In this document: piece after piece, positions 1-64,000 of the stretch | Layout of the letters: each line of letters begins with the position of its first letter | Numbering within the stretch: position 1 is the first letter of the stretch | Assembly: GCF_003019035.1 (NCBI RefSeq) | Contig: NZ_CP027447.1 | Length of the DNA: 64,000 nt | DNA from: Escherichia coli | Lineage (GTDB): Bacteria; Pseudomonadota; Gammaproteobacteria; Enterobacterales; Enterobacteriaceae | Direction: 5' to 3' (one strand) | Made by a program: the position numbers and the translations under genes | Notes under the pieces: generated by a model | Database searches by the model: none | What the model was told of the DNA's origin: nothing | The model's input: the letters and a program-made list of their open reading frames with translations, nothing else

Positions 1-483
1 AAACTGAATCACCCCTTCTTCATTAAGATGCTGGCGCATTATTGCCGCTGCTTGCTGGCGTGTTTGTGCGTCTGATTCACTGACTGCGTTGATGGCCGCG
101 AAAATCTCATCATGACGGCGTACGTGATAGTCGACCGGCGCAATATCAATCGCCACCAGCTTGTCAATGCGATCGGGGGCTAGTGCAGTAAGAGCCATTA
201 CCGCTTTACCGCCCATGGAGTGACCGATAAATGTTGCTTTGTCGATCTGCTGTGCATCCAGGGTATCAACAAGATCCTGCGCCATCGCCGGGTAATTCAT
301 TACCGGATCTCTCGGTGAAAGACCGTGGTTACGCATATCAACCTGGATGATATTGTGATCGTTTACCAGATCGCGAGCCAGTACGCCAAGGTTGTCGAGG
401 CTGCCAAACAGACCATGGACAAGAACGATGGGAGAATTATTGTGCTGGTTTTGTGCAGTTTGCGCGCGGATATTCAATTTCAT
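1..483 (-). CDS. ybfF: Esterase YbfF (alpha/beta hydrolase), 3' end truncated by window start
   Basis: Minus-strand translation from ATG (rc of cat at 481-483) gives MKLNIRAQTAQNQHNNSPIVLVHGLFGS, the YbfF N-terminus; reading frame open to position 1. Confidence 0.85.
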   Translation of the reverse strand, partial: MKLNIRAQTAQNQHNNSPIVLVHGLFGSLDNLGVLARDLVNDHNIIQVDMRNHGLSPRDPVMNYPAMAQDLVDTLDAQQIDKATFIGHSMGGKAVMALTALAPDRIDKLVAIDIAPVDYHVRRHDEIFAAINAVSESDAQTRQQAAAIMRQHLNEEGVIQF

Positions 484-667
484 GGCAAAGTTCTTTTTTT
501 CGCGTTGTCGGGTTAGGGTATTATGTTGACCATTGTGCCACAGGGCTGCAACAAATAAGGTTTATTCCGAGTTTTTCTGCAAGCCAGGCTTGACGCTATC
601 CGCTGCCGGGATTTATTCATATACTCCTGGCGACTTGTATTCAGCTAAGACACTGCACTGGATTAAG

Positions 668-1213
668 ATGAAAACGATTGAAGTTGATGATGAACTCTAC
701 AGCTATATTGCCAGCCACACTAAGCATATCGGCGAGAGCGCATCCGACATTTTACGGCGTATGTTGAAATTTTCCGCCGCATCACAGCCTGCTGCTCCGG
801 TGACGAAAGAGGTTCGCGTTGCGTCACCTGCTATCGTCGAAGCGAAGCCGGTCAAAACGATTAAAGACAAGGTTCGCGCAATGCGTGAACTTCTGCTTTC
901 GGATGAATACGCAGAGCAAAAGCGAGCGGTCAATCGCTTTATGCTGCTGTTGTCTACACTATATTCTCTTGACGCCCAGGCGTTTGCCGAAGCAACGGAA
1001 TCGTTGCACGGTCGTACACGCGTTTACTTTGCGGCAGATGAACAAACGCTGCTGAAAAATGGTAATCAGACCAAGCCGAAACATGTGCCTGGTACGCCGT
1101 ATTGGGTGATCACCAACACCAACACCGGCCGTAAATGCAGCATGATCGAACACATCATGCAGTCGATGCAATTCCCGGCGGAATTGATTGAGAAGGTTTG
1201 CGGAACTATCTAA
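668..1213 (+). CDS. seqA: Replication initiation negative regulator SeqA (181 aa)
   Basis: ORF 533..1213 with internal start [33 protein letters not shown] matching SeqA; classical seqA-pgm arrangement. Confidence 0.95.
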
Positions 1214-1238
1214 AACGTTGCAGACAAAGGACAAAGCA

Positions 1239-2879
1239 ATGGCTATCCACAACCGTGCAGGCCAACCTGCACAACAGAGTGATTTGATTAACGTCGCCCA
1301 ACTGACGGCGCAATATTATGTACTGAAACCAGAAGCAGGGAATGCGGAGCACGCGGTGAAATTCGGTACTTCCGGTCACCGTGGCAGTGCAGCGCGCCAC
1401 AGCTTTAACGAGCCGCATATTCTGGCGATCGCTCAGGCAATTGCTGAAGAACGTGCGAAAAACGGCATCACTGGCCCTTGCTATGTGGGTAAAGATACTC
1501 ACGCCCTGTCCGAACCTGCGTTCATTTCCGTTCTGGAAGTGCTGGCAGCGAACGGCGTTGATGTTATTGTGCAGGAAAACAATGGCTTCACTCCGACGCC
1601 TGCCGTTTCCAATGCCATCCTGGTTCACAATAAAAAAGGTGGCCCACTGGCAGACGGTATCGTGATTACACCGTCCCATAACCCGCCGGAAGATGGTGGT
1701 ATCAAGTACAATCCGCCAAATGGTGGCCCGGCTGATACCAACGTCACTAAAGTGGTGGAAGATCGTGCCAACGCACTGCTGGCCGATGGCCTGAAAGGCG
1801 TGAAGCGTATCTCCCTCGACGAAGCGATGGCATCCGGTCATGTGAAAGAGCAGGATCTGGTGCAGCCGTTTGTGGAAGGTCTGGCCGATATCGTTGATAT
1901 GGCGGCGATTCAGAAAGCGGGCCTGACGCTGGGCGTTGATCCGCTGGGCGGTTCCGGTATCGAATACTGGAAGCGTATTGGCGAGTATTACAACCTTAAC
2001 CTGACCATCGTTAACGATCAGGTCGATCAAACCTTCCGCTTTATGCACCTCGATAAAGACGGCGCGATCCGTATGGACTGCTCCTCCGAGTGTGCGATGG
2101 CGGGTCTGCTGGCACTGCGTGATAAGTTCGATCTGGCGTTTGCTAACGACCCGGATTATGACCGTCACGGTATCGTCACTCCGGCAGGTTTGATGAATCC
2201 GAACCACTACCTGGCGGTGGCGATCAATTACCTGTTCCAGCATCGTCCGCAGTGGGGCAAAGATGTTGCCGTTGGTAAAACGCTGGTTTCTTCTGCGATG
2301 ATCGACCGTGTGGTCAATGATTTGGGCCGCAGGCTGGTGGAAGTGCCGGTAGGCTTCAAATGGTTTGTTGATGGCCTGTTCGACGGCAGCTTCGGCTTTG
2401 GCGGCGAAGAGAGCGCAGGGGCTTCCTTCCTGCGTTTCGACGGCACGCCGTGGTCCACCGATAAAGACGGCATCATTATGTGTCTGCTGGCGGCGGAAAT
2501 CACCGCTGTCACCGGTAAGAATCCGCAGGAACACTACAACGAACTGGCAAAACGCTTTGGTGCGCCGAGCTACAACCGTTTGCAGGCAGCTGCGACTTCC
2601 GCACAAAAAGCGGCGCTGTCTAAGCTGTCTCCGGAAATGGTGAGCGCCAGCACCCTGGCTGGTGACCCGATCACCGCGCGCCTGACGGCAGCACCGGGCA
2701 ACGGTGCTTCTATTGGCGGTCTGAAAGTGATGACTGACAACGGCTGGTTCGCCGCGCGTCCGTCAGGCACAGAAGACGCATACAAAATCTACTGCGAAAG
2801 CTTCCTTGGTGAAGAACATCGCAAGCAGATTGAGAAAGAAGCGGTTGAGATTGTTAGCGAAGTTCTGAAAAACGCGTAA
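1239..2879 (+). CDS. pgm: Phosphoglucomutase (546 aa)
   Basis: ORF 1188..2879; start at MAIHNRAGQ; phosphohexomutase motifs (TSGHRG, GGEESAG); length matches Pgm. Confidence 0.95.
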
Positions 2880-2896
2880 ACACATTTAATAAGAAA

Positions 2897-2926
2897 AAGG
2901 GCGGTCAGAAGATCGCCCTTTTTTAC
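2897..2926 (+). terminator. Rho-independent terminator downstream of pgm
   Basis: GC-rich hairpin aagggcggtcagaagatcgccctt followed by T-run. Confidence 0.75.
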
Positions 2927-2934
2927 TTATGACT

Positions 2935-3033
2935 GCCTGATGCGCTACGCTTATCAGGCTTGGGAAGATGGTGCAATGTATTGAATTTGCTCTATTTTGT
3001 AGGCCGGATAAGGCGTTCACGCCGCATCCGGCA
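2935..3033. repeat. REP/BIME element (two REP palindromes)
   Basis: gcctgatgcgctacgcttatcaggc and aggccggataaggcgttcacgccgcatccggca match the E. coli REP consensus. Confidence 0.8.
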
Positions 3034-3083
3034 TGAACAACGAGCGCTTTGCCAACAAACTGAATAGCTCAAGGGAATTCAAA

Positions 3084-3578
3084 ATGAAGACCAAAAGGAG
3101 TCTGGTCGTCAGAGTGGCATTAATTACCGCCACACTACTGCTGACAGCATGCGCCCAACCTGAACAATCATCATTAGCTGGTGACTGGTTACTGACCCCT
3201 AAAGATAAAACCAGAGGATTAACGGGGAGCATTGCGGTAAATATTGCGCCTTCCCGGTGTAAGACAAATTGCCGTGGCGATAACTTACCTGATAATACCC
3301 GCCGCTGGCAGTTGTCAGGCGGGAACGAAAAAGAACTTACTTATCTTCATGATATGTCAGCACAAGAAAAGACCGGTTTAAATCCTGAATGGCAATGCTA
3401 CACCTCATTTTTTATGGGGATTTGCCAGGGTAAGCCCGGCACTCGACCGATAGTTAATGAGGATTATGTCAGCGAAAGCGGATTTTTTGGCTCGATGATG
3501 CATGTAGGGATTATTGAGTTGCGACGCTGTCAGTCAGAAAATTGCCAGCAAGAATTGAAAGCGATAAACACACATTAA
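3084..3578 (+). CDS. ybfP: Lipoprotein YbfP (164 aa)
   Basis: Start MKTKRSLVVRVALITATLLLTAC has a lipoprotein signal with lipobox LLTAC; position after pgm. Confidence 0.85.
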   Translation: MKTKRSLVVRVALITATLLLTACAQPEQSSLAGDWLLTPKDKTRGLTGSIAVNIAPSRCKTNCRGDNLPDNTRRWQLSGGNEKELTYLHDMSAQEKTGLNPEWQCYTSFFMGICQGKPGTRPIVNEDYVSESGFFGSMMHVGIIELRRCQSENCQQELKAINTH

Positions 3579-3618
3579 AATAGCGAGTCCGGGAATGAAA
3601 CCCGGACCTGAACATGTC

Positions 3619-4269
3619 TTATTGCGTGATTGTTTCTTTCATTTGATACTGCATTTCCCAGAGTTCAGTAAGCGAAATAACTTTTCTTGTTCTTGCTTCT
3701 TCACATTGTACCCATAAGAAAGGGTAGAAAGTGAAGGCTTCCGTTGCCGATAATTTTATTACGTCTTCTTGCCATTGCGGCCAGCGTACATTTTCATAGA
3801 AGGTATCTAAATCACCGGATAATGCCCACTGAAGAAACTCAGAATATCCAACCTCCAGACTTTCCCAATTCAGCGTATCTGGCGCAAAATAATAAACGCA
3901 GCCAGTATCTTCCCCAAGATCGCCACCATTAAGAGCAAAAATTCCCCCTGCGACATCATCGGCGATGGGTAAAGCCCGCACGCTTGCGAATTCAGGGCGT
4001 TGTGTCCAACTTGCTGGATCTCGTGGTAACCGGGGGTGACCAGAGCCTGCTATGCGTAACCAACCGTTATCAATCAGCAGACCTCCGGAGCCATAGACAA
4101 GCGCACCCATCGGTGATTTTGTTGTAACCTGTAATTGATAAAGTGCGGTTTCGGCTAAATCTTTATTAACCGGTAAGAGTTCGGCATGGTTTGTGGCTTC
4201 TTTTAACCAATTCTGGATTATTGGCCAGGCTGAATCTTCAGTATTTACTAACTGACTCACTTCACGCAT
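3619..4269 (-). CDS. Conserved hypothetical protein (YbfG-like), apparently intact 216 aa
   Basis: ORF 3619..4377; preferred start MREVSQ at 4269 preceded by AAGGAG at 9-nt spacing; family assignment from synteny only. Confidence 0.55.
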   Translation of the reverse strand: MREVSQLVNTEDSAWPIIQNWLKEATNHAELLPVNKDLAETALYQLQVTTKSPMGALVYGSGGLLIDNGWLRIAGSGHPRLPRDPASWTQRPEFASVRALPIADDVAGGIFALNGGDLGEDTGCVYYFAPDTLNWESLEVGYSEFLQWALSGDLDTFYENVRWPQWQEDVIKLSATEAFTFYPFLWVQCEEARTRKVISLTELWEMQYQMKETITQ

Positions 4270-4391
4270 CGCTACTTGCTCCTTGTGTGCTACGGTGTCA
4301 TTTATGATGAGGCATTGTATGGGACATTTTTTAAATATTAAGTTCCTTATATTTGAATAAAAAATGACTTTATCCATACATTGCCACTTTT

Positions 4392-4530
4392 TTCAAAGCA
4401 TAAACCGATACCCAATACCGGTTTCAGTAATGAAATGGCGGGGCGGACGAGATCCTGTTCCAGTTTTTGTCGCAAATGCCTCATATAATTACGCAAATAG
4501 TTGCTGTGTTCGACCGCGTTTGGACCCTAC
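4392..4530 (-). pseudogene. Paralogous fragment of the kdpE 3' end (response-regulator C-terminal remnant)
   Basis: About 140 bp roughly 90 percent identical to kdpE 3' end at 8734-8875 (aaagcataaaccgatacccaataccggtttcagtaatgaaatggcgg...); no start codon or receiver domain. Confidence 0.8.
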
Positions 4531-4577
4531 ACCTGCCGGATGCGGCATAAATAACGAACTCTTTGTCAACAAACAGA

Positions 4578-4606
4578 AAGGGCGATCATTCAATCGCCCT
4601 TTTTTA
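4578..4606. terminator. Hairpin terminator between the kdpE fragment and potE, probably bidirectional
   Basis: aagggcgatcattcaatcgccct hairpin followed by T-run on plus strand, A-run on the other side. Confidence 0.65.
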
Positions 4607-4617
4607 TTTCGCTTTTT

Positions 4618-5937
4618 TTAACCGTGTTTATTTTTCAGTTCAAAGCGTGGAGATACCAGACCATACAGTGTCCAACCAAGGAAGGTCACGATGGAACCGT
4701 ACAGCATGGCTTCTTCCCCGGATGAGTACAGCGCATAGAAACTGTACATCGCACCAACAAAGGCAACAAAGTTTGCTACTTTCGCTTTTGACGGTGGCAC
4801 ATTGGCGACCTGCTGAATAATGACTAACGCCGCCATCGACAGAATATACGGGATGATATTGGTCACCACGGCCAGGTTAACCAGCACGTTGAACTGGCTG
4901 TTCAGTGACGGGCTAATGGTCATCAGTGCCAATCCACTCTGAATAATCACAATGGTCAACATTCCCTGAACCGGTGCATCCACTTTGGTTACACGGGAGA
5001 AAATTTTAGGGAAGTAGCCTTCATCAGATGAAGATTTAAACACCTGGGCAATGGTGAACTGCCAGCCAAGCAGTGAACCGCAGCAGGACATCACCATCAG
5101 CGCCATAATGACTTTACCCACTTCCGGCGTGAACATCTGTGCGAAGGCCAGGCCAAATGGTGCCGTTGAATTTGCCAGCTCCATATTGGGCACAATCCCG
5201 GCAATCACGTTGGTGGAGACGATATAAATCACTGCCGCACCTAACGTACCGCCAAGGACTGCTATTGGCACGTTACGTTCCGGGTTTTCCACTACTTCGG
5301 CGTTGGCACAGGCAGACTCCAGACCGAGGAAAGCCCACAACGTCATGGCGATGGAGGAACCTACAGCGCTAAAGAACGGTACATGATGAGGGTTCCATGA
5401 GTTAGCGTACAGCGTCGGGCTAAACCAGAACCAGCCGATAATGCACAGACCGACGACCGGAATAATGACCCCCCACACAGTAATGCTACTGATTTGCCCG
5501 GTAATGCGCGCACCACCAAAGTTAGCCACGGTACAAATCCACAGCACTCCGATGGTCGCAAGACCAATCTGCACTGGCGACAAACTCGCGCCGAGCAGTT
5601 CGGTGCCGTAACCAACCGCCGAAATAGCAATTGCGACGTTAGCAATCAGCAGCGAGACACCGTAGGTGTAGTTCGCCATAAAGTTACCGGATTTACCGAA
5701 AGCATACTCGGCATAACCGCCCATACCACCTGATTTACGGCTGAACATGCCGCATTTTGCGAATGCCCATGCCAGCGCCATTGAGCCTACGGCAGTCACC
5801 AACCAGGAGATTATTGAGATTGTCCCAACTTCGGCAAGCTTTGTCGGCAGCATGATGATACCGGAGCCCATCATGTTGACCATCGTCAGTATGGTTAACT
5901 GAACGACGCCCATTTTGTTCGATTTAGCCTGACTCAT
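4618..5937 (-). CDS. potE: Putrescine-ornithine antiporter PotE (439 aa)
   Basis: ORF with APC-family membrane protein sequence MSQAKSNKMGVVQLTILTMVNMMGSGIIMLP; overlaps speF stop by 4 nt. Confidence 0.95.
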   Translation of the reverse strand: MSQAKSNKMGVVQLTILTMVNMMGSGIIMLPTKLAEVGTISIISWLVTAVGSMALAWAFAKCGMFSRKSGGMGGYAEYAFGKSGNFMANYTYGVSLLIANVAIAISAVGYGTELLGASLSPVQIGLATIGVLWICTVANFGGARITGQISSITVWGVIIPVVGLCIIGWFWFSPTLYANSWNPHHVPFFSAVGSSIAMTLWAFLGLESACANAEVVENPERNVPIAVLGGTLGAAVIYIVSTNVIAGIVPNMELANSTAPFGLAFAQMFTPEVGKVIMALMVMSCCGSLLGWQFTIAQVFKSSSDEGYFPKIFSRVTKVDAPVQGMLTIVIIQSGLALMTISPSLNSQFNVLVNLAVVTNIIPYILSMAALVIIQQVANVPPSKAKVANFVAFVGAMYSFYALYSSGEEAMLYGSIVTFLGWTLYGLVSPRFELKNKHG

Positions 5938-8132
5938 AATTTTTCCCCTTTCAACAGGATGCTTTGCGCATCACGAGGCTTGATGACATAGCACCAAACT
6001 TGCTTACGACCATCATGTTCTTCGATATAGACACCCTGAAGCTCCGGTGCAAAACCTGGCAGCAGGTTGATCCCTTCTTCCAGAGCGCTGAAGTAACGCA
6101 GAACAGCACCACCCCAGATTTCACCCGGAACAACACACAGCACACCCGGAGGATAAGGAAGCGCACCTTCTGCAGCGATACGGCCTTCTGCATCCGGCAG
6201 ACGAACCAGCTCCACTTCACCGCGTAAATAGGCGTAGTTGGCTTCTTGTGGATTCATGCTGACACGTGGGAAGTGTTCCTTACGAAACATCTCTTTTTGC
6301 AGTTGTTTCACGTTGTGACGGGCATACAAATCATGCATTTCCTGACACAACTGACGCAGGGTATAACCGGTGTAGCGCTCTTCATGCTGTTTGTAGATGG
6401 AAGGCAGTACTTCTGATAATGGCGCGTCGGACTCAAGCAGTTTTTCGAAGCGTACCAGCAGAGCAGCAAGTTGCTGAAGTTTGGCCATATCTTCTGCCGG
6501 AGTCAGCAGAAAGAGGATGGAGTTAAGATCGCATTTTTCCGGCACTACGCCATTTTCGCGCAGGAAGTTAGCAAGAATCGTCGCGGGTACACCGAACGCT
6601 TCATATTCGCCGTTACGTGCATCAATACCTGGGGTTGTCAGCAACAGTTTGCACGGATCGACAAAGTATTGATTCTCTGCATAGCCTTCAAAAGAATGCC
6701 AGTGCTCACCTGGTACAAACTGGAAGAAGCGCAGATCAACCGCAATTTGCGCTGTTTCATACGACTGCCAGGGTTTACCATCCACCAGTTCAGGTACGAA
6801 TGGACGAATATGCTGACAGTTATCGAGGATCAGTTTGCGGGCATTAATGCCATTTACCACACAATCCATCCACATATTACGACCGCTGACACCTTCATGC
6901 ATTTTGGCGTTGATATCCAGTGCGGCAAACAGCGGATAGAACGGGCTGGTGGAGGCATGCATCATAAAGGCGTTGTTCATGCGTTTGTGCGGTACATAAC
7001 GCTGTTGCCCTTTGATATGGCTGTCTTTTTTATGGATTTGTGAAGTCTGGGAAAAACCAGCCTGCTGTTTATGCACAGATTGCGTAACCAGAATACCCGG
7101 ATCGTTCTCATTAAGATCCAGCAACAGTGGTGAACAGTCCGCCATCATCGGGATAAACTGCTCATAGCCGACCCATGCGGAGTCAAAGAGGATGTAGTCA
7201 CACAGATGACCAATTTTATCCACCACCTGACGGGCGTTATAAATCGTACCGTCGTAAGTGCCTAGCTGAATAACGGCGAGGCGGAAAGGACGCGCCTCTT
7301 TTGCCCGCTGCGGTGCGACTTCTGTAATCAGTTCGCGCAGGTAATTTTCTTCGAAGCAGTGGGCATCAATACCACCGATAAAGCCATACGGGTTGCGTGC
7401 GGTTTCCAGATAAACTGGTGTTGCGCCAGCCTGTAGCAACGCTCCGTGGTGATTAGATTTATGGTTATTACGGTCAAACAGCACCAGATCCCCCGGTGTT
7501 AACAGGGCGTTTAAAACCACTTTGTTAGAAGATGAAGTGCCATTTAGAACGAAGTATGTTTTATCGGCATTAAACACTTTTGCCGCATGTTGCTGTGCAA
7601 TGCATGGCGCGCCTTCGTGAATCAGCAGATCGCCCATTGCCACATCCGCGTTGCACAAGTCAGCACGGAACAGCGCCTCACCAAAGTATTCCACAAACTG
7701 ATTCCCCGCCGGATGGCGACGGAAAAATTCGCCGCCCTGATGACCGGGGCAATCAAACGCGCTGTTACCCTGATTGACATAATCGACCAGTGCGCGGAAG
7801 AAGGGCGGGCGCAGTTGAGTTTCATAATGGCTGGCTGCGGTTTCTAACTGACGACCATAAAATTCTCGTCGCGATTCGCAATTCTCAAAGACACCCGAAA
7901 TACGGGGCAAATACTCTGCGGGTACACGTTCTTGATTTTCAGTAGCAATAAATACCGGGATGCCATAACCCGTGGCATCGATTTCATCGAGTTTTCCGCG
8001 TGTAACATCGTTGAGCGATAAAACTATTGCCGCCACATCGATATTACTGTTTTCATTAATATAGATACATTCTCGCTGCGTGGTAAAACAGTCCGGGCAA
8101 GAATCACTAACCGCAATTTTTAATTTTGACAT
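5934..8132 (-). CDS. speF: Inducible ornithine decarboxylase SpeF (732 aa)
   Basis: ORF 5934..8210 with start at MSKLKIAVSDSCPDC; PLP-dependent Orn/Lys/Arg decarboxylase; speF-potE operon. Confidence 0.95.
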   Translation of the reverse strand: MSKLKIAVSDSCPDCFTTQRECIYINENSNIDVAAIVLSLNDVTRGKLDEIDATGYGIPVFIATENQERVPAEYLPRISGVFENCESRREFYGRQLETAASHYETQLRPPFFRALVDYVNQGNSAFDCPGHQGGEFFRRHPAGNQFVEYFGEALFRADLCNADVAMGDLLIHEGAPCIAQQHAAKVFNADKTYFVLNGTSSSNKVVLNALLTPGDLVLFDRNNHKSNHHGALLQAGATPVYLETARNPYGFIGGIDAHCFEENYLRELITEVAPQRAKEARPFRLAVIQLGTYDGTIYNARQVVDKIGHLCDYILFDSAWVGYEQFIPMMADCSPLLLDLNENDPGILVTQSVHKQQAGFSQTSQIHKKDSHIKGQQRYVPHKRMNNAFMMHASTSPFYPLFAALDINAKMHEGVSGRNMWMDCVVNGINARKLILDNCQHIRPFVPELVDGKPWQSYETAQIAVDLRFFQFVPGEHWHSFEGYAENQYFVDPCKLLLTTPGIDARNGEYEAFGVPATILANFLRENGVVPEKCDLNSILFLLTPAEDMAKLQQLAALLVRFEKLLESDAPLSEVLPSIYKQHEERYTGYTLRQLCQEMHDLYARHNVKQLQKEMFRKEHFPRVSMNPQEANYAYLRGEVELVRLPDAEGRIAAEGALPYPPGVLCVVPGEIWGGAVLRYFSALEEGINLLPGFAPELQGVYIEEHDGRKQVWCYVIKPRDAQSILLKGEKL

Positions 8133-8389
8133 TTTCCAACTCTTTATTTTTGGTAATAGCAGGTCCTCAATTTCTCGAATGAGAAATCGATCGTGCCGGA
8201 AAAAAAGCAAAGTTACCCTGCTGATAAATTAATCAGAAGTTTGCTTTTTTCAGAATGCAGAAACCCTTATCAGTCCGGTGGCTGATAATACAAGGGTTAA
8301 CAGAGAATGAGCACTGCGGAATACAGGCATATGCCTGTAATACAGAGAGTCAGGAAGACCTGTACGCTGAAGTGCCCTTAGTCGGTAGA

Positions 8390-8494
8390 CTAACGGGCAT
8401 TGAAGAAGTGAAAGTCGAAGCTATTGCGATGAGCAAACTTCATAATATGAGTTGTCCGCCTTATATGGGGCATAGTGCGGCTGTTATTTTCCAT
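8390..8494 (-). promoter_or_regulatory. speFL: speFL leader ORF encoding the ornithine-sensing arrest peptide (34 aa)
   Basis: Minus-strand translation is exactly MENNSRTMPHIRRTTHIMKFAHRNSFDFHFFNAR, upstream of speF. Confidence 0.85.
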
Positions 8495-8664
8495 TTAATT
8501 TACCTTTCCTGATGTGAATGAAGGTGAAGGTATTCTATCCAGGAAATACGGTTGAACTGTGAAGGTGATCAATAAAAAATGATCAATCTTAATTTATTTA
8601 ATGATGAGCTTTTTACTCAGTAATATAAAATATTGAATTGTTATTTTTGTGTGTTGTTTAAGAT

Positions 8665-8695
8665 AAAAAGCCGTATTTATTATTACGGCTTTAAT
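8665..8695 (-). terminator. Rho-independent terminator downstream of kdpE
   Basis: Hairpin gccgtatttattattacggc with T-run on the minus strand. Confidence 0.6.
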
Positions 8696-8727
8696 TAATA
8701 AAAGGCAGGATGTATTAAAATTAATAT

Positions 8728-9405
8728 TCAAAGCATAAACCGATACCCAATACCGGTTTCAGTAATGAAATGGCGGGGGCGAGCGGGATCCTGTTCCAGT
8801 TTTTGTCGCAGATGTCCCATATAAATACGCAAATAATGGCTGTGTTCGACCGCGTTTGGCCCCCACACCTGGTTAAGGAGCTGGCGCTGGGTGAGCACTT
8901 TTCCGGCATTGTTGAGCAGCACCGCCAGCAGGCGAAACTCAATCGGGGTGAGATGCACCTCTTCCTCACCGCGATGGATCACGCGGGCGGCTAAATCGAC
9001 GGTCACATCGGAAAATTTCACCAGCGGATCGGGCGCGGTGGTGGCGGAGTGGCGGCGTAAAGCGACGCGCAGACGGGCCTGCAATTCGCCAATGCCAAAC
9101 GGCTTACTCAGGTAATCATCCGCTCCGGCATCCAGCGCGGCGATTTTGTCGCTCTCTTCGCTGCGTGCGGAAAGCACAATCACCGGCACCGCGCTCCACT
9201 GGCGCAGGTCGCGGATAAACTCAATCCCATCACCATCGGGCAGGCCGAGATCGAGAATAATCAAATCTGGCTTACGGGTTGCCGCTTCCAGCAAGCCGCG
9301 TTGCAGCGTTTCGGCCTCAAAGACGCGCATCCCGTCGCCCTCCAGCGCCGTGCGCAGAAAGCGACGAATAGCCTGTTCATCTTCAACAATCAGAACGTTT
9401 GTCAC
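8728..9405 (-). CDS. kdpE: Response regulator KdpE (225 aa)
   Basis: [23 protein letters not shown] receiver domain plus winged-helix C-terminus; overlaps kdpD stop. Confidence 0.95.
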   Translation of the reverse strand: MTNVLIVEDEQAIRRFLRTALEGDGMRVFEAETLQRGLLEAATRKPDLIILDLGLPDGDGIEFIRDLRQWSAVPVIVLSARSEESDKIAALDAGADDYLSKPFGIGELQARLRVALRRHSATTAPDPLVKFSDVTVDLAARVIHRGEEEVHLTPIEFRLLAVLLNNAGKVLTQRQLLNQVWGPNAVEHSHYLRIYMGHLRQKLEQDPARPRHFITETGIGYRFML

Positions 9406-12086
9406 ATATCCTCATGAAATTCTTCAAGTTCAGGGGCTATTTGCTGGGGAAGTGTAACACGAAAACAGGCACCACCTTCCGGTCGGTTGAATGCGGTAAT
9501 GGTGCCGCCGTGTACATCCACAATCGCCCGACAAATTGCCAGCCCAAGCCCGACGCCCGGCACTGCCGACTCTTTATTCCCGCGGGCAAACTTATCGAAT
9601 ATCGTCTGCTCCTGGCCTGGCGGAAGACCGGGGCCGTTATCCCAGACATCCAGTTGTAGATTTTCGCCCTCAACGTGGGCATCGATACCAATTTCGGCCT
9701 GCGCACCCGCGTATTTCACCGCGTTCTCCAGCAGATTAATCAGCACCCGTTCAAAGAGTGGCCCGTCAACGTGGATTAAGGTCAGCGGCTCTGGCAGAGA
9801 AAGATTGATGGGCGACGATAAACCCGGTTCCAGCATTTGCAGCGCGCTGCCGACCACTTCTTCCAGCGTTAACCACTCTTTCTTCAAATTAAAGCCGCCG
9901 GACTGAATTCGCGCCATATCCAGTAGATTATTCACCAGTCGGGTCGTGTTCAGCACATGCTGGCGAATCTCGCTGGCCTGGCGGGCGTGGGGCGATCCTT
10001 CGCTTGCCAGATCGAGCGTTAAGATTTCTGCCTGACCGAACAGCACCGTAAGCGGCGTGCGTAAATCATGCGAAAGTGCCGCCAGCAGGGCATTGCGGAT
10101 CTGTTCTCGTTCGCTTGCCATCCGCGCCTGTTCTTCGCTGGCGGTCAGCGTCAGCCGCTCAAGGGCATTGGCGACTAACAGCGTAAACGTCTCCAGCAGG
10201 CGCTGCTGTTCCGGGATCATCAATTGACGCAGATTCCCCGGTTCCACCACCACCAGTCCGTAGGTTTTCTCGCCGCTTTTTAGCGGCAAAATCTGGTACG
10301 GTACACCGGGTAACGTGTCGGTGCCCGCGCCCGCAGGCAGGCCTTTATCAAAACTCCACTGCGCGATGGCATCGTCCCACGGCGTCATTCCTTGCGGATG
10401 TGTTAACGGCTGCAATTTACCGTTGTCATCGGGTAACAGCACCTGACTGCGGGCATGAAACGTGGAGGCAATAAATTGTTCGCTGGTGGCGGCGATGTCC
10501 TGCGGACTGCGGCCCACAGCCAGAGCTTTCGACATTTCATATAAGTGCCGTGTGCGTTGCTCGCGGTAACGGGCTACCCGCGCCTGATAACGCACGCCAG
10601 CAGTAAGGTTCCCGATCACCAGCCCGACGGTTAACATCACCGCGAAGGTCAGCAGATATTGCACATCAGAGACGGCGAGCGTGCCGCGTGGGGCGATAAA
10701 AAAGAGATCGAAACTCACTACATTAATGACGGTGGCGACCACCGAAGGCCAGCGTCCATAAAATAGCGCCACCACCACCACGCCAAGCAGATACAGCATC
10801 ACCAGGTTGGCGGCATCAAACGCCATCAGCCACTGCATGGCAATTAAGGTGATAACGGCGCATAACGCGGCGGCAACCACGCATCCCTGAATCTGTACCC
10901 GCCACTTGTCTTTAAAAGAGCGGCTATCCGGCGCGTTGTTAATCGTGCGGGCGGGTGGGTCATCAAGCGCGACCAGCACCTGATCGAGATCGGGGGCGAT
11001 ACGCGCCAGTCGGTCAGCAAACGTTTCCCGACGCCACCAGCGGCGCGAGGCCGGGCGACCGAGAATAATCTTGCCGAGATTATGTTCACGGGCATAACGC
11101 ACTACCGCTTTCTCTTCCGCTGGATCAGAAAGTGTTGCCGTCTCCGCGCCCAGCTCCTGCGCCAGACGTAAGGCGCTGAGAATTGCCCGACGTTTTTTCT
11201 CCGGTAAGCGATGCAGGGCAGGGGTTTCAACATACACCGCGTGCCAGACACTGCCCAGGCGCGAGGCCAACCGCGCCGCCGCGCGGACCAGTTTCTCACT
11301 GCCGGTGTTATGCCCGATGCATAAAAGGATCGCGTCGCGCGTGTGCCAGACTTTCTCTTCGCCAGGATGCCCCCGCCAGGCGCGCATTTGCTCATCTACG
11401 CGATCGGCAGTACGGCGCAGTGCCAGTTCGCGCAGGGCGATCAGATTGCCTTTGCGAAAAAAATGTTCAATGGCGCGCTCCGCCTGCCCGGCAATATAGA
11501 CTTTGCCTTCTTTCAGCCGCTGGCGCAGATCGTCCGGGGGCAAGTCCACCAGTACTACGTCGTCGGCGGCATCAAAAAAAGGATCGGGCACGGTCTCCCG
11601 TACCTGAATTCCGGTGACGCCGCTGACCACATCATTCAGACTTTCCAGATGCTGAACGTTAACGGTAGTGAAAACATCAATGCCAGCTTCCAGCAGCTCC
11701 TCAATGTCCTGCCAGCGTTTGGGATGACGAGAACCTGGCGCATTACTGTGCGCCAGTTCGTCCATTAAGATCAGTGCCGGACGGCGGGCGAGGGCGGCAT
11801 CGAGATCAAACTCGCTGATGTGCCGCCCACGGTACGCCTGGCGTTTTAACGGCAGAACAGCCAGCCCTTCCAGCATTGCGGCGGTATCTTTCCGCCCGTG
11901 GGTTTCTACCACGCCAACCACAATATCCAGCCCTTGCGCCCGCAGTCGCTGGGCTTCCGCCAGCATCGCCCAGGTCTTCCCGACGCCTGCGCAGGCACCG
12001 AAGAAAACTTTCAGCTTCCCCCGATGCGGCGCGGCAGTTTGTTCCAGCAGACGATCGGGGTCGGGACGTAAGGGTTCGTTATTCAT
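9402..12086 (-). CDS. kdpD: Sensor histidine kinase KdpD (894 aa)
   Basis: ORF 9402..12119 with start at [16 protein letters not shown]; KdpD N-terminal domain, Usp domain, 4 TM, HisKA/HATPase. Confidence 0.95.
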
Positions 12087-12651
12087 CAAGCTTATCCAGC
12101 GCCAGATTGAGTTCGACAATGTTGACGACCGGCTGGCCGATATAGTTCACCAGCGGTTGTTGGCTGTATTTTGCGATCAGTTGCGTGAGCTGTTCAACGC
12201 TGAGATTACGCGCTTTCGCCACGCGTGGGATCTGCCAGGCCGCCGCTTGCGGGGTGATGTTATTGTCCAGCCCGCTTGCCGACGCCGTCACCAGTTCAAC
12301 CGGAACGCTCGTGCTGGCGTCCGGGTTAGCGGCCCGTAATGCGGCAACGCGTGCGGCTATCTGTTTATCCAGCTCCGGGTTACTGACTGCCAGATTGCTC
12401 CCGCCAGAAGCCTGTGGATTATAGGGCATTTCTGCTGTTGCCGACGGGCGACCATGAAAATAGCCGTTGCCGGTAAAATTTTGCCCGATTAATGCCGAAC
12501 CGCGCACCGTATCACCTTCACGAATCAATGAACCGTTGGCCTGCCAGGGAAACCACCATTGCCCCAGTGCGGTGGTCAGCAGCGGGTAAACGCCGCCAGT
12601 AATCAATAACAGAAAGAGAAATGTCGATAATGCCGGACGTAATCCACTCAT
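12079..12651 (-). CDS. kdpC: K+-transporting ATPase subunit KdpC (190 aa)
   Basis: Start [27 protein letters not shown]; operon position. Confidence 0.95.
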
Positions 12652-12659
12652 GGTAAACC

Positions 12660-14708
12660 TCACACCAGACCGCAAACGGTTAGCAGTAAATCAATGACTT
12701 TGATACCAATAAACGGCACCAGCAGCCCACCCAGACCGTAAATCCATAAGTTACGGCGCAACATGGCAGAAGCGGTAAGCGGTTTATAACTCACGCCTTT
12801 TAACGCCAGGGGAATCAAAAAGACGATAATCAAGGCGTTGAAAATCACCGCACTGAGAATGGCGGAGTCGGGCGAATGCAGGCGCATGATGTTCAGCGCA
12901 TTTAACTGCGGATACGTTGCCGCGAACGCCGCCGGAATAATGGCGAAGTATTTCGCCACATCGTTGGCAATGCTGAAGGTGGTCAGCGAGCCACGGGTCA
13001 TCAGCATCTGTTTGCCAATATGTACCACCTCGATCAACTTGGTCGGGTTGGAGTCGAGATCCACCATATTGCCCGCTTCTTTCGCCGCCTGAGTACCAGA
13101 GTTCATCGCCACCGCGACATCTGCCTGCGCCAGCGCCGGAGCATCGTTGGTGCCGTCGCCGGTCATCGCCACCAAACGGCCTTCCGCCTGATACTGACGA
13201 ATCAATGCCAGCTTGGCCTCCGGTGTCGCTTCGGCGAGAAAATCATCGACACCCGCTTCCGCAGCTATCGCGGCGGCAGTCAGACGGTTATCACCGGTAA
13301 TCATCACCGTTTTAATGCCCATTTTACGCAGCTGGGCGAAGCGCTCTTTAATACCGCCTTTGACGATATCTTTCAGCGCAATAACGCCCAGCACACGAGA
13401 ACCTTCCACCACCACCAGCGGCGTAGCTCCCTGACGCGCAACCTGATCGACTTTTTGATCAACATCGGCAGGGAAGTGACCACCGTTAGCCTCAACATGG
13501 CGGCGAATGGCATCGACAGAACCTTTACGGATCATGCGGTTGTCGATGTTGATCCCGCTCATCCGGCTTTGCGCAGTAAACGGTACAAAGGTGGCGTGAA
13601 GCGACTGCACATCGCGCTCACGCAGGTTAAAACGCTGCTTGGCGAGGATCACAATACTGCGGCCTTCCGGCGTTTCATCAGCCAGCGAAGCCAGTTGTGC
13701 GGCGTCAGCCAGCGTTTTTTCATCCACGCCCTGCGCAGGGATAAACTCCGACGCCTGACGGTTACCAAGTGTGATGGTGCCGGTTTTATCCAGTAGCAGA
13801 ACGTCAACGTCACCTGCCGCTTCAACTGCACGTCCGCTGGTGGCAATCACATTCGCGCCCAGCATCCGACTCATCCCGGCGACGCCAATCGCTGACAACA
13901 GGCCGCCAATAGTGGTTGGGATCAGACAGACCAGCAGCGCCACCAGTACCGTTACACTCACTGCATTACCGCCCCACGCGGAAAACGGCCATAGCGTGGC
14001 GGTTGCCAGTAAAAAGACGATAGTCAGGGCAATCAGGAGAATGGTCAGGGCAATCTCGTTCGGCGTTTTGCGTCGCTGTGCGCCTTCCACCATTGCGATC
14101 ATCCGATCCAGAAATGTCTCGCCGGGGTTAACGCTGCACTCAATCACCAGCCAGTCAGAAAGAATACGCGTGCCGCCAGTGACGGAGGCAAAATCGCCGC
14201 CGGATTCACGGATCACCGGTGCCGATTCCCCGGTGATGGCGCTTTCATCGACCGATGCGCCCCCTTCAATGACTTCACCATCGCAGGGGATAATATCGCC
14301 AGCTTCTACCAGCACGATGTCACCTTTACGCAGTTGAACGGCAGGAACTTTGTCCGCCGCAGCGCCATATTTCGGCTCACGCAGCTTGCGGGCAAAGGCA
14401 GTTTTTTTCACCCCTTTCAGACTGTTGGCCTGCGCTTTACTGCGGCCTTCTGCCAGCGCCTCGGCGAAATTAGCGAACAGTACGGTGACCCACAGCCAGC
14501 CGCTAATTGCCGCGCTAAACAGCGCATTGCCAGGCATCGCCCCGCTTGCCATCGCGATGCTAATACAGGTGGTCAGCAGACTGCCGATCCAGACGATAAA
14601 CATCACCGGATTGCGCCATTGCGCCTGCGGGTTTAATTTTTTCACCGCTTCTTTCAGCGCCTGAACGACAAGTGTTGGTTCGAATAGCGCCAGTTGTTTA
14701 CGACTCAT
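12660..14708 (-). CDS. kdpB: K+-transporting P-type ATPase subunit KdpB (682 aa)
   Basis: P-type ATPase motifs (DKTGT, TGDN, GDGTND). Confidence 0.95.
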
Positions 14709-14730
14709 ATTCAGTGCTCACTCAATATCA

Positions 14731-16404
14731 TCAGGAGAGATATTCCGCCACCGGACCAAGCGCCAGGGCAGGGATAAAGGTCAGTGCGCCAACCAGCAAC
14801 ACGGTGCCGATTAACAGGCCAACAAACAGCGGGCCGTGCGTTGGCAATGTGCCGGAGCTGGCGGGTTGGCTCTTTTTACTCACCAGCGAACCGGCAATTG
14901 CCATCACCGGGATAATCACCCCGAAGCGCCCGACAAACATGCACAACGCCAGTAAACAGTTCCAGAATGGAGAGTTGGCGCTTAATCCGGCAAAGGCGCT
15001 GCCGTTGTTGTTAGCGGCGGATGACACGGCGTACAGCACTTCGCTAAAACCATGCGGGCCAGGGTTGAGCATGGCGCTACGTCCGGCGTCGGTCATCATT
15101 GCCAGCGCCGCGCCCATCAGCACCAGCGTCGGGGTGACCAGAATCGCCAGTGCAGTCAGTTTCATCTCGCGTACGTCGATTTTTTTACCCAGATATTCCG
15201 GTGTACGACCAATCATCAGCCCGGCAATAAACACCGCCAGCAGGACAAACAGCATCATGCCGTAAAGGCCGGAACCGACGCCGCCGAATACCACTTCACC
15301 AATTTGCATCAACCACATCGGCACCATGCCACCAAGAGCGGTAAACGAATCATGCATCGCAATCACCGCGCCGCAGGAAGCCGCCGTAGTCACGACCGCA
15401 AACAGGCTACTGACCAGCACGCCGAAACGGCTCTCTTTACCTTCCATATTGATGCTGCTGTCCGCGCCGAGCGCCAGCAGATGAGGATTACCCTGAACTT
15501 CTGCCCACATCACTACGCCTACGCAGATGACAAAAATCACCGACATCGCCCACAGCAACATGCGCCCCTGGCGACGATCGCCCGCCACTTCACCAAAGGC
15601 AAAGCACAGCGCTGTTGGGATCAAGAAAATCGCCAGCATTTGCACGAAGTTGGTCAGTGCGGTTGGGTTTTCAAACGGATGCGACGAGTTGGCATTAAAG
15701 AAGCCACCGCCGTTAGTACCGAGCATCTTGATCGCTTCCTGAGAAGCTACTGGCCCCATTGGTAACAGCTGTTGCGCTCCTTCAATGGTCGTCACAGCCT
15801 GATAAGGCTGAAAGTTTTGCAGTGCACCTTGTTGAATAAAAAACAGTGCGATCAACAATGCCACAGGGGCTAACACCCATAACGTGATGCGTAGCAGATC
15901 GACCCAGGCATTACCGAGCGTGCTCATGCTCTGGCGGGTAAACGCACGGATGAGGGCAAAAATCACCGCAATCCCGCTGGCGGCAGAAAGAAAGTTTTGC
16001 ACCGTTAAGCCCGCCATCTGGCTGAAATAGCTCAACGTGGTTTCACCGCTATAAGATTGCCAGTTGGTATTCGTGACAAAGCTGACGGCGGTATTGAGCG
16101 CCAGATCCCACGACAGCCCCGGCAACTGCTGTGGATTAAGCGGCAAATAGTGCTGACCGAGCAACATAAAAAACAGCACCGCCAGCCCCAGCATATTCAG
16201 GCCAAGAATGGCTGAGAGATACTGCTTCCAGTTCATCTCGCGGTCAGAGACGCCAAGCGCGCTAAAGAGTACGCGTTCAACGCCCGTCGTACCAGGAAGA
16301 GGAATATCATTAATCAGCCGCGCCAGCCCGCTGCCTAAAGGACGTGCCAGCACCATTAACACCAGTAAAAACGTGGCGATCAGTAAGAACCCTTGCGCAG
16401 CCAT
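14731..16404 (-). CDS. kdpA: K+-transporting ATPase subunit KdpA (557 aa)
   Basis: ORF 14731..16536 with start at [24 protein letters not shown]. Confidence 0.95.
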
Positions 16405-16481
16405 CAGAACGCCTCCGCATTGATCAGGGCATAAACCAGATAACCCAGTAATAAAAACACCAGCAACACGCCTGCACTCAC
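16404..16481 (-). CDS. kdpF: KdpF small subunit, apparently GTG-initiated (25 codons)
   Basis: Small hydrophobic ORF ending [20 protein letters not shown] overlapping kdpA start; GGAGG 6 nt upstream of GTG. Confidence 0.7.
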
Positions 16482-16793
16482 AGTGCACCTCCAGTGGCCG
16501 AAAAGTGATATCGGAAGGGTAGAATTCTGGCTGCAAAGATTTCGCAAAAATCTGCGGGCGGGGTGTAAAAAAAGTATAAAAATGGCAAAAGCCATGATTT
16601 AACTGATGGTTAGTATTAATTTAACTTTTGTGTAACTTAATTACAGTGTGAATGTAAATAAACCATCAATAAGCAAAAATAAGTGGTCGGATGAGTAGTA
16701 AAATTACACAAAAGGCGGTACTATTTTCATCAGATAAACAAATTCATTTTTCCGGTGCCATTCACCGGGTAGATACAACAGGGGGAGAAAAGT

Positions 16794-17000
16794 ATGGAAC
16801 TTTACAGAGAATATCCTGCATGGCTTATCTTTTTACGCCGTACTTATGCGGTTGCAGCGGGCGTTCTGGCGCTGCCTTTCATGCTTTTCTGGAAAGACCG
16901 CGCCCGCTTTTACAGCTACCTGCACCGCGTCTGGTCGAAAACCAGCGAGAAACCGGTGTGGATGGATCAGGCCGAAAAGGCAACTGGTGATTTTTACTGA
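16794..17000 (+). CDS. ybfA: Small protein YbfA (68 aa)
   Basis: [68 protein letters not shown]; divergent from kdp promoter. Confidence 0.85.
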
Positions 17001-17021
17001 TTGCTGAGTTCTGAATACATT

Positions 17022-17056
17022 GAAAACCGCCAGCGGAAACGCTGGCGGTTTTTTTG
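17022..17056 (+). terminator. Rho-independent terminator after ybfA
   Basis: Hairpin aaaccgccagcggaaacgctggcggttt followed by T-run. Confidence 0.8.
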
Positions 17057-17243
17057 TATCAGGAAGATGTTCAGAGGAATATTTAGACACCGTTATACCA
17101 ATCGAAACATATATTCATAAAACATATATAAATATTTTCCTAATTGTTTCTATCTGACGGATATCTCACTTAAGGCTTTCTTATAAATCTGTAGGGTTTC
17201 GCCTGTCAGCAGACAAATAACCCGATAAAACAAGGATGAGCAG

Positions 17244-20200
17244 ATGAGCGGAAAACCGGCGGCGCGTCAGGGCGACATGACGCAGTATGGCGGTAGCATT
17301 GTTCAGGGTTCAGCCGGGGTACGTATTGGTGCTCCCACCGGCGTGGCCTGTTCGGTGTGCCCCGGCGGGGTGACGTCCGGCCATCCGGTCAATCCGCTGC
17401 TCGGTGCGAAGGTCCTTCCCGGCGAAACCGACCTTGCCCTGCCCGGCCCGCTGCCGTTCATCCTCTCCCGCACCTACAGCAGTTACCGGACAAAAACGCC
17501 CGCGCCGGTGGGGAGCCTCGGCCCCGGCTGGAAAATGCCCGCGGATATCCGCTTACAGCTGCGCGATAACACACTGATACTCAGTGATAACGGCGGCAGG
17601 AGCCTGTATTTTGAGCACCTGTTTCCCGGTGAGGACGGTTACAGCCGCAGCGAGTCACTCTGGCTGGTGCGCGGCGGCGTGGCGAAACTGGATGAAGGTC
17701 ACCGGCTGGCCGCACTCTGGCAGGCGCTGCCGGAAGAGCTTCGCCTGAGTCCGCATCGTTATCTGGCGACGAACAGTCCGCAGGGGCCGTGGTGGGTACT
17801 CGGCTGGTGTGAGCAGGTGCCGGAGGCGGATGAGGTGCTGCCCGCGCCGCTGCCGCCGTACCGGGTACTGACCGGGCTGGTGGACCGCTTCGGGCGCACA
17901 CAGACGTTTCACCGTGAGGCTGGCGGTGAATTCAGCGGCGAAATCACCGGCGTGACGGATGGTGCCGGGCGTCACTTCCGGCTGGTACTGACCACGCAGG
18001 CGCTGCGGGCAGAAGAGGCCCGGCAGCAGGCCATTTCCGGCGGGACGGAACCGTCCGCTTTTCCTGATACCCTGCCGGACTACACGGAATATGGCCGGGA
18101 CAACGGCATCCGCCTGTCCGCCGTGTGGCTGACGCACGACCCGGAATATCCGGACAACCTGCCAGCCGCGCCGCTGGTACGCTATGGCTGGACGCCACGC
18201 GGCGAACTGGCGGCGGTGTATGACCGCAGCGGCACACAGGTGCGCAGCTTTACTTACGATGATAAATACCGGGGCCGGATGGTGGCGCACCGTCACACGG
18301 GCCGGCCGGAAATCCGTTACCGTTACGACAGCGACGGGCGGGTGACAGAACAGCTAAACCCGGCAGGCTTAAGCTACACGTATCAGTATGAGAAAGACCG
18401 CATCACCATCACCGACAGCCTGGACCGCCGTGAAGTCCTGCACACGCAGGGCGAAGGCGGGCTGAAGCGGGTGGTGAAAAAGGAACACGCGGACGGCAGC
18501 GTCACGCAGAGTCAGTTTGACGCGGTGGGCAGGCTTAAGGCACAGACGGATGCCGCAGGCCGGACGACTGAGTACAGCCCGGATGTGGTGACGGGACTCA
18601 TCACGCGCATCACCACGCCGGATGGCAGGGCATCGGCGTTTTACTATAACCACCACAGCCAGTTAACGTCAGCCACCTGGCCTGACGGGCTGGAAATACG
18701 CCGGGAATATGATGAATCCGGCCGTCTGATTCAGGAAACCGCCCCTGACGGCGATATCACCCGCTACCGTTATGATAATCCACACAGTGACTTCCCCTGC
18801 GCAACGGAGGATGCCACCGGCAGCCGGAAAACCATGACGTGGAGCCGTTACGGTCAGTTGCTGACCTTCACCGACTGTTCCGGCTACCAGACCCGTTATG
18901 ACCATGACCGCTTCGGGCAGATGACGGCGGTGCACCGCGAGGAAGGCCTGAGCCAGTGCCGCGCATACGACAGCCGTGGACAGTTAATTGCGGTGAAAGA
19001 CACGCAGGGCCATGAAACGCGGTATGAATACAACGCCGCCGGTGACCTGACCGCCGTCATTGCCCCGGACGGCAGCAGAAACGGGGCACAGTACGATGCG
19101 TGGGGAAAGGCCGTCCGTACCACGCAGGGCGGGCTGACCCGCAGTATGGAATACGATGCTGCAGGACGGGTCATCCGCCTGACAAACGAAAACGGCAGCC
19201 ACACCACCTTCCGTTACGATGTACTCGACCGGCTGATACAGGAAACCGGCTTTGACGGCCGCACACAGCGTTACCACCACGACCTGACCGGCAAACTTAT
19301 CCGCAGCGAGGATGAGGGGCTGGTCACCCACTGGCACTATGACGAAGCAGACCGCCTCACGCAGCGCACCGTGAATGGCGAAACCGCAGAGCGGTGGCAG
19401 TATGACGAACGCGGCTGGCTGACAGGCATCAGCCATCTCAGCGAAGGGCACCGGGTGACGGTGCATTACAGGTATGATGAGAAAGGCCGCCTGACCGGTG
19501 AGCGCCAGACGGTGCATCACCCGCAGACGGAAGCACTGCTCTGGCAGCATGAAACCAGACATGCGTACAATGCGCAGGGGCTGGCGAACCGCTGTATACC
19601 GGACAGCCTGCCCGCCGTGGAATGGCTGACTTATGGCAGTGGTTACCTGGCAGGGATGAAGCTGGGTGACTCGCCCCTGGTGGAGTACACCCGCGACCGC
19701 CTGCACCGGGAAACGCTGCGCAGCTTCGGCCGTTATGAACTCACCACCGCTTATACCCCTGCCGGGCAGTTACAGAGCCAGCACCTGAACAGCCTGCAGT
19801 ATGACCGCGATTACACCTGGAACGACAACGGCGAACTCATTCGCATCAGCAGCCCGCGCCAGACCCGGAGTTACAGCTACAGCGACTCCGGCAGGCTGAC
19901 CGGCGTTCACACCACCGCAGCGAACCTGGATATCCGCATCCCGTATGCCACGGACCCGGCAGGTAACCGCCTGCCCGACCCGGAGCTGCACCCGGACAGC
20001 ACCCTCAGCATGTGGCCGGATAACCGTATCGCCCGTGACGCGCACTATCTTTACCGGTATGACCGTCACGGCAGGCTGACGGAGAAAACCGACCTCATCC
20101 CGGAAGGGGTTATCCGCACGGATGATGAGCGGACTCACCGGTACCATTACGACAGCCGGCACCGGCTGGTGCACTACACGCGGACACAATATGCAGAGCC

Positions 20201-21443
20201 GCTGGTCGAAAGTCGCTATCTTTACGACCCGCTGGGCCGCAGGGTGGCAAAACGGGTGTGGCGGCGTGAACGGGACCTGACGGGCTGGATGTCGCTGTCA
20301 CGGAAACCGGAAGTGACCTGGTACGGCTGGGACGGCGACCGGCTGACCACGATACAGAACGACAGAACCCGCATCCAGACGATTTATCAGCCGGGGAGCT
20401 TCACGCCACTCATCAGGGTCGAAACTGCCACCGGTGAGCTGGCGAAAACGCAGCGCCGCAGCCTGGCGGATGCGCTTCAGCAGTCCGGCGGCGAAAACGG
20501 TGGCAGTGTGGTGTTCCCGCCGGTGCTGGTGCAGATGCTCGACCGGCTGGAAAGTGAAATCCTGGCTGACCGGGTGAGTGAGGAAAGCCGCCGCTGGCTG
20601 GCATCGTGCGGCCTGACGGTGGCGCAGATGCAAAACCAGATGGACCCGGTGTACACACCGGCGCGAAAAATCCACCTGTACCACTGCGACCATCGCGGCC
20701 TGCCGCTGGCGCTTGTCAGCACGGAAGGGGCAACAGAATGGTGCGCAGAATACGATGAGTGGGGCAACCTGCTGAATGAAGAGAACCCGCACCAGCTGCA
20801 GCAGCTCATCCGCCTGCCGGGTCAGCAGTATGATGAGGAGTCCGGCCTGTATTACAACCGCCACCGCTATTATGACCCGCTGCAGGGGCGGTATATCACT
20901 CAGGATCCTATTGGGCTGAAGGGGGGATGGAATTTTTATCAGTATCCGTTGAATCCGGTTCAGTATATAGATTCAATGGGACTGGCATCAAAATATGGAC
21001 ACTTAAATAATGGCGGATATGGAGCGAGACCCAACAAACCGCCTACGCCCGATCCAAGTAAATTGCCAGACATAGCGAAACAATTAAGACTGCCATATCC
21101 TATTGACCAGGCCAGTAGTGCGCCTAATGTTTTCAAAACATTCTTCAGAGCATTAAGCCCTTACGACTACACACTGTATTGCAGGAAGTGGGTAAAACCA
21201 AATCTGACTTGTACGCCACAGGATGATCCCCAGTATCCAGGGATGGATACAAAGACAGCAAGTGATTACCTGCCACAGACAAATTGGCCAACAACTCAAT
21301 TACCACCAGGATATACTTGTGCAGAACCCTATTTATTCCCAGACATTAATAAACCCGATGGGCCAGCAACAGCAGGGATAGATGATTTGGGTGAAATTTT
21401 AGCTAAAATGAAACAGAGAACATCGAGAGGAATAAGAAAATGA
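17244..21443 (+). CDS. rhsC: Rhs family protein RhsC (1399 aa): N-terminal PAAR-like region, YD-repeat core, PxxxxDPxGL cleavage motif, variable C-terminal toxin tip
   Basis: Repeated YD motifs (YRYDxxGRL), conserved core ending ...[17 protein letters not shown], then about 170 aa Cys/Pro-rich tip; upstream context ybfA as for rhsC. Confidence 0.9.
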
Positions 21444-22009
21444 AAAGAATTTTGTTCTTTTTGCTGATGATATTTGTTAGTTTTGGTGTTATAGCTGATT
21501 GCGAAACACAAGCTAAAGATCAAGATTGCTTTACCATTTTCACTAAGGGTACTATTTTTTCCGCGTTTCCTGTCTTAAATAATAAAACCATATGGAGATG
21601 GTATCAGAATGAGGACATAGGTGAGTATTATTGGCAAACAGAACTTGGTATATGTAAAAATAACAAATTCACACCAAGCGGGGCGAGACTCTTAATTCGC
21701 GTCGGATCACTACGCCTTAATGAAAATCATGCAACCAAAGGAACGTTGCAGGAGTTGCTAAATACAGCAGAAAAAACGGCGTTTCTCGGCGATCGGTTTA
21801 GAAGTTATATAAGAGCGGGTATCTATCAAAAAAAGAGCAGTGATCCAGCTCAGTTGTTGGCAGTCCTTGATAATTCAATCATGGTTAAATATTTTAAAGA
21901 TGAGAAGCCAACTTATGCTCGAATGACAGCACATCTCCCGAACAAAGATGAGTCTTACGAATGTTTAACAAAAGTACAGCATGAACTGCTTCGTAGTGAA
22001 GAAAAATAA
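21440..22009 (+). CDS. Putative RhsC immunity protein with signal peptide (189 aa)
   Basis: ATGA overlap with rhsC stop; N-terminal signal peptide [19 protein letters not shown]; AT-rich. Confidence 0.7.
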
Positions 22010-22177
22010 AATCTCTTCCTGAGAAAATAAATTAACTATTCGAAAAAATATGTTCTTAATGGGTATCCAGGTACACCAGAAGGTCGATTTGGAAAAATGG
22101 ATTCCGATGGTAAGAATATCATATATTCTGAATGTAATGTTTTACCCACAACTTTTGAGATTCGATAGGTGTAGAGC

Positions 22178-22480
22178 ATGAGAAACTCACTAATATTACT
22201 TATTATGATATTGTTTACAATATCACACTCAGTATTTGGAAAAGAAAATTCAGTGGAAATTTTAGTAAATAGTCGTGAAATGGCTTTGGAATTATCATAT
22301 GTTTACATTAAATATGTATACGGGAAAGAAAAAGCAGAATTTCAGAAACCATATAGTATTACAGATGACAATAATTGTTGGAAAATCGAGGGAAAACAAC
22401 CGAAGACGTTAGGAGGAAATTTTACAATACTAATAGCGAAAAAAGATGGGCAAGTGTTGAATGTAATACACACAAAATAA
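22178..22480 (+). CDS. Small secreted hypothetical protein, possible orphan immunity protein (100 aa)
   Basis: Signal peptide MRNSLILLIMILFTISHSVFG; AT-rich; preceded at about 22060-22170 by an in-frame peptide-like remnant (GYPGTPEGRFGKMDSDGKNIIYSECNV) lacking a start. Confidence 0.45.
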   Translation: MRNSLILLIMILFTISHSVFGKENSVEILVNSREMALELSYVYIKYVYGKEKAEFQKPYSITDDNNCWKIEGKQPKTLGGNFTILIAKKDGQVLNVIHTK

Positions 22481-22823
22481 TCCACTGTACAGTCGATTCA
22501 AATATTTTACCAAGGTGTGTTTTGTAACAATTTTGTGTACAATATGACTCTACATATCGACGAAAAAACCACTTGATTTGACAGGAACACATTCAAAAAA
22601 ATTTCTTTATTCATTTCAGGAGCGATTTTCATCTGTTACTTGAAGTATCTGTGAGATTAAGTGACTCCCCCTAACGTCGTACTAAATAGTAATTACTGTC
22701 CATACCGGGAGCAGTATTCGGCGCTCCCCACATGCAGCAGAATAACCGCATCAGCGAAGATGTATTGTATTTTTACTATCACAATGTGTACGGACGGTTT
22801 ATGGAAAAGAATGAAAATTAGAT

Positions 22824-22992
22824 ACGCGATGGGGCGGCAGGTTACACGGTTATCACTACGATAGCCAATACTGGCTGGTGCATTACCGCCGTGAACAATA
22901 GGACGCCGTACTGCTGGAAATTTCTTACCTTTATGACTCCCCGCGCCGCCGTATTGGGAAACGGGAAGCAATCAAGATGAGGCTGATATAAT
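22824..22992 (+). pseudogene. Degraded Rhs core remnant with in-frame stop
   Basis: Translation YHYDSQYWLVHYRREQ*DAVLLEISYLYDSPRRRIGKRE parallels RhsC core [45 protein letters not shown]. Confidence 0.65.
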
Positions 22993-23031
22993 GTGCGGAA
23001 TGCCTGAGTATTTTTAGAATAGGGGGGTAAT

Positions 23032-23433
23032 ATGTTTGATAGAATATATCTTGGTGATCGAGCAATAAAAAAAATTGAATTTTATTTATGGACTAAACAA
23101 ATTAGAATTCAGGTTAATTTAATCTCAAGGATAGCCTATGGTACAACAGAATGGAATTTTTATGATAATGAAGACTTAGAAGATGGTTATTTGGTATTTT
23201 CAGATGTTAGTTTCTTCAATATAACTCCTAATGGCTCTATTCCTGATGATTATATAATTTCAATAATTACAGATAATGTCAATGTTGAATATTTTGAATC
23301 AACTATAGTTGCAGTTGGACAAATTCCAAATACAAATTCTGGAGACATTGATAATATTGGTGAGTGTCAAATTTTCATCAGGTATAAACACAGCTGGATT
23401 GAGAATAAATTCAAAGAAAAAATAATTGAATAA
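23032..23433 (+). CDS. Hypothetical protein, possible orphan Rhs immunity protein (133 aa)
   Basis: AT-rich ORF with ATG start (gggggtaatATG) between two Rhs remnants; no signal peptide; no recognisable family. Confidence 0.4.
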   Translation: MFDRIYLGDRAIKKIEFYLWTKQIRIQVNLISRIAYGTTEWNFYDNEDLEDGYLVFSDVSFFNITPNGSIPDDYIISIITDNVNVEYFESTIVAVGQIPNTNSGDIDNIGECQIFIRYKHSWIENKFKEKIIE

Positions 23434-23548
23434 CCATGTTATGTATAGACATTTTAGATGGAACGAACCAGAGGAAGGCATGCCTCCGACTTGGGTTATA
23501 TGGGCACGGAGTTTTAGTGTAGTGAACTCAACGACGCAAACCGAATAA

Positions 23549-23739
23549 CCTGCCGCTGGCGCTTATCAGCACGGAAGGGGCAACAGAATGGTGCGCAGAA
23601 TACGATGAATGGGGCAACCTGCTGAATGAAGAGAACCCGCACCAGCTGCAGCAGCTCATCCGCCTGCCGGGTCAGCAGTATGATGAGGAGTCCGGCCTGT
23701 ATTACAACCGCCACCGCTATTATGACCCGCTGCAGGGGC
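23549..23739 (+). pseudogene. Orphan Rhs core 3' fragment, direct repeat of rhsC 20699-20889
   Basis: 191 bp with 2 mismatches versus rhsC (encodes [63 protein letters not shown]); no start codon; diverges after PLQG so the DPIGL motif and tip are lost. Confidence 0.85.
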
Positions 23740-23883
23740 CAGGGAAAGATCACGTAACGCTGCTTTTTTGTACTAAATAATTCGCATTTTATGTTTAAAA
23801 ATTGAGATATTCCTCATTACCTAAAGCTGTTTTTCATTGCTTATACATGATCAAATACTCCTTACATAATTAAGGAGAACAAA

Positions 23884-24732
23884 ATGGAACTTAAAAAATT
23901 GATGGAGCATATTTCTATTATCCCAGATTACAGACAAGCCTGGAAAGTGGAACATAAATTGTCTGATATTCTACTGTTGACTATTTGTGACGTTATTTCT
24001 GGTGCAGAAGGTTGGGAAGATATAGAGGATTTTGGGGAAACACATCTCGATTTTTTAAAACAATATGGTGATTTTGAAAATGGTATTCCTGTTCACGATA
24101 CCATTGCCAGAGTTGTATCCTGTATCAGTCCTGCAAAATTTCACGAGTGCTTTATTAACTGGATGCGTGACTGCCATTCTTCAGATGATAAAGACGTCAT
24201 TGCAATTGATGGAAAAACGCTCCGGCACTCTTATGACAAGAGTCGCCGCAAGGGAGCGATTCATGTCATTAGTGCGTTCTCAACAATGCACAGTCTGGTC
24301 ATCGGACAGATCAAGACGGATGAGAAATCCAATGAGATCACAGCTATCCCGGAACTTCTTAACATGCTGAATATTAAAGGAAAAATCATCACAACTGATG
24401 CGATGGGTTGCCAGAAAGATATTGCAGAGAAGATACAAAAACAGGGCGGTGATTATTTATTCGCTGTAAAAGGAAACCAGGGGCGGCTAAATAAAGCCTT
24501 CGAGGAAAAATTTCCGCTGAAAGAATTAAATAATCCAGAGCATGGCAGTTACGCAATGAGTGAAAAGAGTCACGGCAGAGAAGAAATCCGTCTTCATATT
24601 GTTTGCGATGTCCCTGATGAACTTATTGATTTCACGTTTGAATGGAAAGGGCAGCCATGGACAGAAAATATCTGGCGTCAGTCCTTGCGGGGAGCGTGCT
24701 TTCGTAATTTTGCCCTGCTACAACAGGATTAA
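23884..24732 (+). mobile_element. H-repeat-associated protein / ISAs1-family transposase, apparently C-terminally truncated (282 aa)
   Basis: [52 protein letters not shown] typical of E. coli H-rpt (YbfD/YhhI) proteins; shorter than the full-length family (~378 aa). Confidence 0.75.
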
Positions 24733-24792
24733 CTTCACAAACATCATTTGCCAACGTCTACACTTACTCCTGTTAATATCTCAGGAGCAGTA

Positions 24793-25302
24793 ATGAATCA
24801 GCAACGATTTGATGAAAGCACTCTAATCCGTATCTTCGCGCTTTATGAGTTACATCGACTGAAAGAACATGGCTTAACGCGCGGGGCACTCAACGATTAT
24901 CACAGCCGCTATAAACTCGTCTTTCTGGCCCATTCCCAGTCCGAGTACCGCAAACTTGGCCCGTTTGTGGCTGATATTCACCAGTGGCAAAATCTGGATG
25001 ACTATTACAACCAGTACCGCCAACGCGTAATTGTTTTGCTTTCTCACCCTGCCAACCGGCGTGATCATACTAACGTTTTGATGCACGTTCAGGGTTATTT
25101 TCGCCCTCATATTGATTCCACAGAACGCCAGCAGCTGGCTGCGCTTATCGACAGTTATCGCCGTGGCGAGCAACCACTTCTTGCGCCGCTGATGCGTATC
25201 AAACACTATATGGCGCTTTATCCTGACGCCTGGCTTTCAGTGCAGCGTTATTTCGAACTTTGGCCGTGTGTGATTAACTTGCGCCATTCAGGAGTTTTAT
25301 GA
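24793..25302 (+). CDS. ybgA: DUF1722 protein YbgA (169 aa)
   Basis: ORF 24748..25302 with start MNQQRFDESTLIRIFALYELHRL preceded by GGAG; stop overlaps phr start. Confidence 0.85.
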   Translation: MNQQRFDESTLIRIFALYELHRLKEHGLTRGALNDYHSRYKLVFLAHSQSEYRKLGPFVADIHQWQNLDDYYNQYRQRVIVLLSHPANRRDHTNVLMHVQGYFRPHIDSTERQQLAALIDSYRRGEQPLLAPLMRIKHYMALYPDAWLSVQRYFELWPCVINLRHSGVL

Positions 25303-26717
25303 CTACCCATCTGGTCTGGTTTCGCCAGGATTTACGTCAGCACGATAATCTCGCGCTGGCTGCCGCCTGCCGCAATTCGTCTGCGCGCGTGCTGGCGTTG
25401 TATATCGCTACACCACGCCAGTGGGCGGCGCATAACATGTCGCCGCGTCAGGCTGAACTTATCAATGCTCAACTGAATGGGCTACAAATCGCGCTGGCGG
25501 AAAAAGGCATTCCTTTGCTGTTTCATGAAGTGGATGACTTTGCCGCCAGCGTCGAAATAGTTAAACAGGTGTGCGCGGAAAATCGTGTTACCCATCTGTT
25601 TTATAACTATCAGTATGAGGTGAATGAGCGGGCGCGGGATGTGCAGGCTGAGAGGGCGCTGCGTAACGTGGTGTGTGAAGGATTTGACGACGGCGTGATC
25701 CTGCCGCCGGGGGCGGTGATGACTGGCAATCATGAGATGTACAAAGTCTTTACGCCATTTAAAAACGCCTGGCTTAAACGGCTGCGAGAAGGGATGTCGG
25801 AGTGCGTCGCTGCGCCAAAAGTACGTAGTAGCGGATCGATAGATCCCGCGCCATCCATTACGCTGAATTATCCTCGTCAGCCTTTCGATACTGCGCATTT
25901 CCCGGTGGAAGAGAAAGCGGCGATTGCGCAATTACGCCAGTTTTGCCAGAACGGTGCCGGAGAGTATGAGCAACAGCGAGATTTCCCTGCGGTAGAAGGC
26001 ACCAGCCGTTTGTCCGCCAGCCTGGCAACGGGCGGGTTATCGCCTCGCCAGTGTTTGCATCGCCTGTTGGCGGAACAGCCGCAGGCGCTGGACGGTGGGG
26101 CCGGTAGTATCTGGCTTAATGAGCTGATCTGGCGCGAGTTTTACCGTCATCTGATAACGTATTACCCCTCGCTGTGTAAACATCGTCCGTTTATTGTCTG
26201 GACCGACCGCGTGCAGTGGCAGAGCAATTCCGCGCATTTAAAGGCCTGGCAGGAAGGCAAAACGGGATACCCGATTGTTGATGCTGCCATGCGTCAGCTT
26301 AACAGCACTGGCTGGATGCATAACCGGCTACGGATGATTACAGCCAGTTTTTTGGTGAAAGATTTATTGATCGACTGGCGCGAAGGTGAGCGATATTTCA
26401 TGTCGCAGCTGATTGATGGTGATTTGGCAGCCAATAACGGTGGCTGGCAGTGGGCCGCTTCAACCGGAACCGATGCAGCGCCGTATTTTCGTATTTTTAA
26501 CCCGACAACCCAGGGCGAGAAATTTGACCGCGAAGGCGAGTTTATCCGCCAGTGGCTACCGGAACTGCGCGATGTGCCAGGGAAAGTGGTGCATGAGCCG
26601 TGGAAGTGGGCGCAGAAAGCAGGTGTGACGCTGGATTATCCGCAACCGATAGTTGATCACAAAGAGGCAAGGCTGCGAACGCTGGCAGCGTACGAAGAAG
26701 CGAGGAAAGGAGCCTGA
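25299..26717 (+). CDS. phr: Deoxyribodipyrimidine photolyase (472 aa)
   Basis: MTTHLVWFRQDLRQHDNLALAAA and C-terminal FAD-binding motifs (WREFY, GWMHNRLRM). Confidence 0.95.
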   Translation: MTTHLVWFRQDLRQHDNLALAAACRNSSARVLALYIATPRQWAAHNMSPRQAELINAQLNGLQIALAEKGIPLLFHEVDDFAASVEIVKQVCAENRVTHLFYNYQYEVNERARDVQAERALRNVVCEGFDDGVILPPGAVMTGNHEMYKVFTPFKNAWLKRLREGMSECVAAPKVRSSGSIDPAPSITLNYPRQPFDTAHFPVEEKAAIAQLRQFCQNGAGEYEQQRDFPAVEGTSRLSASLATGGLSPRQCLHRLLAEQPQALDGGAGSIWLNELIWREFYRHLITYYPSLCKHRPFIVWTDRVQWQSNSAHLKAWQEGKTGYPIVDAAMRQLNSTGWMHNRLRMITASFLVKDLLIDWREGERYFMSQLIDGDLAANNGGWQWAASTGTDAAPYFRIFNPTTQGEKFDREGEFIRQWLPELRDVPGKVVHEPWKWAQKAGVTLDYPQPIVDHKEARLRTLAAYEEARKGA

Positions 26718-26758
26718 TAAAACGCAGCGAGCGTTTTATCAGGTATGGTGCTGGCCTA

Positions 26759-28423
<1,665 letters not shown>

Positions 28424-28510
28424 TTAATATGTCAAAAGATTGGCTATCGACGAACAGGCGAGGTAACGCTATGTTAACGGTGTAGCTATCAGAATACGGA
28501 AGGCGCGAAG

Positions 28511-29254
28511 ATGAAAAACACCGAACTGGAACAACTGATTAACGAAAAACTGAACAGCGCGGCGATTAGTGATTATGCGCCGAATGGTTTGCAGGTGGAA
28601 GGCAAAGAGACGGTGCAAAAAATTGTTACCGGTGTCACCGCCAGCCAGGCTTTGCTCGATGAAGCGGTGCGTCTGGGCGCGGATGCGGTCATTGTGCATC
28701 ATGGCTACTTCTGGAAAGGTGAATCTCCGGTCATTCGCGGAATGAAGCGTAACCGTTTAAAAACGTTGCTGGCGAATGATATCAACCTGTATGGCTGGCA
28801 TCTGCCCCTGGACGCGCATCCGGAGCTGGGTAATAACGCACAACTGGCGGCGTTACTGGGGATCACGGTCATGGGCGAAATTGAGCCGTTGGTGCCGTGG
28901 GGCGAACTGACCATGCCTGTGCCGGGACTGGAACTGGCCTCCTGGATTGAAGCGCGTCTGGGACGTAAGCCGTTATGGTGTGGCGATACCGGACCTGAGG
29001 TGGTCCAGCGCGTTGCCTGGTGCACGGGCGGCGGGCAAAGTTTTATCGATAGCGCCGCGCGTTTTGGCGTGGATGCTTTTATTACTGGCGAAGTTTCTGA
29101 ACAGACCATTCATTCAGCCCGCGAGCAGGGATTGCATTTTTATGCTGCGGGTCACCATGCCACTGAACGTGGTGGTATTCGCGCGTTGAGCGAGTGGCTG
29201 AATGAAAATACCGATCTTGATGTGACCTTTATTGATATTCCTAATCCTGCATAA
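28511..29254 (+). CDS. ybgI: Nif3-family metal-binding protein YbgI (247 aa)
   Basis: MKNTELEQLINEKLNSAAISDYAPNGLQVEG; conserved position upstream of pxpBCA. Confidence 0.9.
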   Translation: MKNTELEQLINEKLNSAAISDYAPNGLQVEGKETVQKIVTGVTASQALLDEAVRLGADAVIVHHGYFWKGESPVIRGMKRNRLKTLLANDINLYGWHLPLDAHPELGNNAQLAALLGITVMGEIEPLVPWGELTMPVPGLELASWIEARLGRKPLWCGDTGPEVVQRVAWCTGGGQSFIDSAARFGVDAFITGEVSEQTIHSAREQGLHFYAAGHHATERGGIRALSEWLNENTDLDVTFIDIPNPA

Positions 29255-29276
29255 CGAATAATCAGAGGGATCGAAA

Positions 29277-29933
29277 GTGCAACGAGCGCGTTGTTATCTG
29301 ATAGGTGAAACGGCGGTAGTGCTGGAGCTGGAACCGCCGGTGACGCTGGCTAGCCAGAAACGGATCTGGCGACTGGCGCAGCGTCTGGTGGATATGCCAA
29401 ATGTGGTTGAAGCGATACCGGGGATGAACAATATCACGGTGATTTTACGTAATCCTGAGTCGCTGGCGCTGGATGCCATAGAGCGTTTGCAACGCTGGTG
29501 GGAGGAGAGTGAGGCGCTGGAGCCGGAGTCTCGCTTTATTGAAATTCCGGTGATTTACGGTGGCGCAGGCGGACCGGATTTGGCGGTGGTCGCGGCGCAT
29601 TGTGGGTTGAGCGAAAAACAGGTTGTTGAATTGCACTCCTCCGTGGACTACGTGGTCTGGTTTTTAGGTTTTCAACCGGGCTTCCCGTATCTCGGGAGTT
29701 TGCCGGAACAACTACACACGCCACGGCGCGCTGAACCGCGCTTGCTTGTTCCGGCAGGTTCTGTCGGGATCGGCGGGCCGCAGACTGGTATTTATCCGCT
29801 GGCAACGCCGGGTGGCTGGCAGTTGATTGGTCATACCTCACTCAGCCTGTTTGATCCGGCGCGTGACGAACCCATCTTATTACGTCCGGGAGACAGCGTG
29901 CGCTTTGTACCGCAGAAGGAGGGAGTATGCTGA
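29277..29933 (+). CDS. pxpB: 5-oxoprolinase subunit B (218 aa)
   Basis: ybgJ-like sequence; overlapping operon ybgJKL. Confidence 0.85.
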
Positions 29934-30859
29934 AGATTATTCGTGCGGGCATGTATACCACTGTGCAGGATGGCGGTCGTCACGGTTTTCGCCAGTCGGG
30001 TATCAGCCACTGCGGCGCACTGGATATGCCCGCGTTACGCATTGCTAACCTACTGGTGGGTAATGACGCCAATGCCCCCGCGCTGGAGATCACGCTCGGT
30101 CAGTTAACGGTTGAGTTCGAAACTGATGGGTGGTTTGCTCTGACGGGGGCCGGTTGCGAAGCGCGGCTGGATGATAACGCCGTCTGGACCGGCTGGCGAT
30201 TGCCGATGAAAGCAGGCCAGCGTTTAACGCTTAAACGCCCGCAGCACGGGATGCGCAGTTATCTGGCGGTCGCGGGTGGTATTGATGTTCCGGCGGTAAT
30301 GGGGTCATGCAGTACCGATCTCAAAGTGGGGATTGGCGGGCTGGAAGGCCGTTTACTGAAGGATGGTGACCGACTCCCGATTGGCAAAGCGAAGCGTGAT
30401 TTTATGGAAGCGCAGGGCGTTAAACAGCTGCTGTGGGGCAACCGCATTCGCGCCTTGCCGGGGCCGGAATATCATGAGTTCGATCGCGCCTCGCAGGATG
30501 CATTCTGGCGTTCGCCCTGGCAGCTTAGCTCGCAAAGTAACCGGATGGGCTATCGCTTACAGGGACAAATTTTAAAACGCACCACCGATCGCGAACTGTT
30601 ATCTCACGGTTTGTTACCAGGTGTGGTGCAGGTGCCGCATAACGGGCAGCCCATTGTGTTGATGAACGATGCGCAAACCACCGGTGGTTACCCGCGTATT
30701 GCCTGTATCATTGAGGCTGATATGTACCATCTGGCGCAAATTCCGCTCGGTCAGCCGATTCATTTTGTCCAGTGTTCACTGGAAGAGGCACTGAAAGCAC
30801 GGCAAGATCAGCAACGTTATTTCGAACAATTAGCGTGGCGGCTGCACAATGAAAATTGA
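29927..30859 (+). CDS. pxpC: 5-oxoprolinase subunit C (310 aa)
   Basis: ybgK-like; overlaps pxpB stop and pxpA start. Confidence 0.85.
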
Positions 30860-31583
30860 CCTGAACGCCGATCTGGGCGAAGGTTGTGTCAGCGACGCAG
30901 AGCTATTAACGCTGGTTTCCTCTGCCAATATTGCCTGTGGATTTCATGCTGGCGATGCGCAAATCATGCACGCTTGCGTGCGTGAAGCAATAAAAAATGG
31001 TGTCGCGATTGGCGCTCATCCGAGTTTTCCCGACAGGGAAAATTTTGGTCGCAGCGCTATGCAGCTGCCGCCAGAAACCGTTTACGCCCAGACGCTGTAT
31101 CAAATTGGCGCGCTGGCAGCGATTGCCCGTGCGCAAGGCGGCGTAATGCGTCATGTCAAACCGCACGGCATGTTATACAACCAGGCGGCGAAAGAGGCAC
31201 AACTGGCAGACGCCATCGCCAGAGCGGTATACGCTTGCGATCCGGCATTGATTCTCGTCGGGCTGGCGGGAAGCGAGCTGATTCGTGCAGGCAAGCAATA
31301 TGGCCTGACAACGCGCGAGGAAGTGTTTGCCGATCGCGGTTACCAGGCTGACGGCTCGCTGGTGCCGCGAAGCCAGCCAGGCGCGCTGATTGAAGACGAA
31401 GAACAGGCGCTTGCGCAAACGCTGGAGATGGTGCAACACGGCAGAGTCAAAAGTATCACCGGCGAATGGGCAACGGTCACGGCGCAAACGGTCTGCCTGC
31501 ATGGCGATGGCGAGCACGCACTGGCGTTCGCCCGCCGATTACGAGCTACATTTGCTGAAAAGGGGATTGTTGTCGCAGCATAA
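30849..31583 (+). CDS. pxpA: 5-oxoprolinase subunit A, LamB/YcsF family (244 aa)
   Basis: [36 protein letters not shown] LamB/YcsF motif. Confidence 0.9.
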
Positions 31584-31618
31584 CCCCGCTTAATAAAGAA
31601 TGAAAAAAGGATATCACC

Positions 31619-32410
31619 ATGCCTGAAGGCCCGGAGATCCGCCGTGCAGCGGATAACCTGGAGGCGGCGATCAAAGGCAAACCACTAACTGATGTCTGGT
31701 TTGCCTTCCCGCAGTTAAAATCTTATCAATCACAACTTATCGGTCAACACGTTACCCATGTGGAAACGCGTGGTAAGGCGTTGTTAACTCATTTTTCCAA
31801 CGAATTAACGCTCTACAGCCATAATCAGCTTTACGGCGTCTGGCGCGTGGTTGATACCGGCGAAGAGCCGCAGACCACGCGAGTATTGCGGGTAAAACTG
31901 CAAACGGCTGACAAAACCATTCTGCTTTATAGCGCCTCGGATATTGAGATGTTGACCCCGGAACAACTGACCACGCATCCGTTTTTACAACGCGTTGGTC
32001 CCGATGTGCTGGATCCGAATCTGACGCCGGAGGTGGTAAAGGAACGATTATTGTCGCCGCGCTTTCGTAACCGTCAGTTTGCTGGATTACTGCTCGATCA
32101 GGCGTTTCTGGCTGGGCTTGGCAATTATTTGCGGGTGGAGATCCTCTGGCAGGTTGGGTTGACTGGAAATCATAAAGCGAAAGATCTCAATGCGGCGCAA
32201 CTGGATGCACTCGCACACGCGTTACTGGATATTCCTCGACTTTCTTACGCTACGCGGGGGCAGGTGGATGAAAACAAATATCATGGGGCGCTGTTTCGCT
32301 TTAAGGTTTTTCATCGTGATGGCGAACCTTGCGAACGCTGTGGCGGCATCATTGAGAAAACCACGCTGTCATCGCGCCCGTTTTACTGGTGCCCTGGCTG
32401 CCAGCACTAG
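31619..32410 (+). CDS. nei: Endonuclease VIII (263 aa)
   Basis: [26 protein letters not shown] Fpg/Nei N-terminus and C-terminal zinc finger CERCGG...CPGCQ. Confidence 0.95.
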
Positions 32411-33453
32411 GCCGAACGCTTCGGCGCATAGGTTGAAATAAACCGTGCGATGGCAGGCCCCGTCAGCAAAATACTGAACAGGCGTAGGGTTTGCATCGCC
32501 ATGATGAGCGCCATATCGGCATTGCTCCCTGCGGCGATGACCGCCACGGTATCAAGCCCGCCGGGGCTGGTGGCGAGGTAGGCGGTCATAAAATCAATAT
32601 GCATAAACCGGGTCAGCCCCCACGCCATACCCGCACAAATAGCCAGCAGAGCAAAAATCGACAGCAGGATTTGTGGCAGTGGGCGCAATGCCCGCAGTAA
32701 TATTTGCTTATCGAAACCAAGACCAATCCGCCAGCCAATTGCCATATACGCCATCGCCAGCAGCCATTCCGGGAGTTCAATCGTGATGAGCTGACCAGAC
32801 TGGAGCACTGCGCCCGCCAGCATCGGGATGAGCATCGTGCCGGAAGGAAGACGTAGCAAGCATCCCGCCGTACCGGCAACGACCGCGAGCAAAATCGTAA
32901 GCAGGAGATTAATGCTCACTGGCGGGAACCAGACGATCTGCTGGTTAACCGCTTCAGCGTTATCGCCCAGCATCATGCGGGTGACCAGAACAGCGGCTCC
33001 TGCGACGAACAGCACTCGCAGATATTGCATAAACGCCACCAGGCGAATATCTGCGCCGTAATCTTGCGCCATTGCGACCATTGCCGCCGCGCCGCCAGGA
33101 GAAGAACCCCAGGCACCGGTATTTCCAGGCAGTGAGCTATAGCGCACCAATAACCAACCCACGATGGCGCTGGAAAGTAACGTCACCAGTAAAATAGCTA
33201 ACACAATCGGCCAGTTCACCGCTAGCGTGGTCAGGATCGAACCGGTCAGGTTTTGCGCAATCATGCAGCCAAGAATGGCCTGCGCGGCGAGAAAAGCGGA
33301 GCGGGGGAGTTGCAGGGTAACCCCGCGCATACTGAAGATGATCCCGGCGAGCATCGGCCCAAGTAATAGCGCCGCCGGGAGATGTAATCCGAGGAAGCCA
33401 ATAGAAAGTAGAAGTGAGAGCACACATAACATTCCCCACTGCAAAACTGGCAT
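32407..33453 (-). CDS. abrB: AbrB-family membrane protein (348 aa)
   Basis: ORF 32407..33498; start at [23 protein letters not shown]; polytopic membrane protein. Confidence 0.85.
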
Positions 33454-33604
33454 CCTTCGCTTCCTCATTATTTTCTCTTTGGTGTATCGATACAGCATAA
33501 AGAAAGCTGGGTCTGGAAAAAATAACGGTAATCAAGGAAAAGGGGAAAATCAGCAATAATCTGAATACGTTGCCCTTTCCGGCTGAAAAGGGCGTCGTGT
33601 TAAA

Positions 33605-33979
33605 TCAGTTATAGTTAATCTTAAAAAGTACCACTGTATCGAAGGGACCCGCCGCGATGAGAGTGCCAGGTGTGGACGATAATTCAGCCGTATAGGTTTT
33701 TTCGTAGATCAGCATATCACTGGTGAAATCGGCGTATTCAGCATATTTATTGAATGTATAAGGCGAGGCGTTTTCATCCAGCAAACGTAGCTTCAGACTA
33801 TTACCAATCAACAATGCTTTATCTTCTTCAACCAACGTTTCTTCGGTATAAAAGGAGGAACTGACTTTAAATCCGTCGGTGCATTGGTCATTTTGTGATT
33901 TTGTCGTGTTAATACTGAATGTTTTCGACATTGTGTGGCGGCGAATATCCAGCAGATTAAATTTACCAAAATCAATCAC
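33605..33979 (-). pseudogene. Possible truncated fimbrial-subunit remnant (ybgD-like C-terminal part)
   Basis: ORF lacks a signal peptide but ends with beta-strand-rich fimbrial-like C-terminus ...TVVLFKINYN; region between abrB and gltA is only about 670 bp, so the ybgOPQD fimbrial operon seems absent. Confidence 0.4.
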
Positions 33980-34125
33980 CTGTGTTTCCGGTGAAATATT
34001 TTTTCACCTTATTAATGGGTATTTGCATCTGGTTTAATTTTTACAATTTTTTATGTTCAGCCATATAAAAAGAACCCGCTCTATTAAAGGCGGGTCCGGA
34101 AAGTGAACGGCTTAGCAATCAACCA

Positions 34126-35409
34126 TTAACGCTTGATATCGCTTTTAAAGTCGCGTTTTTCATATCCTGTATACAGCTGACGCGGACGGGCAATCTTCAT
34201 ACCGTCACTGTGCATTTCGCTCCAGTGGGCGATCCAGCCAACGGTACGCGCCATCGCGAAGATCACGGTGAACATAGAAGACGGAATACCCATCGCTTTC
34301 AGGATGATACCAGAGTAGAAATCGACGTTCGGGTAGAGTTTCTTCTCGATAAAGTACGGGTCGTTCAGCGCGATGTTTTCCAGCTCCATAGCCACTTCCA
34401 GCAGGTCATCTTTGGTACCCAGCTCTTTCAGCACTTCATGGCAGGTTTCACGCATTACGGTGGCGCGCGGGTCGTAATTTTTGTACACGCGGTGCCCGAA
34501 GCCCATCAGGCGGAAAGAGTCATTTTTGTCTTTCGCACGACGAACAAATTCCGGAATGTGTTTAACGGAGCTGATTTCTTCCAGCATTTTCAGCGCCGCT
34601 TCGTTAGCACCACCGTGCGCAGGTCCCCACAGTGAAGCAATACCTGCTGCGATACAGGCAAACGGGTTCGCCCCCGAAGAGCCAGCGGTACGCACGGTGG
34701 AGGTAGAGGCGTTCTGTTCATGGTCAGCGTGCAGGATCAGAATACGGTCCATAGCACGTTCCAGAATCGGATTAACTTCATACGGTTCGCACGGCGTGGA
34801 GAACATCATATTCAGGAAGTTACCGGCATAGGAGAGATCGTTGCGCGGGTAAACGAATGGCTGACCAATGGAATACTTGTAACACATCGCGGCCATGGTC
34901 GGCATTTTCGACAGCAGGCGGAACGCGGCAATTTCACGATGACGAGGATTGTTAACATCCAGCGAGTCGTGATAGAACGCCGCCAGCGCGCCGGTAATAC
35001 CACACATGACTGCCATTGGATGCGAGTCGCGACGGAAAGCATGGAACAGACGGGTAATCTGCTCGTGGATCATGGTATGACGGGTCACCGTAGTTTTAAA
35101 TTCGTCATACTGTTCCTGAGTTGGTTTTTCACCATTCAGCAGGATGTAACAAACTTCCAGGTAGTTAGAATCGGTCGCCAGCTGATCGATCGGGAAACCG
35201 CGGTGCAGCAAAATACCTTCATCACCATCAATAAAAGTAATTTTAGATTCGCAGGATGCGGTTGAAGTGAAGCCTGGGTCAAAGGTGAACACACCTTTTG
35301 AACCGAGAGTACGGATATCAATAACATCTTGACCCAGCGTGCCTTTCAGCACATCCAGTTCAACAGCTGTGTCCCCGTTGAGGGTGAGTTTTGCTTTTGT
35401 ATCAGCCAT
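34126..35409 (-). CDS. gltA: Citrate synthase (427 aa)
   Basis: [36 protein letters not shown] and citrate synthase active-site region. Confidence 0.97.
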
Positions 35410-36117
35410 TTAAGGTCTCCTTAGCGCCTTATTGCGTAAGACTGCCGGAACTTAAATTTGCCTTCGCACATCAACCTGGCTTTACCCGTTTGTTATTTGG
35501 CTCGCCGCTCTGTGAAAGAGGGGAAAACCTGGGTACAGAGCTCTGGGCGCTTGCAGGTAAAGGATCCATTGATGACGAATAAATGGCGAATCAAGTACTT
35601 AGCAATCCGAATTATTAAACTTGTCTACCACTAATAACTGTCCCGAATGAATTGGTCAATACTTCCACACTGTTACATAAGTTAATCTTAGGTGAAATAC
35701 CGACTTCATAACTTTTACGCATTATATGCTTTTCCTGGTAATGTTTGTAACAACTTTGTTGAATGATTGTCAAATTAGATGATTAAAAATTAAATAAATG
35801 TTGTTATCGTGACCTGGATCACTGTTCAGGATAAAACCCGACAAACTATATGTAGGTTAATTGTAATGATTTTGTGAACGGCCTATACTGCCGCTAGGTC
35901 TCCGGAACACCCTGCAATCCCGAGCCACCCAGCGTTGTAACGTGTCGTTTTCGCATCTGGAAGCAGTGTTTTGCATGACGCGCAGTTATAGAAAGGACGC
36001 TGTCTGACCCGCAAGCAGACCGGAGGAAGGAAATCCCGACGTCTCCTGGTAACAGAAAGTTAACCTCTGTGCCCGTAGTCCCCAGGGAATAATAAGAACA
36101 GCATGTGGGCGTTATTC
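35410..36117. promoter_or_regulatory. gltA-sdhC divergent promoter/regulatory region
   Basis: About 700 bp AT-rich non-coding DNA between divergent gltA and sdhCDAB-sucABCD. Confidence 0.7.
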
Positions 36118-36507
36118 ATGATAAGAAATGTGAAAAAACAAAGACCTGTTAATCTGGACCTACAGACCATCCGGTTCCCCGTCACGGCGATAGCGTCCAT
36201 TCTCCATCGCGTTTCCGGTGTGATCACCTTTGTTGCAGTGGGCATCCTGCTGTGGCTTCTGGGTACCAGCCTCTCTTCCCCTGAAGGTTTCGAGCAAGCT
36301 TCTGCGATTATGGGCAGCTTCTTCGTCAAATTTATCATGTGGGGCATCCTTACCGCTCTGGCGTATCACGTCGTCGTAGGTATTCGCCACATGATGATGG
36401 ATTTTGGCTATCTGGAAGAAACATTCGAAGCGGGTAAACGCTCCGCCAAAATCTCCTTTGTTATTACTGTCGTGCTTTCACTTCTCGCAGGAGTCCTCGT
36501 ATGGTAA
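36118..36507 (+). CDS. sdhC: Succinate dehydrogenase cytochrome b556 subunit (129 aa)
   Basis: [34 protein letters not shown]. Confidence 0.95.
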
Positions 36508-36848
36508 GCAACGCCTCCGCATTAGGACGCAATGGCGTACATGATTTCATCCTCGTTCGCGCTACCGCTATCGTCCTGACGCTCTACATCATTTATATGG
36601 TCGGTTTTTTCGCTACCAGTGGCGAGCTGACATATGAAGTCTGGATTGGTTTCTTCGCCTCTGCGTTCACCAAAGTGTTCACCCTGCTGGCGCTGTTTTC
36701 TATCTTGATTCATGCCTGGATCGGCATGTGGCAGGTGTTGACCGACTACGTTAAACCGCTGGCCTTGCGCCTGATGCTGCAACTGGTGATTGTCGTTGCA
36801 CTGGTGGTTTACGTGATTTATGGATTCGTTGTGGTGTGGGGTGTGTGA
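36501..36848 (+). CDS. sdhD: Succinate dehydrogenase membrane anchor subunit (115 aa)
   Basis: [30 protein letters not shown]; overlaps sdhC and sdhA. Confidence 0.95.
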
Positions 36849-38614
36849 TGAAATTGCCAGTCAGAGAATTTGATGCAGTTGTGATTGGTGCCGGTGGCGC
36901 AGGTATGCGCGCGGCGCTGCAAATTTCCCAGAGCGGTCAGACCTGTGCGCTGCTCTCTAAAGTCTTCCCGACCCGTTCCCATACCGTTTCTGCGCAAGGC
37001 GGCATTACCGTTGCGCTGGGTAATACCCATGAAGATAACTGGGAATGGCATATGTACGATACCGTAAAAGGGTCGGACTATATCGGTGACCAGGACGCGA
37101 TTGAATATATGTGTAAAACCGGGCCGGAAGCGATTCTGGAACTCGAACACATGGGCCTGCCGTTCTCGCGTCTTGATGATGGTCGTATCTATCAACGTCC
37201 GTTTGGCGGTCAGTCGAAAAACTTCGGCGGCGAGCAGGCGGCACGCACTGCGGCGGCTGCTGACCGTACCGGTCACGCACTGTTGCACACGCTTTATCAG
37301 CAGAACCTGAAAAACCACACCACTATTTTCTCCGAGTGGTATGCGCTGGATCTGGTGAAAAACCAGGATGGCGCGGTGGTGGGTTGTACTGCACTGTGCA
37401 TCGAAACTGGTGAAGTGGTTTATTTCAAAGCCCGCGCTACCGTGCTGGCGACTGGCGGGGCAGGGCGTATTTATCAGTCCACCACTAACGCCCACATTAA
37501 CACTGGCGACGGTGTCGGCATGGCTATCCGTGCAGGCGTACCGGTGCAGGATATGGAAATGTGGCAGTTCCACCCGACCGGTATTGCAGGTGCGGGCGTC
37601 CTGGTCACCGAAGGTTGCCGTGGTGAAGGCGGTTATCTGCTGAACAAACATGGCGAACGCTTTATGGAGCGTTATGCGCCGAACGCCAAAGACCTGGCGG
37701 GCCGTGACGTGGTGGCGCGTTCCATCATGATTGAAATCCGTGAAGGTCGCGGCTGTGATGGTCCGTGGGGGCCACATGCGAAACTGAAACTCGATCACCT
37801 GGGTAAAGAAGTTCTCGAATCCCGTCTGCCGGGTATCCTGGAACTCTCCCGTACCTTCGCTCACGTTGATCCGGTGAAAGAGCCGATTCCGGTTATCCCA
37901 ACCTGTCACTACATGATGGGCGGTATTCCGACCAAAGTGACCGGTCAGGCGCTGACGGTGAATGAGAAAGGCGAAGATGTGGTGGTTCCGGGGCTGTTTG
38001 CCGTTGGTGAAATCGCTTGTGTATCGGTACACGGCGCTAACCGTCTGGGCGGCAACTCGCTGCTGGACCTGGTGGTCTTTGGTCGCGCAGCGGGTCTGCA
38101 TCTGCAAGAGTCTATCGCCGAGCAGGGCGCACTGCGCGATGCCAGCGAGTCTGATGTAGAAGCGTCTCTGGATCGCCTGAACCGCTGGAACAACAACCGT
38201 AACGGTGAAGATCCGGTGGCGATCCGTAAAGCACTGCAAGAATGTATGCAGCATAACTTCTCGGTCTTCCGTGAAGGTGATGCGATGGCGAAAGGTCTTG
38301 AGCAGTTGAAAGTTATCCGCGAGCGCCTGAAAAATGCCCGTCTGGATGACACTTCCAGCGAGTTCAACACCCAGCGCGTTGAGTGCCTGGAACTTGATAA
38401 CCTGATGGAAACGGCGTATGCAACGGCTGTTTCTGCCAACTTCCGTACCGAAAGCCGTGGCGCGCATAGCCGCTTCGACTTCCCGGATCGTGATGATGAA
38501 AACTGGCTGTGCCACTCCCTGTATCTGCCAGAGTCGGAATCCATGACGCGCCGAAGCGTCAACATGGAACCGAAACTGCGCCCGGCATTCCCGCCGAAGA
38601 TTCGTACTTACTAA
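36848..38614 (+). CDS. sdhA: Succinate dehydrogenase flavoprotein subunit (588 aa)
   Basis: ORF 36836..38614; start [25 protein letters not shown] (FAD-binding GxGxxG). Confidence 0.97.
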
Positions 38615-38629
38615 TGCGGAGACAGGAAA

Positions 38630-39346
38630 ATGAGACTCGAGTTTTCAATTTATCGCTATAACCCGGATGTTGATGATGCTCCGCGTATGCAGGATTACAC
38701 CCTGGAAGCGGAAGAAGGTCGTGACATGATGCTGCTGGATGCGCTTATCCAGCTGAAAGAGAAAGATCCCAGCCTGTCGTTCCGCCGCTCCTGCCGCGAA
38801 GGTGTGTGCGGTTCCGACGGTCTGAACATGAACGGCAAGAATGGTCTGGCCTGTATTACCCCGATTTCGGCACTCAACCAGCCGGGCAAGAAGATTGTGA
38901 TTCGCCCGCTGCCAGGTTTACCGGTGATCCGCGATTTGGTGGTAGACATGGGACAATTCTATGCGCAATATGAGAAAATTAAGCCTTACCTGTTGAATAA
39001 TGGACAAAATCCGCCAGCTCGCGAGCATTTACAGATGCCAGAGCAGCGCGAAAAACTCGACGGGTTGTATGAATGTATTCTCTGCGCATGTTGTTCAACC
39101 TCTTGTCCGTCTTTCTGGTGGAATCCCGATAAGTTTATCGGCCCGGCAGGCTTGTTAGCGGCATATCGTTTCCTGATCGATAGCCGTGATACCGAGACTG
39201 ACAGCCGCCTCGACGGTTTGAGCGATGCATTCAGTGTATTCCGCTGTCACAGCATCATGAACTGCGTCAGTGTATGTCCGAAGGGGCTGAACCCGACGCG
39301 CGCCATCGGCCATATCAAGTCGATGTTGTTGCAACGTAATGCGTAA
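38630..39346 (+). CDS. sdhB: Succinate dehydrogenase iron-sulfur subunit (238 aa)
   Basis: Fe-S cysteine clusters (CREGVCGSDG, CILCACCSTSCP, CHSIMNCVSVCP). Confidence 0.97.
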   Translation: MRLEFSIYRYNPDVDDAPRMQDYTLEAEEGRDMMLLDALIQLKEKDPSLSFRRSCREGVCGSDGLNMNGKNGLACITPISALNQPGKKIVIRPLPGLPVIRDLVVDMGQFYAQYEKIKPYLLNNGQNPPAREHLQMPEQREKLDGLYECILCACCSTSCPSFWWNPDKFIGPAGLLAAYRFLIDSRDTETDSRLDGLSDAFSVFRCHSIMNCVSVCPKGLNPTRAIGHIKSMLLQRNA

Positions 39347-39546
39347 TTAAATGTTGATGCCGGGGAAATCCCCCGGCTATTCAGGAAATCTTTAAAAACT
39401 GCCCCTGACACTAAGACAGTTTTTAAAGGTTCCTTCGCGAGCCACTACGTAGACAAGAGCTCGCAAGTGAACCCCGGCACGCACATCACTGTGCGTGGTA
39501 GTATCCACGGCGAAGTAAGCATAAAAAAGATGCTTAAGGGATCACG

Positions 39547-42348
39547 ATGCAGAACAGCGCTTTGAAAGCCTGGTTGGACTCTTCTTACCTCTCTGGCGCA
39601 AACCAGAGCTGGATAGAACAGCTCTATGAAGACTTCTTAACCGATCCTGACTCGGTTGACGCTAACTGGCGTTCGACGTTCCAGCAGTTACCTGGTACGG
39701 GAGTCAAACCGGATCAATTCCACTCTCAAACGCGTGAATATTTCCGCCGCCTGGCGAAAGACGCTTCACGTTACTCTTCAACGATCTCCGACCCTGACAC
39801 CAATGTGAAGCAGGTTAAAGTCCTGCAGCTCATTAACGCATACCGCTTCCGTGGTCACCAGCATGCGAATCTCGATCCGCTGGGACTGTGGCAGCAAGAT
39901 AAAGTGGCCGATCTGGATCCGTCTTTCCACGATCTGACCGAAGCAGACTTCCAGGAGACCTTCAACGTCGGTTCATTTGCCAGCGGCAAAGAAACCATGA
40001 AACTCGGCGAGCTGCTGGAAGCCCTCAAGCAAACCTACTGCGGCCCGATTGGTGCCGAGTATATGCACATCACCAGCACCGAAGAAAAACGCTGGATCCA
40101 ACAGCGTATCGAGTCTGGTCGCGCGACTTTCAATAGCGAAGAGAAAAAACGCTTCTTAAGCGAACTGACCGCCGCTGAAGGCCTTGAACGTTACCTCGGC
40201 GCAAAATTCCCTGGCGCAAAACGCTTCTCGCTGGAAGGCGGTGACGCGTTAATCCCGATGCTTAAAGAGATGATCCGCCACGCTGGCAACAGCGGCACCC
40301 GCGAAGTGGTTCTCGGGATGGCGCACCGTGGTCGTCTGAACGTGCTGGTGAACGTGCTGGGTAAAAAACCGCAAGACTTGTTCGACGAGTTTGCCGGTAA
40401 ACATAAAGAACACCTCGGCACGGGCGACGTGAAATACCACATGGGCTTCTCGTCTGACTTCCAGACCGATGGCGGCCTGGTGCACCTGGCGCTGGCGTTT
40501 AACCCGTCTCACCTTGAGATTGTCAGCCCGGTAGTTATCGGTTCTGTTCGTGCCCGTCTGGACAGACTCGATGAGCCGAGCAGCAACAAAGTGCTGCCAA
40601 TCACCATCCACGGTGACGCCGCAGTGACCGGGCAGGGCGTGGTTCAGGAAACCCTGAACATGTCGAAAGCGCGTGGTTATGAAGTTGGCGGTACGGTACG
40701 TATCGTTATCAACAACCAGGTTGGCTTCACCACCTCTAATCCGCTGGATGCTCGTTCTACACCGTACTGTACTGATATCGGTAAGATGGTTCAGGCACCG
40801 ATTTTCCACGTAAACGCGGATGATCCGGAAGCCGTTGCTTTTGTGACCCGTCTGGCGCTCGATTTCCGTAACACCTTTAAACGTGATGTCTTCATCGACC
40901 TGGTGTGCTACCGCCGTCACGGCCACAACGAAGCCGACGAGCCGAGCGCAACCCAGCCGCTGATGTATCAGAAAATCAAAAAACATCCGACGCCGCGCAA
41001 AATCTACGCTGACAAGCTGGAGCAGGAAAAAGTCGCGACGCTGGAAGATGCCACCGAGATGGTTAACCTGTACCGCGATGCGCTGGATGCTGGCGATTGC
41101 GTTGTAGCAGAGTGGCGTCCGATGAACATGCACTCTTTCACCTGGTCGCCGTACCTCAACCACGAATGGGACGAAGAGTACCCGAACAAAGTTGAGATGA
41201 AGCGCCTGCAGGAACTGGCTAAACGCATCAGCACGGTGCCGGAAGCGGTTGAAATGCAGTCTCGCGTTGCCAAGATTTATGGCGATCGCCAGGCGATGGC
41301 AGCCGGTGAGAAACTGTTCGACTGGGGCGGCGCGGAAAACCTCGCTTACGCCACGCTGGTTGACGAAGGCATTCCGGTTCGCCTGTCGGGTGAAGACTCC
41401 GGTCGCGGTACCTTCTTCCACCGCCACGCGGTGATCCACAACCAGTCTAACGGTTCCACTTACACGCCGCTGCAACACATCCATAACGGCCAGGGCGCGT
41501 TCCGTGTCTGGGACTCCGTACTGTCTGAAGAAGCCGTGCTGGCGTTTGAATACGGTTATGCCACCGCAGAACCACGCACTCTGACTATCTGGGAAGCGCA
41601 GTTCGGTGACTTCGCTAACGGTGCTCAGGTGGTTATCGACCAGTTCATCTCCTCTGGCGAACAGAAATGGGGCCGGATGTGTGGCCTGGTGATGTTGCTG
41701 CCGCACGGTTACGAAGGGCAGGGGCCGGAGCACTCCTCCGCGCGTCTGGAACGTTATCTGCAACTTTGCGCTGAGCAAAACATGCAGGTTTGCGTACCGT
41801 CTACCCCGGCACAGGTTTACCACATGCTGCGTCGTCAGGCGCTGCGCGGGATGCGTCGTCCGCTGGTCGTGATGTCGCCGAAATCCCTGCTGCGTCATCC
41901 GCTGGCGGTTTCCAGCCTCGAAGAACTGGCGAACGGCACCTTCCTGCCAGCCATCGGTGAAATCGACGAGCTTGATCCGAAGGGCGTGAAGCGCGTAGTG
42001 ATGTGTTCTGGTAAGGTTTATTACGACCTGCTGGAACAACGTCGTAAGAACAATCAACACGATGTCGCCATTGTGCGTATCGAGCAACTCTACCCGTTCC
42101 CGCATAAAGCGATGCAGGAAGTGTTGCAGCAGTTTGCTCACGTCAAGGATTTTGTCTGGTGCCAGGAAGAGCCGCTCAATCAGGGCGCATGGTACTGCAG
42201 CCAGCATCATTTCCGTGAAGTGATTCCGTTTGGGGCTTCTCTGCGTTATGCAGGCCGCCCGGCCTCCGCCTCTCCGGCGGTAGGGTATATGTCCGTTCAC
42301 CAGAAACAGCAGCAAGATCTGGTTAATGACGCGCTGAACGTCGAATAA
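39547..42348 (+). CDS. sucA: 2-oxoglutarate dehydrogenase E1 component (933 aa)
   Basis: [38 protein letters not shown]; length and operon position. Confidence 0.97.
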
Positions 42349-42362
42349 ATAAAGGATACACA

Positions 42363-43580
42363 ATGAGTAGCGTAGATATTCTGGTCCCTGACCTGCCTGA
42401 ATCCGTAGCCGATGCCACCGTCGCAACCTGGCATAAAAAACCCGGCGACGCAGTCGTACGTGATGAAGTGCTGGTAGAAATCGAAACTGACAAAGTGGTA
42501 CTGGAAGTACCGGCATCAGCAGACGGCATTCTGGATGCGGTTCTGGAAGATGAAGGTACAACGGTAACGTCTCGTCAGATCCTTGGTCGCCTGCGTGAAG
42601 GCAACAGCGCGGGTAAAGAAACCAGCGCCAAATCTGAAGAGAAAGCGTCCACTCCGGCGCAACGCCAGCAGGCGTCTCTGGAAGAGCAAAACAACGATGC
42701 GTTAAGCCCGGCGATCCGTCGCCTGCTGGCTGAACATAACCTCGACGCCAGCGCCATTAAAGGCACCGGTGTGGGTGGTCGTCTGACCCGTGAAGATGTG
42801 GAAAAACATCTGGCGAAAGCCCCGGCGAAAGAGTCTGCTCCGGCAGCGGCTGCTCCGGCGGCGCAACCGGCCCTGGCTGCACGTAGCGAAAAACGTGTGC
42901 CGATGACTCGCCTGCGTAAGCGTGTGGCAGAGCGTCTGCTGGAAGCGAAAAATTCCACCGCCATGCTGACCACGTTCAACGAAGTCAACATGAAGCCGAT
43001 TATGGATCTGCGTAAGCAGTACGGTGAAGCGTTTGAAAAACGCCACGGCATCCGTCTGGGCTTTATGTCCTTCTACGTGAAAGCGGTGGTTGAAGCCCTG
43101 AAACGTTACCCGGAAGTGAATGCGTCTATCGACGGTGATGATGTGGTCTACCACAACTATTTCGACGTCAGTATGGCGGTTTCTACGCCGCGCGGCCTGG
43201 TGACGCCGGTTCTGCGTGATGTGGATACCCTCGGCATGGCAGACATCGAGAAGAAAATTAAAGAGCTGGCAGTTAAAGGCCGTGACGGCAAGCTGACGGT
43301 TGAAGATCTGACCGGTGGTAACTTCACCATCACCAACGGTGGTGTGTTCGGTTCCCTGATGTCTACGCCGATCATCAACCCGCCGCAGAGCGCAATTCTG
43401 GGTATGCACGCTATCAAAGATCGTCCGATGGCGGTGAATGGTCAGGTTGAGATCCTGCCGATGATGTACCTGGCGCTGTCCTACGATCACCGTCTGATCG
43501 ATGGTCGCGAATCCGTGGGCTTCCTGGTAACGATCAAAGAGTTGCTGGAAGATCCGACGCGTCTGCTGCTGGACGTGTAG
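42363..43580 (+). CDS. sucB: Dihydrolipoyllysine-residue succinyltransferase E2 (405 aa)
   Basis: Lipoyl domain ([13 protein letters not shown]), linker, catalytic domain with DHRLIDG. Confidence 0.97.
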
Positions 43581-43673
43581 TAGTTTAAGTTTCACCTGCA
43601 CTGTAGACCGACGTGGATAGGGTGTCGGTCTACGGTTTAAAAGATAACGATTACTGAAGGATGGACAGAACAC

Positions 43674-44840
43674 ATGAACTTACATGAATATCAGGCAAAA
43701 CAACTTTTTGCCCGCTATGGCTTACCAGCACCGGTGGGTTATGCCTGTACTACTCCGCGCGAAGCAGAAGAAGCCGCTTCAAAAATCGGTGCCGGTCCGT
43801 GGGTAGTGAAATGTCAGGTTCACGCTGGTGGCCGCGGTAAAGCGGGCGGTGTGAAAGTGGTAAACAGCAAAGAAGACATCCGTGCTTTTGCAGAAAACTG
43901 GCTGGGCAAGCGTCTGGTAACGTATCAAACAGATGCCAATGGCCAACCGGTTAACCAGATTCTGGTTGAAGCAGCGACCGATATCGCTAAAGAGCTGTAT
44001 CTCGGTGCCGTTGTAGACCGTAGTTCACGTCGCGTGGTCTTTATGGCCTCCACCGAAGGCGGCGTGGAAATCGAAAAAGTGGCGGAAGAAACTCCGCACC
44101 TGATCCACAAAGTTGCGCTTGATCCGCTGACTGGCCCGATGCCGTATCAGGGACGCGAGCTGGCGTTCAAACTGGGTCTGGAAGGTAAACTGGTTCAGCA
44201 GTTCACCAAAATCTTCATGGGCCTGGCGACCATTTTCCTGGAGCGCGACCTTGCTCTTATCGAAATTAACCCGCTGGTTATTACCAAACAGGGCGATCTG
44301 ATCTGCCTCGACGGCAAACTGGGTGCTGACGGCAACGCACTGTTCCGCCAGCCTGATCTGCGCGAAATGCGTGACCAGTCGCAGGAAGATCCGCGTGAAG
44401 CACAGGCTGCACAGTGGGAACTGAACTACGTTGCGCTGGACGGTAACATCGGTTGTATGGTTAACGGCGCAGGCCTGGCGATGGGCACCATGGACATCGT
44501 TAAACTGCACGGCGGCGAACCGGCTAACTTCCTGGACGTTGGCGGCGGCGCAACCAAAGAGCGCGTAACCGAAGCGTTCAAAATCATCCTCTCTGACGAC
44601 AAAGTGAAAGCCGTTCTGGTTAACATCTTCGGCGGTATCGTTCGTTGCGACCTGATCGCTGACGGTATCATCGGCGCGGTAGCGGAAGTGGGTGTTAACG
44701 TACCGGTCGTGGTACGTCTGGAAGGTAACAACGCCGAACTCGGCGCGAAGAAACTGGCTGACAGCGGCCTGAATATTATTGCAGCAAAAGGTCTGACGGA
44801 TGCAGCTCAGCAGGTTGTTGCCGCAGTGGAGGGGAAATAA
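43674..44840 (+). CDS. sucC: Succinyl-CoA synthetase beta subunit (388 aa)
   Basis: [42 protein letters not shown]-grasp. Confidence 0.97.
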
Positions 44841-45709
44841 TGTCCATTTTAATTGATAAAAACACCAAGGTTATCTGCCAGGGCTTTACCGGTAGCCAGG
44901 GGACTTTCCACTCAGAACAGGCTATTGCATACGGCACTAAAATGGTTGGCGGCGTAACCCCAGGTAAAGGCGGCACCACCCACCTCGGCCTGCCAGTGTT
45001 CAACACCGTGCGTGAAGCTGTTGCTGCTACTGGCGCTACCGCTTCTGTTATCTACGTACCAGCACCGTTCTGCAAAGACTCCATTCTGGAAGCTATTGAT
45101 GCAGGCATCAAACTGATTATCACCATCACTGAAGGCATCCCGACGCTGGATATGCTGACCGTGAAGGTGAAACTGGATGAAGCGGGCGTTCGCATGATCG
45201 GCCCGAACTGCCCGGGCGTTATCACTCCGGGTGAATGCAAAATCGGTATCCAGCCTGGTCACATTCACAAACCGGGTAAAGTGGGTATCGTTTCCCGTTC
45301 CGGTACACTGACCTATGAAGCGGTTAAACAGACCACGGATTACGGTTTCGGTCAGTCGACCTGTGTTGGTATCGGCGGCGACCCGATCCCTGGCTCTAAC
45401 TTTATCGACATCCTCGAAATGTTCGAAAAAGATCCGCAGACCGAAGCGATCGTGATGATCGGTGAGATCGGCGGTAGCGCTGAAGAAGAAGCGGCTGCGT
45501 ACATCAAAGAGCACGTTACCAAGCCTGTTGTGGGTTACATCGCTGGTGTGACTGCGCCGAAAGGCAAACGTATGGGCCACGCGGGTGCGATCATTGCCGG
45601 TGGGAAAGGGACTGCGGATGAGAAATTCGCTGCTCTGGAAGCCGCAGGCGTGAAAACCGTTCGCAGCCTGGCTGATATCGGTGAAGCACTGAAAACTGTT
45701 CTGAAATAA
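44840..45709 (+). CDS. sucD: Succinyl-CoA synthetase alpha subunit (289 aa)
   Basis: [45 protein letters not shown]; ATGA-type overlap with sucC. Confidence 0.97.
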
Positions 45710-45711
45710 AT

Positions 45712-45810
45712 ATCTGTAATAAGAAATAGCCCTCGCCGCTTCCCTCTACAGGAATGGCGAAGGGCTGTCGGTTTCGACATGGTTGGCCATCATATGATGG
45801 CCTTTTTTAT
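45712..45810 (+). ncRNA. sdhX: 3'UTR-derived sRNA SdhX (RybD) with intrinsic terminator
   Basis: Sequence immediately after sucD stop ending in hairpin ggttggccatcatatgatggcc plus T-run, the known location of SdhX. Confidence 0.6.
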
Positions 45811-47204
45811 GCCTTAAACGTTAACCACGGTCGAAATCTGACCGCAGGTTGAATTAATCCGGCTTCTTGTTGGGCTTCGATAACCGGACCAATATCTTTA
45901 TAAGCCGCTGGCGCTTCTTCAAGACGTCGTTCTTCGCGCAATGTGACGCATTGCCACGGCAGCGTTGACTCTTCAGTCGCGCTTGAGCGCATGGCCTGCC
46001 GACGCTGGCTGCGTCCTGCTCCGTGACTGCAAGACCACAGCCACTCCGGGTTGCCGCAACCAACCGCAAGCCACGAATAATCACCCATGGAACCGGGGAT
46101 TAACGCCAGATCGCCCGCGCGTGCCGGTGTTGCACCTTTGCGATGAATATTCATTTCATGCTCGTGAAGGATGATGTTATGCGGCACATCCACCACCAGA
46201 TGTGAATCATCCTGATGAAATAAATCGGCAAAACATACGCGAACCATTTCCGCAATGGTCACGCGATTTAACCATGCGTAACGCGCCGCCATTCCCATCG
46301 CTTGTAGATATTCCTCCGCCAGTCCGCCTGCCAGGCCATATAACCCGCTTTGTGGATGTTTATGTCCGGTGGGCCATTCAGCACGGGCGCGATCCATCCA
46401 GCGTCTTCCGACGTAAAAGCCAACATCTCGCGATCCACTGTGGATCATCACCACAATATCGCCCGTTTTCAGCCCTTGTTGCCAGGCAACATGGCGATCA
46501 ACCACGCTATCAACCACCTGAAGTTCAATAAAATGATTACCTGAACCCGGCGTACCAAGACAAGGATCGCGGAGTAATGGGCGGTCCGTTACCAGCAGGG
46601 CGGGTGGGGCATAACGCGAATGACTGTTATGCTCGTTAAGCCCAATGCAGCGGTCAATCTCTTGTACCATTCGGGGGATATTCGTGCGTGTCCAGAGACC
46701 TGCTGATGGCAAGGCTGACATGCACTCTGCCGGTCCGTCATCAAAAAGCGCGGTGAACGCCTGTGCGGATAACGGAACATCGCGCTCATTTTGCAGTAGC
46801 ACTTGCGTTAACCGCTGAGCGATGACGTCTTTATTCGCTTCGGCTTGCTCAAGTGTTAATCCGGTCGTCAGCAGCCGCATGCCACAAGAAATATCGGTGC
46901 CGATGGCCGCAGGAATGACTAAATCCGGCGTAGAGGCGACTACCGCGCCAACGGGGACGCCATTGCCGGGATGAAAATCTGGCGTCGCACAGGTCTGGCG
47001 TACGTAACCTGGATGGTCTGGTATCTTCACTTCTGCAAAATCAAGCAGTTGTGTCACTGCTTTTTCTTCCAGCGGCAGTTCGTCCGGCAGCAGTACGTGG
47101 GCACTGGCTCCTGATGGACGACATAATGAAACAATATTGTTGGCGCGGGAAAGTTGGATCCCTTTGCGCAGAAAGGCTTTATCAAGCCTTGAAAGATGAT
47201 GCAT
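45807..47204 (-). CDS. RtcB-family RNA ligase paralog (465 aa), first gene of accessory island
   Basis: RtcB motifs DISCGMR, PGSGNHFIE, MIHSGSRDVG, PGSMGDYSW, SCSHGAGR; about 60-aa N-terminal extension relative to RtcB; 3' end overlaps sdhX terminator. Confidence 0.8.
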   Translation of the reverse strand: MHHLSRLDKAFLRKGIQLSRANNIVSLCRPSGASAHVLLPDELPLEEKAVTQLLDFAEVKIPDHPGYVRQTCATPDFHPGNGVPVGAVVASTPDLVIPAAIGTDISCGMRLLTTGLTLEQAEANKDVIAQRLTQVLLQNERDVPLSAQAFTALFDDGPAECMSALPSAGLWTRTNIPRMVQEIDRCIGLNEHNSHSRYAPPALLVTDRPLLRDPCLGTPGSGNHFIELQVVDSVVDRHVAWQQGLKTGDIVVMIHSGSRDVGFYVGRRWMDRARAEWPTGHKHPQSGLYGLAGGLAEEYLQAMGMAARYAWLNRVTIAEMVRVCFADLFHQDDSHLVVDVPHNIILHEHEMNIHRKGATPARAGDLALIPGSMGDYSWLAVGCGNPEWLWSCSHGAGRSQRRQAMRSSATEESTLPWQCVTLREERRLEEAPAAYKDIGPVIEAQQEAGLIQPAVRFRPWLTFKA

Positions 47205-47961
47205 AACGCTGTCCTGAAATATAGACGTTAAACAACCCCCTTTATTGCGAGGGTAATTTTGTCTTTCCGGTCAGCAGCCAGCAAAAGGGAAAGAAAACGC
47301 GCGTAGTGTATGCAGCAATGACGATCAATACAAGATAAAAAAGACTATTAACAAACGGGGGTGTTATAAAAGGGGTCAGTTATCGACGCCAGATTGTAAA
47401 ATATGAAAAATGATAATTTCCAGTGGATATATTTTAAGATTTATTTTTACGCCTGTTTTTACGTCGGGTAACTATCCATTGTTGCCGTTTTTTAATTATC
47501 AAAAGTGGGATGAAAACAAATGGATTATTAATGATAATAAAACATGTCTTTATGACGAATAATGAAGATCTTATTTTAAATATCATTGTGTTATGCGCAC
47601 TGTGTGGTGTCGGAACACCTGTTGTTACGCTTATATCTGGTCGTTATTAACGCATTTCTCATATAATTAAATTACTGACATCTTGCAATCTCATCATATT
47701 CATATGTTCAAATTAGAAAATATTTTGCCAACAATATCACTTTTTCGACAAGTTAAATTAAGCATATTGAATTCGCATACAACGCGTTGGTGGTTTTGAA
47801 TTTATATTCATAGTGAATATACCACGACAAACAATATTCACTAAATGAATTAATAATACAAAATGATAAACGGGAATTATAGAAACCGTTTCTATATTCA
47901 TTCGTTCGTTTTTTCTGACCGATTACAGCGTTTAATTTTATCAAGTAACAGGAGAAGATTC
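47205..47961. promoter_or_regulatory. Long AT-rich divergent intergenic region (RtcB-like / hutU promoters)
   Basis: About 760 bp of very AT-rich DNA without ORFs >= 60 aa; only short ORFs such as 47531..47650 (39 aa, hydrophobic). Confidence 0.5.
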
Positions 47962-49659
47962 ATGAGTAAGCCTTCAGACCCGCGTATTGATACCAGCCGT
48001 GTAATCCATGCGCCACACGGTACGCAGCTGCACTGCAAAAACTGGCAGATCGAAGCTGCCTATCGGATGTTGCAGAACAACCTTGATCCCGACGTTGCCG
48101 AAAATCCACAGCATCTGGTGGTGTATGGTGGTATTGGTCGTGCGGCACGTAACTGGGAGTGTTTTGACAAAATCCTTGAATCACTGAAAAATCTGGAAGC
48201 TGATGAGTCACTGCTGGTTCAGTCCGGTAAACCCGTAGGCGTGTTTAAAACGCATACCGATGCGCCGCGCGTATTGATTGCCAACTCTAACCTGGTACCG
48301 CAATGGGCCAACTGGGATCATTTCAATGAACTGGATCGTAAAGGTCTGTTCATGTACGGCCAGATGACCGCTGGCTCGTGGATCTACATCGGTAGTCAGG
48401 GCATTGTGCAGGGAACGTTCGAAACCTTTGTTGAAGCGGGTCGTCAGCACTACAACAATTCGCTGAGTGGAAAATGGATCCTGACCGCAGGGCTAGGTGG
48501 TATGGGCGGTGCACAACCGCTGGCGGCGACTCTGGCGGGGGCGTGCTCATTAAATATCGAGTGCCAGCAAAGTAGCATCGACTTCCGTCTGCGTACCCGT
48601 TATGTCGATAAACAAGCGAAAGATCTTGATGATGCACTGGCGCTGATTAAATACCACACCGAACGCAAAGAAGCCGTTTCTATCGCGCTGCTGGGCAATG
48701 CGGCGGAAATTGTTCCTGAGCTGGTGAAACGTGCACGTCAGGGATCGATCAAGCCGGATCTGGTGACCGACCAGACCTCCGCTCACGATCTGGTCTATGG
48801 TTACCTGCCAATGGGCTGGAGCGTAGAACAATGGCGTGCTGCACAGCAGGATCCACAACAGCACGCCAGACTGCAAAAAGAAGCGGCGCAGAGTTGCGTG
48901 GCGCATGTTCAGGGGATGCTGGACTTCCAGGCGATGGGGATCCCGGTTGTCGATTATGGCAACAACATCCGCCAGGTGGCCTTCAACGAAGGTCTGCAAA
49001 ATGCCTTTGATTTCCCGGGCTTTGTTCCGGCTTATATTCGTCCAATGTTTTGTGAAGGCAAAGGTCCATTCCGTTGGGTGGCGCTGTCTGGCGACCCGGA
49101 AGATATCTATAAAACTGATGCCAAAATTAAAGAGTTGTTCCCCAATAACGTACTGACGCATCGCTGGCTGGATATGGCGCGCGAGCGCATTGCCTTCCAG
49201 GGACTTCCTTCACGTATTTGCTGGCTGGGGCTTGGTGAGCGTCACCTGGCGGGGCTGGCATTCAACGAAATGGTGCGCAACGGTGAACTAAAAGCACCGA
49301 TTGTGATTGGGCGCGATCATCTTGATACCGGTTCTGTCGCCAGCCCGAACCGCGAAACCGAAAGCATGCTTGATGGCAGTGATGCGGTTTCTGACTGGCC
49401 GTTGCTCAACGGTTTGCTCAACACTGCAGGGGGAGCAACGTGGGTATCCCTGCATCATGGCGGCGGCGTCGGGATGGGGTATTCACAACACGCCGGGATG
49501 GTTATTGTTGCCGATGGTAGCGAAGAAGCCGAAAAACGTCTGGCGCGTGTGCTGGTGAATGACTGTGCGTCCGGGGTTATGCGTCATGCGGATGCGGGTT
49601 ATGAGGCGGCAATTGAATGTGCCAAAAACTATGGTCTGAAATTACCGATGATTCGCTAA
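47962..49659 (+). CDS. hutU: Urocanate hydratase (565 aa)
   Basis: ORF 47863..49659 with start [10 protein letters not shown] preceded by GGAG; canonical urocanase sequence throughout ([53 protein letters not shown]). Confidence 0.9.
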
Positions 49660-49822
49660 ATATTAACGCCGTCATTTAATATTTGCGCTAATACAGGCGG
49701 AGAATAATTCGCCTGTATAACAATAATTATCAAAAAATATTTTTACATCGTCGAGAGAAATATCTCCCGACCCTCTATTGCTGTTTCAAAAAATGACCTC
49801 TCATTATGCAGGAGACTTTTTC

Positions 49823-51232
49823 ATGGAATCAAGCAGCCCTATCCGCAGTAAAAAGCCAGTATTAGAATCAAATACGATTAACGCCGTTCCTGAGTCTGCT
49901 CGCCACGGCTCGCCATCCAGTCAGTTTACTTTATGGCTAAGTGCTAACTTACAAATTACCGCTGTGGTGGACGGCGCGTTAGCGATTATTTTTGGCTCCG
50001 AAGCCATGTCAGCAATAATTGGTTTATTAATCGGTAATATTATTGGTGGTGCAGTAATGGCATTGCACTCGTCGCAGGGGGCAAAGCTGGGATTACCCCA
50101 GATGATCTCCAGTCGTATCCGCTTTGGCGTTAAAGGAGCGGCGCTACCGTTACTGATGGTGATTATTATGTACCTTGGATTTGCCGCGACGGGTACAGTA
50201 TTATCCGGTCAGGCGATTAACCGGATATTTGGTTTCGAATCGGCATCGACCGGAATTATTATTTTCGGCATGCTGACCGCGATGATCGCATTGGTCGGTT
50301 ATAAACTTATTCACGTCGTTGGCCGTGTTGCAGGGATATTAAGTATTCTGGGGTTTATTTACCTGGCTACTCAACTTAGCGGTCACTACGATGTGGCTGC
50401 GGCATTTGGTCAAAAGCCATTTAGTCTGTCGGTCTTTTTATTAACGATTGCTCTCTCTGCCGGATGGCAATTAACGTTTGCCCCTTACGCCTCTGATTAT
50501 TCCCGCTATTTACCCTCTGATACGCCAGCAAAATCAATCTTCTTTGCCACCTTTCTGGGAACCACGCTTGGCGCGCAATGTGCCATGACGTTTGGCGTGC
50601 TTGTTGCGGCCTGTGGTGCTAACTTCCTGAAGGATCAGGTTGGTTTTATGGGTGAGTTAGCCGGACCCACCTTCGCCATTCTGATTTATACGGTGATTGT
50701 TTGCGGCAAACTGACGGTGAACTGTTTGAATGCCTACGGTGGCTTTATGTCGATTCTGGCGACCGTCAGCGCCTTTAATAATCGCAGTCAGGTTTCACAG
50801 CGTGTTCGTGCTGCCTACGTTGTAGGGTTCGTGCTGTTGTCGATGGTCGTCGCGCTGGCGGCAAGCGCAGATTTTTTGAATAATTTCAAAAACTTCGTTC
50901 TGCTGCTGTTGACGGTATTTGTGCCGTGGAGCGCCATTAATCTCATCGACTACTACTTCATCTCACAAGGTAAAACCGATATTCCGGCACTTTATACCCC
51001 GGAAGGGCGTTATGGCGCGTATAACAAAACCGCTTTGACGTGCTATGGCGTAGGCGTGTTGGTGCAGATCCCCTTCCTGAATCAAAAACTGTATCAGGGA
51101 CCCATTTCTGTCCTGATGGATGGGGCGGATATCTCCTGGATTGTCGGCTTGTTAATTACCGCCGTTATCTATTACCCGTGGGCCAAACGCACCACCTGCG
51201 TTCCTGCTTATACGATTTATCCCGAGTCTTAA
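49823..51232 (+). CDS. NCS1-family (cytosine/purine/allantoin-type) permease, candidate urocanate/substrate importer (469 aa)
   Basis: Polytopic membrane protein; start MESSSPIRSKK preceded by GGAG at 8 nt; inside the hut-like operon. Confidence 0.7.
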   Translation: MESSSPIRSKKPVLESNTINAVPESARHGSPSSQFTLWLSANLQITAVVDGALAIIFGSEAMSAIIGLLIGNIIGGAVMALHSSQGAKLGLPQMISSRIRFGVKGAALPLLMVIIMYLGFAATGTVLSGQAINRIFGFESASTGIIIFGMLTAMIALVGYKLIHVVGRVAGILSILGFIYLATQLSGHYDVAAAFGQKPFSLSVFLLTIALSAGWQLTFAPYASDYSRYLPSDTPAKSIFFATFLGTTLGAQCAMTFGVLVAACGANFLKDQVGFMGELAGPTFAILIYTVIVCGKLTVNCLNAYGGFMSILATVSAFNNRSQVSQRVRAAYVVGFVLLSMVVALAASADFLNNFKNFVLLLLTVFVPWSAINLIDYYFISQGKTDIPALYTPEGRYGAYNKTALTCYGVGVLVQIPFLNQKLYQGPISVLMDGADISWIVGLLITAVIYYPWAKRTTCVPAYTIYPES

Positions 51233-51233
51233 T

Positions 51234-51824
51234 ATGGAACCGATGCTGATTTCTGCAATGGATAAGCCGCTGCAACCGTGGCGCAACGGCGGGGGGGTTA
51301 CCCGACAGCTGCTTGCCTGGCCCGATGATGAAAACTGGTTGTTGCGCATCAGTATGGCGAATGTCAGTCAGGATGGCCCTTTTTCAGCGTGGCCTGGCGT
51401 GGTTCGTGGCCTCGCGATCCTCGACGGGGAAGGGGTGAAGCTAACGTTTGCCGATTCGATCATCAACCTGCAACGTCACGATCCCGCCTTAATTTTCCCT
51501 GGAGAAGCTATGCCTGATTGCCAGCTGCTGGGCGGCGGGGTTCGCGATCTGAATGTTATGGCGCGGGAAGGCGATACGGGGATGTTGCGGGTGCAAAGTG
51601 CCGTTGACTGGCTTCCTCCGTCACTTGCGCAAGCGGGCCTGTTCACGCTGTGTGAAGGGGAGTGGATAAGCGGCAAGAAAAGGGTGTTTGTCGCGGCAAA
51701 TATGTTGTTATGGCTGGTTGCACCTGATGGCAGGCCCTGGCGTTTCGTACCACGGAAGAAAGTCTCCGTCGGTGAGCTGGCGGGCTGGTGGCTTTATTAT
51801 CTACGAGGGGAAAAATCCTTATGA
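51234..51824 (+). CDS. hutD: HutD-family protein (196 aa)
   Basis: Motif [12 protein letters not shown] typical of HutD/Ves family; 4-nt overlap with hutI start. Confidence 0.7.
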
Positions 51825-53032
51825 GTGCATTAACGCTCTGGCGAAATACCACGCTGGCGACGCTTTCCGCTAACGATTGGGGAGTGATTGAAAAGGGGGC
51901 ATTAATCAGCCGTGGCGACACTATTGTCTGGCTTGGCAAGGCCACGCAGATCCCTCGCGAACTGACGGCTGACATTACAGAGGAACACGACCTGCAGGGT
52001 AAGTTGCTGACACCCGGTCTGGTGGATTGCCATACGCATCTGGTGTATGGCGGCCAGCGGGCGAATGAGTTTGAGATGCGGCTGCAAGGCGTGGCTTATG
52101 AAGATATCGCCAGAGCGGGCGGCGGGATCTTATCTACCGTCAATGCTACGCGGGCGGCCAGCGAAACACAACTGTTTGAACTGGCGGCGCAGCGACTACA
52201 AAACTGGTTGCGTGAAGGCGTCAGTACGCTTGAAATCAAATCGGGTTATGGCTTAACGCTGGAAGATGAAGCGCGTTGTTTACGCGTGATCCGCCGCTTG
52301 CAGCAATCTACCGGGTTACATATTCAGTCTACGTTTCTCGGGGCGCACAGCCTGCCGCCAGAGTTTGCCGGGCGCAGTGATGATTACATTACGGCGCTTT
52401 GCGACTGGATGTGCGTGTTGCATGAACAGGGGCTGATTGATGCAGTTGATGCTTTTTGTGAAAACATCGCCTTTACTCCAGAGCAGGTACGGCGCGTTTT
52501 CAGTAAAGCGCAAAGCTATGGATTACCTGTAAAACTGCATGCCGAACAGCTTTCTGACCAGCAAGGCGCGGCGCTGGCAGCGGCGTTTTCTGCACTCTCC
52601 TGCGATCATCTGGAGTACCTGAGCGAGTCGGGGATCGCCGCCATGAAAGCGGCTGGAACAGTGGCGGTTTTGCTTCCCGGTGCTTATTACTTCCTGCGCG
52701 AAACCCATCTGCCGCCGATTGTCGCTCTGCGGGCCGCAGGTGTGCCGATTGCTATCTCCACGGACCATAATCCCGGAACGTCTCCCAATATGTCATTGCC
52801 ATTGATGATCAATATGGCCTGTACGCTGTTTCGCATGACGCCGCTGGAAGCCGTTCAGGGCGTTACGCGTAATGCGGCAAAGGCACTTGGACTTATTGAC
52901 CGGGGTGAACTTGCACCGGGATTACGGGCGGATATGGCGGTCTGGGATCTTAATCATCCACGTGAACTGGCTTACTGGTTTGGGCATCAGCCTTGCCAGG
53001 GGCTTATTGTCGGCGGAAAAAGGAGTTGGTAA
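51821..53032 (+). CDS. hutI: Imidazolonepropionase (403 aa)
   Basis: ORF 51788..53032 with start MSALTLWRN; amidohydrolase metal-binding motifs ([29 protein letters not shown]). Confidence 0.85.
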
Positions 53033-53982
53033 TGAAGCAAACATTTTTGCCGTGGAGTGGGCGTGTTGACTCGCAGGAAACCGGCATCAGCACTCGCTGG
53101 CATCAGCATGTGCAACCGTTTAGTGAACAAAGCCACGGCGATTGTACGCTGATTGGTTTTGCCGTTGATGACGGAGTGCAACGTAATGGTGGGCGAGCGG
53201 GTGCAGCAGGCGGACCGGGCGCGTTGCGCAGCATGTTGGGAAATATGCCAGTGCTCTGTGAAGGCGCTATTTTCGATATGGGCGATGTACAAAGCGAGGA
53301 CCACGCGCTGGAATCCGCACAAAACCGTCTGGCGGCTAACGTATCTACAGCCATTGCGCGCGGCAGTTTACCGGTGGTTCTGGGGGGCGGTCATGAAGTG
53401 GCGTGGGGAACATTTCAGGGGATTATGCAGTCGCGTCCGGATATTCAGCGGTTACTGATTGTGAACCTTGACGCGCATTTTGATTTACGGATGGCGGAAC
53501 AAGCCAATTCAGGTACGCCGTTTCGTCAGATGCAAGAGTGGAACGCGCAGCATGGCAAACCGTTTCATTATCGCGTGCTGGGAATAAGTCGTTTTGCCAA
53601 TACTCAGGCGTTATTTGATCGCGCTGACTGTCTCGGTGTGCGTTATTGGCTGGACGAATCTCTGCAATTTGAACGTGGTTTGCATGAGATCGCTAATGCG
53701 CTCTCGGCAGATATTCAGGCTTGTGACGCCATTTATTTAACGATTTGTCTCGATGTTTTACCAGGTTATCAGGCGCCCGGTGTTTCTGCTCCATCACCGT
53801 TAGGCGTGCCGTTAAATATTACTGAAGCCATTGTGAATTTAATCGCCGGTAGCGAGAAGTTGATTGCTGCGGATATTGCCGAACTTAACCCGGACCTGGA
53901 CCGCGATAATTTAACTGCGAAAGTTGCCGCTCGCCTGGTGACCAGTATTGTCCGGCGGGGGAAAACAGATAGAACAAATTAA
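53032..53982 (+). CDS. hutG: Formimidoylglutamase (316 aa)
   Basis: ORF 52993..53982 with start MKQTF after AAGGAG; arginase-family motifs GGGHEVAWG, NLDAHFDLR, SGTPFRQ, IYLTICLDVLP, VSAPSPLGVPL. Confidence 0.85.
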   Translation: MKQTFLPWSGRVDSQETGISTRWHQHVQPFSEQSHGDCTLIGFAVDDGVQRNGGRAGAAGGPGALRSMLGNMPVLCEGAIFDMGDVQSEDHALESAQNRLAANVSTAIARGSLPVVLGGGHEVAWGTFQGIMQSRPDIQRLLIVNLDAHFDLRMAEQANSGTPFRQMQEWNAQHGKPFHYRVLGISRFANTQALFDRADCLGVRYWLDESLQFERGLHEIANALSADIQACDAIYLTICLDVLPGYQAPGVSAPSPLGVPLNITEAIVNLIAGSEKLIAADIAELNPDLDRDNLTAKVAARLVTSIVRRGKTDRTN

Positions 53983-54032
53983 AACGTTGTCGCAGTAACC
54001 CGTTGTTAAACTCATCATGATAAGGAAACACA

Positions 54033-55703
54033 ATGAAAGGATTGATACGAAGAGTCACTGTCACCGTTGTGCTCTGGAGCGTTTGCTCCATCGCGATGGC
54101 AAAATCAACCATTACGCTGGATGGCGAACATCTCTCTATTGACCAGGCCTGGTCAATTGCATTAGGTGATAACGGCGTCAAAATCGCGTCGAACGCCATG
54201 GAGCGCATGGAAAAAAGTTATGATCTGGTGATGACTGCCGCGCATTCAGGTACGCCTGTTTATGGCTTAACCGTGGGCGTGGGGCTAAATAAAGATCAGC
54301 CCATATTTGATGCCAAAGGAAATTTAACGCCTGAGGTGATTGACGCATCGAAAAAATTTAATGCTGCCGCGCTGCGCGCCCATTCTGCGGGCGTCGGTCC
54401 GATGTTGCCGGATTATCTTGCCCGTCTCTCAATGGTGTTACGTTTAAATACTATGTTGCATGGGCAAACCGGCGCGCAGCCTTATATTGCCGAGTTGTAT
54501 GCCGAGTTTATTAATCGAGGCGTTACGCCGTTAATTCCGGCGCGGGGAAGTATCGGCGCAGCGGATATTATGCTCGCTTCACACGTTGGTCTGGTGATGA
54601 TGGGCGAGTGGAAAGCGCGGGTTAATGGCGTGGAAATGAGTGGTGGCGATGCGCTTGTGAAAGTGGGGCTTAAACCACTGGTCCCGCAGGGTAAAGATAT
54701 GCTGGCGATTTTATCGAACAACAGCGTCGGGACAGCCTACGCTATCGAAGCTGTTCGTTCGGCACGTCAGTTGCTGAATGTCAGCCCGGTGGTTTTCGCT
54801 ATGAGTCTGGAAGCGTTGAATGGTAACGTCGCACCAGTACTGCCGCAGTCAATTGCCGTGCGTCCTTTCCCGCAGTTGGCTGACTCTGCAAAAGAGATTC
54901 GCGATGCGTTAAACGGTTCATATTTATGGCATAAAGATGACGAACGTGCATTGCAAGATCCGTTATCGTTCAGAACTACGGTATATACCATTGCTGAATC
55001 AGTACGCGCTTTGCATGATGCTGAAGAGATCATAACCGTACAAATCAACAGTTCCGATGATAACCCAGCAACGGTGCTAAATGCTGACAAGGCGTATCAG
55101 GACTCCAGTCAGGTCGCGCAATATTTTGTTAAAGATGGCGCAGTCAGCGGCGGGATCTTCCCGACGGCGAACTTCGAATCGTTACCGGTTGCGCTTGCCA
55201 CTCAGCGTCTGACCGTGGCGTTGGTACATGTTTCGCATAACAGTATGCGTCGCTCGCTGCACCTGGAAGATGAGCACTTTACCGGTTTAACGCGCTTCCT
55301 GTCGGCACCCGGTAATAAAGGTCACGGCTTCGGTTCATTACATATCCCGTTTGTTGCGCTGCATGCGGAAAATGTCGATCTCGCTAACCCGGTTTCTTTC
55401 GATATTCAACCGGTAGCCGGAGGCATTGAAGATACGGGTGCCAATAACGACCACGCGGCGAGAAAATTGAAACAGGTTGTCGATAATCTGAACGTGATTT
55501 ATGGCATTGAACTGATGCATTCCGCACAGGCTCTCGATTTACGGTTGCAGGCCGATCCACAACTGGCATTAGGGAAATCCACCAAAGCAATGTTTACCGA
55601 ATACAGAAAAGTCGTGCCGTTTGTCGACCAGGATCGGGTCTTTACCCCAGATATTGCAGCTTCGCAAAAATTCTTAGAAGGATATGCTATAAATCAAAAA
55701 TAA
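54033..55703 (+). CDS. HAL/PAL-superfamily protein lacking the MIO-forming Ala-Ser-Gly triad, with predicted N-terminal signal peptide (556 aa); candidate MIO-independent lyase, not a canonical histidase
   Basis: Aligns along its length with histidine ammonia-lyase (PARGSIGAADIMLASH vs HAL GSVGASGDLAPLAH; SNNS vs NGTQ); N-terminus MKGLIRRVTVTVVLWSVCSIAMA-KS is Sec-signal-like with AxA site; AAGGAA RBS 5 nt upstream. Confidence 0.75.
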   Translation: MKGLIRRVTVTVVLWSVCSIAMAKSTITLDGEHLSIDQAWSIALGDNGVKIASNAMERMEKSYDLVMTAAHSGTPVYGLTVGVGLNKDQPIFDAKGNLTPEVIDASKKFNAAALRAHSAGVGPMLPDYLARLSMVLRLNTMLHGQTGAQPYIAELYAEFINRGVTPLIPARGSIGAADIMLASHVGLVMMGEWKARVNGVEMSGGDALVKVGLKPLVPQGKDMLAILSNNSVGTAYAIEAVRSARQLLNVSPVVFAMSLEALNGNVAPVLPQSIAVRPFPQLADSAKEIRDALNGSYLWHKDDERALQDPLSFRTTVYTIAESVRALHDAEEIITVQINSSDDNPATVLNADKAYQDSSQVAQYFVKDGAVSGGIFPTANFESLPVALATQRLTVALVHVSHNSMRRSLHLEDEHFTGLTRFLSAPGNKGHGFGSLHIPFVALHAENVDLANPVSFDIQPVAGGIEDTGANNDHAARKLKQVVDNLNVIYGIELMHSAQALDLRLQADPQLALGKSTKAMFTEYRKVVPFVDQDRVFTPDIAASQKFLEGYAINQK

Positions 55704-55785
55704 AATTTTTGTTGATTGTTTGTCATAATATCCATAGATATGATAATTGCTATCAATTTAATAATCTTCACTTAACTTGAATCAT

Positions 55786-55826
55786 AATAATCCGAAGGGC
55801 GTTTTGCTTTTCGGATTATTATTGTC
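55786..55826 (+). terminator. Terminator after the hut-like operon
   Basis: Inverted repeat ataatccgaagggcgttttgcttttcggattatt followed by T-rich tract. Confidence 0.6.
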
Positions 55827-55973
55827 TGATTGAGACAATTGTCACGCCAGGCTTACCAGGTTATAAATATCGAACATGATTTTTATAAAATATTGATTGC
55901 TGCTTTGGTTGCCATTACTTAGCAATAAGTAATGGTTTTTTGATAGTTTCAACTATTTTTAAGGGAAGGCATT

Positions 55974-56879
55974 ATGCGAGGAAAAATACCTAAAACGGAA
56001 CTGCTGGTGACTTTTGAGGTCGTCGCACGTCATGAAAGTTATACCAGAGCGGCAGAGGAGTTAGCGTTAACCCAAAGTGCAGTATTCAGACAAGTAAGTG
56101 CGCTGGAGGAATTTTTACGTACTCCGTTATTTTCACACTCTAAAAAACGCATTTTTCTTAATGATGCAGGGAAGTATTACCTGGGGATAGTAAAAGAAAC
56201 ATTAAATAAGCTGGAACGCGATACCAATACCATTATGACCTGGCAGCCTACGGTTCAGGTTATTGAACTTGCCGTTAATCCTACTTTTAGTACCCACTGG
56301 TTAATCCCAAATTTACATGAATTCACAAAGTTACATCCCGATATTATTGTTAATATTCATTCTTTAGCTAATAACGGCGATTTTCTTAATCGGGAGTACG
56401 ATGCTGTCATTATGCGCGAAAATTTTTGCGCGCCCTGGGCGGAAGTAGAATATCTCTTTGATGAGGAGATTTTGCCGGTATGCAGCGGCAGTTTGCTTGC
56501 AATGTCCGATCAAAAACTGTCAGTGGCAGAACTGCTTACTGAGTTACCACTTCTGCATCAAAGCACCCGTATTACTGGCTGGGAAGAGTGGTTTGCTTTA
56601 TCTGGCGTTAGCAGTCCGCTGGTCAATAACGGACCACGTTTCGATTTGCTTTCAATGCTGATTGCCGCCGTGCGCTCTAATCTCGGCGTGGCGCTGTTAC
56701 CACGGTTCGCTATTCAACATGATTTGGATAGTGGCGATATGGTGATTCCCTGTGATGTGCCTATTCGTACCGGTAATCGTTTTATTATGACGTGGCAGGA
56801 AGAGAAGTCTGACTCGCCGCACTTGCAGCAATTTCGTGAATGGTTGCTGGCGAAATCGGTCGTACCGCAGGAGATGTAA
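55974..56879 (+). CDS. LysR-family transcriptional regulator (301 aa)
   Basis: N-terminal HTH (ESYTRAAEELALTQSAVFRQVSALEE) and LysR substrate-binding domain. Confidence 0.85.
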   Translation: MRGKIPKTELLVTFEVVARHESYTRAAEELALTQSAVFRQVSALEEFLRTPLFSHSKKRIFLNDAGKYYLGIVKETLNKLERDTNTIMTWQPTVQVIELAVNPTFSTHWLIPNLHEFTKLHPDIIVNIHSLANNGDFLNREYDAVIMRENFCAPWAEVEYLFDEEILPVCSGSLLAMSDQKLSVAELLTELPLLHQSTRITGWEEWFALSGVSSPLVNNGPRFDLLSMLIAAVRSNLGVALLPRFAIQHDLDSGDMVIPCDVPIRTGNRFIMTWQEEKSDSPHLQQFREWLLAKSVVPQEM

Positions 56880-56912
56880 AACCTGCGCCTGGCGGGATGC
56901 CAGGCGCAGTTA
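56880..56912. terminator. Bidirectional terminator between convergent LysR gene and cobalamin adenosyltransferase gene
   Basis: Inverted repeat ctgcgcctggcgggatgccaggcgcag. Confidence 0.6.
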
Positions 56913-57515
56913 TTACCAGTCGATACCCGGCTGCGCCTGAATGCCGTTATCAAAAGCATGTTTGACGGGGCGGATTTCGCTGACCGTATCCGCCATTTTT
57001 AATATCTGACTGTGGCAACCGCGTCCGGTGACAATGACACTTTGTTGTGCCGGGCGGTTTTGCAGAGAAGCGATCACTTCTTCGGTATCCAGATAATGGT
57101 AAGCCAGCATATAGGTCAGCTCATCAAGCACCACTAAGTCGTAACGCTTGTCAGCCAGCATCCGTTTGCTTTCCGACCAGACCTCTTTCGCCGCGTCGAT
57201 ATCCGCTTGCCGGTTCTGTGTCTCCCAGGTAAAACCGGTTCCCATAATATGAAACTCAACCCCCAGCGGCTGGAGAAGGTTGTATTCGCCGTTGTCCCAT
57301 TGCCCCTTGATGTACTGCGCAACCCCCACCGTTTTGCCATGACCCACCGCGCGCGTCACAGTACCAAACGCGGCAGTGGATTTCCCTTTGCCATTGCCGG
57401 TGAAAACAATCAAAATCCCTTTTTTCTCTATCGCCGCCGCGACGCGCGTATCGACCTGTTCCTTCAATTTCTGCTGGCGCTGCACATGCCGTTCAGTTGA
57501 AATTCGCGCTTCCAT
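56913..57515 (-). CDS. Cob(I)alamin adenosyltransferase, BtuR/CobA/CobO family (200 aa)
   Basis: P-loop IVFTGNGKGKSTAAFG and BtuR-like body (VLDELTYM, ITGRGC, ADTVSEIRPVKHAFD). Confidence 0.85.
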   Translation of the reverse strand: MEARISTERHVQRQQKLKEQVDTRVAAAIEKKGILIVFTGNGKGKSTAAFGTVTRAVGHGKTVGVAQYIKGQWDNGEYNLLQPLGVEFHIMGTGFTWETQNRQADIDAAKEVWSESKRMLADKRYDLVVLDELTYMLAYHYLDTEEVIASLQNRPAQQSVIVTGRGCHSQILKMADTVSEIRPVKHAFDNGIQAQPGIDW

Positions 57516-57524
57516 TCATTTTCC

Positions 57525-59177
57525 TTAATGTCCCGCAGGGCAACTGGCGCAGCGGTGTTGCTGCTCAAACTGACTAAAGAAATTATTGCCTTTATCATCT
57601 ACCAGGATGAATGCGGGCAGATTTTCCACTTCCATCATCCACACCGCTTCCATACCCAGCTCCGGGTATTCCAGGCAACGCAGACTTTTGACATATTCTT
57701 GCGCCAGTAACGCAGCTGCACCGCCAATACTTCCCAGATTGAAGCCGCCATGTTTGTGACAGGCATCGGTGACCTGCTGGCTGCGGTTACCTTTCGATAA
57801 CATCACCAGACTGCCGCCAGCCGCCTGGAAGGTATCGACATAACCGTCCATTCGACCGCCCGTGGTTGGACCCAGTGAACCGCAGGCCATGTTCTCCGGT
57901 GTTTTCGCCGGGCCAGCGTAATAGACAATATGATGCTTCAGGTAATCCGGCATCGGTTCGCCGCTATCCAGCCGCGCTTTTATTTTGGCGTGGGCGATAT
58001 CGCGCGCCACTACGATGGGACCACTTAACGACACGCGGGTGCCTACCGGTAATCTGGCGAGATCCTGCATCACGTCACGCAACGGACGGTTTAGATCCAG
58101 CTGTACATGTTGCGCGTGATTTTCTTCCCGCAGTGAGGCTGGAATATATTGCCCCGGATTGTGTTCGAGTTTTTCCAGCCAGATACCGTGCTTGTTAATT
58201 TTTGCTTTGATATTGCGATCCGCAGAACAGGAGAGCGCCATAGCTATCGGGCAAGAGCCACCGTGACGCGGCAGACGAATGACGCGAATATCATGAGCGA
58301 AATATTTACCCCCAAATTGCGCACCAATACCAAATTGCTGACTGGCCTCGAGCAATACTTTTTCCAGCTCAATATCACGGAATGCTTGTCCTTGCTCGTT
58401 TCCGCTGGTGGGCAAATTGTCGTAATATTTCGTTGAGGCCAGCTTGGCAACTTTTAAGGTTTGATCGGCTGAAAGCCCTCCGACGACAAAGGCGATGTGG
58501 TAAGGCGGGCAGGCAGCGGTGCCCAGCGATTTCATTTTTTCGATTAAAAATGCGGTCAGTTTTTCTGGTTGCAATAGGGATTTGGTTTCCTGATAAAGCG
58601 CGGCTTTATTGGCAGAGCCGCCCCCTTTATTAATACAGAGAAAATGGTACTCATCACCAGCGACGGCGCTGATATCAATCTGCGCCGGGAGATTGGTTTG
58701 CGTATTGACTTCGGTAAACATATCCAGTGGCGCATTTTGTGAAAAGCGCAGATTATTTTCCTGAAAAGTGGTGTAAATGCCTTTGCTTAAGGCTTCAGCG
58801 TCGTTACCTCCGGTCCATATCTGTTGCCCTTTACTGGCAACAATAGTTGCGGTGCCGGTATCCTGACAGTTGGGTAATACCCCTTTTGCTGAGACTTCAG
58901 CATTACGTAATAACTGCAACGCAACGTATTTATCATTACTACTGGCGTGCGGATCGTTAAGAATGCTGGCGACCTGTTGCAAATGAGCGGAACGTAAGAA
59001 AAAAGAGGCTTCATAAAATGCCTGCCGGGCAAGCAGCGTTAATGCTTCAGGAGCGATTTTTATCACTTCTTCGCCGTCTAATTCCGTTACTGTAATATGT
59101 TGATCGCTAATTAATGTATATTCTGTACCGTCTTTATTTTGTAGAAACGGTTCTTGCCAGATAAATGGTTTGGACAT
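57525..59177 (-). CDS. fumD: Class I fumarate hydratase paralog, candidate mesaconase (mesaconate hydratase) (550 aa)
   Basis: High similarity to FumA/FumB along full length ([51 protein letters not shown]); location in methylaspartate cluster. Confidence 0.85.
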
Positions 59178-59284
59178 ATTTCACTTTTCACCTTAAACGT
59201 TAGTTTTACTTAATTGCCGTCTAACTTCATGATCCGGCTTATAAAAATGCGTAGTCATTGGCTTCTGATTGCTTAAGATCCCCC

Positions 59285-60565
59285 TCAGGGCAGAGCAACG
59301 TTCGATTCATTGGGTTTTAATGCTTTACCCCGACAGCCCTCGCCGAAATGTTCGCCTTCCCACCGACTCACCATCGCAGCGCCCATTGCGTTGCTCATGA
59401 CGTTTGTCGCGGAACGCCCCATATCAAGGAACGGATCAACGCCCATCAGCAAGATCAGCCCCGCTTCCGGAATATTGAACTGGTTGAGCGTGGCGGCGAT
59501 AACCACCATTGAGGCGCGTGGTACGCCAGCCATTCCTTTCGAGGTCAACATCAGGATCAACAGCATGGTGATTTGCTCACCGATGGATAAATGGATATTG
59601 CAGGCCTGGGCGATGAAAACTGTGGCGAAGGAGCAGTAGGCCATTGATCCAACGAGATTAAATGAGTAGCCAATGGGTAAGACAAAGCTGGCAATTTTGG
59701 GGGAAACGCCAAATTGCTCCAGTTTTTCAAGCGTTCCCGGAAAAGCCGCTTCAGAACTGGATGTGGTAAATGCCAGCAGGGCGGGTTCCGAAAGGGCACG
59801 GGTCAGGCGTCTGATGCAGGGGCCGACATAAACGATGGCCAGACCGATAAGCAGCACCCAAAGTAACAACATGGTGAAATAAAATTCACCCATAAAGATC
59901 CCGGCGCTCACCATAACTGCCAGTCCTCGTTCAGCAATCAATGCTGAAATAGCGGCGAATACGGTCAGGGGAGCGAAGAGCATGACGTAGCCAGTGAGCT
60001 TTAACATGGCATGTGCCAGCGAATCTAAGGCGTGAACGATGGCGCTGCCTTTCTCACCAATCGCCGTCAGGCTACAGCCGAGGAAAATTGAGAACACCAC
60101 GATTTGCAAAATTTCATTGTGCGCCATGGCATCGACAATGCTGGTGGGGAAAGCATGCGAAATAAATACTTTTAGTGTAAAGGGTTCTGACGCGACCACT
60201 CCGGTGGTTTCGGCACCGTGTGCAACAAAATTAATTCCTGTGCCTGGCATGAAGAAATTTACCGTTATCAAGCCTAAGGCAATTGACAGCAATGAGGCGC
60301 AAATAAATAAAAAGAGTGTTTTAGAAAAAATACGACCAAGGGCTTTGGCATCTCCCATTTTAGCTATACCTACCACCAGGGTAGAGACCACTAACGGAGC
60401 GATAATCATTTTTATCAGTCGTAAGAAAATCGTCGTGAATATCGATATTTCTTGCGCATAGAGTTTTGCGGTTTCCGGTGAAGCAGTGTTATTGAGCACT
60501 ACGCCGATAATCATTCCAAGTACCAGCGCCAAAAGAATCATCGTGGTTAAACTTATTTTCTTCAT
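59285..60565 (-). CDS. Dicarboxylate/amino acid:cation symporter family transporter (about 426 aa)
   Basis: Polytopic membrane protein; start MKKISLTTM with GGAGG 5 nt upstream; DAACS-like fold inferred. Confidence 0.7.
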   Translation of the reverse strand: MKKISLTTMILLALVLGMIIGVVLNNTASPETAKLYAQEISIFTTIFLRLIKMIIAPLVVSTLVVGIAKMGDAKALGRIFSKTLFLFICASLLSIALGLITVNFFMPGTGINFVAHGAETTGVVASEPFTLKVFISHAFPTSIVDAMAHNEILQIVVFSIFLGCSLTAIGEKGSAIVHALDSLAHAMLKLTGYVMLFAPLTVFAAISALIAERGLAVMVSAGIFMGEFYFTMLLLWVLLIGLAIVYVGPCIRRLTRALSEPALLAFTTSSSEAAFPGTLEKLEQFGVSPKIASFVLPIGYSFNLVGSMAYCSFATVFIAQACNIHLSIGEQITMLLILMLTSKGMAGVPRASMVVIAATLNQFNIPEAGLILLMGVDPFLDMGRSATNVMSNAMGAAMVSRWEGEHFGEGCRGKALKPNESNVALP

Positions 60566-60725
60566 TTTTTCCTCCATCAGGTGCACGGCGATAAATCAGA
60601 ATCAGGAGAAGTAGATGCCTGAATAGAGATTCAGGCATCTACCTGCTATTACAACCTTACAAATAGCTGAAGTGTTGAACTGCAATAAGTGACGGGATGT
60701 CAGTTGGCTAAAAGTATTCGGATTT

Positions 60726-61043
60726 TTACAAATCGAAACTCATATTTAATAAAGGTGCATGTTGCTGTGCACCATAGACATCATTGTCACCTACATTCCC
60801 GGAGATAATATCTCGTGGCATGACGATTTTTACTGCGTTAGAAGGATCAAACCAGACAATACGGTGAATAAAGTCAGGTTCAACATGATATAAGCGCGCA
60901 ATCAGTTCTGGGGTTAATTGCCCTGATGATTTAACTCGCTCATAGTTTTCTTTCGTTTTAAATAAAATATCTAAAACCAGTTCGTAAGGTCCGGCATTTT
61001 TCGAACGAATGACTTGCGCCAGTGAGACAATTGACTGTTTCAT
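60726..61043 (-). CDS. Small conserved protein of unknown function (105 aa), tentatively DUF4387-like
   Basis: ORF translationally coupled (4-nt overlap) to upstream unknown gene; family assignment from memory, unverified. Confidence 0.6.
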   Translation of the reverse strand: MKQSIVSLAQVIRSKNAGPYELVLDILFKTKENYERVKSSGQLTPELIARLYHVEPDFIHRIVWFDPSNAVKIVMPRDIISGNVGDNDVYGAQQHAPLLNMSFDL

Positions 61044-62410
61044 GCCTGAACTCCTTCTGGCGTCACCTGTTCAATATGGAAATCAAAACGCAGAGCGTCG
61101 TTGGCTTCAATCAGGTGATATATGGAAAATTCGTATACCGGCCCGCCCTGGATATCAGAAGGGGAGAACGGGAACGCCAGATTGCCTGCGGTAGCGATGC
61201 GGTTTTCATAGCCGTAGTGCAGCATGGTAGAGCGCACCAGCGAGCAAACGCTATTGGCAATTTCCTGGGTCGGTGCAACTACATCAAGGACAATCCCCAG
61301 CTCATGCCCGGCAGTTTGCATCGGTTCATGGTCGCCCATCACCCCATTTTTGCCGTACAGGTGGAAATTGATGCGAATGCTGTCATCGTCGAGCGACAGG
61401 TTACGTGAAACGCTGGTTTTGACTTCATCGATGATTTTATCGATCCCGGCGATCATGATCGGGTCGCGCGTTCCTGCGATGGTCAGACAGCGGAAGCCCA
61501 CCCGTCGCGCACCTTCCAGTTTCAGGGCATACGGCGTTTCTTCATGCTTAGAACCGCTGACGTACACTTCGCCGTCATTGACCGCTTTAAATGTGCAGCC
61601 TTTCAGGTTCAACACGCCGCCAGGTCCAGGCAGGAAGTAGGGATCGGATTTCTCATACAGTGTGTGTGCAGCCGCTGACGTTTCGGTAAATTTACGCTTC
61701 GGATTAAATGTCTTCAGCGTAAAGCCGTTGTCATCAATGATGCCCATCGCACAGTCAGAGCCTGAGCCGGGCGTTGCGGCGATTGCCGCGCATTCAAGGA
61801 TTTTCCCACAATGCAGCGCCAGACCTTCATCAAAGCCTTGCATGATCGGTAGCGCAGCAAAGCAGGCCGGGTCGTAAGCGCGCCCGCCCAGCACCACTTG
61901 CGCGCCTTCTTTCAGCGCCTGCTGGAAGGGTTCGATGCCCATTTGCGCGACGATATACGTACTTTCGTCAATCGCGTCGTGGGTTAACGGCGGGACAAAA
62001 TCCAGCGCCGTGATTTTGCCGTTATCCAGCGCCTGGTGGACGATGGCTTTGTCAACGTCTGCCGGGATCAACGCCATCGAGAACGAGAGGTGCTCTTCCT
62101 GGGCAATCTCATGAATTATTTCTCGGCACCACTCCAGGTGTGGAGCGGCACCAGAACCGCCGGCCGTTCCGATCACCACCGGTATATTATTTTGCACGCC
62201 TGCGGTGATCATATAGCGCAGATCGCGCTTGACCCCTGCGCGATCGGTAAACGGTTTGCCCGCTCCGAGGTAGTGGGGGCCAGGATCGGAAGAGCCTGCA
62301 TCAACGGCGATCAGATCGGGCGATTCTGCCATCGCTTTGCGGAAGCTCTCTTCAGGGAATCCATACCCGAGGATTGCCGTTGGCGATAAGACTTTAAAAG
62401 AACGAGCCAT
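61040..62410 (-). CDS. Conserved protein of unknown function (456 aa), tentatively DUF1446/AtuA-like
   Basis: Long ORF with good coding signal immediately downstream of mal; no recognisable catalytic motif; family assignment tentative. Confidence 0.65.
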   Translation of the reverse strand: MARSFKVLSPTAILGYGFPEESFRKAMAESPDLIAVDAGSSDPGPHYLGAGKPFTDRAGVKRDLRYMITAGVQNNIPVVIGTAGGSGAAPHLEWCREIIHEIAQEEHLSFSMALIPADVDKAIVHQALDNGKITALDFVPPLTHDAIDESTYIVAQMGIEPFQQALKEGAQVVLGGRAYDPACFAALPIMQGFDEGLALHCGKILECAAIAATPGSGSDCAMGIIDDNGFTLKTFNPKRKFTETSAAAHTLYEKSDPYFLPGPGGVLNLKGCTFKAVNDGEVYVSGSKHEETPYALKLEGARRVGFRCLTIAGTRDPIMIAGIDKIIDEVKTSVSRNLSLDDDSIRINFHLYGKNGVMGDHEPMQTAGHELGIVLDVVAPTQEIANSVCSLVRSTMLHYGYENRIATAGNLAFPFSPSDIQGGPVYEFSIYHLIEANDALRFDFHIEQVTPEGVQA

Positions 62411-62413
62411 TTG

Positions 62414-63655
62414 TTAATCCTTAGCCTGCAACAGCGCGATAGTACGATTCATTTCGTTGAAGACGATATCGAGGCCTTCGTCAAAGCCCATCCCTGGCTT
62501 TACCAGCATACGCATAGGGCGAGCGGCAAGGGCGACGTGGACACAGGTGCGGGCACTGACATCAGTTTCATTGCAGGTGCCGCCCTGGTACGCTTCCATG
62601 CTGTGGCTGTTGCAGTAAAGAACCGCATCGACGATGTTGTGAATACTGCCCAGATCCGGGGTTTTGATTTGCACCATGTGGCAACTGGCGGCATCAGTGA
62701 AATCAACAATATCCTGGTAGGTGTTACACCATTCATCGGCCACAATTTTCACGCCGGAACCGAGGCGCGTCAGCTCTTTGGTAATCGCGGTCAGCAGGCG
62801 AATTTGATCGGGCTTGTTACCGGCATCGACCGGCCCTTCAATGTAGAGCGGCAGGCCTTGCGCTTCTTTTTCCAGGCTGGCGATGTATTGCGCACAGCGA
62901 AGCGGATCCATATCGAAGATCAGGCCGATAGTGCCGTATACATCGATGTGCAGGGTTGGGTGGTAGCGTGCGCTGGTGCGCTTGCTCAGAATACGATCCG
63001 ACAGCCAGCGGACATATTCGCGCAGTTTTTCACCTTTAAAGCCCAGTTTCTCTTCGACGTTATTAATCAGTGCATGGGGCAGCACGTCGATGCCCTTAAG
63101 GATCATCTTATCGACGGCGATATATCGATCGTCCCCGCTCTGACCAAATAATGGAATGGATTCCGCCACGCGTGGCAACTGCCATTCATCGCAAACTACT
63201 TCAGTTTTCAGACGGCCGGTTGCCAGCGCGGTAGCATCAAGCAGCGCCTGTGATAATCCGTAGCGCACGGCGGTATGTAGCAAGTTGCCGTCAATACGCA
63301 ATTTGTCGAAGAAACGGGCATTCGGCAGGAAAGCATCCACATCGCGGCCTACCAGTAATGGCTTGATATGGTCGTTGAGGAACGGAATAAAGTGCTCTGC
63401 GAGGAACAGTGGATCGCGACCACCTGCCCCGGAATACTGTACGGCAGCACAGTCACCTACGGCGACCGCGCCGTTTTCCAGAATCAACTGTACCGATACG
63501 CACTCCCCGGCCTGACGTACGGCGTTAAACCCCTGTGTTACTGGCTCCCCGGTATAAAAAAAGCCGTCGTGACCCGCTCCGTTTTTTATCGCCTGCTGGT
63601 CATCGAAATAGAATGAGGAGTAGCCAGCGGTGAACAGGGCCTGTTTTATTTTCAT
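62414..63655 (-). CDS. mal: 3-methylaspartate ammonia-lyase (413 aa)
   Basis: Enolase-superfamily MAL motifs: AGHDGF, CAAVQYSGAGGRDPLF, SGDDRY, VLPHALINNVEEKLG, ADEWCNT, MVQIKTPDLG, GGTCNET, KPGMGFDEG. Confidence 0.9.
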   Translation of the reverse strand: MKIKQALFTAGYSSFYFDDQQAIKNGAGHDGFFYTGEPVTQGFNAVRQAGECVSVQLILENGAVAVGDCAAVQYSGAGGRDPLFLAEHFIPFLNDHIKPLLVGRDVDAFLPNARFFDKLRIDGNLLHTAVRYGLSQALLDATALATGRLKTEVVCDEWQLPRVAESIPLFGQSGDDRYIAVDKMILKGIDVLPHALINNVEEKLGFKGEKLREYVRWLSDRILSKRTSARYHPTLHIDVYGTIGLIFDMDPLRCAQYIASLEKEAQGLPLYIEGPVDAGNKPDQIRLLTAITKELTRLGSGVKIVADEWCNTYQDIVDFTDAASCHMVQIKTPDLGSIHNIVDAVLYCNSHSMEAYQGGTCNETDVSARTCVHVALAARPMRMLVKPGMGFDEGLDIVFNEMNRTIALLQAKD

Positions 63656-64000
63656 TATGGTCTTCCTATTAATTTACTGTGGGATACAGCATTGATGTCA
63701 TCTACAACCATCTGGAATGTCGGTTGGCGTCCTTCAAAGCGTGCGCGTTCCGCAACGTAATCGTGGTGGAGGTCGAGAATATCTTTTGGCAATGGAACGG
63801 CTCCGGCTTCCAGTACGCGTATCGCGCCGGTGTTGTCACGGACCGGAAGAATTTTGCCCGCGTTGCAGGCGGCTGGCGCAAACGGCACATCCAGTACGCC
63901 CGCTTCAAATGCTAGCACCGTACCGCGCGCAATATCACCATTACCCAGTTCGAACACTTTATTCAGTACCGCGCGAACCTCGCTCTTAATCAGTTCAATT
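63655..64000 (-). CDS. glmE: Glutamate mutase E (large, B12-dependent) subunit, C-terminal part only; gene continues beyond window
   Basis: C-terminal sequence ...FELGNGDIARGTVLAFEAGVLDVPFAPAACNAGKILPVRDNTGAIRVLEAGAVPLP...FEGRQPTFQMVVDDINAVSHSKLIGRP resembles clostridial GlmE/MutE C-terminus; stop overlaps mal start by 1 nt. Confidence 0.8.
   Translation of the reverse strand, partial: IELIKSEVRAVLNKVFELGNGDIARGTVLAFEAGVLDVPFAPAACNAGKILPVRDNTGAIRVLEAGAVPLPKDILDLHHDYVAERARFEGRQPTFQMVVDDINAVSHSKLIGRP

Follow-up and report, generated by a model that had tools for sequence, protein, structure and literature searches.

In a 64,000-nucleotide stretch of Escherichia coli DNA (contig NZ_CP027447.1; hereafter the window), we find that the region downstream of sucD is a mosaic of modules in which a secreted lyase and a Hut operon would degrade hercynine to glutamate beside a known methylaspartate cluster, a reading to which we give a probability of roughly 0.6. 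This rare E. coli operon probably degrades histidine betaine (hercynine) rather than histidine. The new point, on our best reading, is that a secreted lyase without MIO stands in for the cytoplasmic, MIO-dependent histidine ammonia-lyase usual in a hut operon. The gene identities, the missing MIO, the leader peptide, the substrate-binding residues, the linkage to Hut genes and the population structure are established at the sequence level.

Sequence common to all E. coli layouts (K-12, O157 and EFF60 types) stops at position 45812 of the window, just past the sucD terminator hairpin, in agreement with the original prediction that core synteny ends at sucD. The genes that it listed are all present, at or near where it placed them. 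An E. coli genome 100% identical to the window, SCU-301, continues past the window end with glmE, glmL, glmS, two hypothetical genes and cydA, so the accessory stretch extends about 5 kb farther and glmL and glmS lie outside the window after glmE, as foreseen. The source strain lacks mngR-mngA-mngB, and the interval to consider is therefore sucD-cydA, not the sucD-mngR interval first put forward. The GC content of the accessory part, suggested earlier as a check, is 0.49-0.50, which is about normal for E. coli and does not point to a recent foreign origin. We found no integrase, IS element, tRNA or flanking repeat at the borders. The first features are as follows.

45710..45812, plus strand: sucD 3' UTR and terminator hairpin (hairpin at 45785-45802, then a T run)
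45807-47204, minus strand: rtcB-like gene, 465 aa (Pfam RtcB PF01139, E 2e-95)
47205..47961, no strand assigned: AT-rich regulatory stretch between the divergent rtcB and hutU (GC 0.325)
47313..55955, plus strand: hut module boundaries, set by comparison with genomes lacking it (blastn junctions)

The rtcB-like gene scores 205 against the NCBIfam RtcB model (cut-off 407) and in other genomes adjoins mngRAB without hut genes; this orphan RtcB-family gene is an independent module (module 1). The rtcB-hutU intergenic region holds dyads of the form ATTCA-N3/5-TGAAT at 47805-47850 and showed no regulator gene, no Rfam match and no sigma-54 match.

We determined the distribution of the modules over 5426 complete E. 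coli genomes. The glutamate cluster is present in 1118 of them (20.6%) and the hut module in 143 (2.6%), so the stretch is accessory rather than universal, as had been claimed. Every hut module had the glutamate cluster alongside, and none was found without it in this set. In a further 836 genomes, including O157:H7, the site holds decayed remnants of rtcB and the lyase gene, which marks their layout as derived by deletion; 87% of glutamate-cluster genomes have either the module or such a scar. The glutamate cluster stands without the hut module in 981 genomes, and in strain EFF60, 463 unrelated bases occupy the place of the module. At least five module combinations occur, one of them a maximal layout with all modules. 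The sucD-cydA region is a variable segment of separable modules (mngRAB, rtcB-like, hut, and LysR plus the glutamate cluster), instead of the single island originally proposed.

The hut module comprises six genes.

47962-49659, plus strand: hutU, urocanate hydratase (TIGR01228 score 934, cut-off 375)
49823-51232, plus strand: NCS1-family permease, probable urocanate importer, HutTu-like (PF02133)
51234-51824, plus strand: hutD, HutD/Ves family (SCU-301 annotation; weak Ves match)
51821-53032, plus strand: hutI, imidazolonepropionase (TIGR01224 score 454, cut-off 298)
53032-53982, plus strand: hutG, formimidoylglutamase, yielding glutamate and formamide (TIGR01227 score 291, cut-off 229)
54033-55703, plus strand: secreted MIO-less HAL-family lyase, probable hercynine trimethylammonia-lyase (sequence, fold and context)
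54033-54101, plus strand: putative lyase signal peptide, codons 1-23 (hydrophobic N terminus, MKGLIRRVTVTVVLWSVCSIAMA, then cleavage before K)

These genes are co-oriented, with spacings of -4 to 163 bp between neighbors (the lyase starts 50 bp past hutG), and therefore probably form a single operon. HutU, HutI and HutG each exceed their NCBIfam equivalog cut-offs, which bears out the prediction that the hut-like genes end in glutamate. HutU starts at 47962 (annotated, preceded by AGGAG) and not at the open reading frame start, 47863; it matches Pseudomonas putida urocanase 1uwl with 949 bits. All of the hut genes are under purifying selection, with a dN/dS of 0.017 for hutU and 0.06 to 0.075 for the lyase. 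A 67%-identical Comamonas testosteroni homologue of the permease lies inside hutC-hutH-perm-hutU-hutD-hutI, and HutTu/PA5099 has been named a urocanate transporter (PMC12977541); the substrate of the permease is probably urocanate. The closest lyase relative outside Escherichia (85% identity) has an 85%-identical permease homologue as its sole partner, and hut and glutamate genes are both missing from its 14-kb contig.

The lyase is preceded at its long start by a strong ribosome-binding site, AAGGA. Its hydrophobic N terminus ends in AMA, is kept in proteobacterial homologues and forms a detached low-confidence helix in the predicted structure. The Ala-Ser-Gly (MIO) motif is missing, and GSIGAADIM stands in its place. 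The HutH model score of 277 falls below the cut-off of 539. The best PDB match is the Treponema denticola ergothionase 6s7j (293 bits, 36% identity, versus 170 bits for HAL), to which the predicted fold aligns with TM scores of 0.81/0.91. Y77, H117, Q308, R314, N339 and E466 are invariant among the homologues aligned, and the lyase keeps the catalytic Tyr as well as the residues that bind the carboxylate and the imidazole. Characterized homologues that lack MIO yield trimethylamine and show no deamination of histidine (bioRxiv 10.1101/2025.08.13.670108; 10.64898/2026.04.22.720169). We rejected the original reading of this HAL-like gene as a histidine ammonia-lyase on the missing MIO motif, the signal peptide, the HutH failure and the kinship to ergothionase. 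The same features suggest that the entry substrate is likely the trimethylated histidine hercynine and not histidine.

Downstream lies the LysR gene and, on the opposite strand, the glutamate cluster (together, module 3).

55974-56879, plus strand: LysR-type regulator, GcvA-like (NCBIfam search; accompanies the glutamate cluster)
56913-57515, minus strand: cobO, corrinoid adenosyltransferase (NF004637 score 296, cut-off 185)
57525-59177, minus strand: fumD, class I fumarase/mesaconase (NF011921 score 1285, cut-off 1060)
59285-60565, minus strand: dicarboxylate/amino acid:cation (DAACS) symporter, GltP/DctA-like (SCU-301 annotation; under the GltP and DctA model cut-offs)
60726-61043, minus strand: DUF4387 (SCU-301 annotation)
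61040-62410, minus strand: AtuA/DUF1446 (SCU-301 annotation)
62414-63655, minus strand: methylaspartate ammonia-lyase (TIGR01502 score 544, cut-off 286)
63655..64000, minus strand: glmE, glutamate mutase E, 3' part (TIGR01503 model positions 368-480)

This is the B12-dependent FumD/methylaspartate cluster already known from Kronen and Berg (2015) (PMC4682846), and the glutamate mutase, methylaspartase and mesaconase-type fumarase of the original prediction are confirmed by NCBIfam and by that study. FumD shares 99% identity with its O157 counterpart, for which that study measured mesaconase activity; the LysR gene appears as LTTR in Fig 5 of the same paper and is also found where the hut module is absent, in the O157 and EFF60 layouts. 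DUF4387 and AtuA/DUF1446 had no NCBIfam match and are marked there as of unknown function. Kronen and Berg found no conditions that expressed the cluster in O157:H7 (PMC4682846).

In the proposed pathway, the lyase would convert hercynine (N-alpha-trimethylhistidine) in the periplasm to urocanate and trimethylamine, the HutTu-like permease would bring in urocanate, and HutU, HutI and HutG would convert it to L-glutamate and formamide. Module 3 (LysR, cobO, fumD, symporter, DUF4387, AtuA, methylaspartase and glmE-L-S) would take glutamate to mesaconate and (S)-citramalate, with the corrinoid supplied. Passage of Hut-derived glutamate into module 3 is plausible. The predicted coupling held physically, with the clusters linked in 143/143 hut carriers; no operator-like motif common to the upstream regions of hutU, LysR and glmS was found beyond chance. 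Given the mosaic, the non-HAL lyase, the lack of a citramalate lyase gene and the lack of a common motif, functional coupling of hut and glutamate genes is therefore still hypothetical. We see even odds that the adjacency is purely historical, the product of a recombination and deletion hot spot, with independent modules and Hut glutamate joining the general pool. The five or more module combinations, including the glutamate cluster without hut and the maximal layout, fit such a history, as do the opposite strands, the separate AT-rich control regions without a shared motif, the divergence (lyase dS of 0.29 versus about 0.01 in the glutamate genes) and the report of the cluster in other enterobacteria without mention of hut genes (PMC4682846). 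However, the hut module was never apart from the glutamate cluster in the 5426 genomes, module or scar accompanies most copies of the cluster, and the pathway logic fits because glutamate is the shared intermediate.

The lyase might act on another N-alpha-trimethylated imidazole, such as a ring-methylated or substituted histidine betaine, or supply an enoate for reduction, in which case its presence in the hut operon would relate only in part to urocanate assimilation. SO_3299 is specific for N-pi-methyl histidine betaine although it, too, lacks the ergothionase Lys, and absence of Lys is thus no guarantee of hercynine activity; the specificity residue is Asn in the histidine-betaine lyase Swoo_3913 and Gln in the N-pi-methyl-betaine lyase. 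The subgroup of the E. coli lyase has a signature of its own at this position, Ile/Val preceded by His, and other members lie in non-hut contexts: in Enterococcus they neighbor a CoA-transferase gene together with an NMO-like reductase and an MFS transporter, and on a Pseudomonas-like contig the surroundings are hydroxyproline-type genes. These points also weigh against the hercynine reading. We nevertheless consider such a substrate unlikely, since the lyase gene is packed closely into one operon that also encodes a genuine urocanase and a permease of the hut type, and no reductase gene was found in the region.

It is quite improbable that the lyase is an ergothionase, the gene behind the 1962 "ergothionase from E. 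coli," in an operon degrading ergothioneine. The nearest solved structure is an ergothionase, the lyase shares 52 to 57% identity with periplasmic homologues that carry the Lys and have the gene arrangement of Shewanella oneidensis SO_3056-3058, where the lyase is a proven ergothionase, and E. coli extracts reportedly showed the activity, yet no E. coli homologue had been recognized (PMC13405746). However, Ile438 occupies the position of the thiolate (sulfur)-binding Lys384, reported essential for ergothionase activity; HutU scores 671 against the thiourocanate hydratase model (cut-off 930) and 672 against that for S-methyl-thiourocanate hydratase (cut-off 880), too low for either; HutI and HutG are classical; and the region has no desulfhydrase or hydantoin-type genes. 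Least credible is the dedicated anaerobic route of the original prediction, from histidine or imidazoles through a histidine-deaminating HAL to citramalate and pyruvate: the Hut enzymes are genuine, the clusters are side by side in all hut carriers, most other glutamate-cluster genomes keep a lyase scar, and glutamate is the substrate of glutamate mutase, but the lyase lacks the MIO motif, carries a leader peptide, fails the HutH model and has characterized homologues that do not deaminate histidine, no motif is common to both clusters, the linkage was not seen outside Escherichia on the contig of the 85%-identical relative, and a citramalate lyase gene is missing from the sucD-cydA region, its activity being undetectable in O157:H7 (PMC4682846).

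The hercynine reading is closest to Swoo_3913 of Shewanella woodyi (bioRxiv 10.1101/2025.08.13.670108). Both proteins are periplasmic HAL-family members of about 553 to 556 aa without Ala-Ser-Gly, share Tyr77, His117, Gln308, Arg314, Asn339 and Glu466/467 by the published residue numbers, lack the ergothionase Lys and have urocanate and trimethylamine as expected products. They differ at the specificity position (Asn versus the His-preceded Ile) and in their partners: Swoo_3913 is paired with a urocanate reductase, also periplasmic, that serves anaerobic respiration, and the E. coli lyase with a urocanate-type permease and HutU/I/G for assimilation. Swoo_3913 is not among the 120 lyase homologues listed, which go down to 52% identity. 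The ergothionases Td_ETL (6s7j) and the periplasmic S. oneidensis SO_3057 (bioRxiv 10.64898/2026.04.22.720169) share the MIO-less fold and residues but have Lys384 where the E. coli lyase has Ile, and they neighbor thiourocanate hydratase or flavocytochrome c instead of classical urocanase, HutI and HutG. Compared with the canonical Hut systems of Pseudomonas and Comamonas, HutU (83% identical to Comamonas), HutI, HutG, HutD (37% identical to its Comamonas counterpart) and the permease are orthologue grade, and the perm/hutU-hutD-hutI order is similar. Unlike those systems, the E. coli module has neither a MIO-type HutH nor a HutC-type regulator, and entry is by the secreted lyase, with histidine probably no substrate. 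The O157:H7 cluster (PMC4682846) has identical genes, order and location from LysR through glmS, with proteins 99 to 100% identical; it is preceded only by rtcB/hut scars, whereas in the window rtcB is intact and the hut module is present.

We recovered the gene list of the original prediction from the annotation of E. coli SCU-301, a human rectal isolate that is 100% identical over the 18.3-kb stretch, and from an ORF list and NCBIfam scans. The prediction had also placed glmL and glmS past the window end, and SCU-301 bears this out: there, the remainder of glmE is followed by glmL, glmS, two hypothetical genes, and cydA. The genes that follow sucD in the window are arranged as follows.

45807-47204, minus strand: rtcB-family gene, after sucD
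47313-55955, plus strand: hut module, with hutU, an NCS1 "cytosine" permease, hutD, hutI, hutG, and a HAL/PAL/TAL-family lyase (54033-55703)
Next after the lyase: LysR-type regulator
Up to 64000, minus strand: cobO, class I fumarase, DAACS symporter, DUF4387, AtuA/DUF1446, methylaspartate ammonia-lyase, and the end of glmE

The window strain lacks mngR-mngA-mngB, which are part of the K-12 layout. Junction mapping placed the last base homologous to all other layouts at 45812, directly past the sucD terminator hairpin, and limited the hut module to 47313-55955, where it stands in place of 463 unrelated bases of EFF60. No integrase, IS element, or tRNA is annotated in the segment, the module borders, searched for flanking repeats and signs of mobile elements, gave short chance repeats only, and a plasmid search for the hut module returned only distant hutU fragments. 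An Rfam scan of 45 to 64 kb produced a single chance miRNA match. Comparing GC content and codon usage with those of the core, as originally proposed, was uninformative on foreign origin; the GC content of the accessory segment is an unremarkable 0.49 to 0.50. The composition swings of the window are due to an Rhs element (17249-24651). Its core gene (17249-21445), which reaches a GC content of 0.62, is frameshifted; behind it come orphan genes for a toxin tip and immunity, AT-rich at GC 0.36, and then an ISAs1 transposase in truncated form (23902-24651). In the abrB-gltA interval (33605-34000), the sole gene is a truncated one for a type 1 fimbrial subunit; a fimbrial operon occupies this site in K-12 and appears to have been deleted in the window strain.

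At least five layouts of the region occur among annotated examples.

K-12/W: sucD-mngRAB-cydA
EFF60: mngRAB-rtcB-LysR-glutamate cluster
JNE112863: mngRAB-rtcB, then a truncated glmE
O157:H7: sucD-LysR-glutamate cluster
Window: rtcB-hut-LysR-glutamate cluster
2022H048, with all modules: mngRAB-rtcB-hut-LysR-glutamate cluster

Searches of 5426 complete E. coli genomes found the glutamate part (56900-64000) in 1118 (20.6%) and the hut part (47300-55900) in 143 (2.6%), and requiring at least 80% of the full 18.3 kb returned the identical set of 143 genomes. These frequencies uphold the accessory status that had been assigned to the segment, but the claim of one island did not survive the several layouts and the negative tests for a mobile island. 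The segment is a mosaic, not a single island.

The 667-bp sucD-LysR spacer of O157:H7 holds fragments of rtcB (amino acids 375 to 398 and 451 to 462) and of the lyase (amino acids 378 to 397 at 90% identity and 511 to 557 at 87% identity). This spacer (8011-8676 of the fetched O157:H7 locus) matches window positions 45599-45852, 46024-46080, 55162-55222, and 55566-56097, with the rtcB-like and lyase fragments at 84 to 91% DNA identity. Because the spacer retains remnants of both genes, the O157 layout is a deletion derivative of an rtcB-plus-lyase ancestor, which recasts the "intergenic" spacer as a compound deletion scar. The O157:H7-type scarred spacer is present in 836 genomes and the EFF60-type spacer in 145; together with the 143 hut-module genomes these make 1124, covering essentially all genomes with the glutamate cluster. 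From these spacer and module counts, 87% of glutamate-cluster genomes have the hut module or its scar, and linkage of the FumD/glutamate mutase cluster to this hut operon was once widespread. We detected no deletion scars of the island in the mngB-cydA spacer of the K-12/W type. The rtcB-like gene is an orphan with a Pfam RtcB match spanning residues 62 to 463, a score under the NCBIfam RtcB equivalog cutoff, and no adjoining rtcA or rtcR partner; it is intact in about 295 genomes and left as remnants in 836 others. Upstream of cydA, the K-12/W-type locus (L095, 15474-15900) and the island-type locus (L001, 35682-36111, outside the window) are 82.8% identical, far less than core genes are; the cydAB promoter region therefore exists as two haplotypes tied to the neighboring variable segment.

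The lyase belongs to PF00221, has a HAL/PAL-type fold, and carries GSIGAADIM (residues 172 to 180) where HutH/HAL has GSVGASGDLA, so it has no Ala-Ser-Gly triad to form MIO. Its best solved relative is the Treponema denticola ergothionase Td_ETL (6s7j; 293 bits, E value 4e-86, versus about 170 bits for the Pseudomonas putida HAL), and its predicted fold matches 6s7j at 36% identity with TM scores of 0.81/0.91, while HALs are 25 to 27% identical. MIO-less members of this family are trimethylammonia-lyases that do not deaminate histidine, among them ergothionases, including the periplasmic SO_3057, the histidine-betaine lyase Swoo_3913, and the N-pi-methyl-histidine-betaine lyase SO_3299 (bioRxiv 10.1101/2025.08.13.670108 and 10.64898/2026.04.22.720169). 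Tyr77, His117, Gln308, Arg314, Asn339, and Glu466 of the E. coli lyase have the numbering reported for Swoo_3913, a comparison made through the residues quoted in the preprint, and none of the six varies in alignments A1 and A2 or, where aligned, in the fetched loci. By its fold, its lack of MIO, and these retained residues, the lyase is predicted to fall within the MIO-less trimethylammonia-lyase group, with trimethylamine as a putative product.

Within that group, an ergothionase in the strict sense is unlikely because the lysine reported as essential is absent: Lys384 of Td_ETL is required for binding the ergothioneine thiolate (same preprints), and the E. coli lyase has Ile438 at this position, in a GSLHIP motif versus the GAIQK of Lys-type homologues. 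His437-Ile438 also differ from the Asn in Swoo_3913 and the Gln in SO_3299, and SO_3299 shows that absence of the lysine does not guarantee hercynine activity (preprint). Swoo_3913 is not among the best 120 homologues of the lyase. The HAL-like gene of the original prediction is not a histidine ammonia-lyase HutH, since it lacks the ASG motif and scores below the cutoffs of both HutH models (277 < 539 for TIGR01225 and 293 < 524 for NF006871).

The lyase is also predicted to be secreted. Its translated N terminus, MKGLIRRVTVTVVLWSVCSIAMA followed by KSTITLDG, has a basic n-region, a 13-residue hydrophobic core, and an Ala-x-Ala site, and N termini of this kind are kept in proteobacterial homologues; these features and their conservation point to a signal peptide. 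An AAGGA ribosome-binding site precedes the long start, while the internal Met22 start of some annotations has none, and the AlphaFold model shows residues 1 to 22 as a detached helix of low confidence. Between E. coli alleles, the lyase gene is 92.7 to 93.9% identical in DNA (54033-55703 versus 15738-17408 of L092 and 15746-17416 of L093, two other E. coli loci), with a dS of 0.24 to 0.29 and a dN/dS of 0.06 to 0.075. Its neighbors diverge far less (hutU to hutG, 96 to 99.8% identity; LysR to methylaspartase, 99 to 100%), which suggests old allelic classes of the lyase or import by recombination.

A survey of the best 120 homologues and about 80 genome loci showed three signatures at the position equivalent to Lys384: GA[IV]QK, GATED, and GSLH[IV]P. 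The GA[IV]QK (Lys) lyases come from Shewanella, Ferrimonas, Sutterella, Hafnia, Citrobacter, and E. albertii, and nearly all have flavocytochrome c genes beside them; those of Achromobacter and Comamonas lie near a HutU homologue of only 48 to 49% identity, probably a thiourocanate hydratase. The GATED lyases, with Asp for Lys, come from Sutterella, Parasutterella, Turicimonas, and Duodenibacillus, and in most loci (GATED loci L050, L053, L056-L057, L059-L064, L066-L068, and L073) they adjoin a different flavoprotein reductase, only 31 to 34% identical to the flavocytochrome of Lys-type clusters. In a neighbor-joining tree the GSLH[IV]P lyases, to which the Escherichia proteins belong, are monophyletic. 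Another member is an 85%-identical secreted protein whose sole relevant neighbor is an 85%-identical NCS1 permease, and a third is a 67%-identical secreted protein amid hydroxyproline-type genes. The Enterococcus members are cytoplasmic and lie in a conserved five-gene module (L007, L011, L014-L016, and L072; lyase at about 10001-11590) of a sigma-54 activator, a family I CoA-transferase, an MFS transporter, the lyase, and an NMO/IMPDH-like flavoprotein, which could be a betaine-to-enoate reduction pathway in Gram-positive gut bacteria. A FAD_binding_2 or cytochrome c gene adjoins most of the more distant homologues. Among the surveyed loci, the lyase and true hut genes occur together only in Escherichia and in one gut MAG labeled Citrobacter, the genes of which are 97 to 100% identical to those of E. 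coli.

From hutU to the lyase, the hut module is a tightly spaced six-gene unit with a 50-bp gap between hutG and the lyase. HutU matches TIGR01228 with a score of 934 (cutoff, 375), the P. putida urocanase 1uwl with 949 bits, and a Comamonas HutU with 83% identity; it falls short of the cutoff in two curated models, one for thiourocanate hydratase (671 < 930) and one for S-methyl-thiourocanate hydratase (672 < 880). HutI (TIGR01224, 454 against a cutoff of 298) and HutG (TIGR01227, 291 against 229) are likewise classical enzymes, so the hut-like route of the original prediction stands in these three steps and fails where the MIO-less lyase (277 < 539) was taken for a HAL. A 67%-identical homologue of the permease lies inside a Comamonas hutC-hutH-(gntR)-perm-hutU-hutD-hutI cluster, and in Nocardia a homologue has a GntR/UTRA regulator as its partner. 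PA5099 of Pseudomonas is presumably also an NCS1-family protein. It has been described as HutTu, a dedicated urocanate transporter (PMC12977541).

Our best guess is that a secreted urocanate-forming lyase, a urocanate importer, and HutU/HutI/HutG make up a complete and economical pathway with hercynine as substrate. In the periplasm, the lyase would split hercynine into urocanate and trimethylamine; the permease would import urocanate; and HutU, HutI, and HutG would convert it through imidazolonepropionate and formiminoglutamate to glutamate and formamide. No betaine transporter is encoded, and the proposed pathway needs none. Between divergent E. coli alleles, every hut gene shows purifying selection (dN/dS of 0.017 for hutU and 0.06 to 0.075 for the lyase), so the module is in use and not decaying. 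We found no HutC (GntR/UTRA) repressor, with no GntR gene in the sucD-cydA interval and no substantial ORF in the AT-rich (GC 0.325) 757-bp leader of hutU. The leader also has no recognizable RNA element, and a sigma-54 promoter search gave fewer matches than chance expects. It does contain two dyads, ATTCA-N3-TGAAT and ATTCA-N5-TGAAT (47805-47850), and a third, TAGAAACCGTTTCTA (47880-47894), located 70 to 160 bp upstream of hutU. These are candidate operators and, since no hutC is present, would serve some other regulator.

Exactly this glutamate cluster was described by Kronen and Berg in E. coli O157:H7 and other enterobacteria, with the LysR regulator, CobA, the transporter, and the DUF1446 gene listed in it; they found it in 26.5% of E. 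coli strains and showed FumD to be a mesaconase/fumarase (PMC4682846). The proteins of the window are 99 to 100% identical to their O157 counterparts. The glutamate fermentation genes named in the original prediction, for glutamate mutase, methylaspartase, and mesaconase, are present (matches to TIGR01503, TIGR01502, and NF011921, with glmL and glmS past the window end), but its pyruvate end is not supported, as we found no citramalate lyase (cit-type) gene in the segment. In O157:H7, no expression conditions were found and neither methylaspartase nor citramalate lyase activity was detected (PMC4682846). Given these negative results and the missing lyase gene, the route to citramalate and pyruvate is a genetic potential. 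In every layout, the symporter and methylaspartase genes are separated by the overlapping pair DUF4387 (GC 0.39) and AtuA/DUF1446 (GC 0.55) (60726-62410); both are candidates for the missing step downstream of citramalate.

The proposed coupling of the two modules holds as physical linkage, since all 143 genomes with the hut module also have the glutamate cluster. The linkage is absolute in E. coli and, judging from the deletion scars, old. Glutamate is a metabolite common to both modules, and cobO is on hand to adenosylate salvaged corrinoid; E. coli does not synthesize B12 de novo. Against this, the modules are separable and read from opposite strands, each with an AT-rich control region of its own, and a search for a motif common to the upstream regions of hutU, LysR, and glmS gave nothing beyond shuffled controls. 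Their divergence histories differ sharply (dS of 0.24 to 0.29 for the lyase versus about 0.00 to 0.04 in the glutamate genes), and the nearest non-Escherichia lyase-permease pair is not beside hut or glutamate genes. For these reasons, we regard functional coupling of the hut module to glutamate fermentation as plausible but unproven.

A more novel and wider reading is tentative, with a probability of roughly 0.3. Under it, a small share of gut E. coli, some 2.6% of the complete genomes, would have the first assimilatory histidine betaine pathway, in which the periplasmic lyase would free trimethylamine from dietary or fungal hercynine and imported urocanate would become glutamate for the adjacent methylaspartate cluster under anoxic, corrinoid-replete conditions. 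Gut bacteria produce trimethylamine, from which TMAO is formed; the sources recognized so far are choline, carnitine, betaine, and ergothioneine. If the reading is right, carrier strains would be a gut source of trimethylamine that had gone unrecognized, and their lyase would be the E. coli member long missing from the ergothionase enzyme family. E. coli has been said to have no recognizable ergothionase homologue, and a 1962 report of the activity has been doubted (PMC13405746, 2026). Some E. coli strains carry an intact, selectively maintained member of this enzyme group; E. coli W, our guess at the historical 1962 strain, has the K-12 layout without the lyase. The misannotated "HAL/PAL/TAL family ammonia-lyase" gains a directly testable substrate-to-gene hypothesis.

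Neither the glutamate cluster nor its location is new, and the MIO-less lyase family has been described in work of 2019 to 2026. The family contexts known earlier are cytoplasmic ergothioneine catabolism or periplasmic respiratory modules only, and we did not find in the searchable literature a periplasmic member that takes the place of HutH as the first enzyme of a urocanate pathway serving assimilation. In the respiratory modules Swoo_3912/3913 and SO_3056-3058, a periplasmic reductase gene lies adjacent to the lyase gene, while the E. coli region has no FAD_binding_2 or cytochrome c gene for a flavocytochrome or urocanate reductase. Unlike the periplasmic members described so far, which all serve respiration, the E. 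coli lyase would be wired to urocanate assimilation.

Follow-up and report, generated by a model that had tools for sequence, protein, structure and literature searches.

The long AT-rich gap upstream of hutU in Escherichia coli is a composite with a conserved non-coding block and a putative operon control region at its hutU end

We analysed a 64,000-nucleotide stretch of E. coli DNA (the window), in which an rtcB-like gene and hutU diverge from a long intergenic gap. The minus-strand rtcB-like ORF occupies 45807-47204 and the plus-strand hutU begins with its ATG at 47962, leaving a gap of 757 bp (47205-47961). The sequence is 100% identical to that of E. coli strain SCU-301 across the gap region. 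Of the 56 intergenic gaps annotated in the window it is the longest; the runner-up measures 551 bp, and the median is 40.5 bp. Its GC content is 32.5%, against 51.5% for the window, and the lowest-GC 500 bp in all 64 kb (28.4% GC, from 47399) lie inside it. RefSeq features within the gap were absent from all 12 E. coli genomes inspected. The earlier note had described a long, AT-rich, gene-free gap upstream of hutU and this was borne out; the length and AT-richness stand, but the gap is not one unit, being divided by a module junction at 47312/47313 and by a shift in constraint at 47663/47664. The features discussed below are as follows.

47205-47312, minus strand: rtcB-proximal segment (rtcB promoter or 5' leader side), outside the hut module, delimited by genome distribution and junction
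47313-47663, no strand: fast-evolving AT-rich spacer, the left edge of the hut module (47313-55955), delimited by divergence and indels
47531-47650, plus strand: 39-codon hydrophobic ORF, not a conserved gene by comparison of orthologous loci
47662-47667, plus strand: -10-like hexamer nATAAT at the left edge of the block, TATAAT in the window and A/G-ATAAT in other alleles and species
47664-47790, no strand: highly conserved non-coding block of 127 bp, 28% GC, 172-298 bp upstream of the hutU ATG, proposed as a distal operator or upstream activating sequence (UAS)
47795-47812, no strand: ARG-box-like palindrome TTTGAATTTATATTCATA, core TGAAT-N4-ATTCA at 47797-47810
47811-47843, no strand: inverted repeat TAGTGAATAT-N13-ATATTCACTA (repeat I1), belonging to a five-copy heptamer cluster
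47878-47896, no strand: near-perfect palindrome TATAGAAAC-C-GTTTCTATA (repeat I2; ATAGAAACCGTTTCTAT at 47880-47896), E. coli-specific
47921-47961, plus strand: conserved promoter-proximal stretch with, by inspection, a -10-like TTTAAT at 47931-47936 and the hutU Shine-Dalgarno AGGAG at 47950-47954
47962-49659, plus strand: hutU, first gene of the operon, matching TIGR01228 hutU at 934 bits (cutoff 375), with an identical start in RefSeq

The whole gap was found in 144 of 5426 complete E. coli genomes. The 108 bp of 47205-47312 alone occurred in 151 further E. coli genomes without hut, at 97-99% identity, and carried 5 segregating sites across E. coli alleles. Hut-less islands (such as those of AR_0006 and L002) have the order sucD-mngRAB-rtcB, then 463 unrelated bp, then LysR-cobO-fumarase. 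When island L002 was compared with the window, homology stopped exactly at 47312 and restarted at 55956, 18 bp before the LysR start; the 8.6 kb of 47313-55955, an accessory hut module, are swapped for the 463 unrelated bp in the hut-less variant. The module comprises hutU, an NCS1 permease gene, hutD, hutI, hutG and a HAL-family lyase gene, and the AT-rich tract is its left edge. The 757-bp gap is thus a composite made by island mosaicism, and it behaves as a functional unit only in its right-hand 300 bp. Other arrangements were also observed: strains 2022H048 and 2015C-4136CT1 carry mngB-rtcB-hut, and in E. marmotae sucD is followed by 783 bp and then hut, with rtcB deleted save for its last 114 bp.

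The hut module was apparently acquired horizontally. HutU lacks near relatives outside Escherichia: identity drops from 98% to no more than 90%, with Vogesella and other Betaproteobacteria (86-87%) as the best that carry a name. GTDB representative genomes, searched through HutU as a source of orthologous upstream DNA, were rejected for that use: the best 80 matches were Betaproteobacteria and others at no more than 87% identity, with unrelated GC-rich DNA upstream. Paralogues or mobile copies of the gap region were absent from plasmids, E. coli genomes gave the orthologous site only, and a 22-mer taken from the block matched only E. coli-like contigs when scanned against metagenomes, which argues that the gap region is not a repeat or mobile element. 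Annotation and profile matches revealed no transcription factor gene within the hut module. A gene for a GcvA-subfamily LysR regulator adjoins it and is present too in islands without hut; this LysR-type regulator has been counted as part of the methylaspartate cluster (PMC4682846). We searched the literature for this hut module and its control in E. coli and found nothing, and neither ChIP nor expression data for a hut+ strain came up.

The operon ends with a gene (54033-55703, 556 aa) annotated only as a HAL/PAL/TAL family lyase. It scored 277 bits against the hutH equivalog model, below the cutoff of 539. Its best match among solved structures was the ergothionase of Treponema denticola (293 bits), with true histidine ammonia-lyases at about 170. 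The protein has GAAD where histidine ammonia-lyases have the MIO-forming G-A-S-G-D, and a signal-peptide-like N-terminus, MKGLIRRVTVTVVLWSVCSIAMA. Allowing a one-residue numbering offset, Ile aligns with, or directly beside, the thiolate-binding Lys384 of the Treponema enzyme (residue roles from preprint 10.64898/2026.04.22.720169). HutU matched the profile of a bona fide urocanase rather than that of thiourocanate hydratase, and the operon sits next to glutamate-fermentation (methylaspartate) genes. Taken together, these features point to a periplasmic trimethylammonia-lyase of histidine-betaine type without the MIO motif, which would feed urocanate to HutU, HutI and HutG and then to the glutamate-fermentation genes. 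According to a 2026 paper, no ergothionase homologue is annotated in E. coli and a 1962 report of the activity is doubted (PMC13405746). The lyase gene, in 2.7% of complete E. coli genomes, is an ergothionase-like candidate worth testing.

We compared orthologous gap regions from three lineages that are all diverged from one another at the hutU 5' four-fold sites: E. coli, Escherichia sp. E2586 (loci L097 and L098) and six E. marmotae-type loci, the last two lineages having been found via contigs with near-identical HutU. The E2586 locus is collinear with that of E. coli at 94% nucleotide identity. Differences over sites compared were as follows.

hutU 5' four-fold sites: E. coli/E. marmotae 38/97; E. 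coli/E2586 32/97; E2586/E. marmotae 38/97
47446-47663: E. coli/E. marmotae 84/197; E. coli/E2586 24/216; E2586/E. marmotae 82/195
47664-47790 (block): E. coli/E. marmotae 5/127; E. coli/E2586 7/127; E2586/E. marmotae 2/127
47791-47961: E. coli/E. marmotae 26/169; E. coli/E2586 28/171; E2586/E. marmotae 19/169

Relative to neutral sites, the between-species rates are about 0.1x for the block, about 0.4x for the proximal 171 bp and 1x or more for the spacer. The difference between block and neutral sites was highly significant for E. coli against E. marmotae (Fisher p = 3e-13). No indel was found in the block among independent assemblies, and in a blastn comparison of E. marmotae with E. coli, homology restarts exactly at 47663. 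The comparison shows what appears to be strong purifying selection at every position of 47664-47790, and selection that looks moderate across 47791-47961. Within the latter, the promoter-proximal 47921-47961 has 2-3 substitutions only across the three lineages. The earlier note had called for a check of conservation across strains carrying the island; extended here to other species, this gave a positive answer for the 127-bp block and the promoter-proximal stretch only, the rest of the gap being fast-evolving or belonging to the rtcB side.

One tract elsewhere in the module (53984-54363) shows 0 differences between E. coli and E. marmotae; inter-species recombination therefore occurs in the module and could mimic constraint. 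We nevertheless read the block pattern as purifying selection, because recombination would need to have targeted exactly these 127 bp in two separate lineage pairs and because four of the block differences are common to both outgroups. The sole surviving reading frame in the block (21 codons, minus strand) has three substitutions, all of them non-synonymous, and its synonymous sites are equally invariant. Since all codon positions are constrained alike and none of the ORFs is conserved, the constraint does not appear to act on a protein. Diversity within E. coli was rejected as decisive proof of constraint. The right half of the gap varies at 2.7% of sites against 16% of four-fold sites (p = 3e-14), but hutU diversity is a mosaic that undercuts this contrast: in a set of 11 E. 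coli alleles, the share of four-fold sites that segregate lies anywhere between 0 and 30%, depending on the hutU segment. The within-species signal over the right 516 bp is weak because of this mosaic and because the adjacent hutU 5' end is itself low (6.6%).

The spacer gave the opposite picture. Between E. coli and E. marmotae, 47313-47663 diverges by 42-49%, against 34.8% at hutU four-fold sites, and every indel among E. coli alleles falls within it: 4 bp are inserted after 47361, and 12 bp are duplicated in tandem after 47441. E. marmotae has lost a terminator-like hairpin (47467-47486) by deletion, and searches of the spacer for pseudogene remnants gave no family matches (Pfam/NCBIfam). 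The alignments show a tract that, to all appearance, is unconstrained AT-rich DNA evolving at or above the neutral rate between species.

This spacer contains the 39-codon ORF that had been proposed as an unannotated small protein. The ORF exists, with the translation quoted earlier; it is intact in E2586 and in all 11 of the E. coli alleles examined, although ECONIH1 has lost the stop codon. In all six E. marmotae-type loci it is interrupted by a stop (codon 10 or 12) and by a frame-breaking indel of 10 nt, and the ORF region diverges from E. marmotae at a neutral rate (41.7% vs 34.8% at four-fold sites). Between E. coli and E2586 we counted 7 amino-acid changes (8 non-synonymous nucleotide changes) and 5 synonymous ones, giving a rough dN/dS of about 0.5 on small numbers. 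Neither this ORF nor five other gap ORFs matched Pfam or NCBIfam at E<=1, no Shine-Dalgarno was seen before it on sequence inspection, and no ORF of at least 12 codons in the gap is intact in all three lineages. The early stop with the indel, the neutral divergence and the lack of a family together speak against a small protein.

A small RNA had likewise been suggested, and tests at the RNA level did not favour a small RNA or structured leader. A scan of 45000-50500 on both strands against Rfam 15 gave 0 matches at E<=1. On the plus strand the block folded less stably than 196 of 200 shuffles (z = +1.97; minus strand +0.86), and the whole 298 nt gave z = +0.43 and -0.50. RNAalifold predicted 27 pairs with 0 compensatory and three one-sided changes, although sequence variation is too low for a strong test. 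No canonical terminator was called at the right edge of the block, where a T4-T7 run lacks a GC-rich hairpin. The low predicted structure and the lack of compensatory pairs therefore favour a role of the block at the DNA level.

Promoter searches gave no sigma70 candidate in the gap scoring above shuffles, and promoter-like hexamer pairs were at expectation (4 observed, 4.7 expected from composition-matched shuffles). The best plus-strand candidate was the nATAAT at 47662-47667 (score 8.4, shuffle mean 8.6), in which ATAAT is invariant, the first base is T, A or G, and the -35 region is not conserved. A sigma54 promoter was rejected on inspection, as the plus strand holds no correctly placed GG-N10-GC.

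We scored 14 transcription-factor consensus motifs against 300 shuffles. The sole standout was the ARG-box-like palindrome, which matches the consensus at 16 of 16 positions, a score equalled by 0 of 300 shuffles. The exact string TGAATWWWWATTCA occurs once in the 64 kb, at this site, and E. marmotae retains the core, E2586 almost all of it. A second ARG box at the canonical 3-bp spacing was not found, since 21-bp offsets match poorly on both sides (7/16 downstream; inspection). Two further ideas about this site were dropped. An Xer/cer-like site beside a single ARG box would need a XerC/XerD core, and none was seen on inspection. A TGAAT-N4-ATTCA regulon was rejected as well: the window's other copy (60620-60633) forms the tip of a hairpin with a 15-bp stem and is not comparable, and the copy on contig L109 has N3 spacing. 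Matches to the CRP, FNR, Nac, NtrC, Fur, IHF, Lrp, PurR, HutC, GcvA and H-NS consensus sequences were at chance level, including a CRP-like 7/10 match at 47726-47741 and an ATA-N9-TAT string at 47866-47880. A k-mer comparison with the upstream region of the adjacent LysR gene revealed no common motif beyond chance.

The ATATTCA/TGAATAT heptamers occur 5 times between 47696 and 47900, with 0.26 expected (p about 0.035 after correction for word choice). The inverted repeat at 47811-47843 belongs to this cluster, and its arms and spacing are only partly kept in E. marmotae. The palindrome at 47878-47896 is broken in both E. marmotae and E2586, and one E. coli allele has a substitution in it.

Our preferred reading, to which we assign a probability of roughly 55%, is that the last 300 bp may serve as the control region of the hut operon, with a weak factor-dependent promoter near hutU, a distal protein-binding block and an AT-rich spacer upstream. 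The operon under its control would be hutU-permease-hutD-hutI-hutG-lyase. Transcription would start from a weak, activator-dependent sigma70 promoter near hutU, its candidate -10 being the conserved TTTAAT (47931-47936). Protein-binding DNA, as a distal operator or an upstream activating region, would be provided by the TGAAT/ATTCA palindromes and by the invariant block, which lies at roughly -150 to -280. A module without its own regulator might in this way be wired to host factors, the candidates being ArgR, CRP or Nac-type global regulators, or the neighbouring GcvA-like LysR protein. The upstream 350 bp would be AT-rich spacer only, of the type of DNA that H-NS coats, separating the divergent rtcB promoter. 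Support, which we infer from sequence comparison, comes from the junctions and distribution, from the three-lineage constraint map, and from the ARG-box-like palindrome and the ATATTCA excess in the constrained part. Against it, no sigma70 candidate rises above shuffles, the CRP, Nac, FNR, HutC, GcvA and H-NS matches are at chance level and the ARG-like box is single. The earlier suggestion of complex regulation gains indirect support from the purifying selection on about 300 bp beside hutU, including the near-invariant 127-bp block.

A 127-bp near-invariant run is long for transcription-factor sites alone, and the edges of the block, with nATAAT on the left and the T-run on the right, would equally fit a transcribed unit. 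We regard it as unlikely, though deserving of weight, that the block is transcribed from the nATAAT at 47662-47667, with a start near 47674, either to form the 5' portion of a roughly 290-nt leader or to yield a short RNA that ends in the T-run at 47794-47800. Such an RNA would control hutU after initiation, for example as a platform for a protein or small RNA, by attenuation or by Rho loading. The -10-like hexamer lies exactly where conservation starts and the T4-T7 run follows directly after the block, but the variable first base, the unconserved -35 region and the unexceptional score speak against a promoter there. RNAalifold places a helix at 47725-47732/47786-47793 whose variable positions (TGG, TAG, CAG, CAA) always keep plus-strand pairing; all the one-sided changes are, however, transitions that keep pairing by default, no change is compensatory on both sides, and an AU-rich helix closing a 53-nt loop is not a canonical terminator. 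The poor folding (z = +1.97) could itself reflect a single-stranded binding platform, with the absence of an Rfam match on the other side. More doubtful is the proposal that the region is mainly H-NS-bound DNA under xenogeneic silencing, which the earlier note had suggested, and serves chiefly to silence the acquired operon; the block would then be an H-NS nucleation and anti-silencing site. The low GC (47313-47961 is 30.4% GC against 51.5%, and the gap holds the lowest value in the window), the accessory status of the module (144/5426, 2.7%) and the betaproteobacterial affinity of the nearest non-Escherichia HutU (86-87% amino-acid identity) all fit it, as do matches of 8/10 and 8/9 in the block to the high-affinity H-NS motif (by inspection). 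H-NS binding, however, depends on composition and DNA shape, which leaves near-invariance over 127 bases unexplained, and the equally AT-rich 350 bp beside the block evolve neutrally. The best H-NS motif match is moreover at chance level and promoter-like sites show no excess.

It also seems improbable, and distinctly so, that there is no function beyond a short core promoter and that the conservation reflects recombination patches and low local diversity. In favour of this, E. coli diversity is a mosaic in which the right half of the gap (2.7%) lies only about 2x below the adjacent hutU 5' four-fold value (6.6%), and identical tracts between species exist elsewhere in the module. All three lineage pairs, on the other hand, differ at 33-39% of four-fold sites directly downstream and at 1.6-5.5% in the block, and the four block differences found in both outgroups fit descent rather than recent exchange. 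We give very little credence to the gap encoding a small protein or a leader peptide of the tnaC/speFL type (the 39-codon ORF) followed by a Rho-dependent spacer. The layout of tnaC-tnaA, a leader ORF and then a spacer, is resembled here, as the stop of the ORF lies 14 nt before the conserved block with about 300 nt of spacer to follow, and the frame is open in 11/11 E. coli alleles examined and in E2586. The E. marmotae-type loci keep the operon and the block, yet their ORF is broken by the early stop and the indel; its region diverges at a neutral rate, E2586 shows 7 amino-acid against 5 synonymous changes, the stop is lost in one E. coli lineage, and family match and Shine-Dalgarno are both absent. 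Nor does the gap offer a conserved frame for a peptide that senses the effector, as no ORF of 12 codons or more survives in all three lineages. Finally, the block might be a new operon-specific cis-acting sensor or operator, as an unstructured leader RNA platform or the site of a new regulator, coupling a periplasmic-lyase pathway to diet-derived gut betaines. We consider this a long shot; under it the operon would not be a classical hut operon, and its MIO-less periplasmic lyase could act on histidine betaine or ergothioneine.

If the last 300 bp are indeed the control region of the operon, the question of how a regulator-less accessory catabolic module is wired into Escherichia regulation narrows to 127 bp and the adjoining 170 bp. 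The proposed small protein can be dropped, and the long AT-rich gap is mostly neutral spacer. In the minority of gut E. coli strains that carry the module, the control region may set the timing of trimethylamine release from histidine betaines in the diet.

Several known systems invite comparison with this region. The hut(P) control region of hutUH in Klebsiella aerogenes and Salmonella has a HutC operator, a CAP site and a Nac site. Like hut(P), the region precedes a hutU that opens an enterobacterial operon for histidine-type catabolism, its weak promoter would be expected to need activators, and it holds an ATA-N9-TAT string (47866-47880), a match at chance level. Unlike the hut(P) systems, the module has no hutC or any other GntR-family gene; the best HutC operator match is 9/12, which 49% of shuffles reach, whereas a related contig (L109) does carry TTGTATATACAT upstream of its hutU remnant. 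The region is also about 3x longer than hut(P), has no sequence in common with other enterobacterial hut loci, and precedes enzymes whose nearest relatives are betaproteobacterial.

The E. coli gcvTHP control region has GcvA sites at about -214 to -271 together with a promoter-proximal site, and Lrp, CRP and PurR bind there too. Our region shares with it a long AT-rich upstream sequence, conserved or occupied DNA lying over 150 bp away from where an amino-acid catabolic operon begins, and a GcvA-subfamily LysR gene, here beside the hut module. It differs in that the best match to CTAAT-N9-ATTAG is 7/10, a chance level, and in that the LysR gene is also found in hut-less islands. ArgR operators are normally paired ARG boxes. 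The 18-bp palindrome resembles one of these, as an apparently perfect match to the ARG-box consensus that is conserved across species, but it is a single box with no partner 3 bp away, and for want of this tandem partner it falls short of what usually counts as an ArgR operator. AT-rich promoter regions that H-NS silences in horizontally acquired operons have been described as 'promoter islands' (PMC7054387). The gap has in common with them a very low GC content within an accessory, apparently acquired cluster; unlike them, its promoter-like sites do not exceed shuffles and part of it is under strong sequence-specific constraint, which silencing does not need. The region thus resembles the long multi-factor upstream regions of hut(P) and gcvTHP while falling outside the sequence definitions of each of those regulons, and it is most likely an uncharacterised promoter-operator region of known type rather than a new kind of element.

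At least four island layouts were found downstream of sucD, counting window positions 45807-56000 and loci L002, L084, L087, L093 and L097:

sucD-rtcB-hut, in the window
sucD-mngRAB-rtcB-hut
sucD-mngRAB-rtcB-(463 bp)-LysR, without hut
sucD-hut, with rtcB gone save for its last 114 bp, in E. marmotae

The hut-less island is a replacement of the hut module, not a clean deletion. Inside the 463 bp that replace hut in L002 (a hut-less E. coli island), positions 8260-8380 hold a candidate ERIC (IRU)-like repeat, …AAGTTGCATGTGCTGCATCGATGTTCGCTCACTCAGGTCACTTACTTATGTAAGCTTCTGG….

The gene that precedes hut in the window is RtcB-like:

45807-47204, minus strand, RtcB-family gene with a 465-aa product

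RtcB models matched only residues 214-464 of this product, with scores under the model cutoffs, and no match was found for its first 213 aa. The gene is solitary, being accompanied by neither rtcA nor rtcR; it is a split pseudogene in strain EC42405 and is deleted in E. marmotae.

Between E. coli and E. marmotae (L093, an E. marmotae-type locus), the module diverges by 10% on average. At 53984-54363, a stretch spanning the hutG-lyase junction, no differences were seen across at least two 127-bp windows. This contrast with the module average indicates a recent recombination tract between the two species. In the conserved non-coding block upstream of hutU, two assemblies of one Escherichia sp. 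E2586 lineage (L097 and L098) disagree by one T in a homopolymer (T6 versus T5, equivalent to window 47741-47745). The NCBI contig, which has frameshifts in hutU and the permease gene too, is probably misassembled at this T run.

Disrupted and related loci were also found. In strain EC19 (L092, 4079-4776), IS1 lies between hutU and the permease gene and probably uncouples the genes downstream from the hutU promoter. L109, a contig from Logan SRR27755633, carries within its positions 900-5400 the permease and lyase pair (76-77% nucleotide and 85% protein identity), along with a decayed hutU remnant upstream and an AraC-type gene downstream of the lyase. A HutC-operator-like sequence, TTGTATATACAT, precedes the remnant, and a palindrome, TGAAT-N3-ATTCA, is located about 60 bp upstream of the permease start.

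The methylaspartate cluster adjoining the hut module contains one further element, between the DUF4387 gene and a GltP-like symporter gene:

60606-60647, minus strand, perfect hairpin with a 15-bp stem and a 4-nt loop, GTAGATGCCTGAAT-CTCT-ATTCAGGCATCTAC

It could act as an internal terminator or as an RNA-stabilising element.

The last gene of the hut operon encodes a lyase:

54033-55703, plus strand, annotated as a HAL/PAL/TAL family lyase gene

Its product fell below the hutH model cutoff (277 bits versus 539). The top PDB match was the Treponema denticola ergothionase 6s7j at 293 bits, with true histidine ammonia-lyases (HALs) at about 170. The Ala-Ser-Gly triad expected for the MIO cofactor of HALs is absent, GAAD standing in its place, and Ile occupies or adjoins the aligned position of ergothionase Lys384. 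The N-terminus is signal-peptide-like (MKGLIRRVTVTVVLWSVCSIAMA). These sequence features mark the product as a candidate for a histidine-betaine- or ergothioneine-type trimethylammonia-lyase of the periplasm; 54033-55703 is possibly the gene of the disputed 'E. coli ergothionase' of 1962.

Follow-up and report, generated by a model that had tools for sequence, protein, structure and literature searches.

The last gene of a hut operon in this Escherichia coli genome, on the plus strand at 54033..55703 of the window (the whole 64,000-nucleotide stretch of contig NZ_CP027447.1 that was analysed), encodes a lyase that, to judge from its sequence, is not a histidase. It is best explained as a Sec-exported, MIO-independent member of the ergothionase / histidine-betaine-lyase family. 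We consider it probable, at roughly 60%, that the protein is a periplasmic hercynine (histidine betaine) lyase yielding urocanate and trimethylamine, and that the urocanate is imported and converted to glutamate; in this reading we infer which substrate is used, where the enzyme is located and which way transport runs. New here are an uncharacterised Lys-less subclade, LH[I/V], and its wiring to cytoplasmic Hut enzymes, not to a periplasmic reductase. The enzyme class itself already appears in preprints of 2025-26, which makes the finding less novel than the first-pass annotation assumed.

The hut operon and its terminal lyase gene

The genes of the operon are co-directional, separated by short gaps and follow the order hutU, NCS1 permease, hutD, hutI, hutG and, last, the lyase. 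The features of the region are as follows:

47205..47961, no strand: AT-rich region of 757 bp (32.5% GC) between an rtcB-family gene and hutU, the presumed promoter/regulatory region of the operon
47962..49659, + strand: hutU, urocanate hydratase of the canonical type (TIGR01228, 934 bits against a cut-off of 375; PGAP start)
49823..51232, + strand: NCS1-family permease, HutT-like (Pfam Transp_cyt_pur / NCS1), a putative urocanate importer
51234..51824, + strand: hutD, HutD/Ves family protein (NCBIfam)
51821..53032, + strand: hutI, imidazolonepropionase (TIGR01224, 454 bits against a cut-off of 298)
53032..53982, + strand: hutG, formimidoylglutamase (TIGR01227, 291 bits against a cut-off of 229)
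54022..54027, + strand: Shine-Dalgarno sequence AAGGAA, 5 nt before the ATG at 54033 and overlapping the in-frame TAA at 54021-54023
54033..54101, + strand: predicted signal peptide, residues 1-23 (MKGLIRRVTVTVVLWSVCSIAMA, then KS), with signal peptidase I cleavage predicted after AMA
54102..55703, + strand: mature MIO-less lyase, residues 24-556 and stop codon, a candidate hercynine trimethylammonia-lyase
54555..54566, + strand: codons of G175-A176-A177-D178, the loop that is Ala-Ser-Gly (MIO) in histidase and G-E-[GA]-D in ergothionases
55341..55346, + strand: codons of H437-I438, which replace Gln383-Lys384 (the thiolate-binding Lys) of Treponema denticola ergothionase
55911..55942, + strand: terminator-like hairpin, an 11-bp stem followed by a T run, between the lyase and a LysR gene (consensus match only)

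The identification of hutU, hutI and hutG as canonical genes of the four-step enteric Hut pathway holds, since each product scores above its NCBIfam equivalog cut-off, and the NCS1 permease and the HutD/Ves protein are present as well. HutU passes the urocanase model and fails both the thiourocanate hydratase model (670 bits against a cut-off of 930) and the S-methyl-thiourocanate hydratase model, so that urocanate is the expected product of the lyase. The statement that the operon has neither a canonical hutH nor hutC was also borne out within the 64-kb window, where tblastn found no second Lyase_aromatic gene or canonical hutH, and the island contains no GntR/HutC gene. A single blastn probe with a plasmid-type hutH gave matches in 11 other E. 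coli genomes, all of them on plasmids.

An Rfam scan of the whole window at the gathering threshold gave no match, hence no known riboswitch or leader RNA upstream of hutU, and promoter and terminator scans gave counts not above those of shuffled sequences, the hairpin at 55911 being the only notable element. The LysR gene downstream of the lyase (55974-56879) was considered as the operon regulator and rejected: it is retained in strains without the hut genes, where it stays with a cobO / fumarate hydratase / methylaspartate cluster, and we therefore assign it to the neighbouring island. The hut island has 50.2% GC, like the genome, and GC content is thus uninformative on recent horizontal transfer.

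The lyase ORF is intact and its 556-aa product has the aromatic amino acid lyase fold. Pfam Lyase_aromatic (PF00221) spans residues 34-526 (E 9e-124); the NCBIfam hutH model (TIGR01225) spans residues 27-550 and reaches 277 bits, below its cut-off of 539, and PRK09367 scores 293 against a cut-off of 524. The first-pass annotation had described a histidase homolog whose MIO-forming triad was lost. Re-reading in search of an intact Ala-Ser-Gly gave GSIGAADIM at residues 172-180, compared with GSVGASGDL in canonical HutH, and the HMMER alignment has the one-residue gap relative to P. putida HAL at the MIO site. The two other motif changes that it listed are likewise present, the lyase having ILSNNSVG where HutH has LLNGTQAS and YGLTVGVG where HutH has YGINTGFG. 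On alignment the protein lacks the MIO triad and is otherwise catalytically intact, with the Tyr and Glu positions conserved: among 71 family members no variation occurs at Y77, K87, H117, Q308, R314, N339 and E466. Y77, K87 and E466 correspond to Tyr54, Lys64 and Glu412 of T. denticola ergothionase, which we take to belong to a four-residue set in that enzyme and whose numbering matches the alignment made here. Residue 176 is Glu in 70/70 Lys-type relatives compared, Leu in Swoo_3913 and Ala in the E. coli lyase, and Ile438 stands opposite Lys384 of the T. denticola enzyme in three independent alignments.

Relatives, comparative loci and leader

Among solved structures, the best match in a PDB sequence search was the Treponema ergothionase 6s7j (293 bits, compared with 170 bits for HAL), and a fold search with the AF2 model of the lyase (pLDDT 90.9) again placed 6s7j at the top, with a TM score of 0.94 compared with 0.89 for HAL 1b8f. 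The structure of this T. denticola enzyme (PDB 6s7j/6s7q) was reportedly described by Maurer et al. in 2019. Identity of the lyase is 52-61% with exported Lys-type relatives, 41% with Swoo_3913 and 38% with T. denticola ergothionase. In a neighbour-joining tree it falls into the separate LH[I/V] clade, which arises from within the Lys-type lyases, and Swoo_3913 forms a deep branch. Members of the clade are the proteins from E. coli and E. marmotae, a pair of Gram-negative orthologs from metagenomes and a group of cytoplasmic Enterococcus proteins, and its pocket signature is E412, S435, H437, I/V438 and I/V458. The Enterococcus members have a CoA-transferase, an MFS transporter and an NMO-type reductase as neighbours, with no link to hut genes, and one Gram-negative member lies in a hydroxyproline-type cluster, not a hut cluster.

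Genomic context was compared across 80 species-level loci, the best related ones. In this set, Lys-type lyases adjoin Fcc-like flavoproteins with about 30% identity to UrdA, an independent Lys-less clade, TED, adjoins UrdA-like urocanate reductases with about 50% identity, and wiring of the hutU type is confined to the E. coli type. Two apparent exceptions to the rule that links Lys to the reductase arise because the loci concerned, L024 and L032, each carry two lyase paralogs. The permease offers a second line of comparison: hut clusters of Comamonas (L091) and of metagenomic contigs (L096, L098 and L099) contain orthologs with 67-83% identity. L091 and L098 carry a canonical HutH with GSVGASGDL, in L099 a HutD gene comes after the permease as in the E. 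coli operon, and L096 is a hutU-NCS1-hutI-hutG cluster without hutH and without any lyase. Furthermore, in L006 an 85% permease ortholog lies directly upstream of an 85% lyase ortholog. The suggestion that the NCS1 permease imports the product of the lyase gains support from this placement of its closest orthologs in ordinary hut clusters, and we regard it as the likely importer.

The lyase gene is carried by 144 of 5426 complete E. coli genomes (about 2.7%), the reference strain IAI39 among them; a megablast search of the complete E. coli genomes with a Lys-bearing lyase of the E. albertii type gave no match. According to a 2026 review, the annotation of E. coli includes no ergothionase homolog, whereas the gene described here is one. 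A search of the literature for an E. coli hut island or a urocanate phenotype found nothing relevant. In some sequence records the lyase gene bears the name hutH or begins at Met22.

The N-terminal extension was proposed to be a Sec signal peptide preceded by a good ribosome binding site, and both suggestions gain support from heuristics and conservation. The ATG at 54033 is the first start past the in-frame TAA at 54021-54023, and its Shine-Dalgarno position is also kept in the orthologs L006 (GAGGAA) and L005 (GGGAG), while the internal Met22 is without a comparable Shine-Dalgarno sequence at a usable distance. By a heuristic n-h-c analysis the leader has a net charge of +3 and a hydrophobic core with a mean Kyte-Doolittle value of 2.27, followed by A-x-A. 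It is in frame in the 85% ortholog, with synonymous changes, and forms a lone helix with a pLDDT of about 64 in the AF2 model. Applied to the query and its 120 best homologs, the heuristic found signal-like leaders at the same place in 105/121 sequences, although the leaders themselves are divergent, and found none in the Gram-positive homologs of this set. Taken together, the heuristics, the conserved Shine-Dalgarno position and the leader kept across species favour export by a putative Sec signal peptide. The characterised Shewanella relatives also have leader peptides and are reported to be periplasmic (Bertsova et al. 2025-26). The R6-R7 pair raised the question of Tat export, which we judge unlikely because the 85% ortholog has Q-G at this position and because the core is strongly hydrophobic.

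Several characterised systems can be set beside the E. coli operon. Swoo_3913 of Shewanella woodyi is a histidine betaine trimethylammonia-lyase with Asn439 at the Lys384 position; it is hercynine-specific and forms trans-urocanate and trimethylamine in a Mg2+-dependent reaction, and S. woodyi has a periplasmic urocanate reductase (UrdA) for respiration, the authors stating that urocanate is not imported (Bertsova et al., bioRxiv 2025, 10.1101/2025.08.13.670108). The E. coli lyase shares with it the MIO-less Lyase_aromatic fold, an N-terminal leader, the catalytic Tyr, the imidazole- and carboxylate-binding residues, an uncharged residue for Lys384 (Ile438 compared with Asn439), a non-acidic residue for the loop Glu and genetic coupling to a urocanate-consuming enzyme, here the canonical hutU, a hydratase. 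However, at 41% identity the two proteins lie on separate branches and not in the same clade, their pockets read S-L-H-I and T-L-Q-N, and the partners in E. coli are not a reductase but a permease and the cytoplasmic HutU, HutI and HutG, an assimilatory arrangement. In S. oneidensis, SO_3057 is a periplasmic ergothionase and SO_3299 a Nπ-methyl-hercynine lyase (Bertsova et al., bioRxiv 2026, 10.64898/2026.04.22.720169). Both belong to the same exported family, and SO_3299 shows that replacement of the Lys retunes substrate choice. The Shewanella Lys-type relatives that are 52-57% identical to the E. coli lyase are taken here as SO_3057 type, by type and not by the SO_3057 sequence. In contrast to the E. 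coli lyase, SO_3057 keeps the Lys and makes thiourocanate, and both S. oneidensis enzymes are coupled to flavocytochrome c reductases and have no hut link.

The T. denticola ergothionase, the best match in both sequence and fold, carries out an MIO-independent 1,2-elimination of trimethylamine, and the same reaction type is proposed for the E. coli lyase. It differs in being cytoplasmic and leaderless, in having Lys384 for Ile438 and a loop Glu for Ala176, and in acting on ergothioneine, the thiolate of which is bound by Lys384, a residue published as essential for activity. HutH (for example P. putida 1B8F, Comamonas L091 and metagenomic L098) shares its fold with the E. coli lyase, as well as the residues of histidine type that bind side chain and carboxylate, and it is the source of urocanate in those related hut clusters whose hutU and NCS1 genes are orthologous. 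It is 27-29% identical to the E. coli lyase and differs from it in carrying the MIO triad Ala-Ser-Gly, in its cytoplasmic location and in deaminating histidine. Finally, Pseudomonas hut clusters have a dedicated urocanate transporter, HutTu (PA5099; PMC12977541), and like the E. coli operon place a permease of their own beside hutU and hutD in a system that allows growth on external urocanate. They differ in also having hutH, hutC and a histidine permease, and PA5099 is likened to the E. coli permease by role.

Substrate and competing readings

In the reading that we favour, hercynine (Nα,Nα,Nα-trimethylhistidine) would lose trimethylamine in the periplasm and become trans-urocanate. Tyr77 would take the β-proton, His117 and Glu466 would hold the imidazole and Gln308, Arg314 and Asn339 the carboxylate, and the MIO would be dispensable, trimethylamine being a good leaving group. 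The urocanate would then be taken up by the co-operonic NCS1 permease and converted by HutU, HutI and HutG to glutamate and formamide. An exported lyase replacing the cytoplasmic HutH would thereby retarget the Hut pathway from histidine to histidine betaine and free urocanate. The hypothesis of a histidine-betaine lyase put forward in the first-pass annotation is supported by the loss of the MIO, the closer relation to ergothionase than to histidase, the signal-like leader and the permease orthologs in hut clusters, all of them read from sequence. It had named hercynine or ergothioneine as the substrate. The former is now favoured; the latter is disfavoured by Ile438 in place of Lys384 and by the failure of HutU against the thiourocanate hydratase model. 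Some observations speak against hercynine: the pocket S-L-H-I, together with E412 and I458, departs from the T-L-Q-N of Swoo_3913, which is the only validated hercynine lyase, other LH[I/V] members are without hut linkage, and the near-invariant Glu176 is Ala.

These observations leave some room, clearly less than for hercynine, for a lyase acting on another histidine-derived betaine, namely Nπ-methyl-hercynine, S-methyl-ergothioneine or one not yet described, the hut linkage then reflecting a urocanate-like product or an additional function of the operon in using free urocanate. A missing Lys alone is no predictor of hercynine, because the likewise Lys-less SO_3299 (Lys to Gln) requires Nπ-methyl-hercynine and rejects hercynine. 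The LH[I/V] clade, with its own pocket signature and members in non-hut contexts, may in the same way recognise a betaine that is neither hercynine nor ergothioneine, a minority option in our view, in which case the charge reversal in its pocket (Lys to Ile/Val, Ser412 to Glu, Gln to His) may mark a new natural substrate. Furthermore, to judge from the lyase-less L096 cluster, the operon can be meaningful simply as a module for urocanate. Against this stand the canonical equivalog matches of HutU, HutI and HutG, the failure of HutU against the modified-urocanate models, the lack in the island of a dedicated downstream enzyme for a methylated or thiolated product, and the unchanged imidazole-binding His117 and Glu466. 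A periplasmic ergothionase releasing thiourocanate is improbable. With an ergothionase as the best solved relative and Lys-type exported lyases, including the SO_3057 type, as nearest neighbours outside its own clade, the gene, an E. coli homolog despite the 2026 review, could be the one behind Wolff's 1962 'ergothionase from E. coli'. Yet replacing the thiolate-binding Lys, here Ile, is reported to abolish activity, Swoo_3913 with Asn at this position turns over ergothioneine at only 0.05 s-1, and no thiourocanate hydratase, desulfhydrase or flavoprotein (Fcc-type) reductase lies near the lyase locus. The strain used by Wolff was reportedly E. coli W, in which the island is absent at the sucD locus.

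From the combined loss of the MIO, the Lys and the near-invariant loop Glu176 one might suspect a pseudoenzyme without catalytic activity, or a protein that binds histidine-like ligands in the periplasm. We regard this as very unlikely given that the catalytic-base and substrate-binding residues named in characterised lyases are all invariant, that dN/dS between the lyase and its 85% ortholog is 0.036, indicating strong purifying selection, and that Swoo_3913 is highly active although it also lacks the Lys and the loop Glu; characterised relatives reach kcat/Km values of around 10^6 M-1 s-1. We give equally little credence to a cytoplasmic enzyme starting at Met22 (MAKSTITL), which would make the leader an annotation artefact and require an importer for the substrate. 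The cytoplasmic homologs of Enterococcus and Treponema begin at the position corresponding to Met22, and some GenBank records (P0003, P0004) give the corresponding 535-aa product; but the strong, conserved Shine-Dalgarno sequence belongs to the first ATG, with none usable before Met22, the leader remains in frame, hydrophobic and A-x-A-terminated in very divergent Gram-negatives and is absent only in Gram-positives, and the characterised relatives have leader peptides. It is scarcely credible, finally, that the protein is an MIO-independent ammonia-lyase acting on free histidine in the periplasm. It does stand in a hut operon where HutH would function, and a parallel exists in Parasutterella, for which a preprint reports the conversion of histidine into imidazole propionate and names as hutH the gene beside urdA, which is an exported MIO-less lyase (L073); a true hutH may, however, lie elsewhere in Parasutterella. 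Without MIO, ammonia is a poor leaving group by the established mechanism, Swoo_3913 did not deaminate L- or D-histidine, and the related MIO-deficient lyases are all reported to require the trimethylammonium group.

Meaning for E. coli and the lyase family

E. coli is usually treated as unable to use histidine, and a hercynine lyase at the end of the operon, if that reading is true, would explain a hut operon without hutH. It would also be the first case in which an exported trimethylammonia-lyase serves assimilation, those published so far feeding periplasmic respiratory reductases. On a practical matter, records that name the gene hutH or start it at Met22 mean that homology-based pathway surveys could misassign the lyase.

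At the level of the family, the residue at the Lys384 position tracks the adjoining product-consuming enzyme across the 80 loci and, if the hercynine reading is right, would provide a testable specificity code. If the betaine recognised by the LH[I/V] clade is new, gut Enterobacteria and enterococci would have in this clade a new route to trimethylamine, from which TMAO is formed. If hercynine is indeed the substrate, about 2.7% of complete E. coli genomes could release trimethylamine from dietary or fungal hercynine.

A histidase-fold lyase in the hut operon

The window matches, at 100% identity, the chromosome of E. coli SCU-301, isolated from human rectum. The open reading frame proposed in the first-pass annotation at 54033-55703 (+) was confirmed, its translation being the 556-residue protein described there, and it closes a run of six co-directional genes joined by short or overlapping junctions.

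Genes and intergenic sequence of the hut-lyase region (coordinates, strand, feature)
45807-47204, -, RtcB-family gene between sucD and the hut operon, under all equivalog cut-offs
47205-47961, no strand, intergenic region upstream of hutU, 757 bp, 32.5% GC
47962-49659, +, hutU, passes its NCBIfam equivalog cut-off
49823-51232, +, NCS1 permease gene, second in the operon
51234-51824, +, hutD, third in the operon
51821-53032, +, hutI, passes its NCBIfam equivalog cut-off
53032-53982, +, hutG, passes its NCBIfam equivalog cut-off
54033-55703, +, lyase gene, sixth and 3'-most

With HutU, HutI and HutG above these cut-offs, the operon is hut-like as had been suggested, and within the 64-kb window it is indeed accompanied by neither a canonical hutH nor hutC: a search of the window returned no second lyase homolog and no hutC. 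There was also no recognisable regulator gene within the hut-lyase island and no Rfam match in the intergenic region upstream of hutU. HutU scored 934 bits on the urocanase model and failed the models for thiourocanate and S-methyl-thiourocanate hydratases (670-672 bits versus cut-offs of 930 and 880).

Lyase residues 34-526 match Pfam PF00221, the aromatic amino acid lyase fold (E 9e-124), and histidase models align end to end, with TIGR01225 reaching 277 bits, far under its cut-off of 539. Among PDB sequences the Treponema denticola ergothionase (6s7j) was the top match by a wide margin (293 bits, residues 27-550, versus ~170 bits for histidases), and it is also the closest fold to the AF2 model (pLDDT 90.9; TM 0.94). 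Among the hundreds of exported relatives found by homology (52-62% identity) are proteins of Shewanella, Ferrimonas, Sutterella, Citrobacter and Hafnia. The MIO site reads G175-A-A-D178, where true HutH proteins have G-A-S-G-D, so that there is no Ser-Gly from which to build MIO, as the first-pass annotation had noticed. Y77, K87, H117, Q308, R314, N339 and E466 are all kept and invariant across 71 aligned family members; in this family a Tyr takes the β-proton, His and Glu hold the imidazole nitrogens, and Gln, Arg and Asn hold the carboxylate (Bertsova et al. 2025, 2026). Lys384 of the Treponema enzyme, which binds the thiolate of ergothioneine and is needed for ergothionase activity (Bertsova et al. 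2025, 2026), corresponds to Ile438 here, and the Gln before it to His437. The kept residues, the Lys384 replacement and a dN/dS of 0.036 for the mature protein (versus the 85% ortholog) point to an enzyme that looks active and is not expected to take ergothioneine. The protein does not qualify as HutH or as ergothionase, failing on the defining residues of each. Annotation of the gene varies between records; most have HAL/PAL/TAL family ammonia-lyase, and NZ_CP173554.1 has ‘hutH: histidine ammonia-lyase’.

No start codon can lie further upstream than ATG 54033, since an in-frame TAA ends 9 nt before it; AAGGAA precedes this ATG at proper spacing. This Shine-Dalgarno is preserved in the 85% ortholog (GAGGAA) and the 67% ortholog (GGGAG), and none usable for Met22 was found in the window sequence. 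The leader combines three basic residues with a strongly hydrophobic core and has A-M-A just ahead of Lys24. Comparison of E. coli with the 85% ortholog shows synonymous changes and a preserved reading frame, the leader evolving faster than the mature part (dN/dS 0.36 versus 0.036). Among the query and its best 120 homologs (n=121), 105 carry an extension at the same position that is sequence-divergent but signal-like as judged by a heuristic. It is genuinely missing in nine homologs, which start right at the conserved start and of which those named by source are Enterococcus (Gram-positive). The AF2 model shows residues 2-21 as a separate helix, predicted with low confidence. The Shine-Dalgarno, the order of charge, core and A-M-A, and the conservation uphold the earlier view that the extension is real and Sec-like, and export to the periplasm is, from the sequence, strongly supported rather than proven. 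Several database entries, P0003 and P0004 among them, begin the protein at Met22 (535 aa), which we consider a misannotation.

Relatives and substrate

The S. woodyi protein Swoo_3913 acts in the periplasm as a histidine betaine (hercynine) trimethylammonia-lyase and supplies urocanate to a periplasmic urocanate reductase (10.1101/2025.08.13.670108). In S. oneidensis, SO_3057 is a periplasmic ergothionase and SO_3299 an Nπ-methyl-hercynine lyase (10.64898/2026.04.22.720169). By sequence and context the E. coli lyase belongs to the same exported trimethylammonia-lyase family as Swoo_3913 and would work alike, but it is not an ortholog. The kind of enzyme is already known, from a 2019 structure and the 2025-26 preprints; what is new is the Lys-less subclade containing the E. 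coli lyase and the proposed assimilatory wiring, which would link a periplasmic lyase, an importer and the cytoplasmic Hut enzymes in the absence of HutH. Hut genes, a permease and E. coli homologs go unmentioned in both preprints, full-text literature searches found no description of the E. coli island, and a 2026 review reports no annotated ergothionase homolog in E. coli.

The first-pass annotation had offered hercynine and ergothioneine as substrates. Its betaine-lyase interpretation is supported, and of the two substrates hercynine is favoured, given Ile438 in place of Lys384 and a canonical HutU. Using the E. coli Hut proteins and the urocanate reductase of S. woodyi as queries, we scanned the flanks of the best 80 of 290 relatives (one genome per species). 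In this set, Lys-containing lyases (I/V-Q-K) adjoin Fcc-like flavoproteins with ~30% identity to the urocanate reductase UrdA, a type assigned as thiourocanate reductase (Bertsova et al.), and an independent Lys-less clade (T-E-D; Sutterellaceae, Parasutterella, Turicimonas) adjoins UrdA-like reductases (~50% identity). The arrangement hutU-NCS1-hutD-hutI-hutG beside the lyase occurs only with the E. coli type, and the two apparent exceptions to the rule linking Lys and reductase are loci that each hold two lyase paralogs. On three or more independent branches of the tree, loss of the Lys therefore accompanies neighbours that handle unmodified urocanate. Furthermore, the loop Glu at the MIO position, present in 70/70 Lys-type sequences, is Leu in the validated hercynine lyase Swoo_3913 and Ala in E. 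coli, a loss common to both.

The operon partners, the Lys/neighbour rule and this common loss point to hercynine as substrate and urocanate as product, to which we give a probability of about 0.6. That the lyase acts on another histidine betaine is unlikely, yet several observations advise caution: SO_3299 indicates that a Lys-less enzyme may require a different betaine (10.64898/2026.04.22.720169), the E. coli lyase is only 41% identical to Swoo_3913 and falls in a distinct clade with a signature of its own (E412, S435, H437, I/V438, I/V458), and other members of that clade (Enterococcus; one Gram-negative) have no hut linkage.

Among relatives without a leader, the closest (60% identity, motif S-L-H-V) are from Enterococcus spp. 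(loci L002-L004, L013-L015), in a conserved cluster of σ54 activator, fused CoA-transferase, MFS transporter, lyase and NMO-type FMN reductase, whose appearance is that of a pathway reducing the enoate product in the cytoplasm. The 67% ortholog (L005, Logan SRR17714370, 10001-11659) has a signal peptide and the S-L-H-V motif, and is flanked by hydroxyproline-catabolism-like genes (DHDPS-like, aldehyde dehydrogenase, proline racemase-like, D-amino acid oxidase-like), with no hut genes nearby. The T-E-D clade beside UrdA-like reductases, the second Lys-less clade of exported, MIO-less lyases, has the motif G-A-T-E-D and loop G-D-A-D (L067, L068, L070, L073-L076, L078, L080, L081, L085-L087; hosts Sutterellaceae, Turicimonas and Parasutterella excrementihominis). 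According to a 2026 preprint, P. excrementihominis turns histidine into imidazole propionate, and the urdA-adjacent gene was termed ‘hutH’. We found no other lyase homolog within 18 kb in L073; either a true hutH lies elsewhere in P. excrementihominis or the ‘hutH’ assignment needs checking.

Distribution and history of the locus

Of 5426 complete E. coli genomes, 144, IAI39 among them, carry one intact chromosomal copy of the lyase gene, which is present in E. marmotae too. It forms two allele classes (14 genomes with ≥99% nucleotide identity to the window, 130 with 90-95%), a divergence above that usual for E. coli core genes, which may reflect an old polymorphism or acquisition from a different Escherichia lineage. 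The stretch following sucD is hypervariable: mngR-mngA-mngB occupy the site in K-12, W and an O102:H6 strain and are missing from the window strain, and the sucD-proximal site is a hot spot of recombination at which several alternative gene sets occur. E. coli O157:H7 PA20 (L007) lacks window 45853-55565; what remains of the lyase gene is its final 138 nt (55566-55703), beside the LysR gene. This remnant is a deletion scar, suggesting that the hut-lyase module was once present in the PA20 lineage and later lost; the 43% coverage pattern of PA20 recurs in two other strains. Together with the different boundaries after sucD in the O102:H6 strain, the scar places the LysR gene with the cobO/fumarate hydratase/methylaspartate cluster.

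The latter, a methylaspartate-pathway (glutamate fermentation) cluster, adjoins the Hut operon on the minus strand (56913-64000) and encodes cobO, a class I fumarate hydratase, a GltP/DctA-like symporter, DUF4387, an AtuA-like gene, methylaspartate ammonia-lyase (544 bits) and the end of methylaspartate mutase E. About 1128 genomes carry this side versus 144 with hut; jointly, the two clusters could, judging from their genes, take hercynine or urocanate to mesaconate and beyond.

Using a plasmid-type hutH as blastn probe, we found canonical hutH in E. coli only on plasmids of 11 other genomes. There, large plasmids (pABWA45_1, L095, the one examined, is IncF) carry a canonical complete hut cluster of hutF, hutD, ABC transporter, hutH and hutU, also found on many Klebsiella and Enterobacter plasmids; it is a separate route to histidine utilisation in E. 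coli.

Proposed urocanate import and pathway

Orthologs of the NCS1 permease (60-83% identity) occur in Comamonadaceae, Rhizobium and Nocardia, and every one of the closest orthologs inspected lies inside a hut cluster.

Hut clusters containing NCS1 permease orthologs
Comamonas: hutC-hutH-hutC'-NCS1-hutU-hutD-hutI
L099: hutC, then hutU-NCS1-hutD
L098: hutU-NCS1-hutH-hutD-hutI, HutH with true GASGD
L096: hutU-NCS1-hutI-IclR-hutG-hutD, without any lyase

Set against related clusters, the E. coli operon would have, as its 3′-most gene, an MIO-less lyase predicted to be exported in the role of the cytoplasmic HutH. In L006 the 85% permease ortholog lies directly upstream of the 85% lyase ortholog. 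The hut region of P. aeruginosa encodes HutTu (PA5099), a transporter dedicated to urocanate (PMC12977541).

In the simplest model, hercynine would cross the outer membrane and be cleaved by the exported lyase; trimethylamine would depart, urocanate would be taken in by the NCS1 permease, and HutU, HutI and HutG would convert it to glutamate and formamide. The mechanism will not surprise specialists who know the 2025-26 work. In E. coli the proposed pathway is so far undescribed, and it bears on microbial trimethylamine production and on the misannotation of genes as ‘hutH’.

Follow-up and report, generated by a model that had tools for sequence, protein, structure and literature searches.

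The mesaconase FumD of E. coli O157:H7 has been described as the enzyme that makes (S)-citramalate (Kronen and Berg 2015; PMC4682846). According to the same study, citrate lyase, isocitrate lyase and methylisocitrate lyase of E. coli do not cleave (S)-citramalate, and for enterobacteria with the glutamate mutase/methylaspartase cluster the question of what becomes of this compound was expressly left open in 2015 (PMC4682846). That paper also reported that in enterobacteria and Dictyoglomus a DUF1446 gene lies downstream of mal, and remarked that this gene is often mislabelled as methylaspartase “for unknown reason” (PMC4682846).

Two PDB entries released in October 2025 bear on this gap. Their titles are “Citramalate lyase - AMPPNP - citramalate complex” (9ERQ) and “Citramalate lyase - ADP - pyruvate complex” (9EVF), and their chains are named “Citramalate lyase, subunit A (cmlA)” and “subunit B (cmlB)”. 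Each entry contains both subunits, in two copies each. Since the titles name citramalate and pyruvate, substrate and product are taken to be bound in the crystals. In addition, a preprint of January 2026 reported that cmlAB of Raoultella planticola (source: Berg laboratory), expressed with one RBS per subunit, cleaves citramalate into pyruvate and acetate in vivo. In E. coli strains without the rest of the cluster, the plasmid was required both for growth on mesaconate and for label to reach acetyl-CoA. Our literature search yielded the 2015 FumD paper and this preprint, and no primary paper on CmlAB with enzyme kinetics was found.

The locus studied here lies near the end of a 64,000-nucleotide stretch of E. 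coli DNA, referred to as the window. Two adjacent ORFs of 456 and 105 aa were analysed. Both are real genes, annotated by RefSeq in the 100%-identical chromosome of E. coli SCU-301, and they are named here after the enzyme to which they are compared:

61040..62410, minus strand: cmlA, probable citramalate lyase large subunit, 456 aa, AtuA/DUF1446 family (PF07287)
60726..61043, minus strand: cmlB, probable citramalate lyase small subunit, 105 aa, DUF4387 (PF14330)

The junctions were read directly in the sequence. The stop codon of cmlA and the start codon of cmlB share a 4-nt ATGA overlap, and a GAAGGAG Shine-Dalgarno site is located 8 nt upstream of cmlB, inside the 3' end of cmlA. On the other side, cmlA is directly downstream of mal, the AAGGA Shine-Dalgarno site that precedes it being placed within the last mal codons. 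This arrangement bears out the preliminary description, in which the two genes were regarded as co-directional and translationally coupled with a 4-nt overlap. The gap to mal, given there as 4 bp, had to be corrected, as the spacer between the mal TAA stop and the cmlA ATG was found to be 3 nt (CAA). Translational coupling through the ATGA overlap would fit the joint production of CmlA and CmlB for a heteromeric enzyme.

In the Pfam search the cmlA product gave a distant match to AtuA (PF07287; i-E 5.1e-19, 68.8 bits), which covered residues 63-394 and positions 61-397 of the 437 of the model. The cmlB product matched DUF4387 (PF14330; i-E 2.9e-39) over model positions 2-97 of 98. No NCBIfam model matching CmlA or CmlB was found. 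RefSeq names the pair “AtuA family protein” and “DUF4387 domain-containing protein”, so that the profile search and the database agree with the AtuA/DUF1446-like and DUF4387-like families to which the two proteins had tentatively been allocated. The best 120 DUF4387 homologues were all stand-alone proteins of about 105 aa, and no CmlA-CmlB fusion was present among them.

In the comparison with the PDB, CmlA is a full-length match to chain A of 9ERQ and 9EVF (E 1.3e-292, residues 1-456 of 456, 92.3% identity), and CmlB is a full-length match to chain B of the same entries (E 5.2e-57, residues 1-104 of 105, 84.6% identity over 104). The crystallised enzyme and the E. coli pair differ only in host species and in about 8-15% of their residues. 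Fold comparison showed that the pair in the window shares the three-dimensional fold of the solved CmlAB enzyme. CmlA is built of an N-terminal half of alternating beta and alpha elements and a ferredoxin-like C-terminal part. An alignment of 25 homologues displayed many invariant charged and glycine-rich positions in CmlA, for example in DAGSxDPGP (37-45), GTAGGSGA (81-88), GRAYDP (176-181) and HCGKILEC (200-207).

Among the database records of CmlA homologues (e.g. P0002 from Salmonella, P0059 from Riflebacteria and P0072 from Lentisphaerae), several carry the name “3-methylaspartate ammonia-lyase”, which is a propagated misannotation. Other records read “acyclic terpene utilization AtuA family protein”, and none of the records examined used the name “citramalate lyase”. 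The possibility that CmlA itself is a methylaspartate ammonia-lyase was rejected: AtuA is its sole Pfam match, it has no enolase-superfamily methylaspartase domain, and the true mal is the upstream gene.

The pair is embedded in a cluster with the following features in the window:

63655..64000, minus strand: glmE, glutamate mutase subunit E (3' part, cut by the window end)
62414..63655, minus strand: mal, methylaspartate ammonia-lyase, 413 aa (RefSeq annotation)
60610..60643, minus-strand transcript: 15-bp stem-loop within the 139-nt spacer between cmlB and the symporter gene
59285..60565, minus strand: dicarboxylate/amino acid:cation symporter, GltP-like (sequence and RefSeq; Kronen and Berg 2015, Fig. 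5 legend, PMC4682846)
57525..59177, minus strand: fumD, class I fumarase/mesaconase, the maker of (S)-citramalate
56913..57515, minus strand: cobO, cob(I)yrinic acid a,c-diamide adenosyltransferase, which supplies adenosylcobalamin for glutamate mutase
55974..56879, plus strand: LysR-type regulator, divergently oriented and putatively controlling the cluster (LTTR in Fig. 5 of PMC4682846)

One nucleotide is shared between the glmE stop and the mal start (TAATG). The genes glmL and glmS lie beyond the window end, and the order in SCU-301 (locus L001) is glmS-glmL-glmE-mal-cmlA-cmlB-symporter-fumD-cobO. With the symporter as an additional member, this operon would represent a complete methylaspartate pathway. 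Glutamate would be converted into methylaspartate by the B12-dependent mutase, methylaspartate into mesaconate by Mal and mesaconate into (S)-citramalate by FumD, after which CmlAB would cleave (S)-citramalate into pyruvate and acetate, a reaction taken from the PDB names and the preprint. The GltP-like symporter is likely the glutamate importer of the cluster.

The stem-loop behind cmlB is near-perfect, with 14 Watson-Crick pairs and one G-U pair, and no clear U-tract follows it. The spacer RNA was calculated to fold at -38.5 kcal/mol (z = -4.66 versus shuffles), and a terminator scan caught the stem-loop only in part. It may be an intercistronic processing or stabilising element, or a weak terminator/attenuator, rather than a full terminator.

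In the SCU-301 chromosome the hut and glutamate-fermentation island sits between hut/suc genes and cydAB. In E. coli K-12 this position is occupied by other genes (mngR-mngAB). The hut genes beside the cluster would provide it with glutamate. A 556-aa ammonia-lyase of the HAL/PAL/TAL family is encoded at 54033-55703 on the plus strand, adjacent to hutI and hutG, and its N-terminus resembles a signal peptide (MKGLIRRVTVTVVLWSVCSIAMAKS...). Histidine ammonia-lyase is normally cytoplasmic, and such an N-terminus is unusual for one. Two hypothetical proteins of 140 and 314 aa are encoded between glmS and cydA, just outside the window (L001:16904-18351). The stretch from about 1 to 50600 of the window harbours an ISAs1 transposase fragment and a frameshifted RHS element accompanied by immunity-protein genes. 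An anti-phage or mobile-element role for the pair was discarded, as its neighbourhood is purely metabolic and PADLOC gave no match.

Co-conservation was evaluated in a genome scan with one genome per species, in which 80 loci with CmlA homologues (55-93% identity) were recovered. They belong to Enterobacterales, Betaproteobacteria, Alphaproteobacteria, Riflebacteria, Aminicenantes/Acidobacteriota, Lentisphaerae, Spirochaetes, Fibrobacteres, Chloroflexi, Desulfobacterota, Myxococcota and several Bacillota families. Neighbours were searched by tblastn with the E. coli proteins, and adjacency was counted where the locus had room for it. A cmlB homologue was found directly downstream of cmlA on the same strand in all 78 loci with room, and a mal homologue directly upstream on the same strand in 64 of 72. 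Among the 80 loci, homologues of glmE were present in 62, of glmS in 55, of glmL in 54 and of the class I fumarase gene fumD in 36. The co-occurrence with glmE and mal, which had been proposed as a check on the pair, is thus conserved across phyla. The symporter followed cmlB in 24 of the 80 loci and the LysR regulator was found in 19; both of them, as well as cobO, were largely confined to the enterobacterial loci.

Eight of the 72 loci had no mal directly upstream. In one of these (L070) mal is placed about 3 kb further upstream. In the recovered stretches of the others, no mal or glm homologue was detected: these are three Shewanella loci (L059, L073, L079), Accumulibacter (L027), Desulfospira (L064), Haliea (L074) and a deltaproteobacterial MAG (L068). 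In Shewanella, cmlAB stands alone between hrpA and a metalloprotease gene. In the deltaproteobacterial MAG a two-subunit Fe-S fumarase/mesaconase is encoded after cmlB, and in the Haliea MAG cmlAB is divergent from an acyl-CoA carboxyltransferase cluster with a CitE-like gene. The existence of cmlAB loci without mal means that the pair is not restricted to glutamate fermentation, and in such settings it may plausibly serve the use of mesaconate or citramalate. The loci devoid of both mal and glm suggest uses beyond glutamate fermentation, or paralogous substrates.

Both subunit sequences, the fold, the gene pairing and the genomic context place the pair with CmlAB. The two genes very probably encode CmlA and CmlB, a two-subunit citramalate lyase that would need neither CoA nor an acyl carrier protein. 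The reaction is assigned on the basis of the PDB chain names, the entry titles with their ligands and one preprint in which the enzyme was used as a tool. The near-identity to the crystallised enzyme, the matching fold, the strict A-B pairing and the synteny with mal and glm together indicate that CmlAB would fill the missing citramalate lyase step. Of the two roles that the preliminary description had offered, citramalate processing or mutase maintenance, the former is supported by the match to the citramalate lyase chains and nothing was found in favour of the latter. Its view of the genes as being of unknown function, in charge of an uncharacterised step, no longer holds in the light of the substrate and product structures of October 2025 and the preprint of January 2026. 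The function of CmlAB is already in the public record and the gene beside mal was published in 2015, so the finding is not new.

The presence of AMPPNP and ADP in the crystals deserves attention. A simple aldol-type lyase does not need a nucleotide, and the stoichiometry “citramalate to pyruvate + acetate” may therefore be incomplete. One explanation would be an ATP-dependent lyase, in which the C4 carboxylate is phosphorylated and C-C cleavage yields pyruvate and acetyl phosphate with release of ADP. The acyl phosphate would stabilise the enolate as the thioester does in CitDEF or citramalyl-CoA lyase, and acetate would appear only after acetate kinase had regenerated ATP. We consider this unlikely. 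The preprint gives pyruvate and acetate as the products and calls the CmlAB module CoA-independent, and it never mentions ATP or acetyl phosphate. Moreover, its evolved strains up-regulated the acetate-activating enzyme Acs, which would be needless if acetyl phosphate fed Pta directly. The fold similarities that could speak for such a mechanism were far below homology significance, and neither ackA nor pta is a recurrent neighbour among the cmlAB loci. The favoured interpretation, by a clear preference, is that the nucleotide acts as an effector or a structural cofactor and is not a consumed substrate.

A further component could be present outside the enterobacteria. In 45 of 57 non-enterobacterial loci cmlB is followed, usually within 30 nt, by a gene of about 310 aa, examples of which are:

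L060:7517-8437, plus strand: third gene
L031:11694-12647: third gene
L037:11689-12636: third gene
L053:6482-7489: third gene

Its product carries a Walker A motif (GxEGSGKST). It gave no NCBIfam match and no significant Pfam match, and its sequence matches in the PDB were only at the level of the P-loop. In the AF2 model a ThrRS/AlaX-editing-like domain is joined to a TsaE/YjeE-like ATPase domain, and there are invariant His and Cys residues. The third gene may encode a so far undescribed accessory component of the lyase; the lyase itself binds an adenine nucleotide. No enterobacterial locus carries the gene, nor does the window, and R. planticola cmlAB works without it (January 2026 preprint).

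These elements can be combined in a broader proposal, in which the nucleotide is a co-substrate, analogous cleavages are catalysed throughout the family and the third gene provides a further component that E. coli lacks. If this were true, CmlAB would be a C-C lyase with a new fold, coupled to ATP and releasing acetyl phosphate. Members of the wider AtuA/DUF1446 and DUF4387 family, among them Pseudomonas AtuA and the DUF1446 proteins of plants and fungi, would then perform acetate-releasing cleavage of tertiary beta-hydroxy acids. This combination appears doubtful, and CmlAB is more probably a lyase that binds the nucleotide without consuming it.

It is quite improbable that the genes in E. 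coli are cryptic or in decay and no longer functional while their orthologues function. The cluster was not expressed in O157:H7, which did not grow on glutamate (Kronen and Berg 2015; PMC4682846), and it is accessory, the locus being found in 1125 of 5426 complete E. coli genomes (~21%). Against decay, both ORFs are full length and free of frameshifts, their Shine-Dalgarno sites and coupling are intact, and the columns invariant across the 25 homologues are, by construction, all kept in the window protein. Furthermore, 1126 records show at least 95% identity at this locus, and 1122 of them cover at least 80% of the query. We infer that the E. coli CmlAB copy is active.

The weakest alternative, that the pair is an accessory factor (for mutase or B12 maintenance, or related to methylaspartase) and not a citramalate enzyme, fits its tight linkage to glmSLE and mal and the methylaspartase label of some database records, but can be set aside as hardly credible, since the crystals hold citramalate and pyruvate under the name of citramalate lyase, the enzyme is functional in E. 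coli strains devoid of the mutase and mal (2026 preprint), cmlAB exists without glm or mal and in L068 is accompanied by the two-subunit fumarase/mesaconase only, mutase reactivation is already covered by GlmL, and the Pfam search shows no methylaspartase domain.

As a citramalate lyase, CmlAB would close the gap left in 2015 (PMC4682846). With this step filled, the B12-dependent route from glutamate to pyruvate, acetate and ammonia would be complete in about a fifth of the complete E. coli genomes and in many other gut Enterobacterales. In practice, the assignment matters for annotation: the family names “AtuA family” and “DUF4387” are still in use in RefSeq, NCBIfam and Pfam, and some records say methylaspartase, so genome-scale models miss the step. 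CmlAB is, in addition, a CoA-free citramalate lyase already in use in synthetic C1 pathways, and the result bears on the large AtuA/DUF1446 family.

The namesake of that family is AtuA of the acyclic terpene utilisation (atu) cluster of Pseudomonas, to which CmlA is related by the distant PF07287 match described above. As far as we know, AtuA itself has yet to be assigned a function. The Atu pathway includes the release of acetate from 3-hydroxy-3-isohexenylglutaryl-CoA, a tertiary beta-hydroxy acid, and this step is formally equivalent to citramalate cleavage. Unlike that of the atu cluster, the substrate of CmlA would be a free C5 dicarboxylate. No atu or liu genes (e.g. geranyl-CoA carboxylase) were found near cmlAB in the window, where the neighbours are glm, mal, fumD, the symporter gene, cobO and hut. 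A second comparison can be made with (S)-citramalyl-CoA lyase of the CitE-HpcH type, which belongs to the route of mesaconate or itaconate degradation in other bacteria (PMC4682846). Like CmlAB, it forms pyruvate and a C2 unit from the citramalate skeleton; unlike CmlAB, it depends on a CoA-transferase for CoA activation and is a member of an unrelated family, with no homologue in the window.

A functional counterpart is the classical citramalate lyase (EC 4.1.3.22) of Clostridium tetanomorphum, a CitDEF-like enzyme with an acyl carrier protein that catalyses the same overall reaction at the same position at the end of the pathway (PMC4682846). The preliminary description had seen no citramalate lyase in this part of the cluster and, as far as the classical type is concerned, this was correct: tblastn with E. 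coli K-12 CitC/D/E/F/X/G detected no CitDEF-type lyase in the 64-kb window. The same proteins had no homologue next to cmlAB in 79 of the 80 loci, and neither CitD nor CitF was found within 10 kb in any of them; the sole CitE-like match was one weak ORF at a distance of 9 kb in the Haliea MAG. The lack of CitDEF genes near cmlAB fits a non-orthologous replacement of the CitDEF-type citramalate lyase. CmlAB has no sequence relationship to the classical enzyme and consists of two subunits instead of three. It is free of genes for the phosphoribosyl-dephospho-CoA prosthetic group and for CitC/X/G activation, and it binds an adenine nucleotide. In the methylaspartate pathway of E. coli, CmlAB would stand in the place that the three-subunit CitDEF-like citramalate lyase occupies in clostridia.
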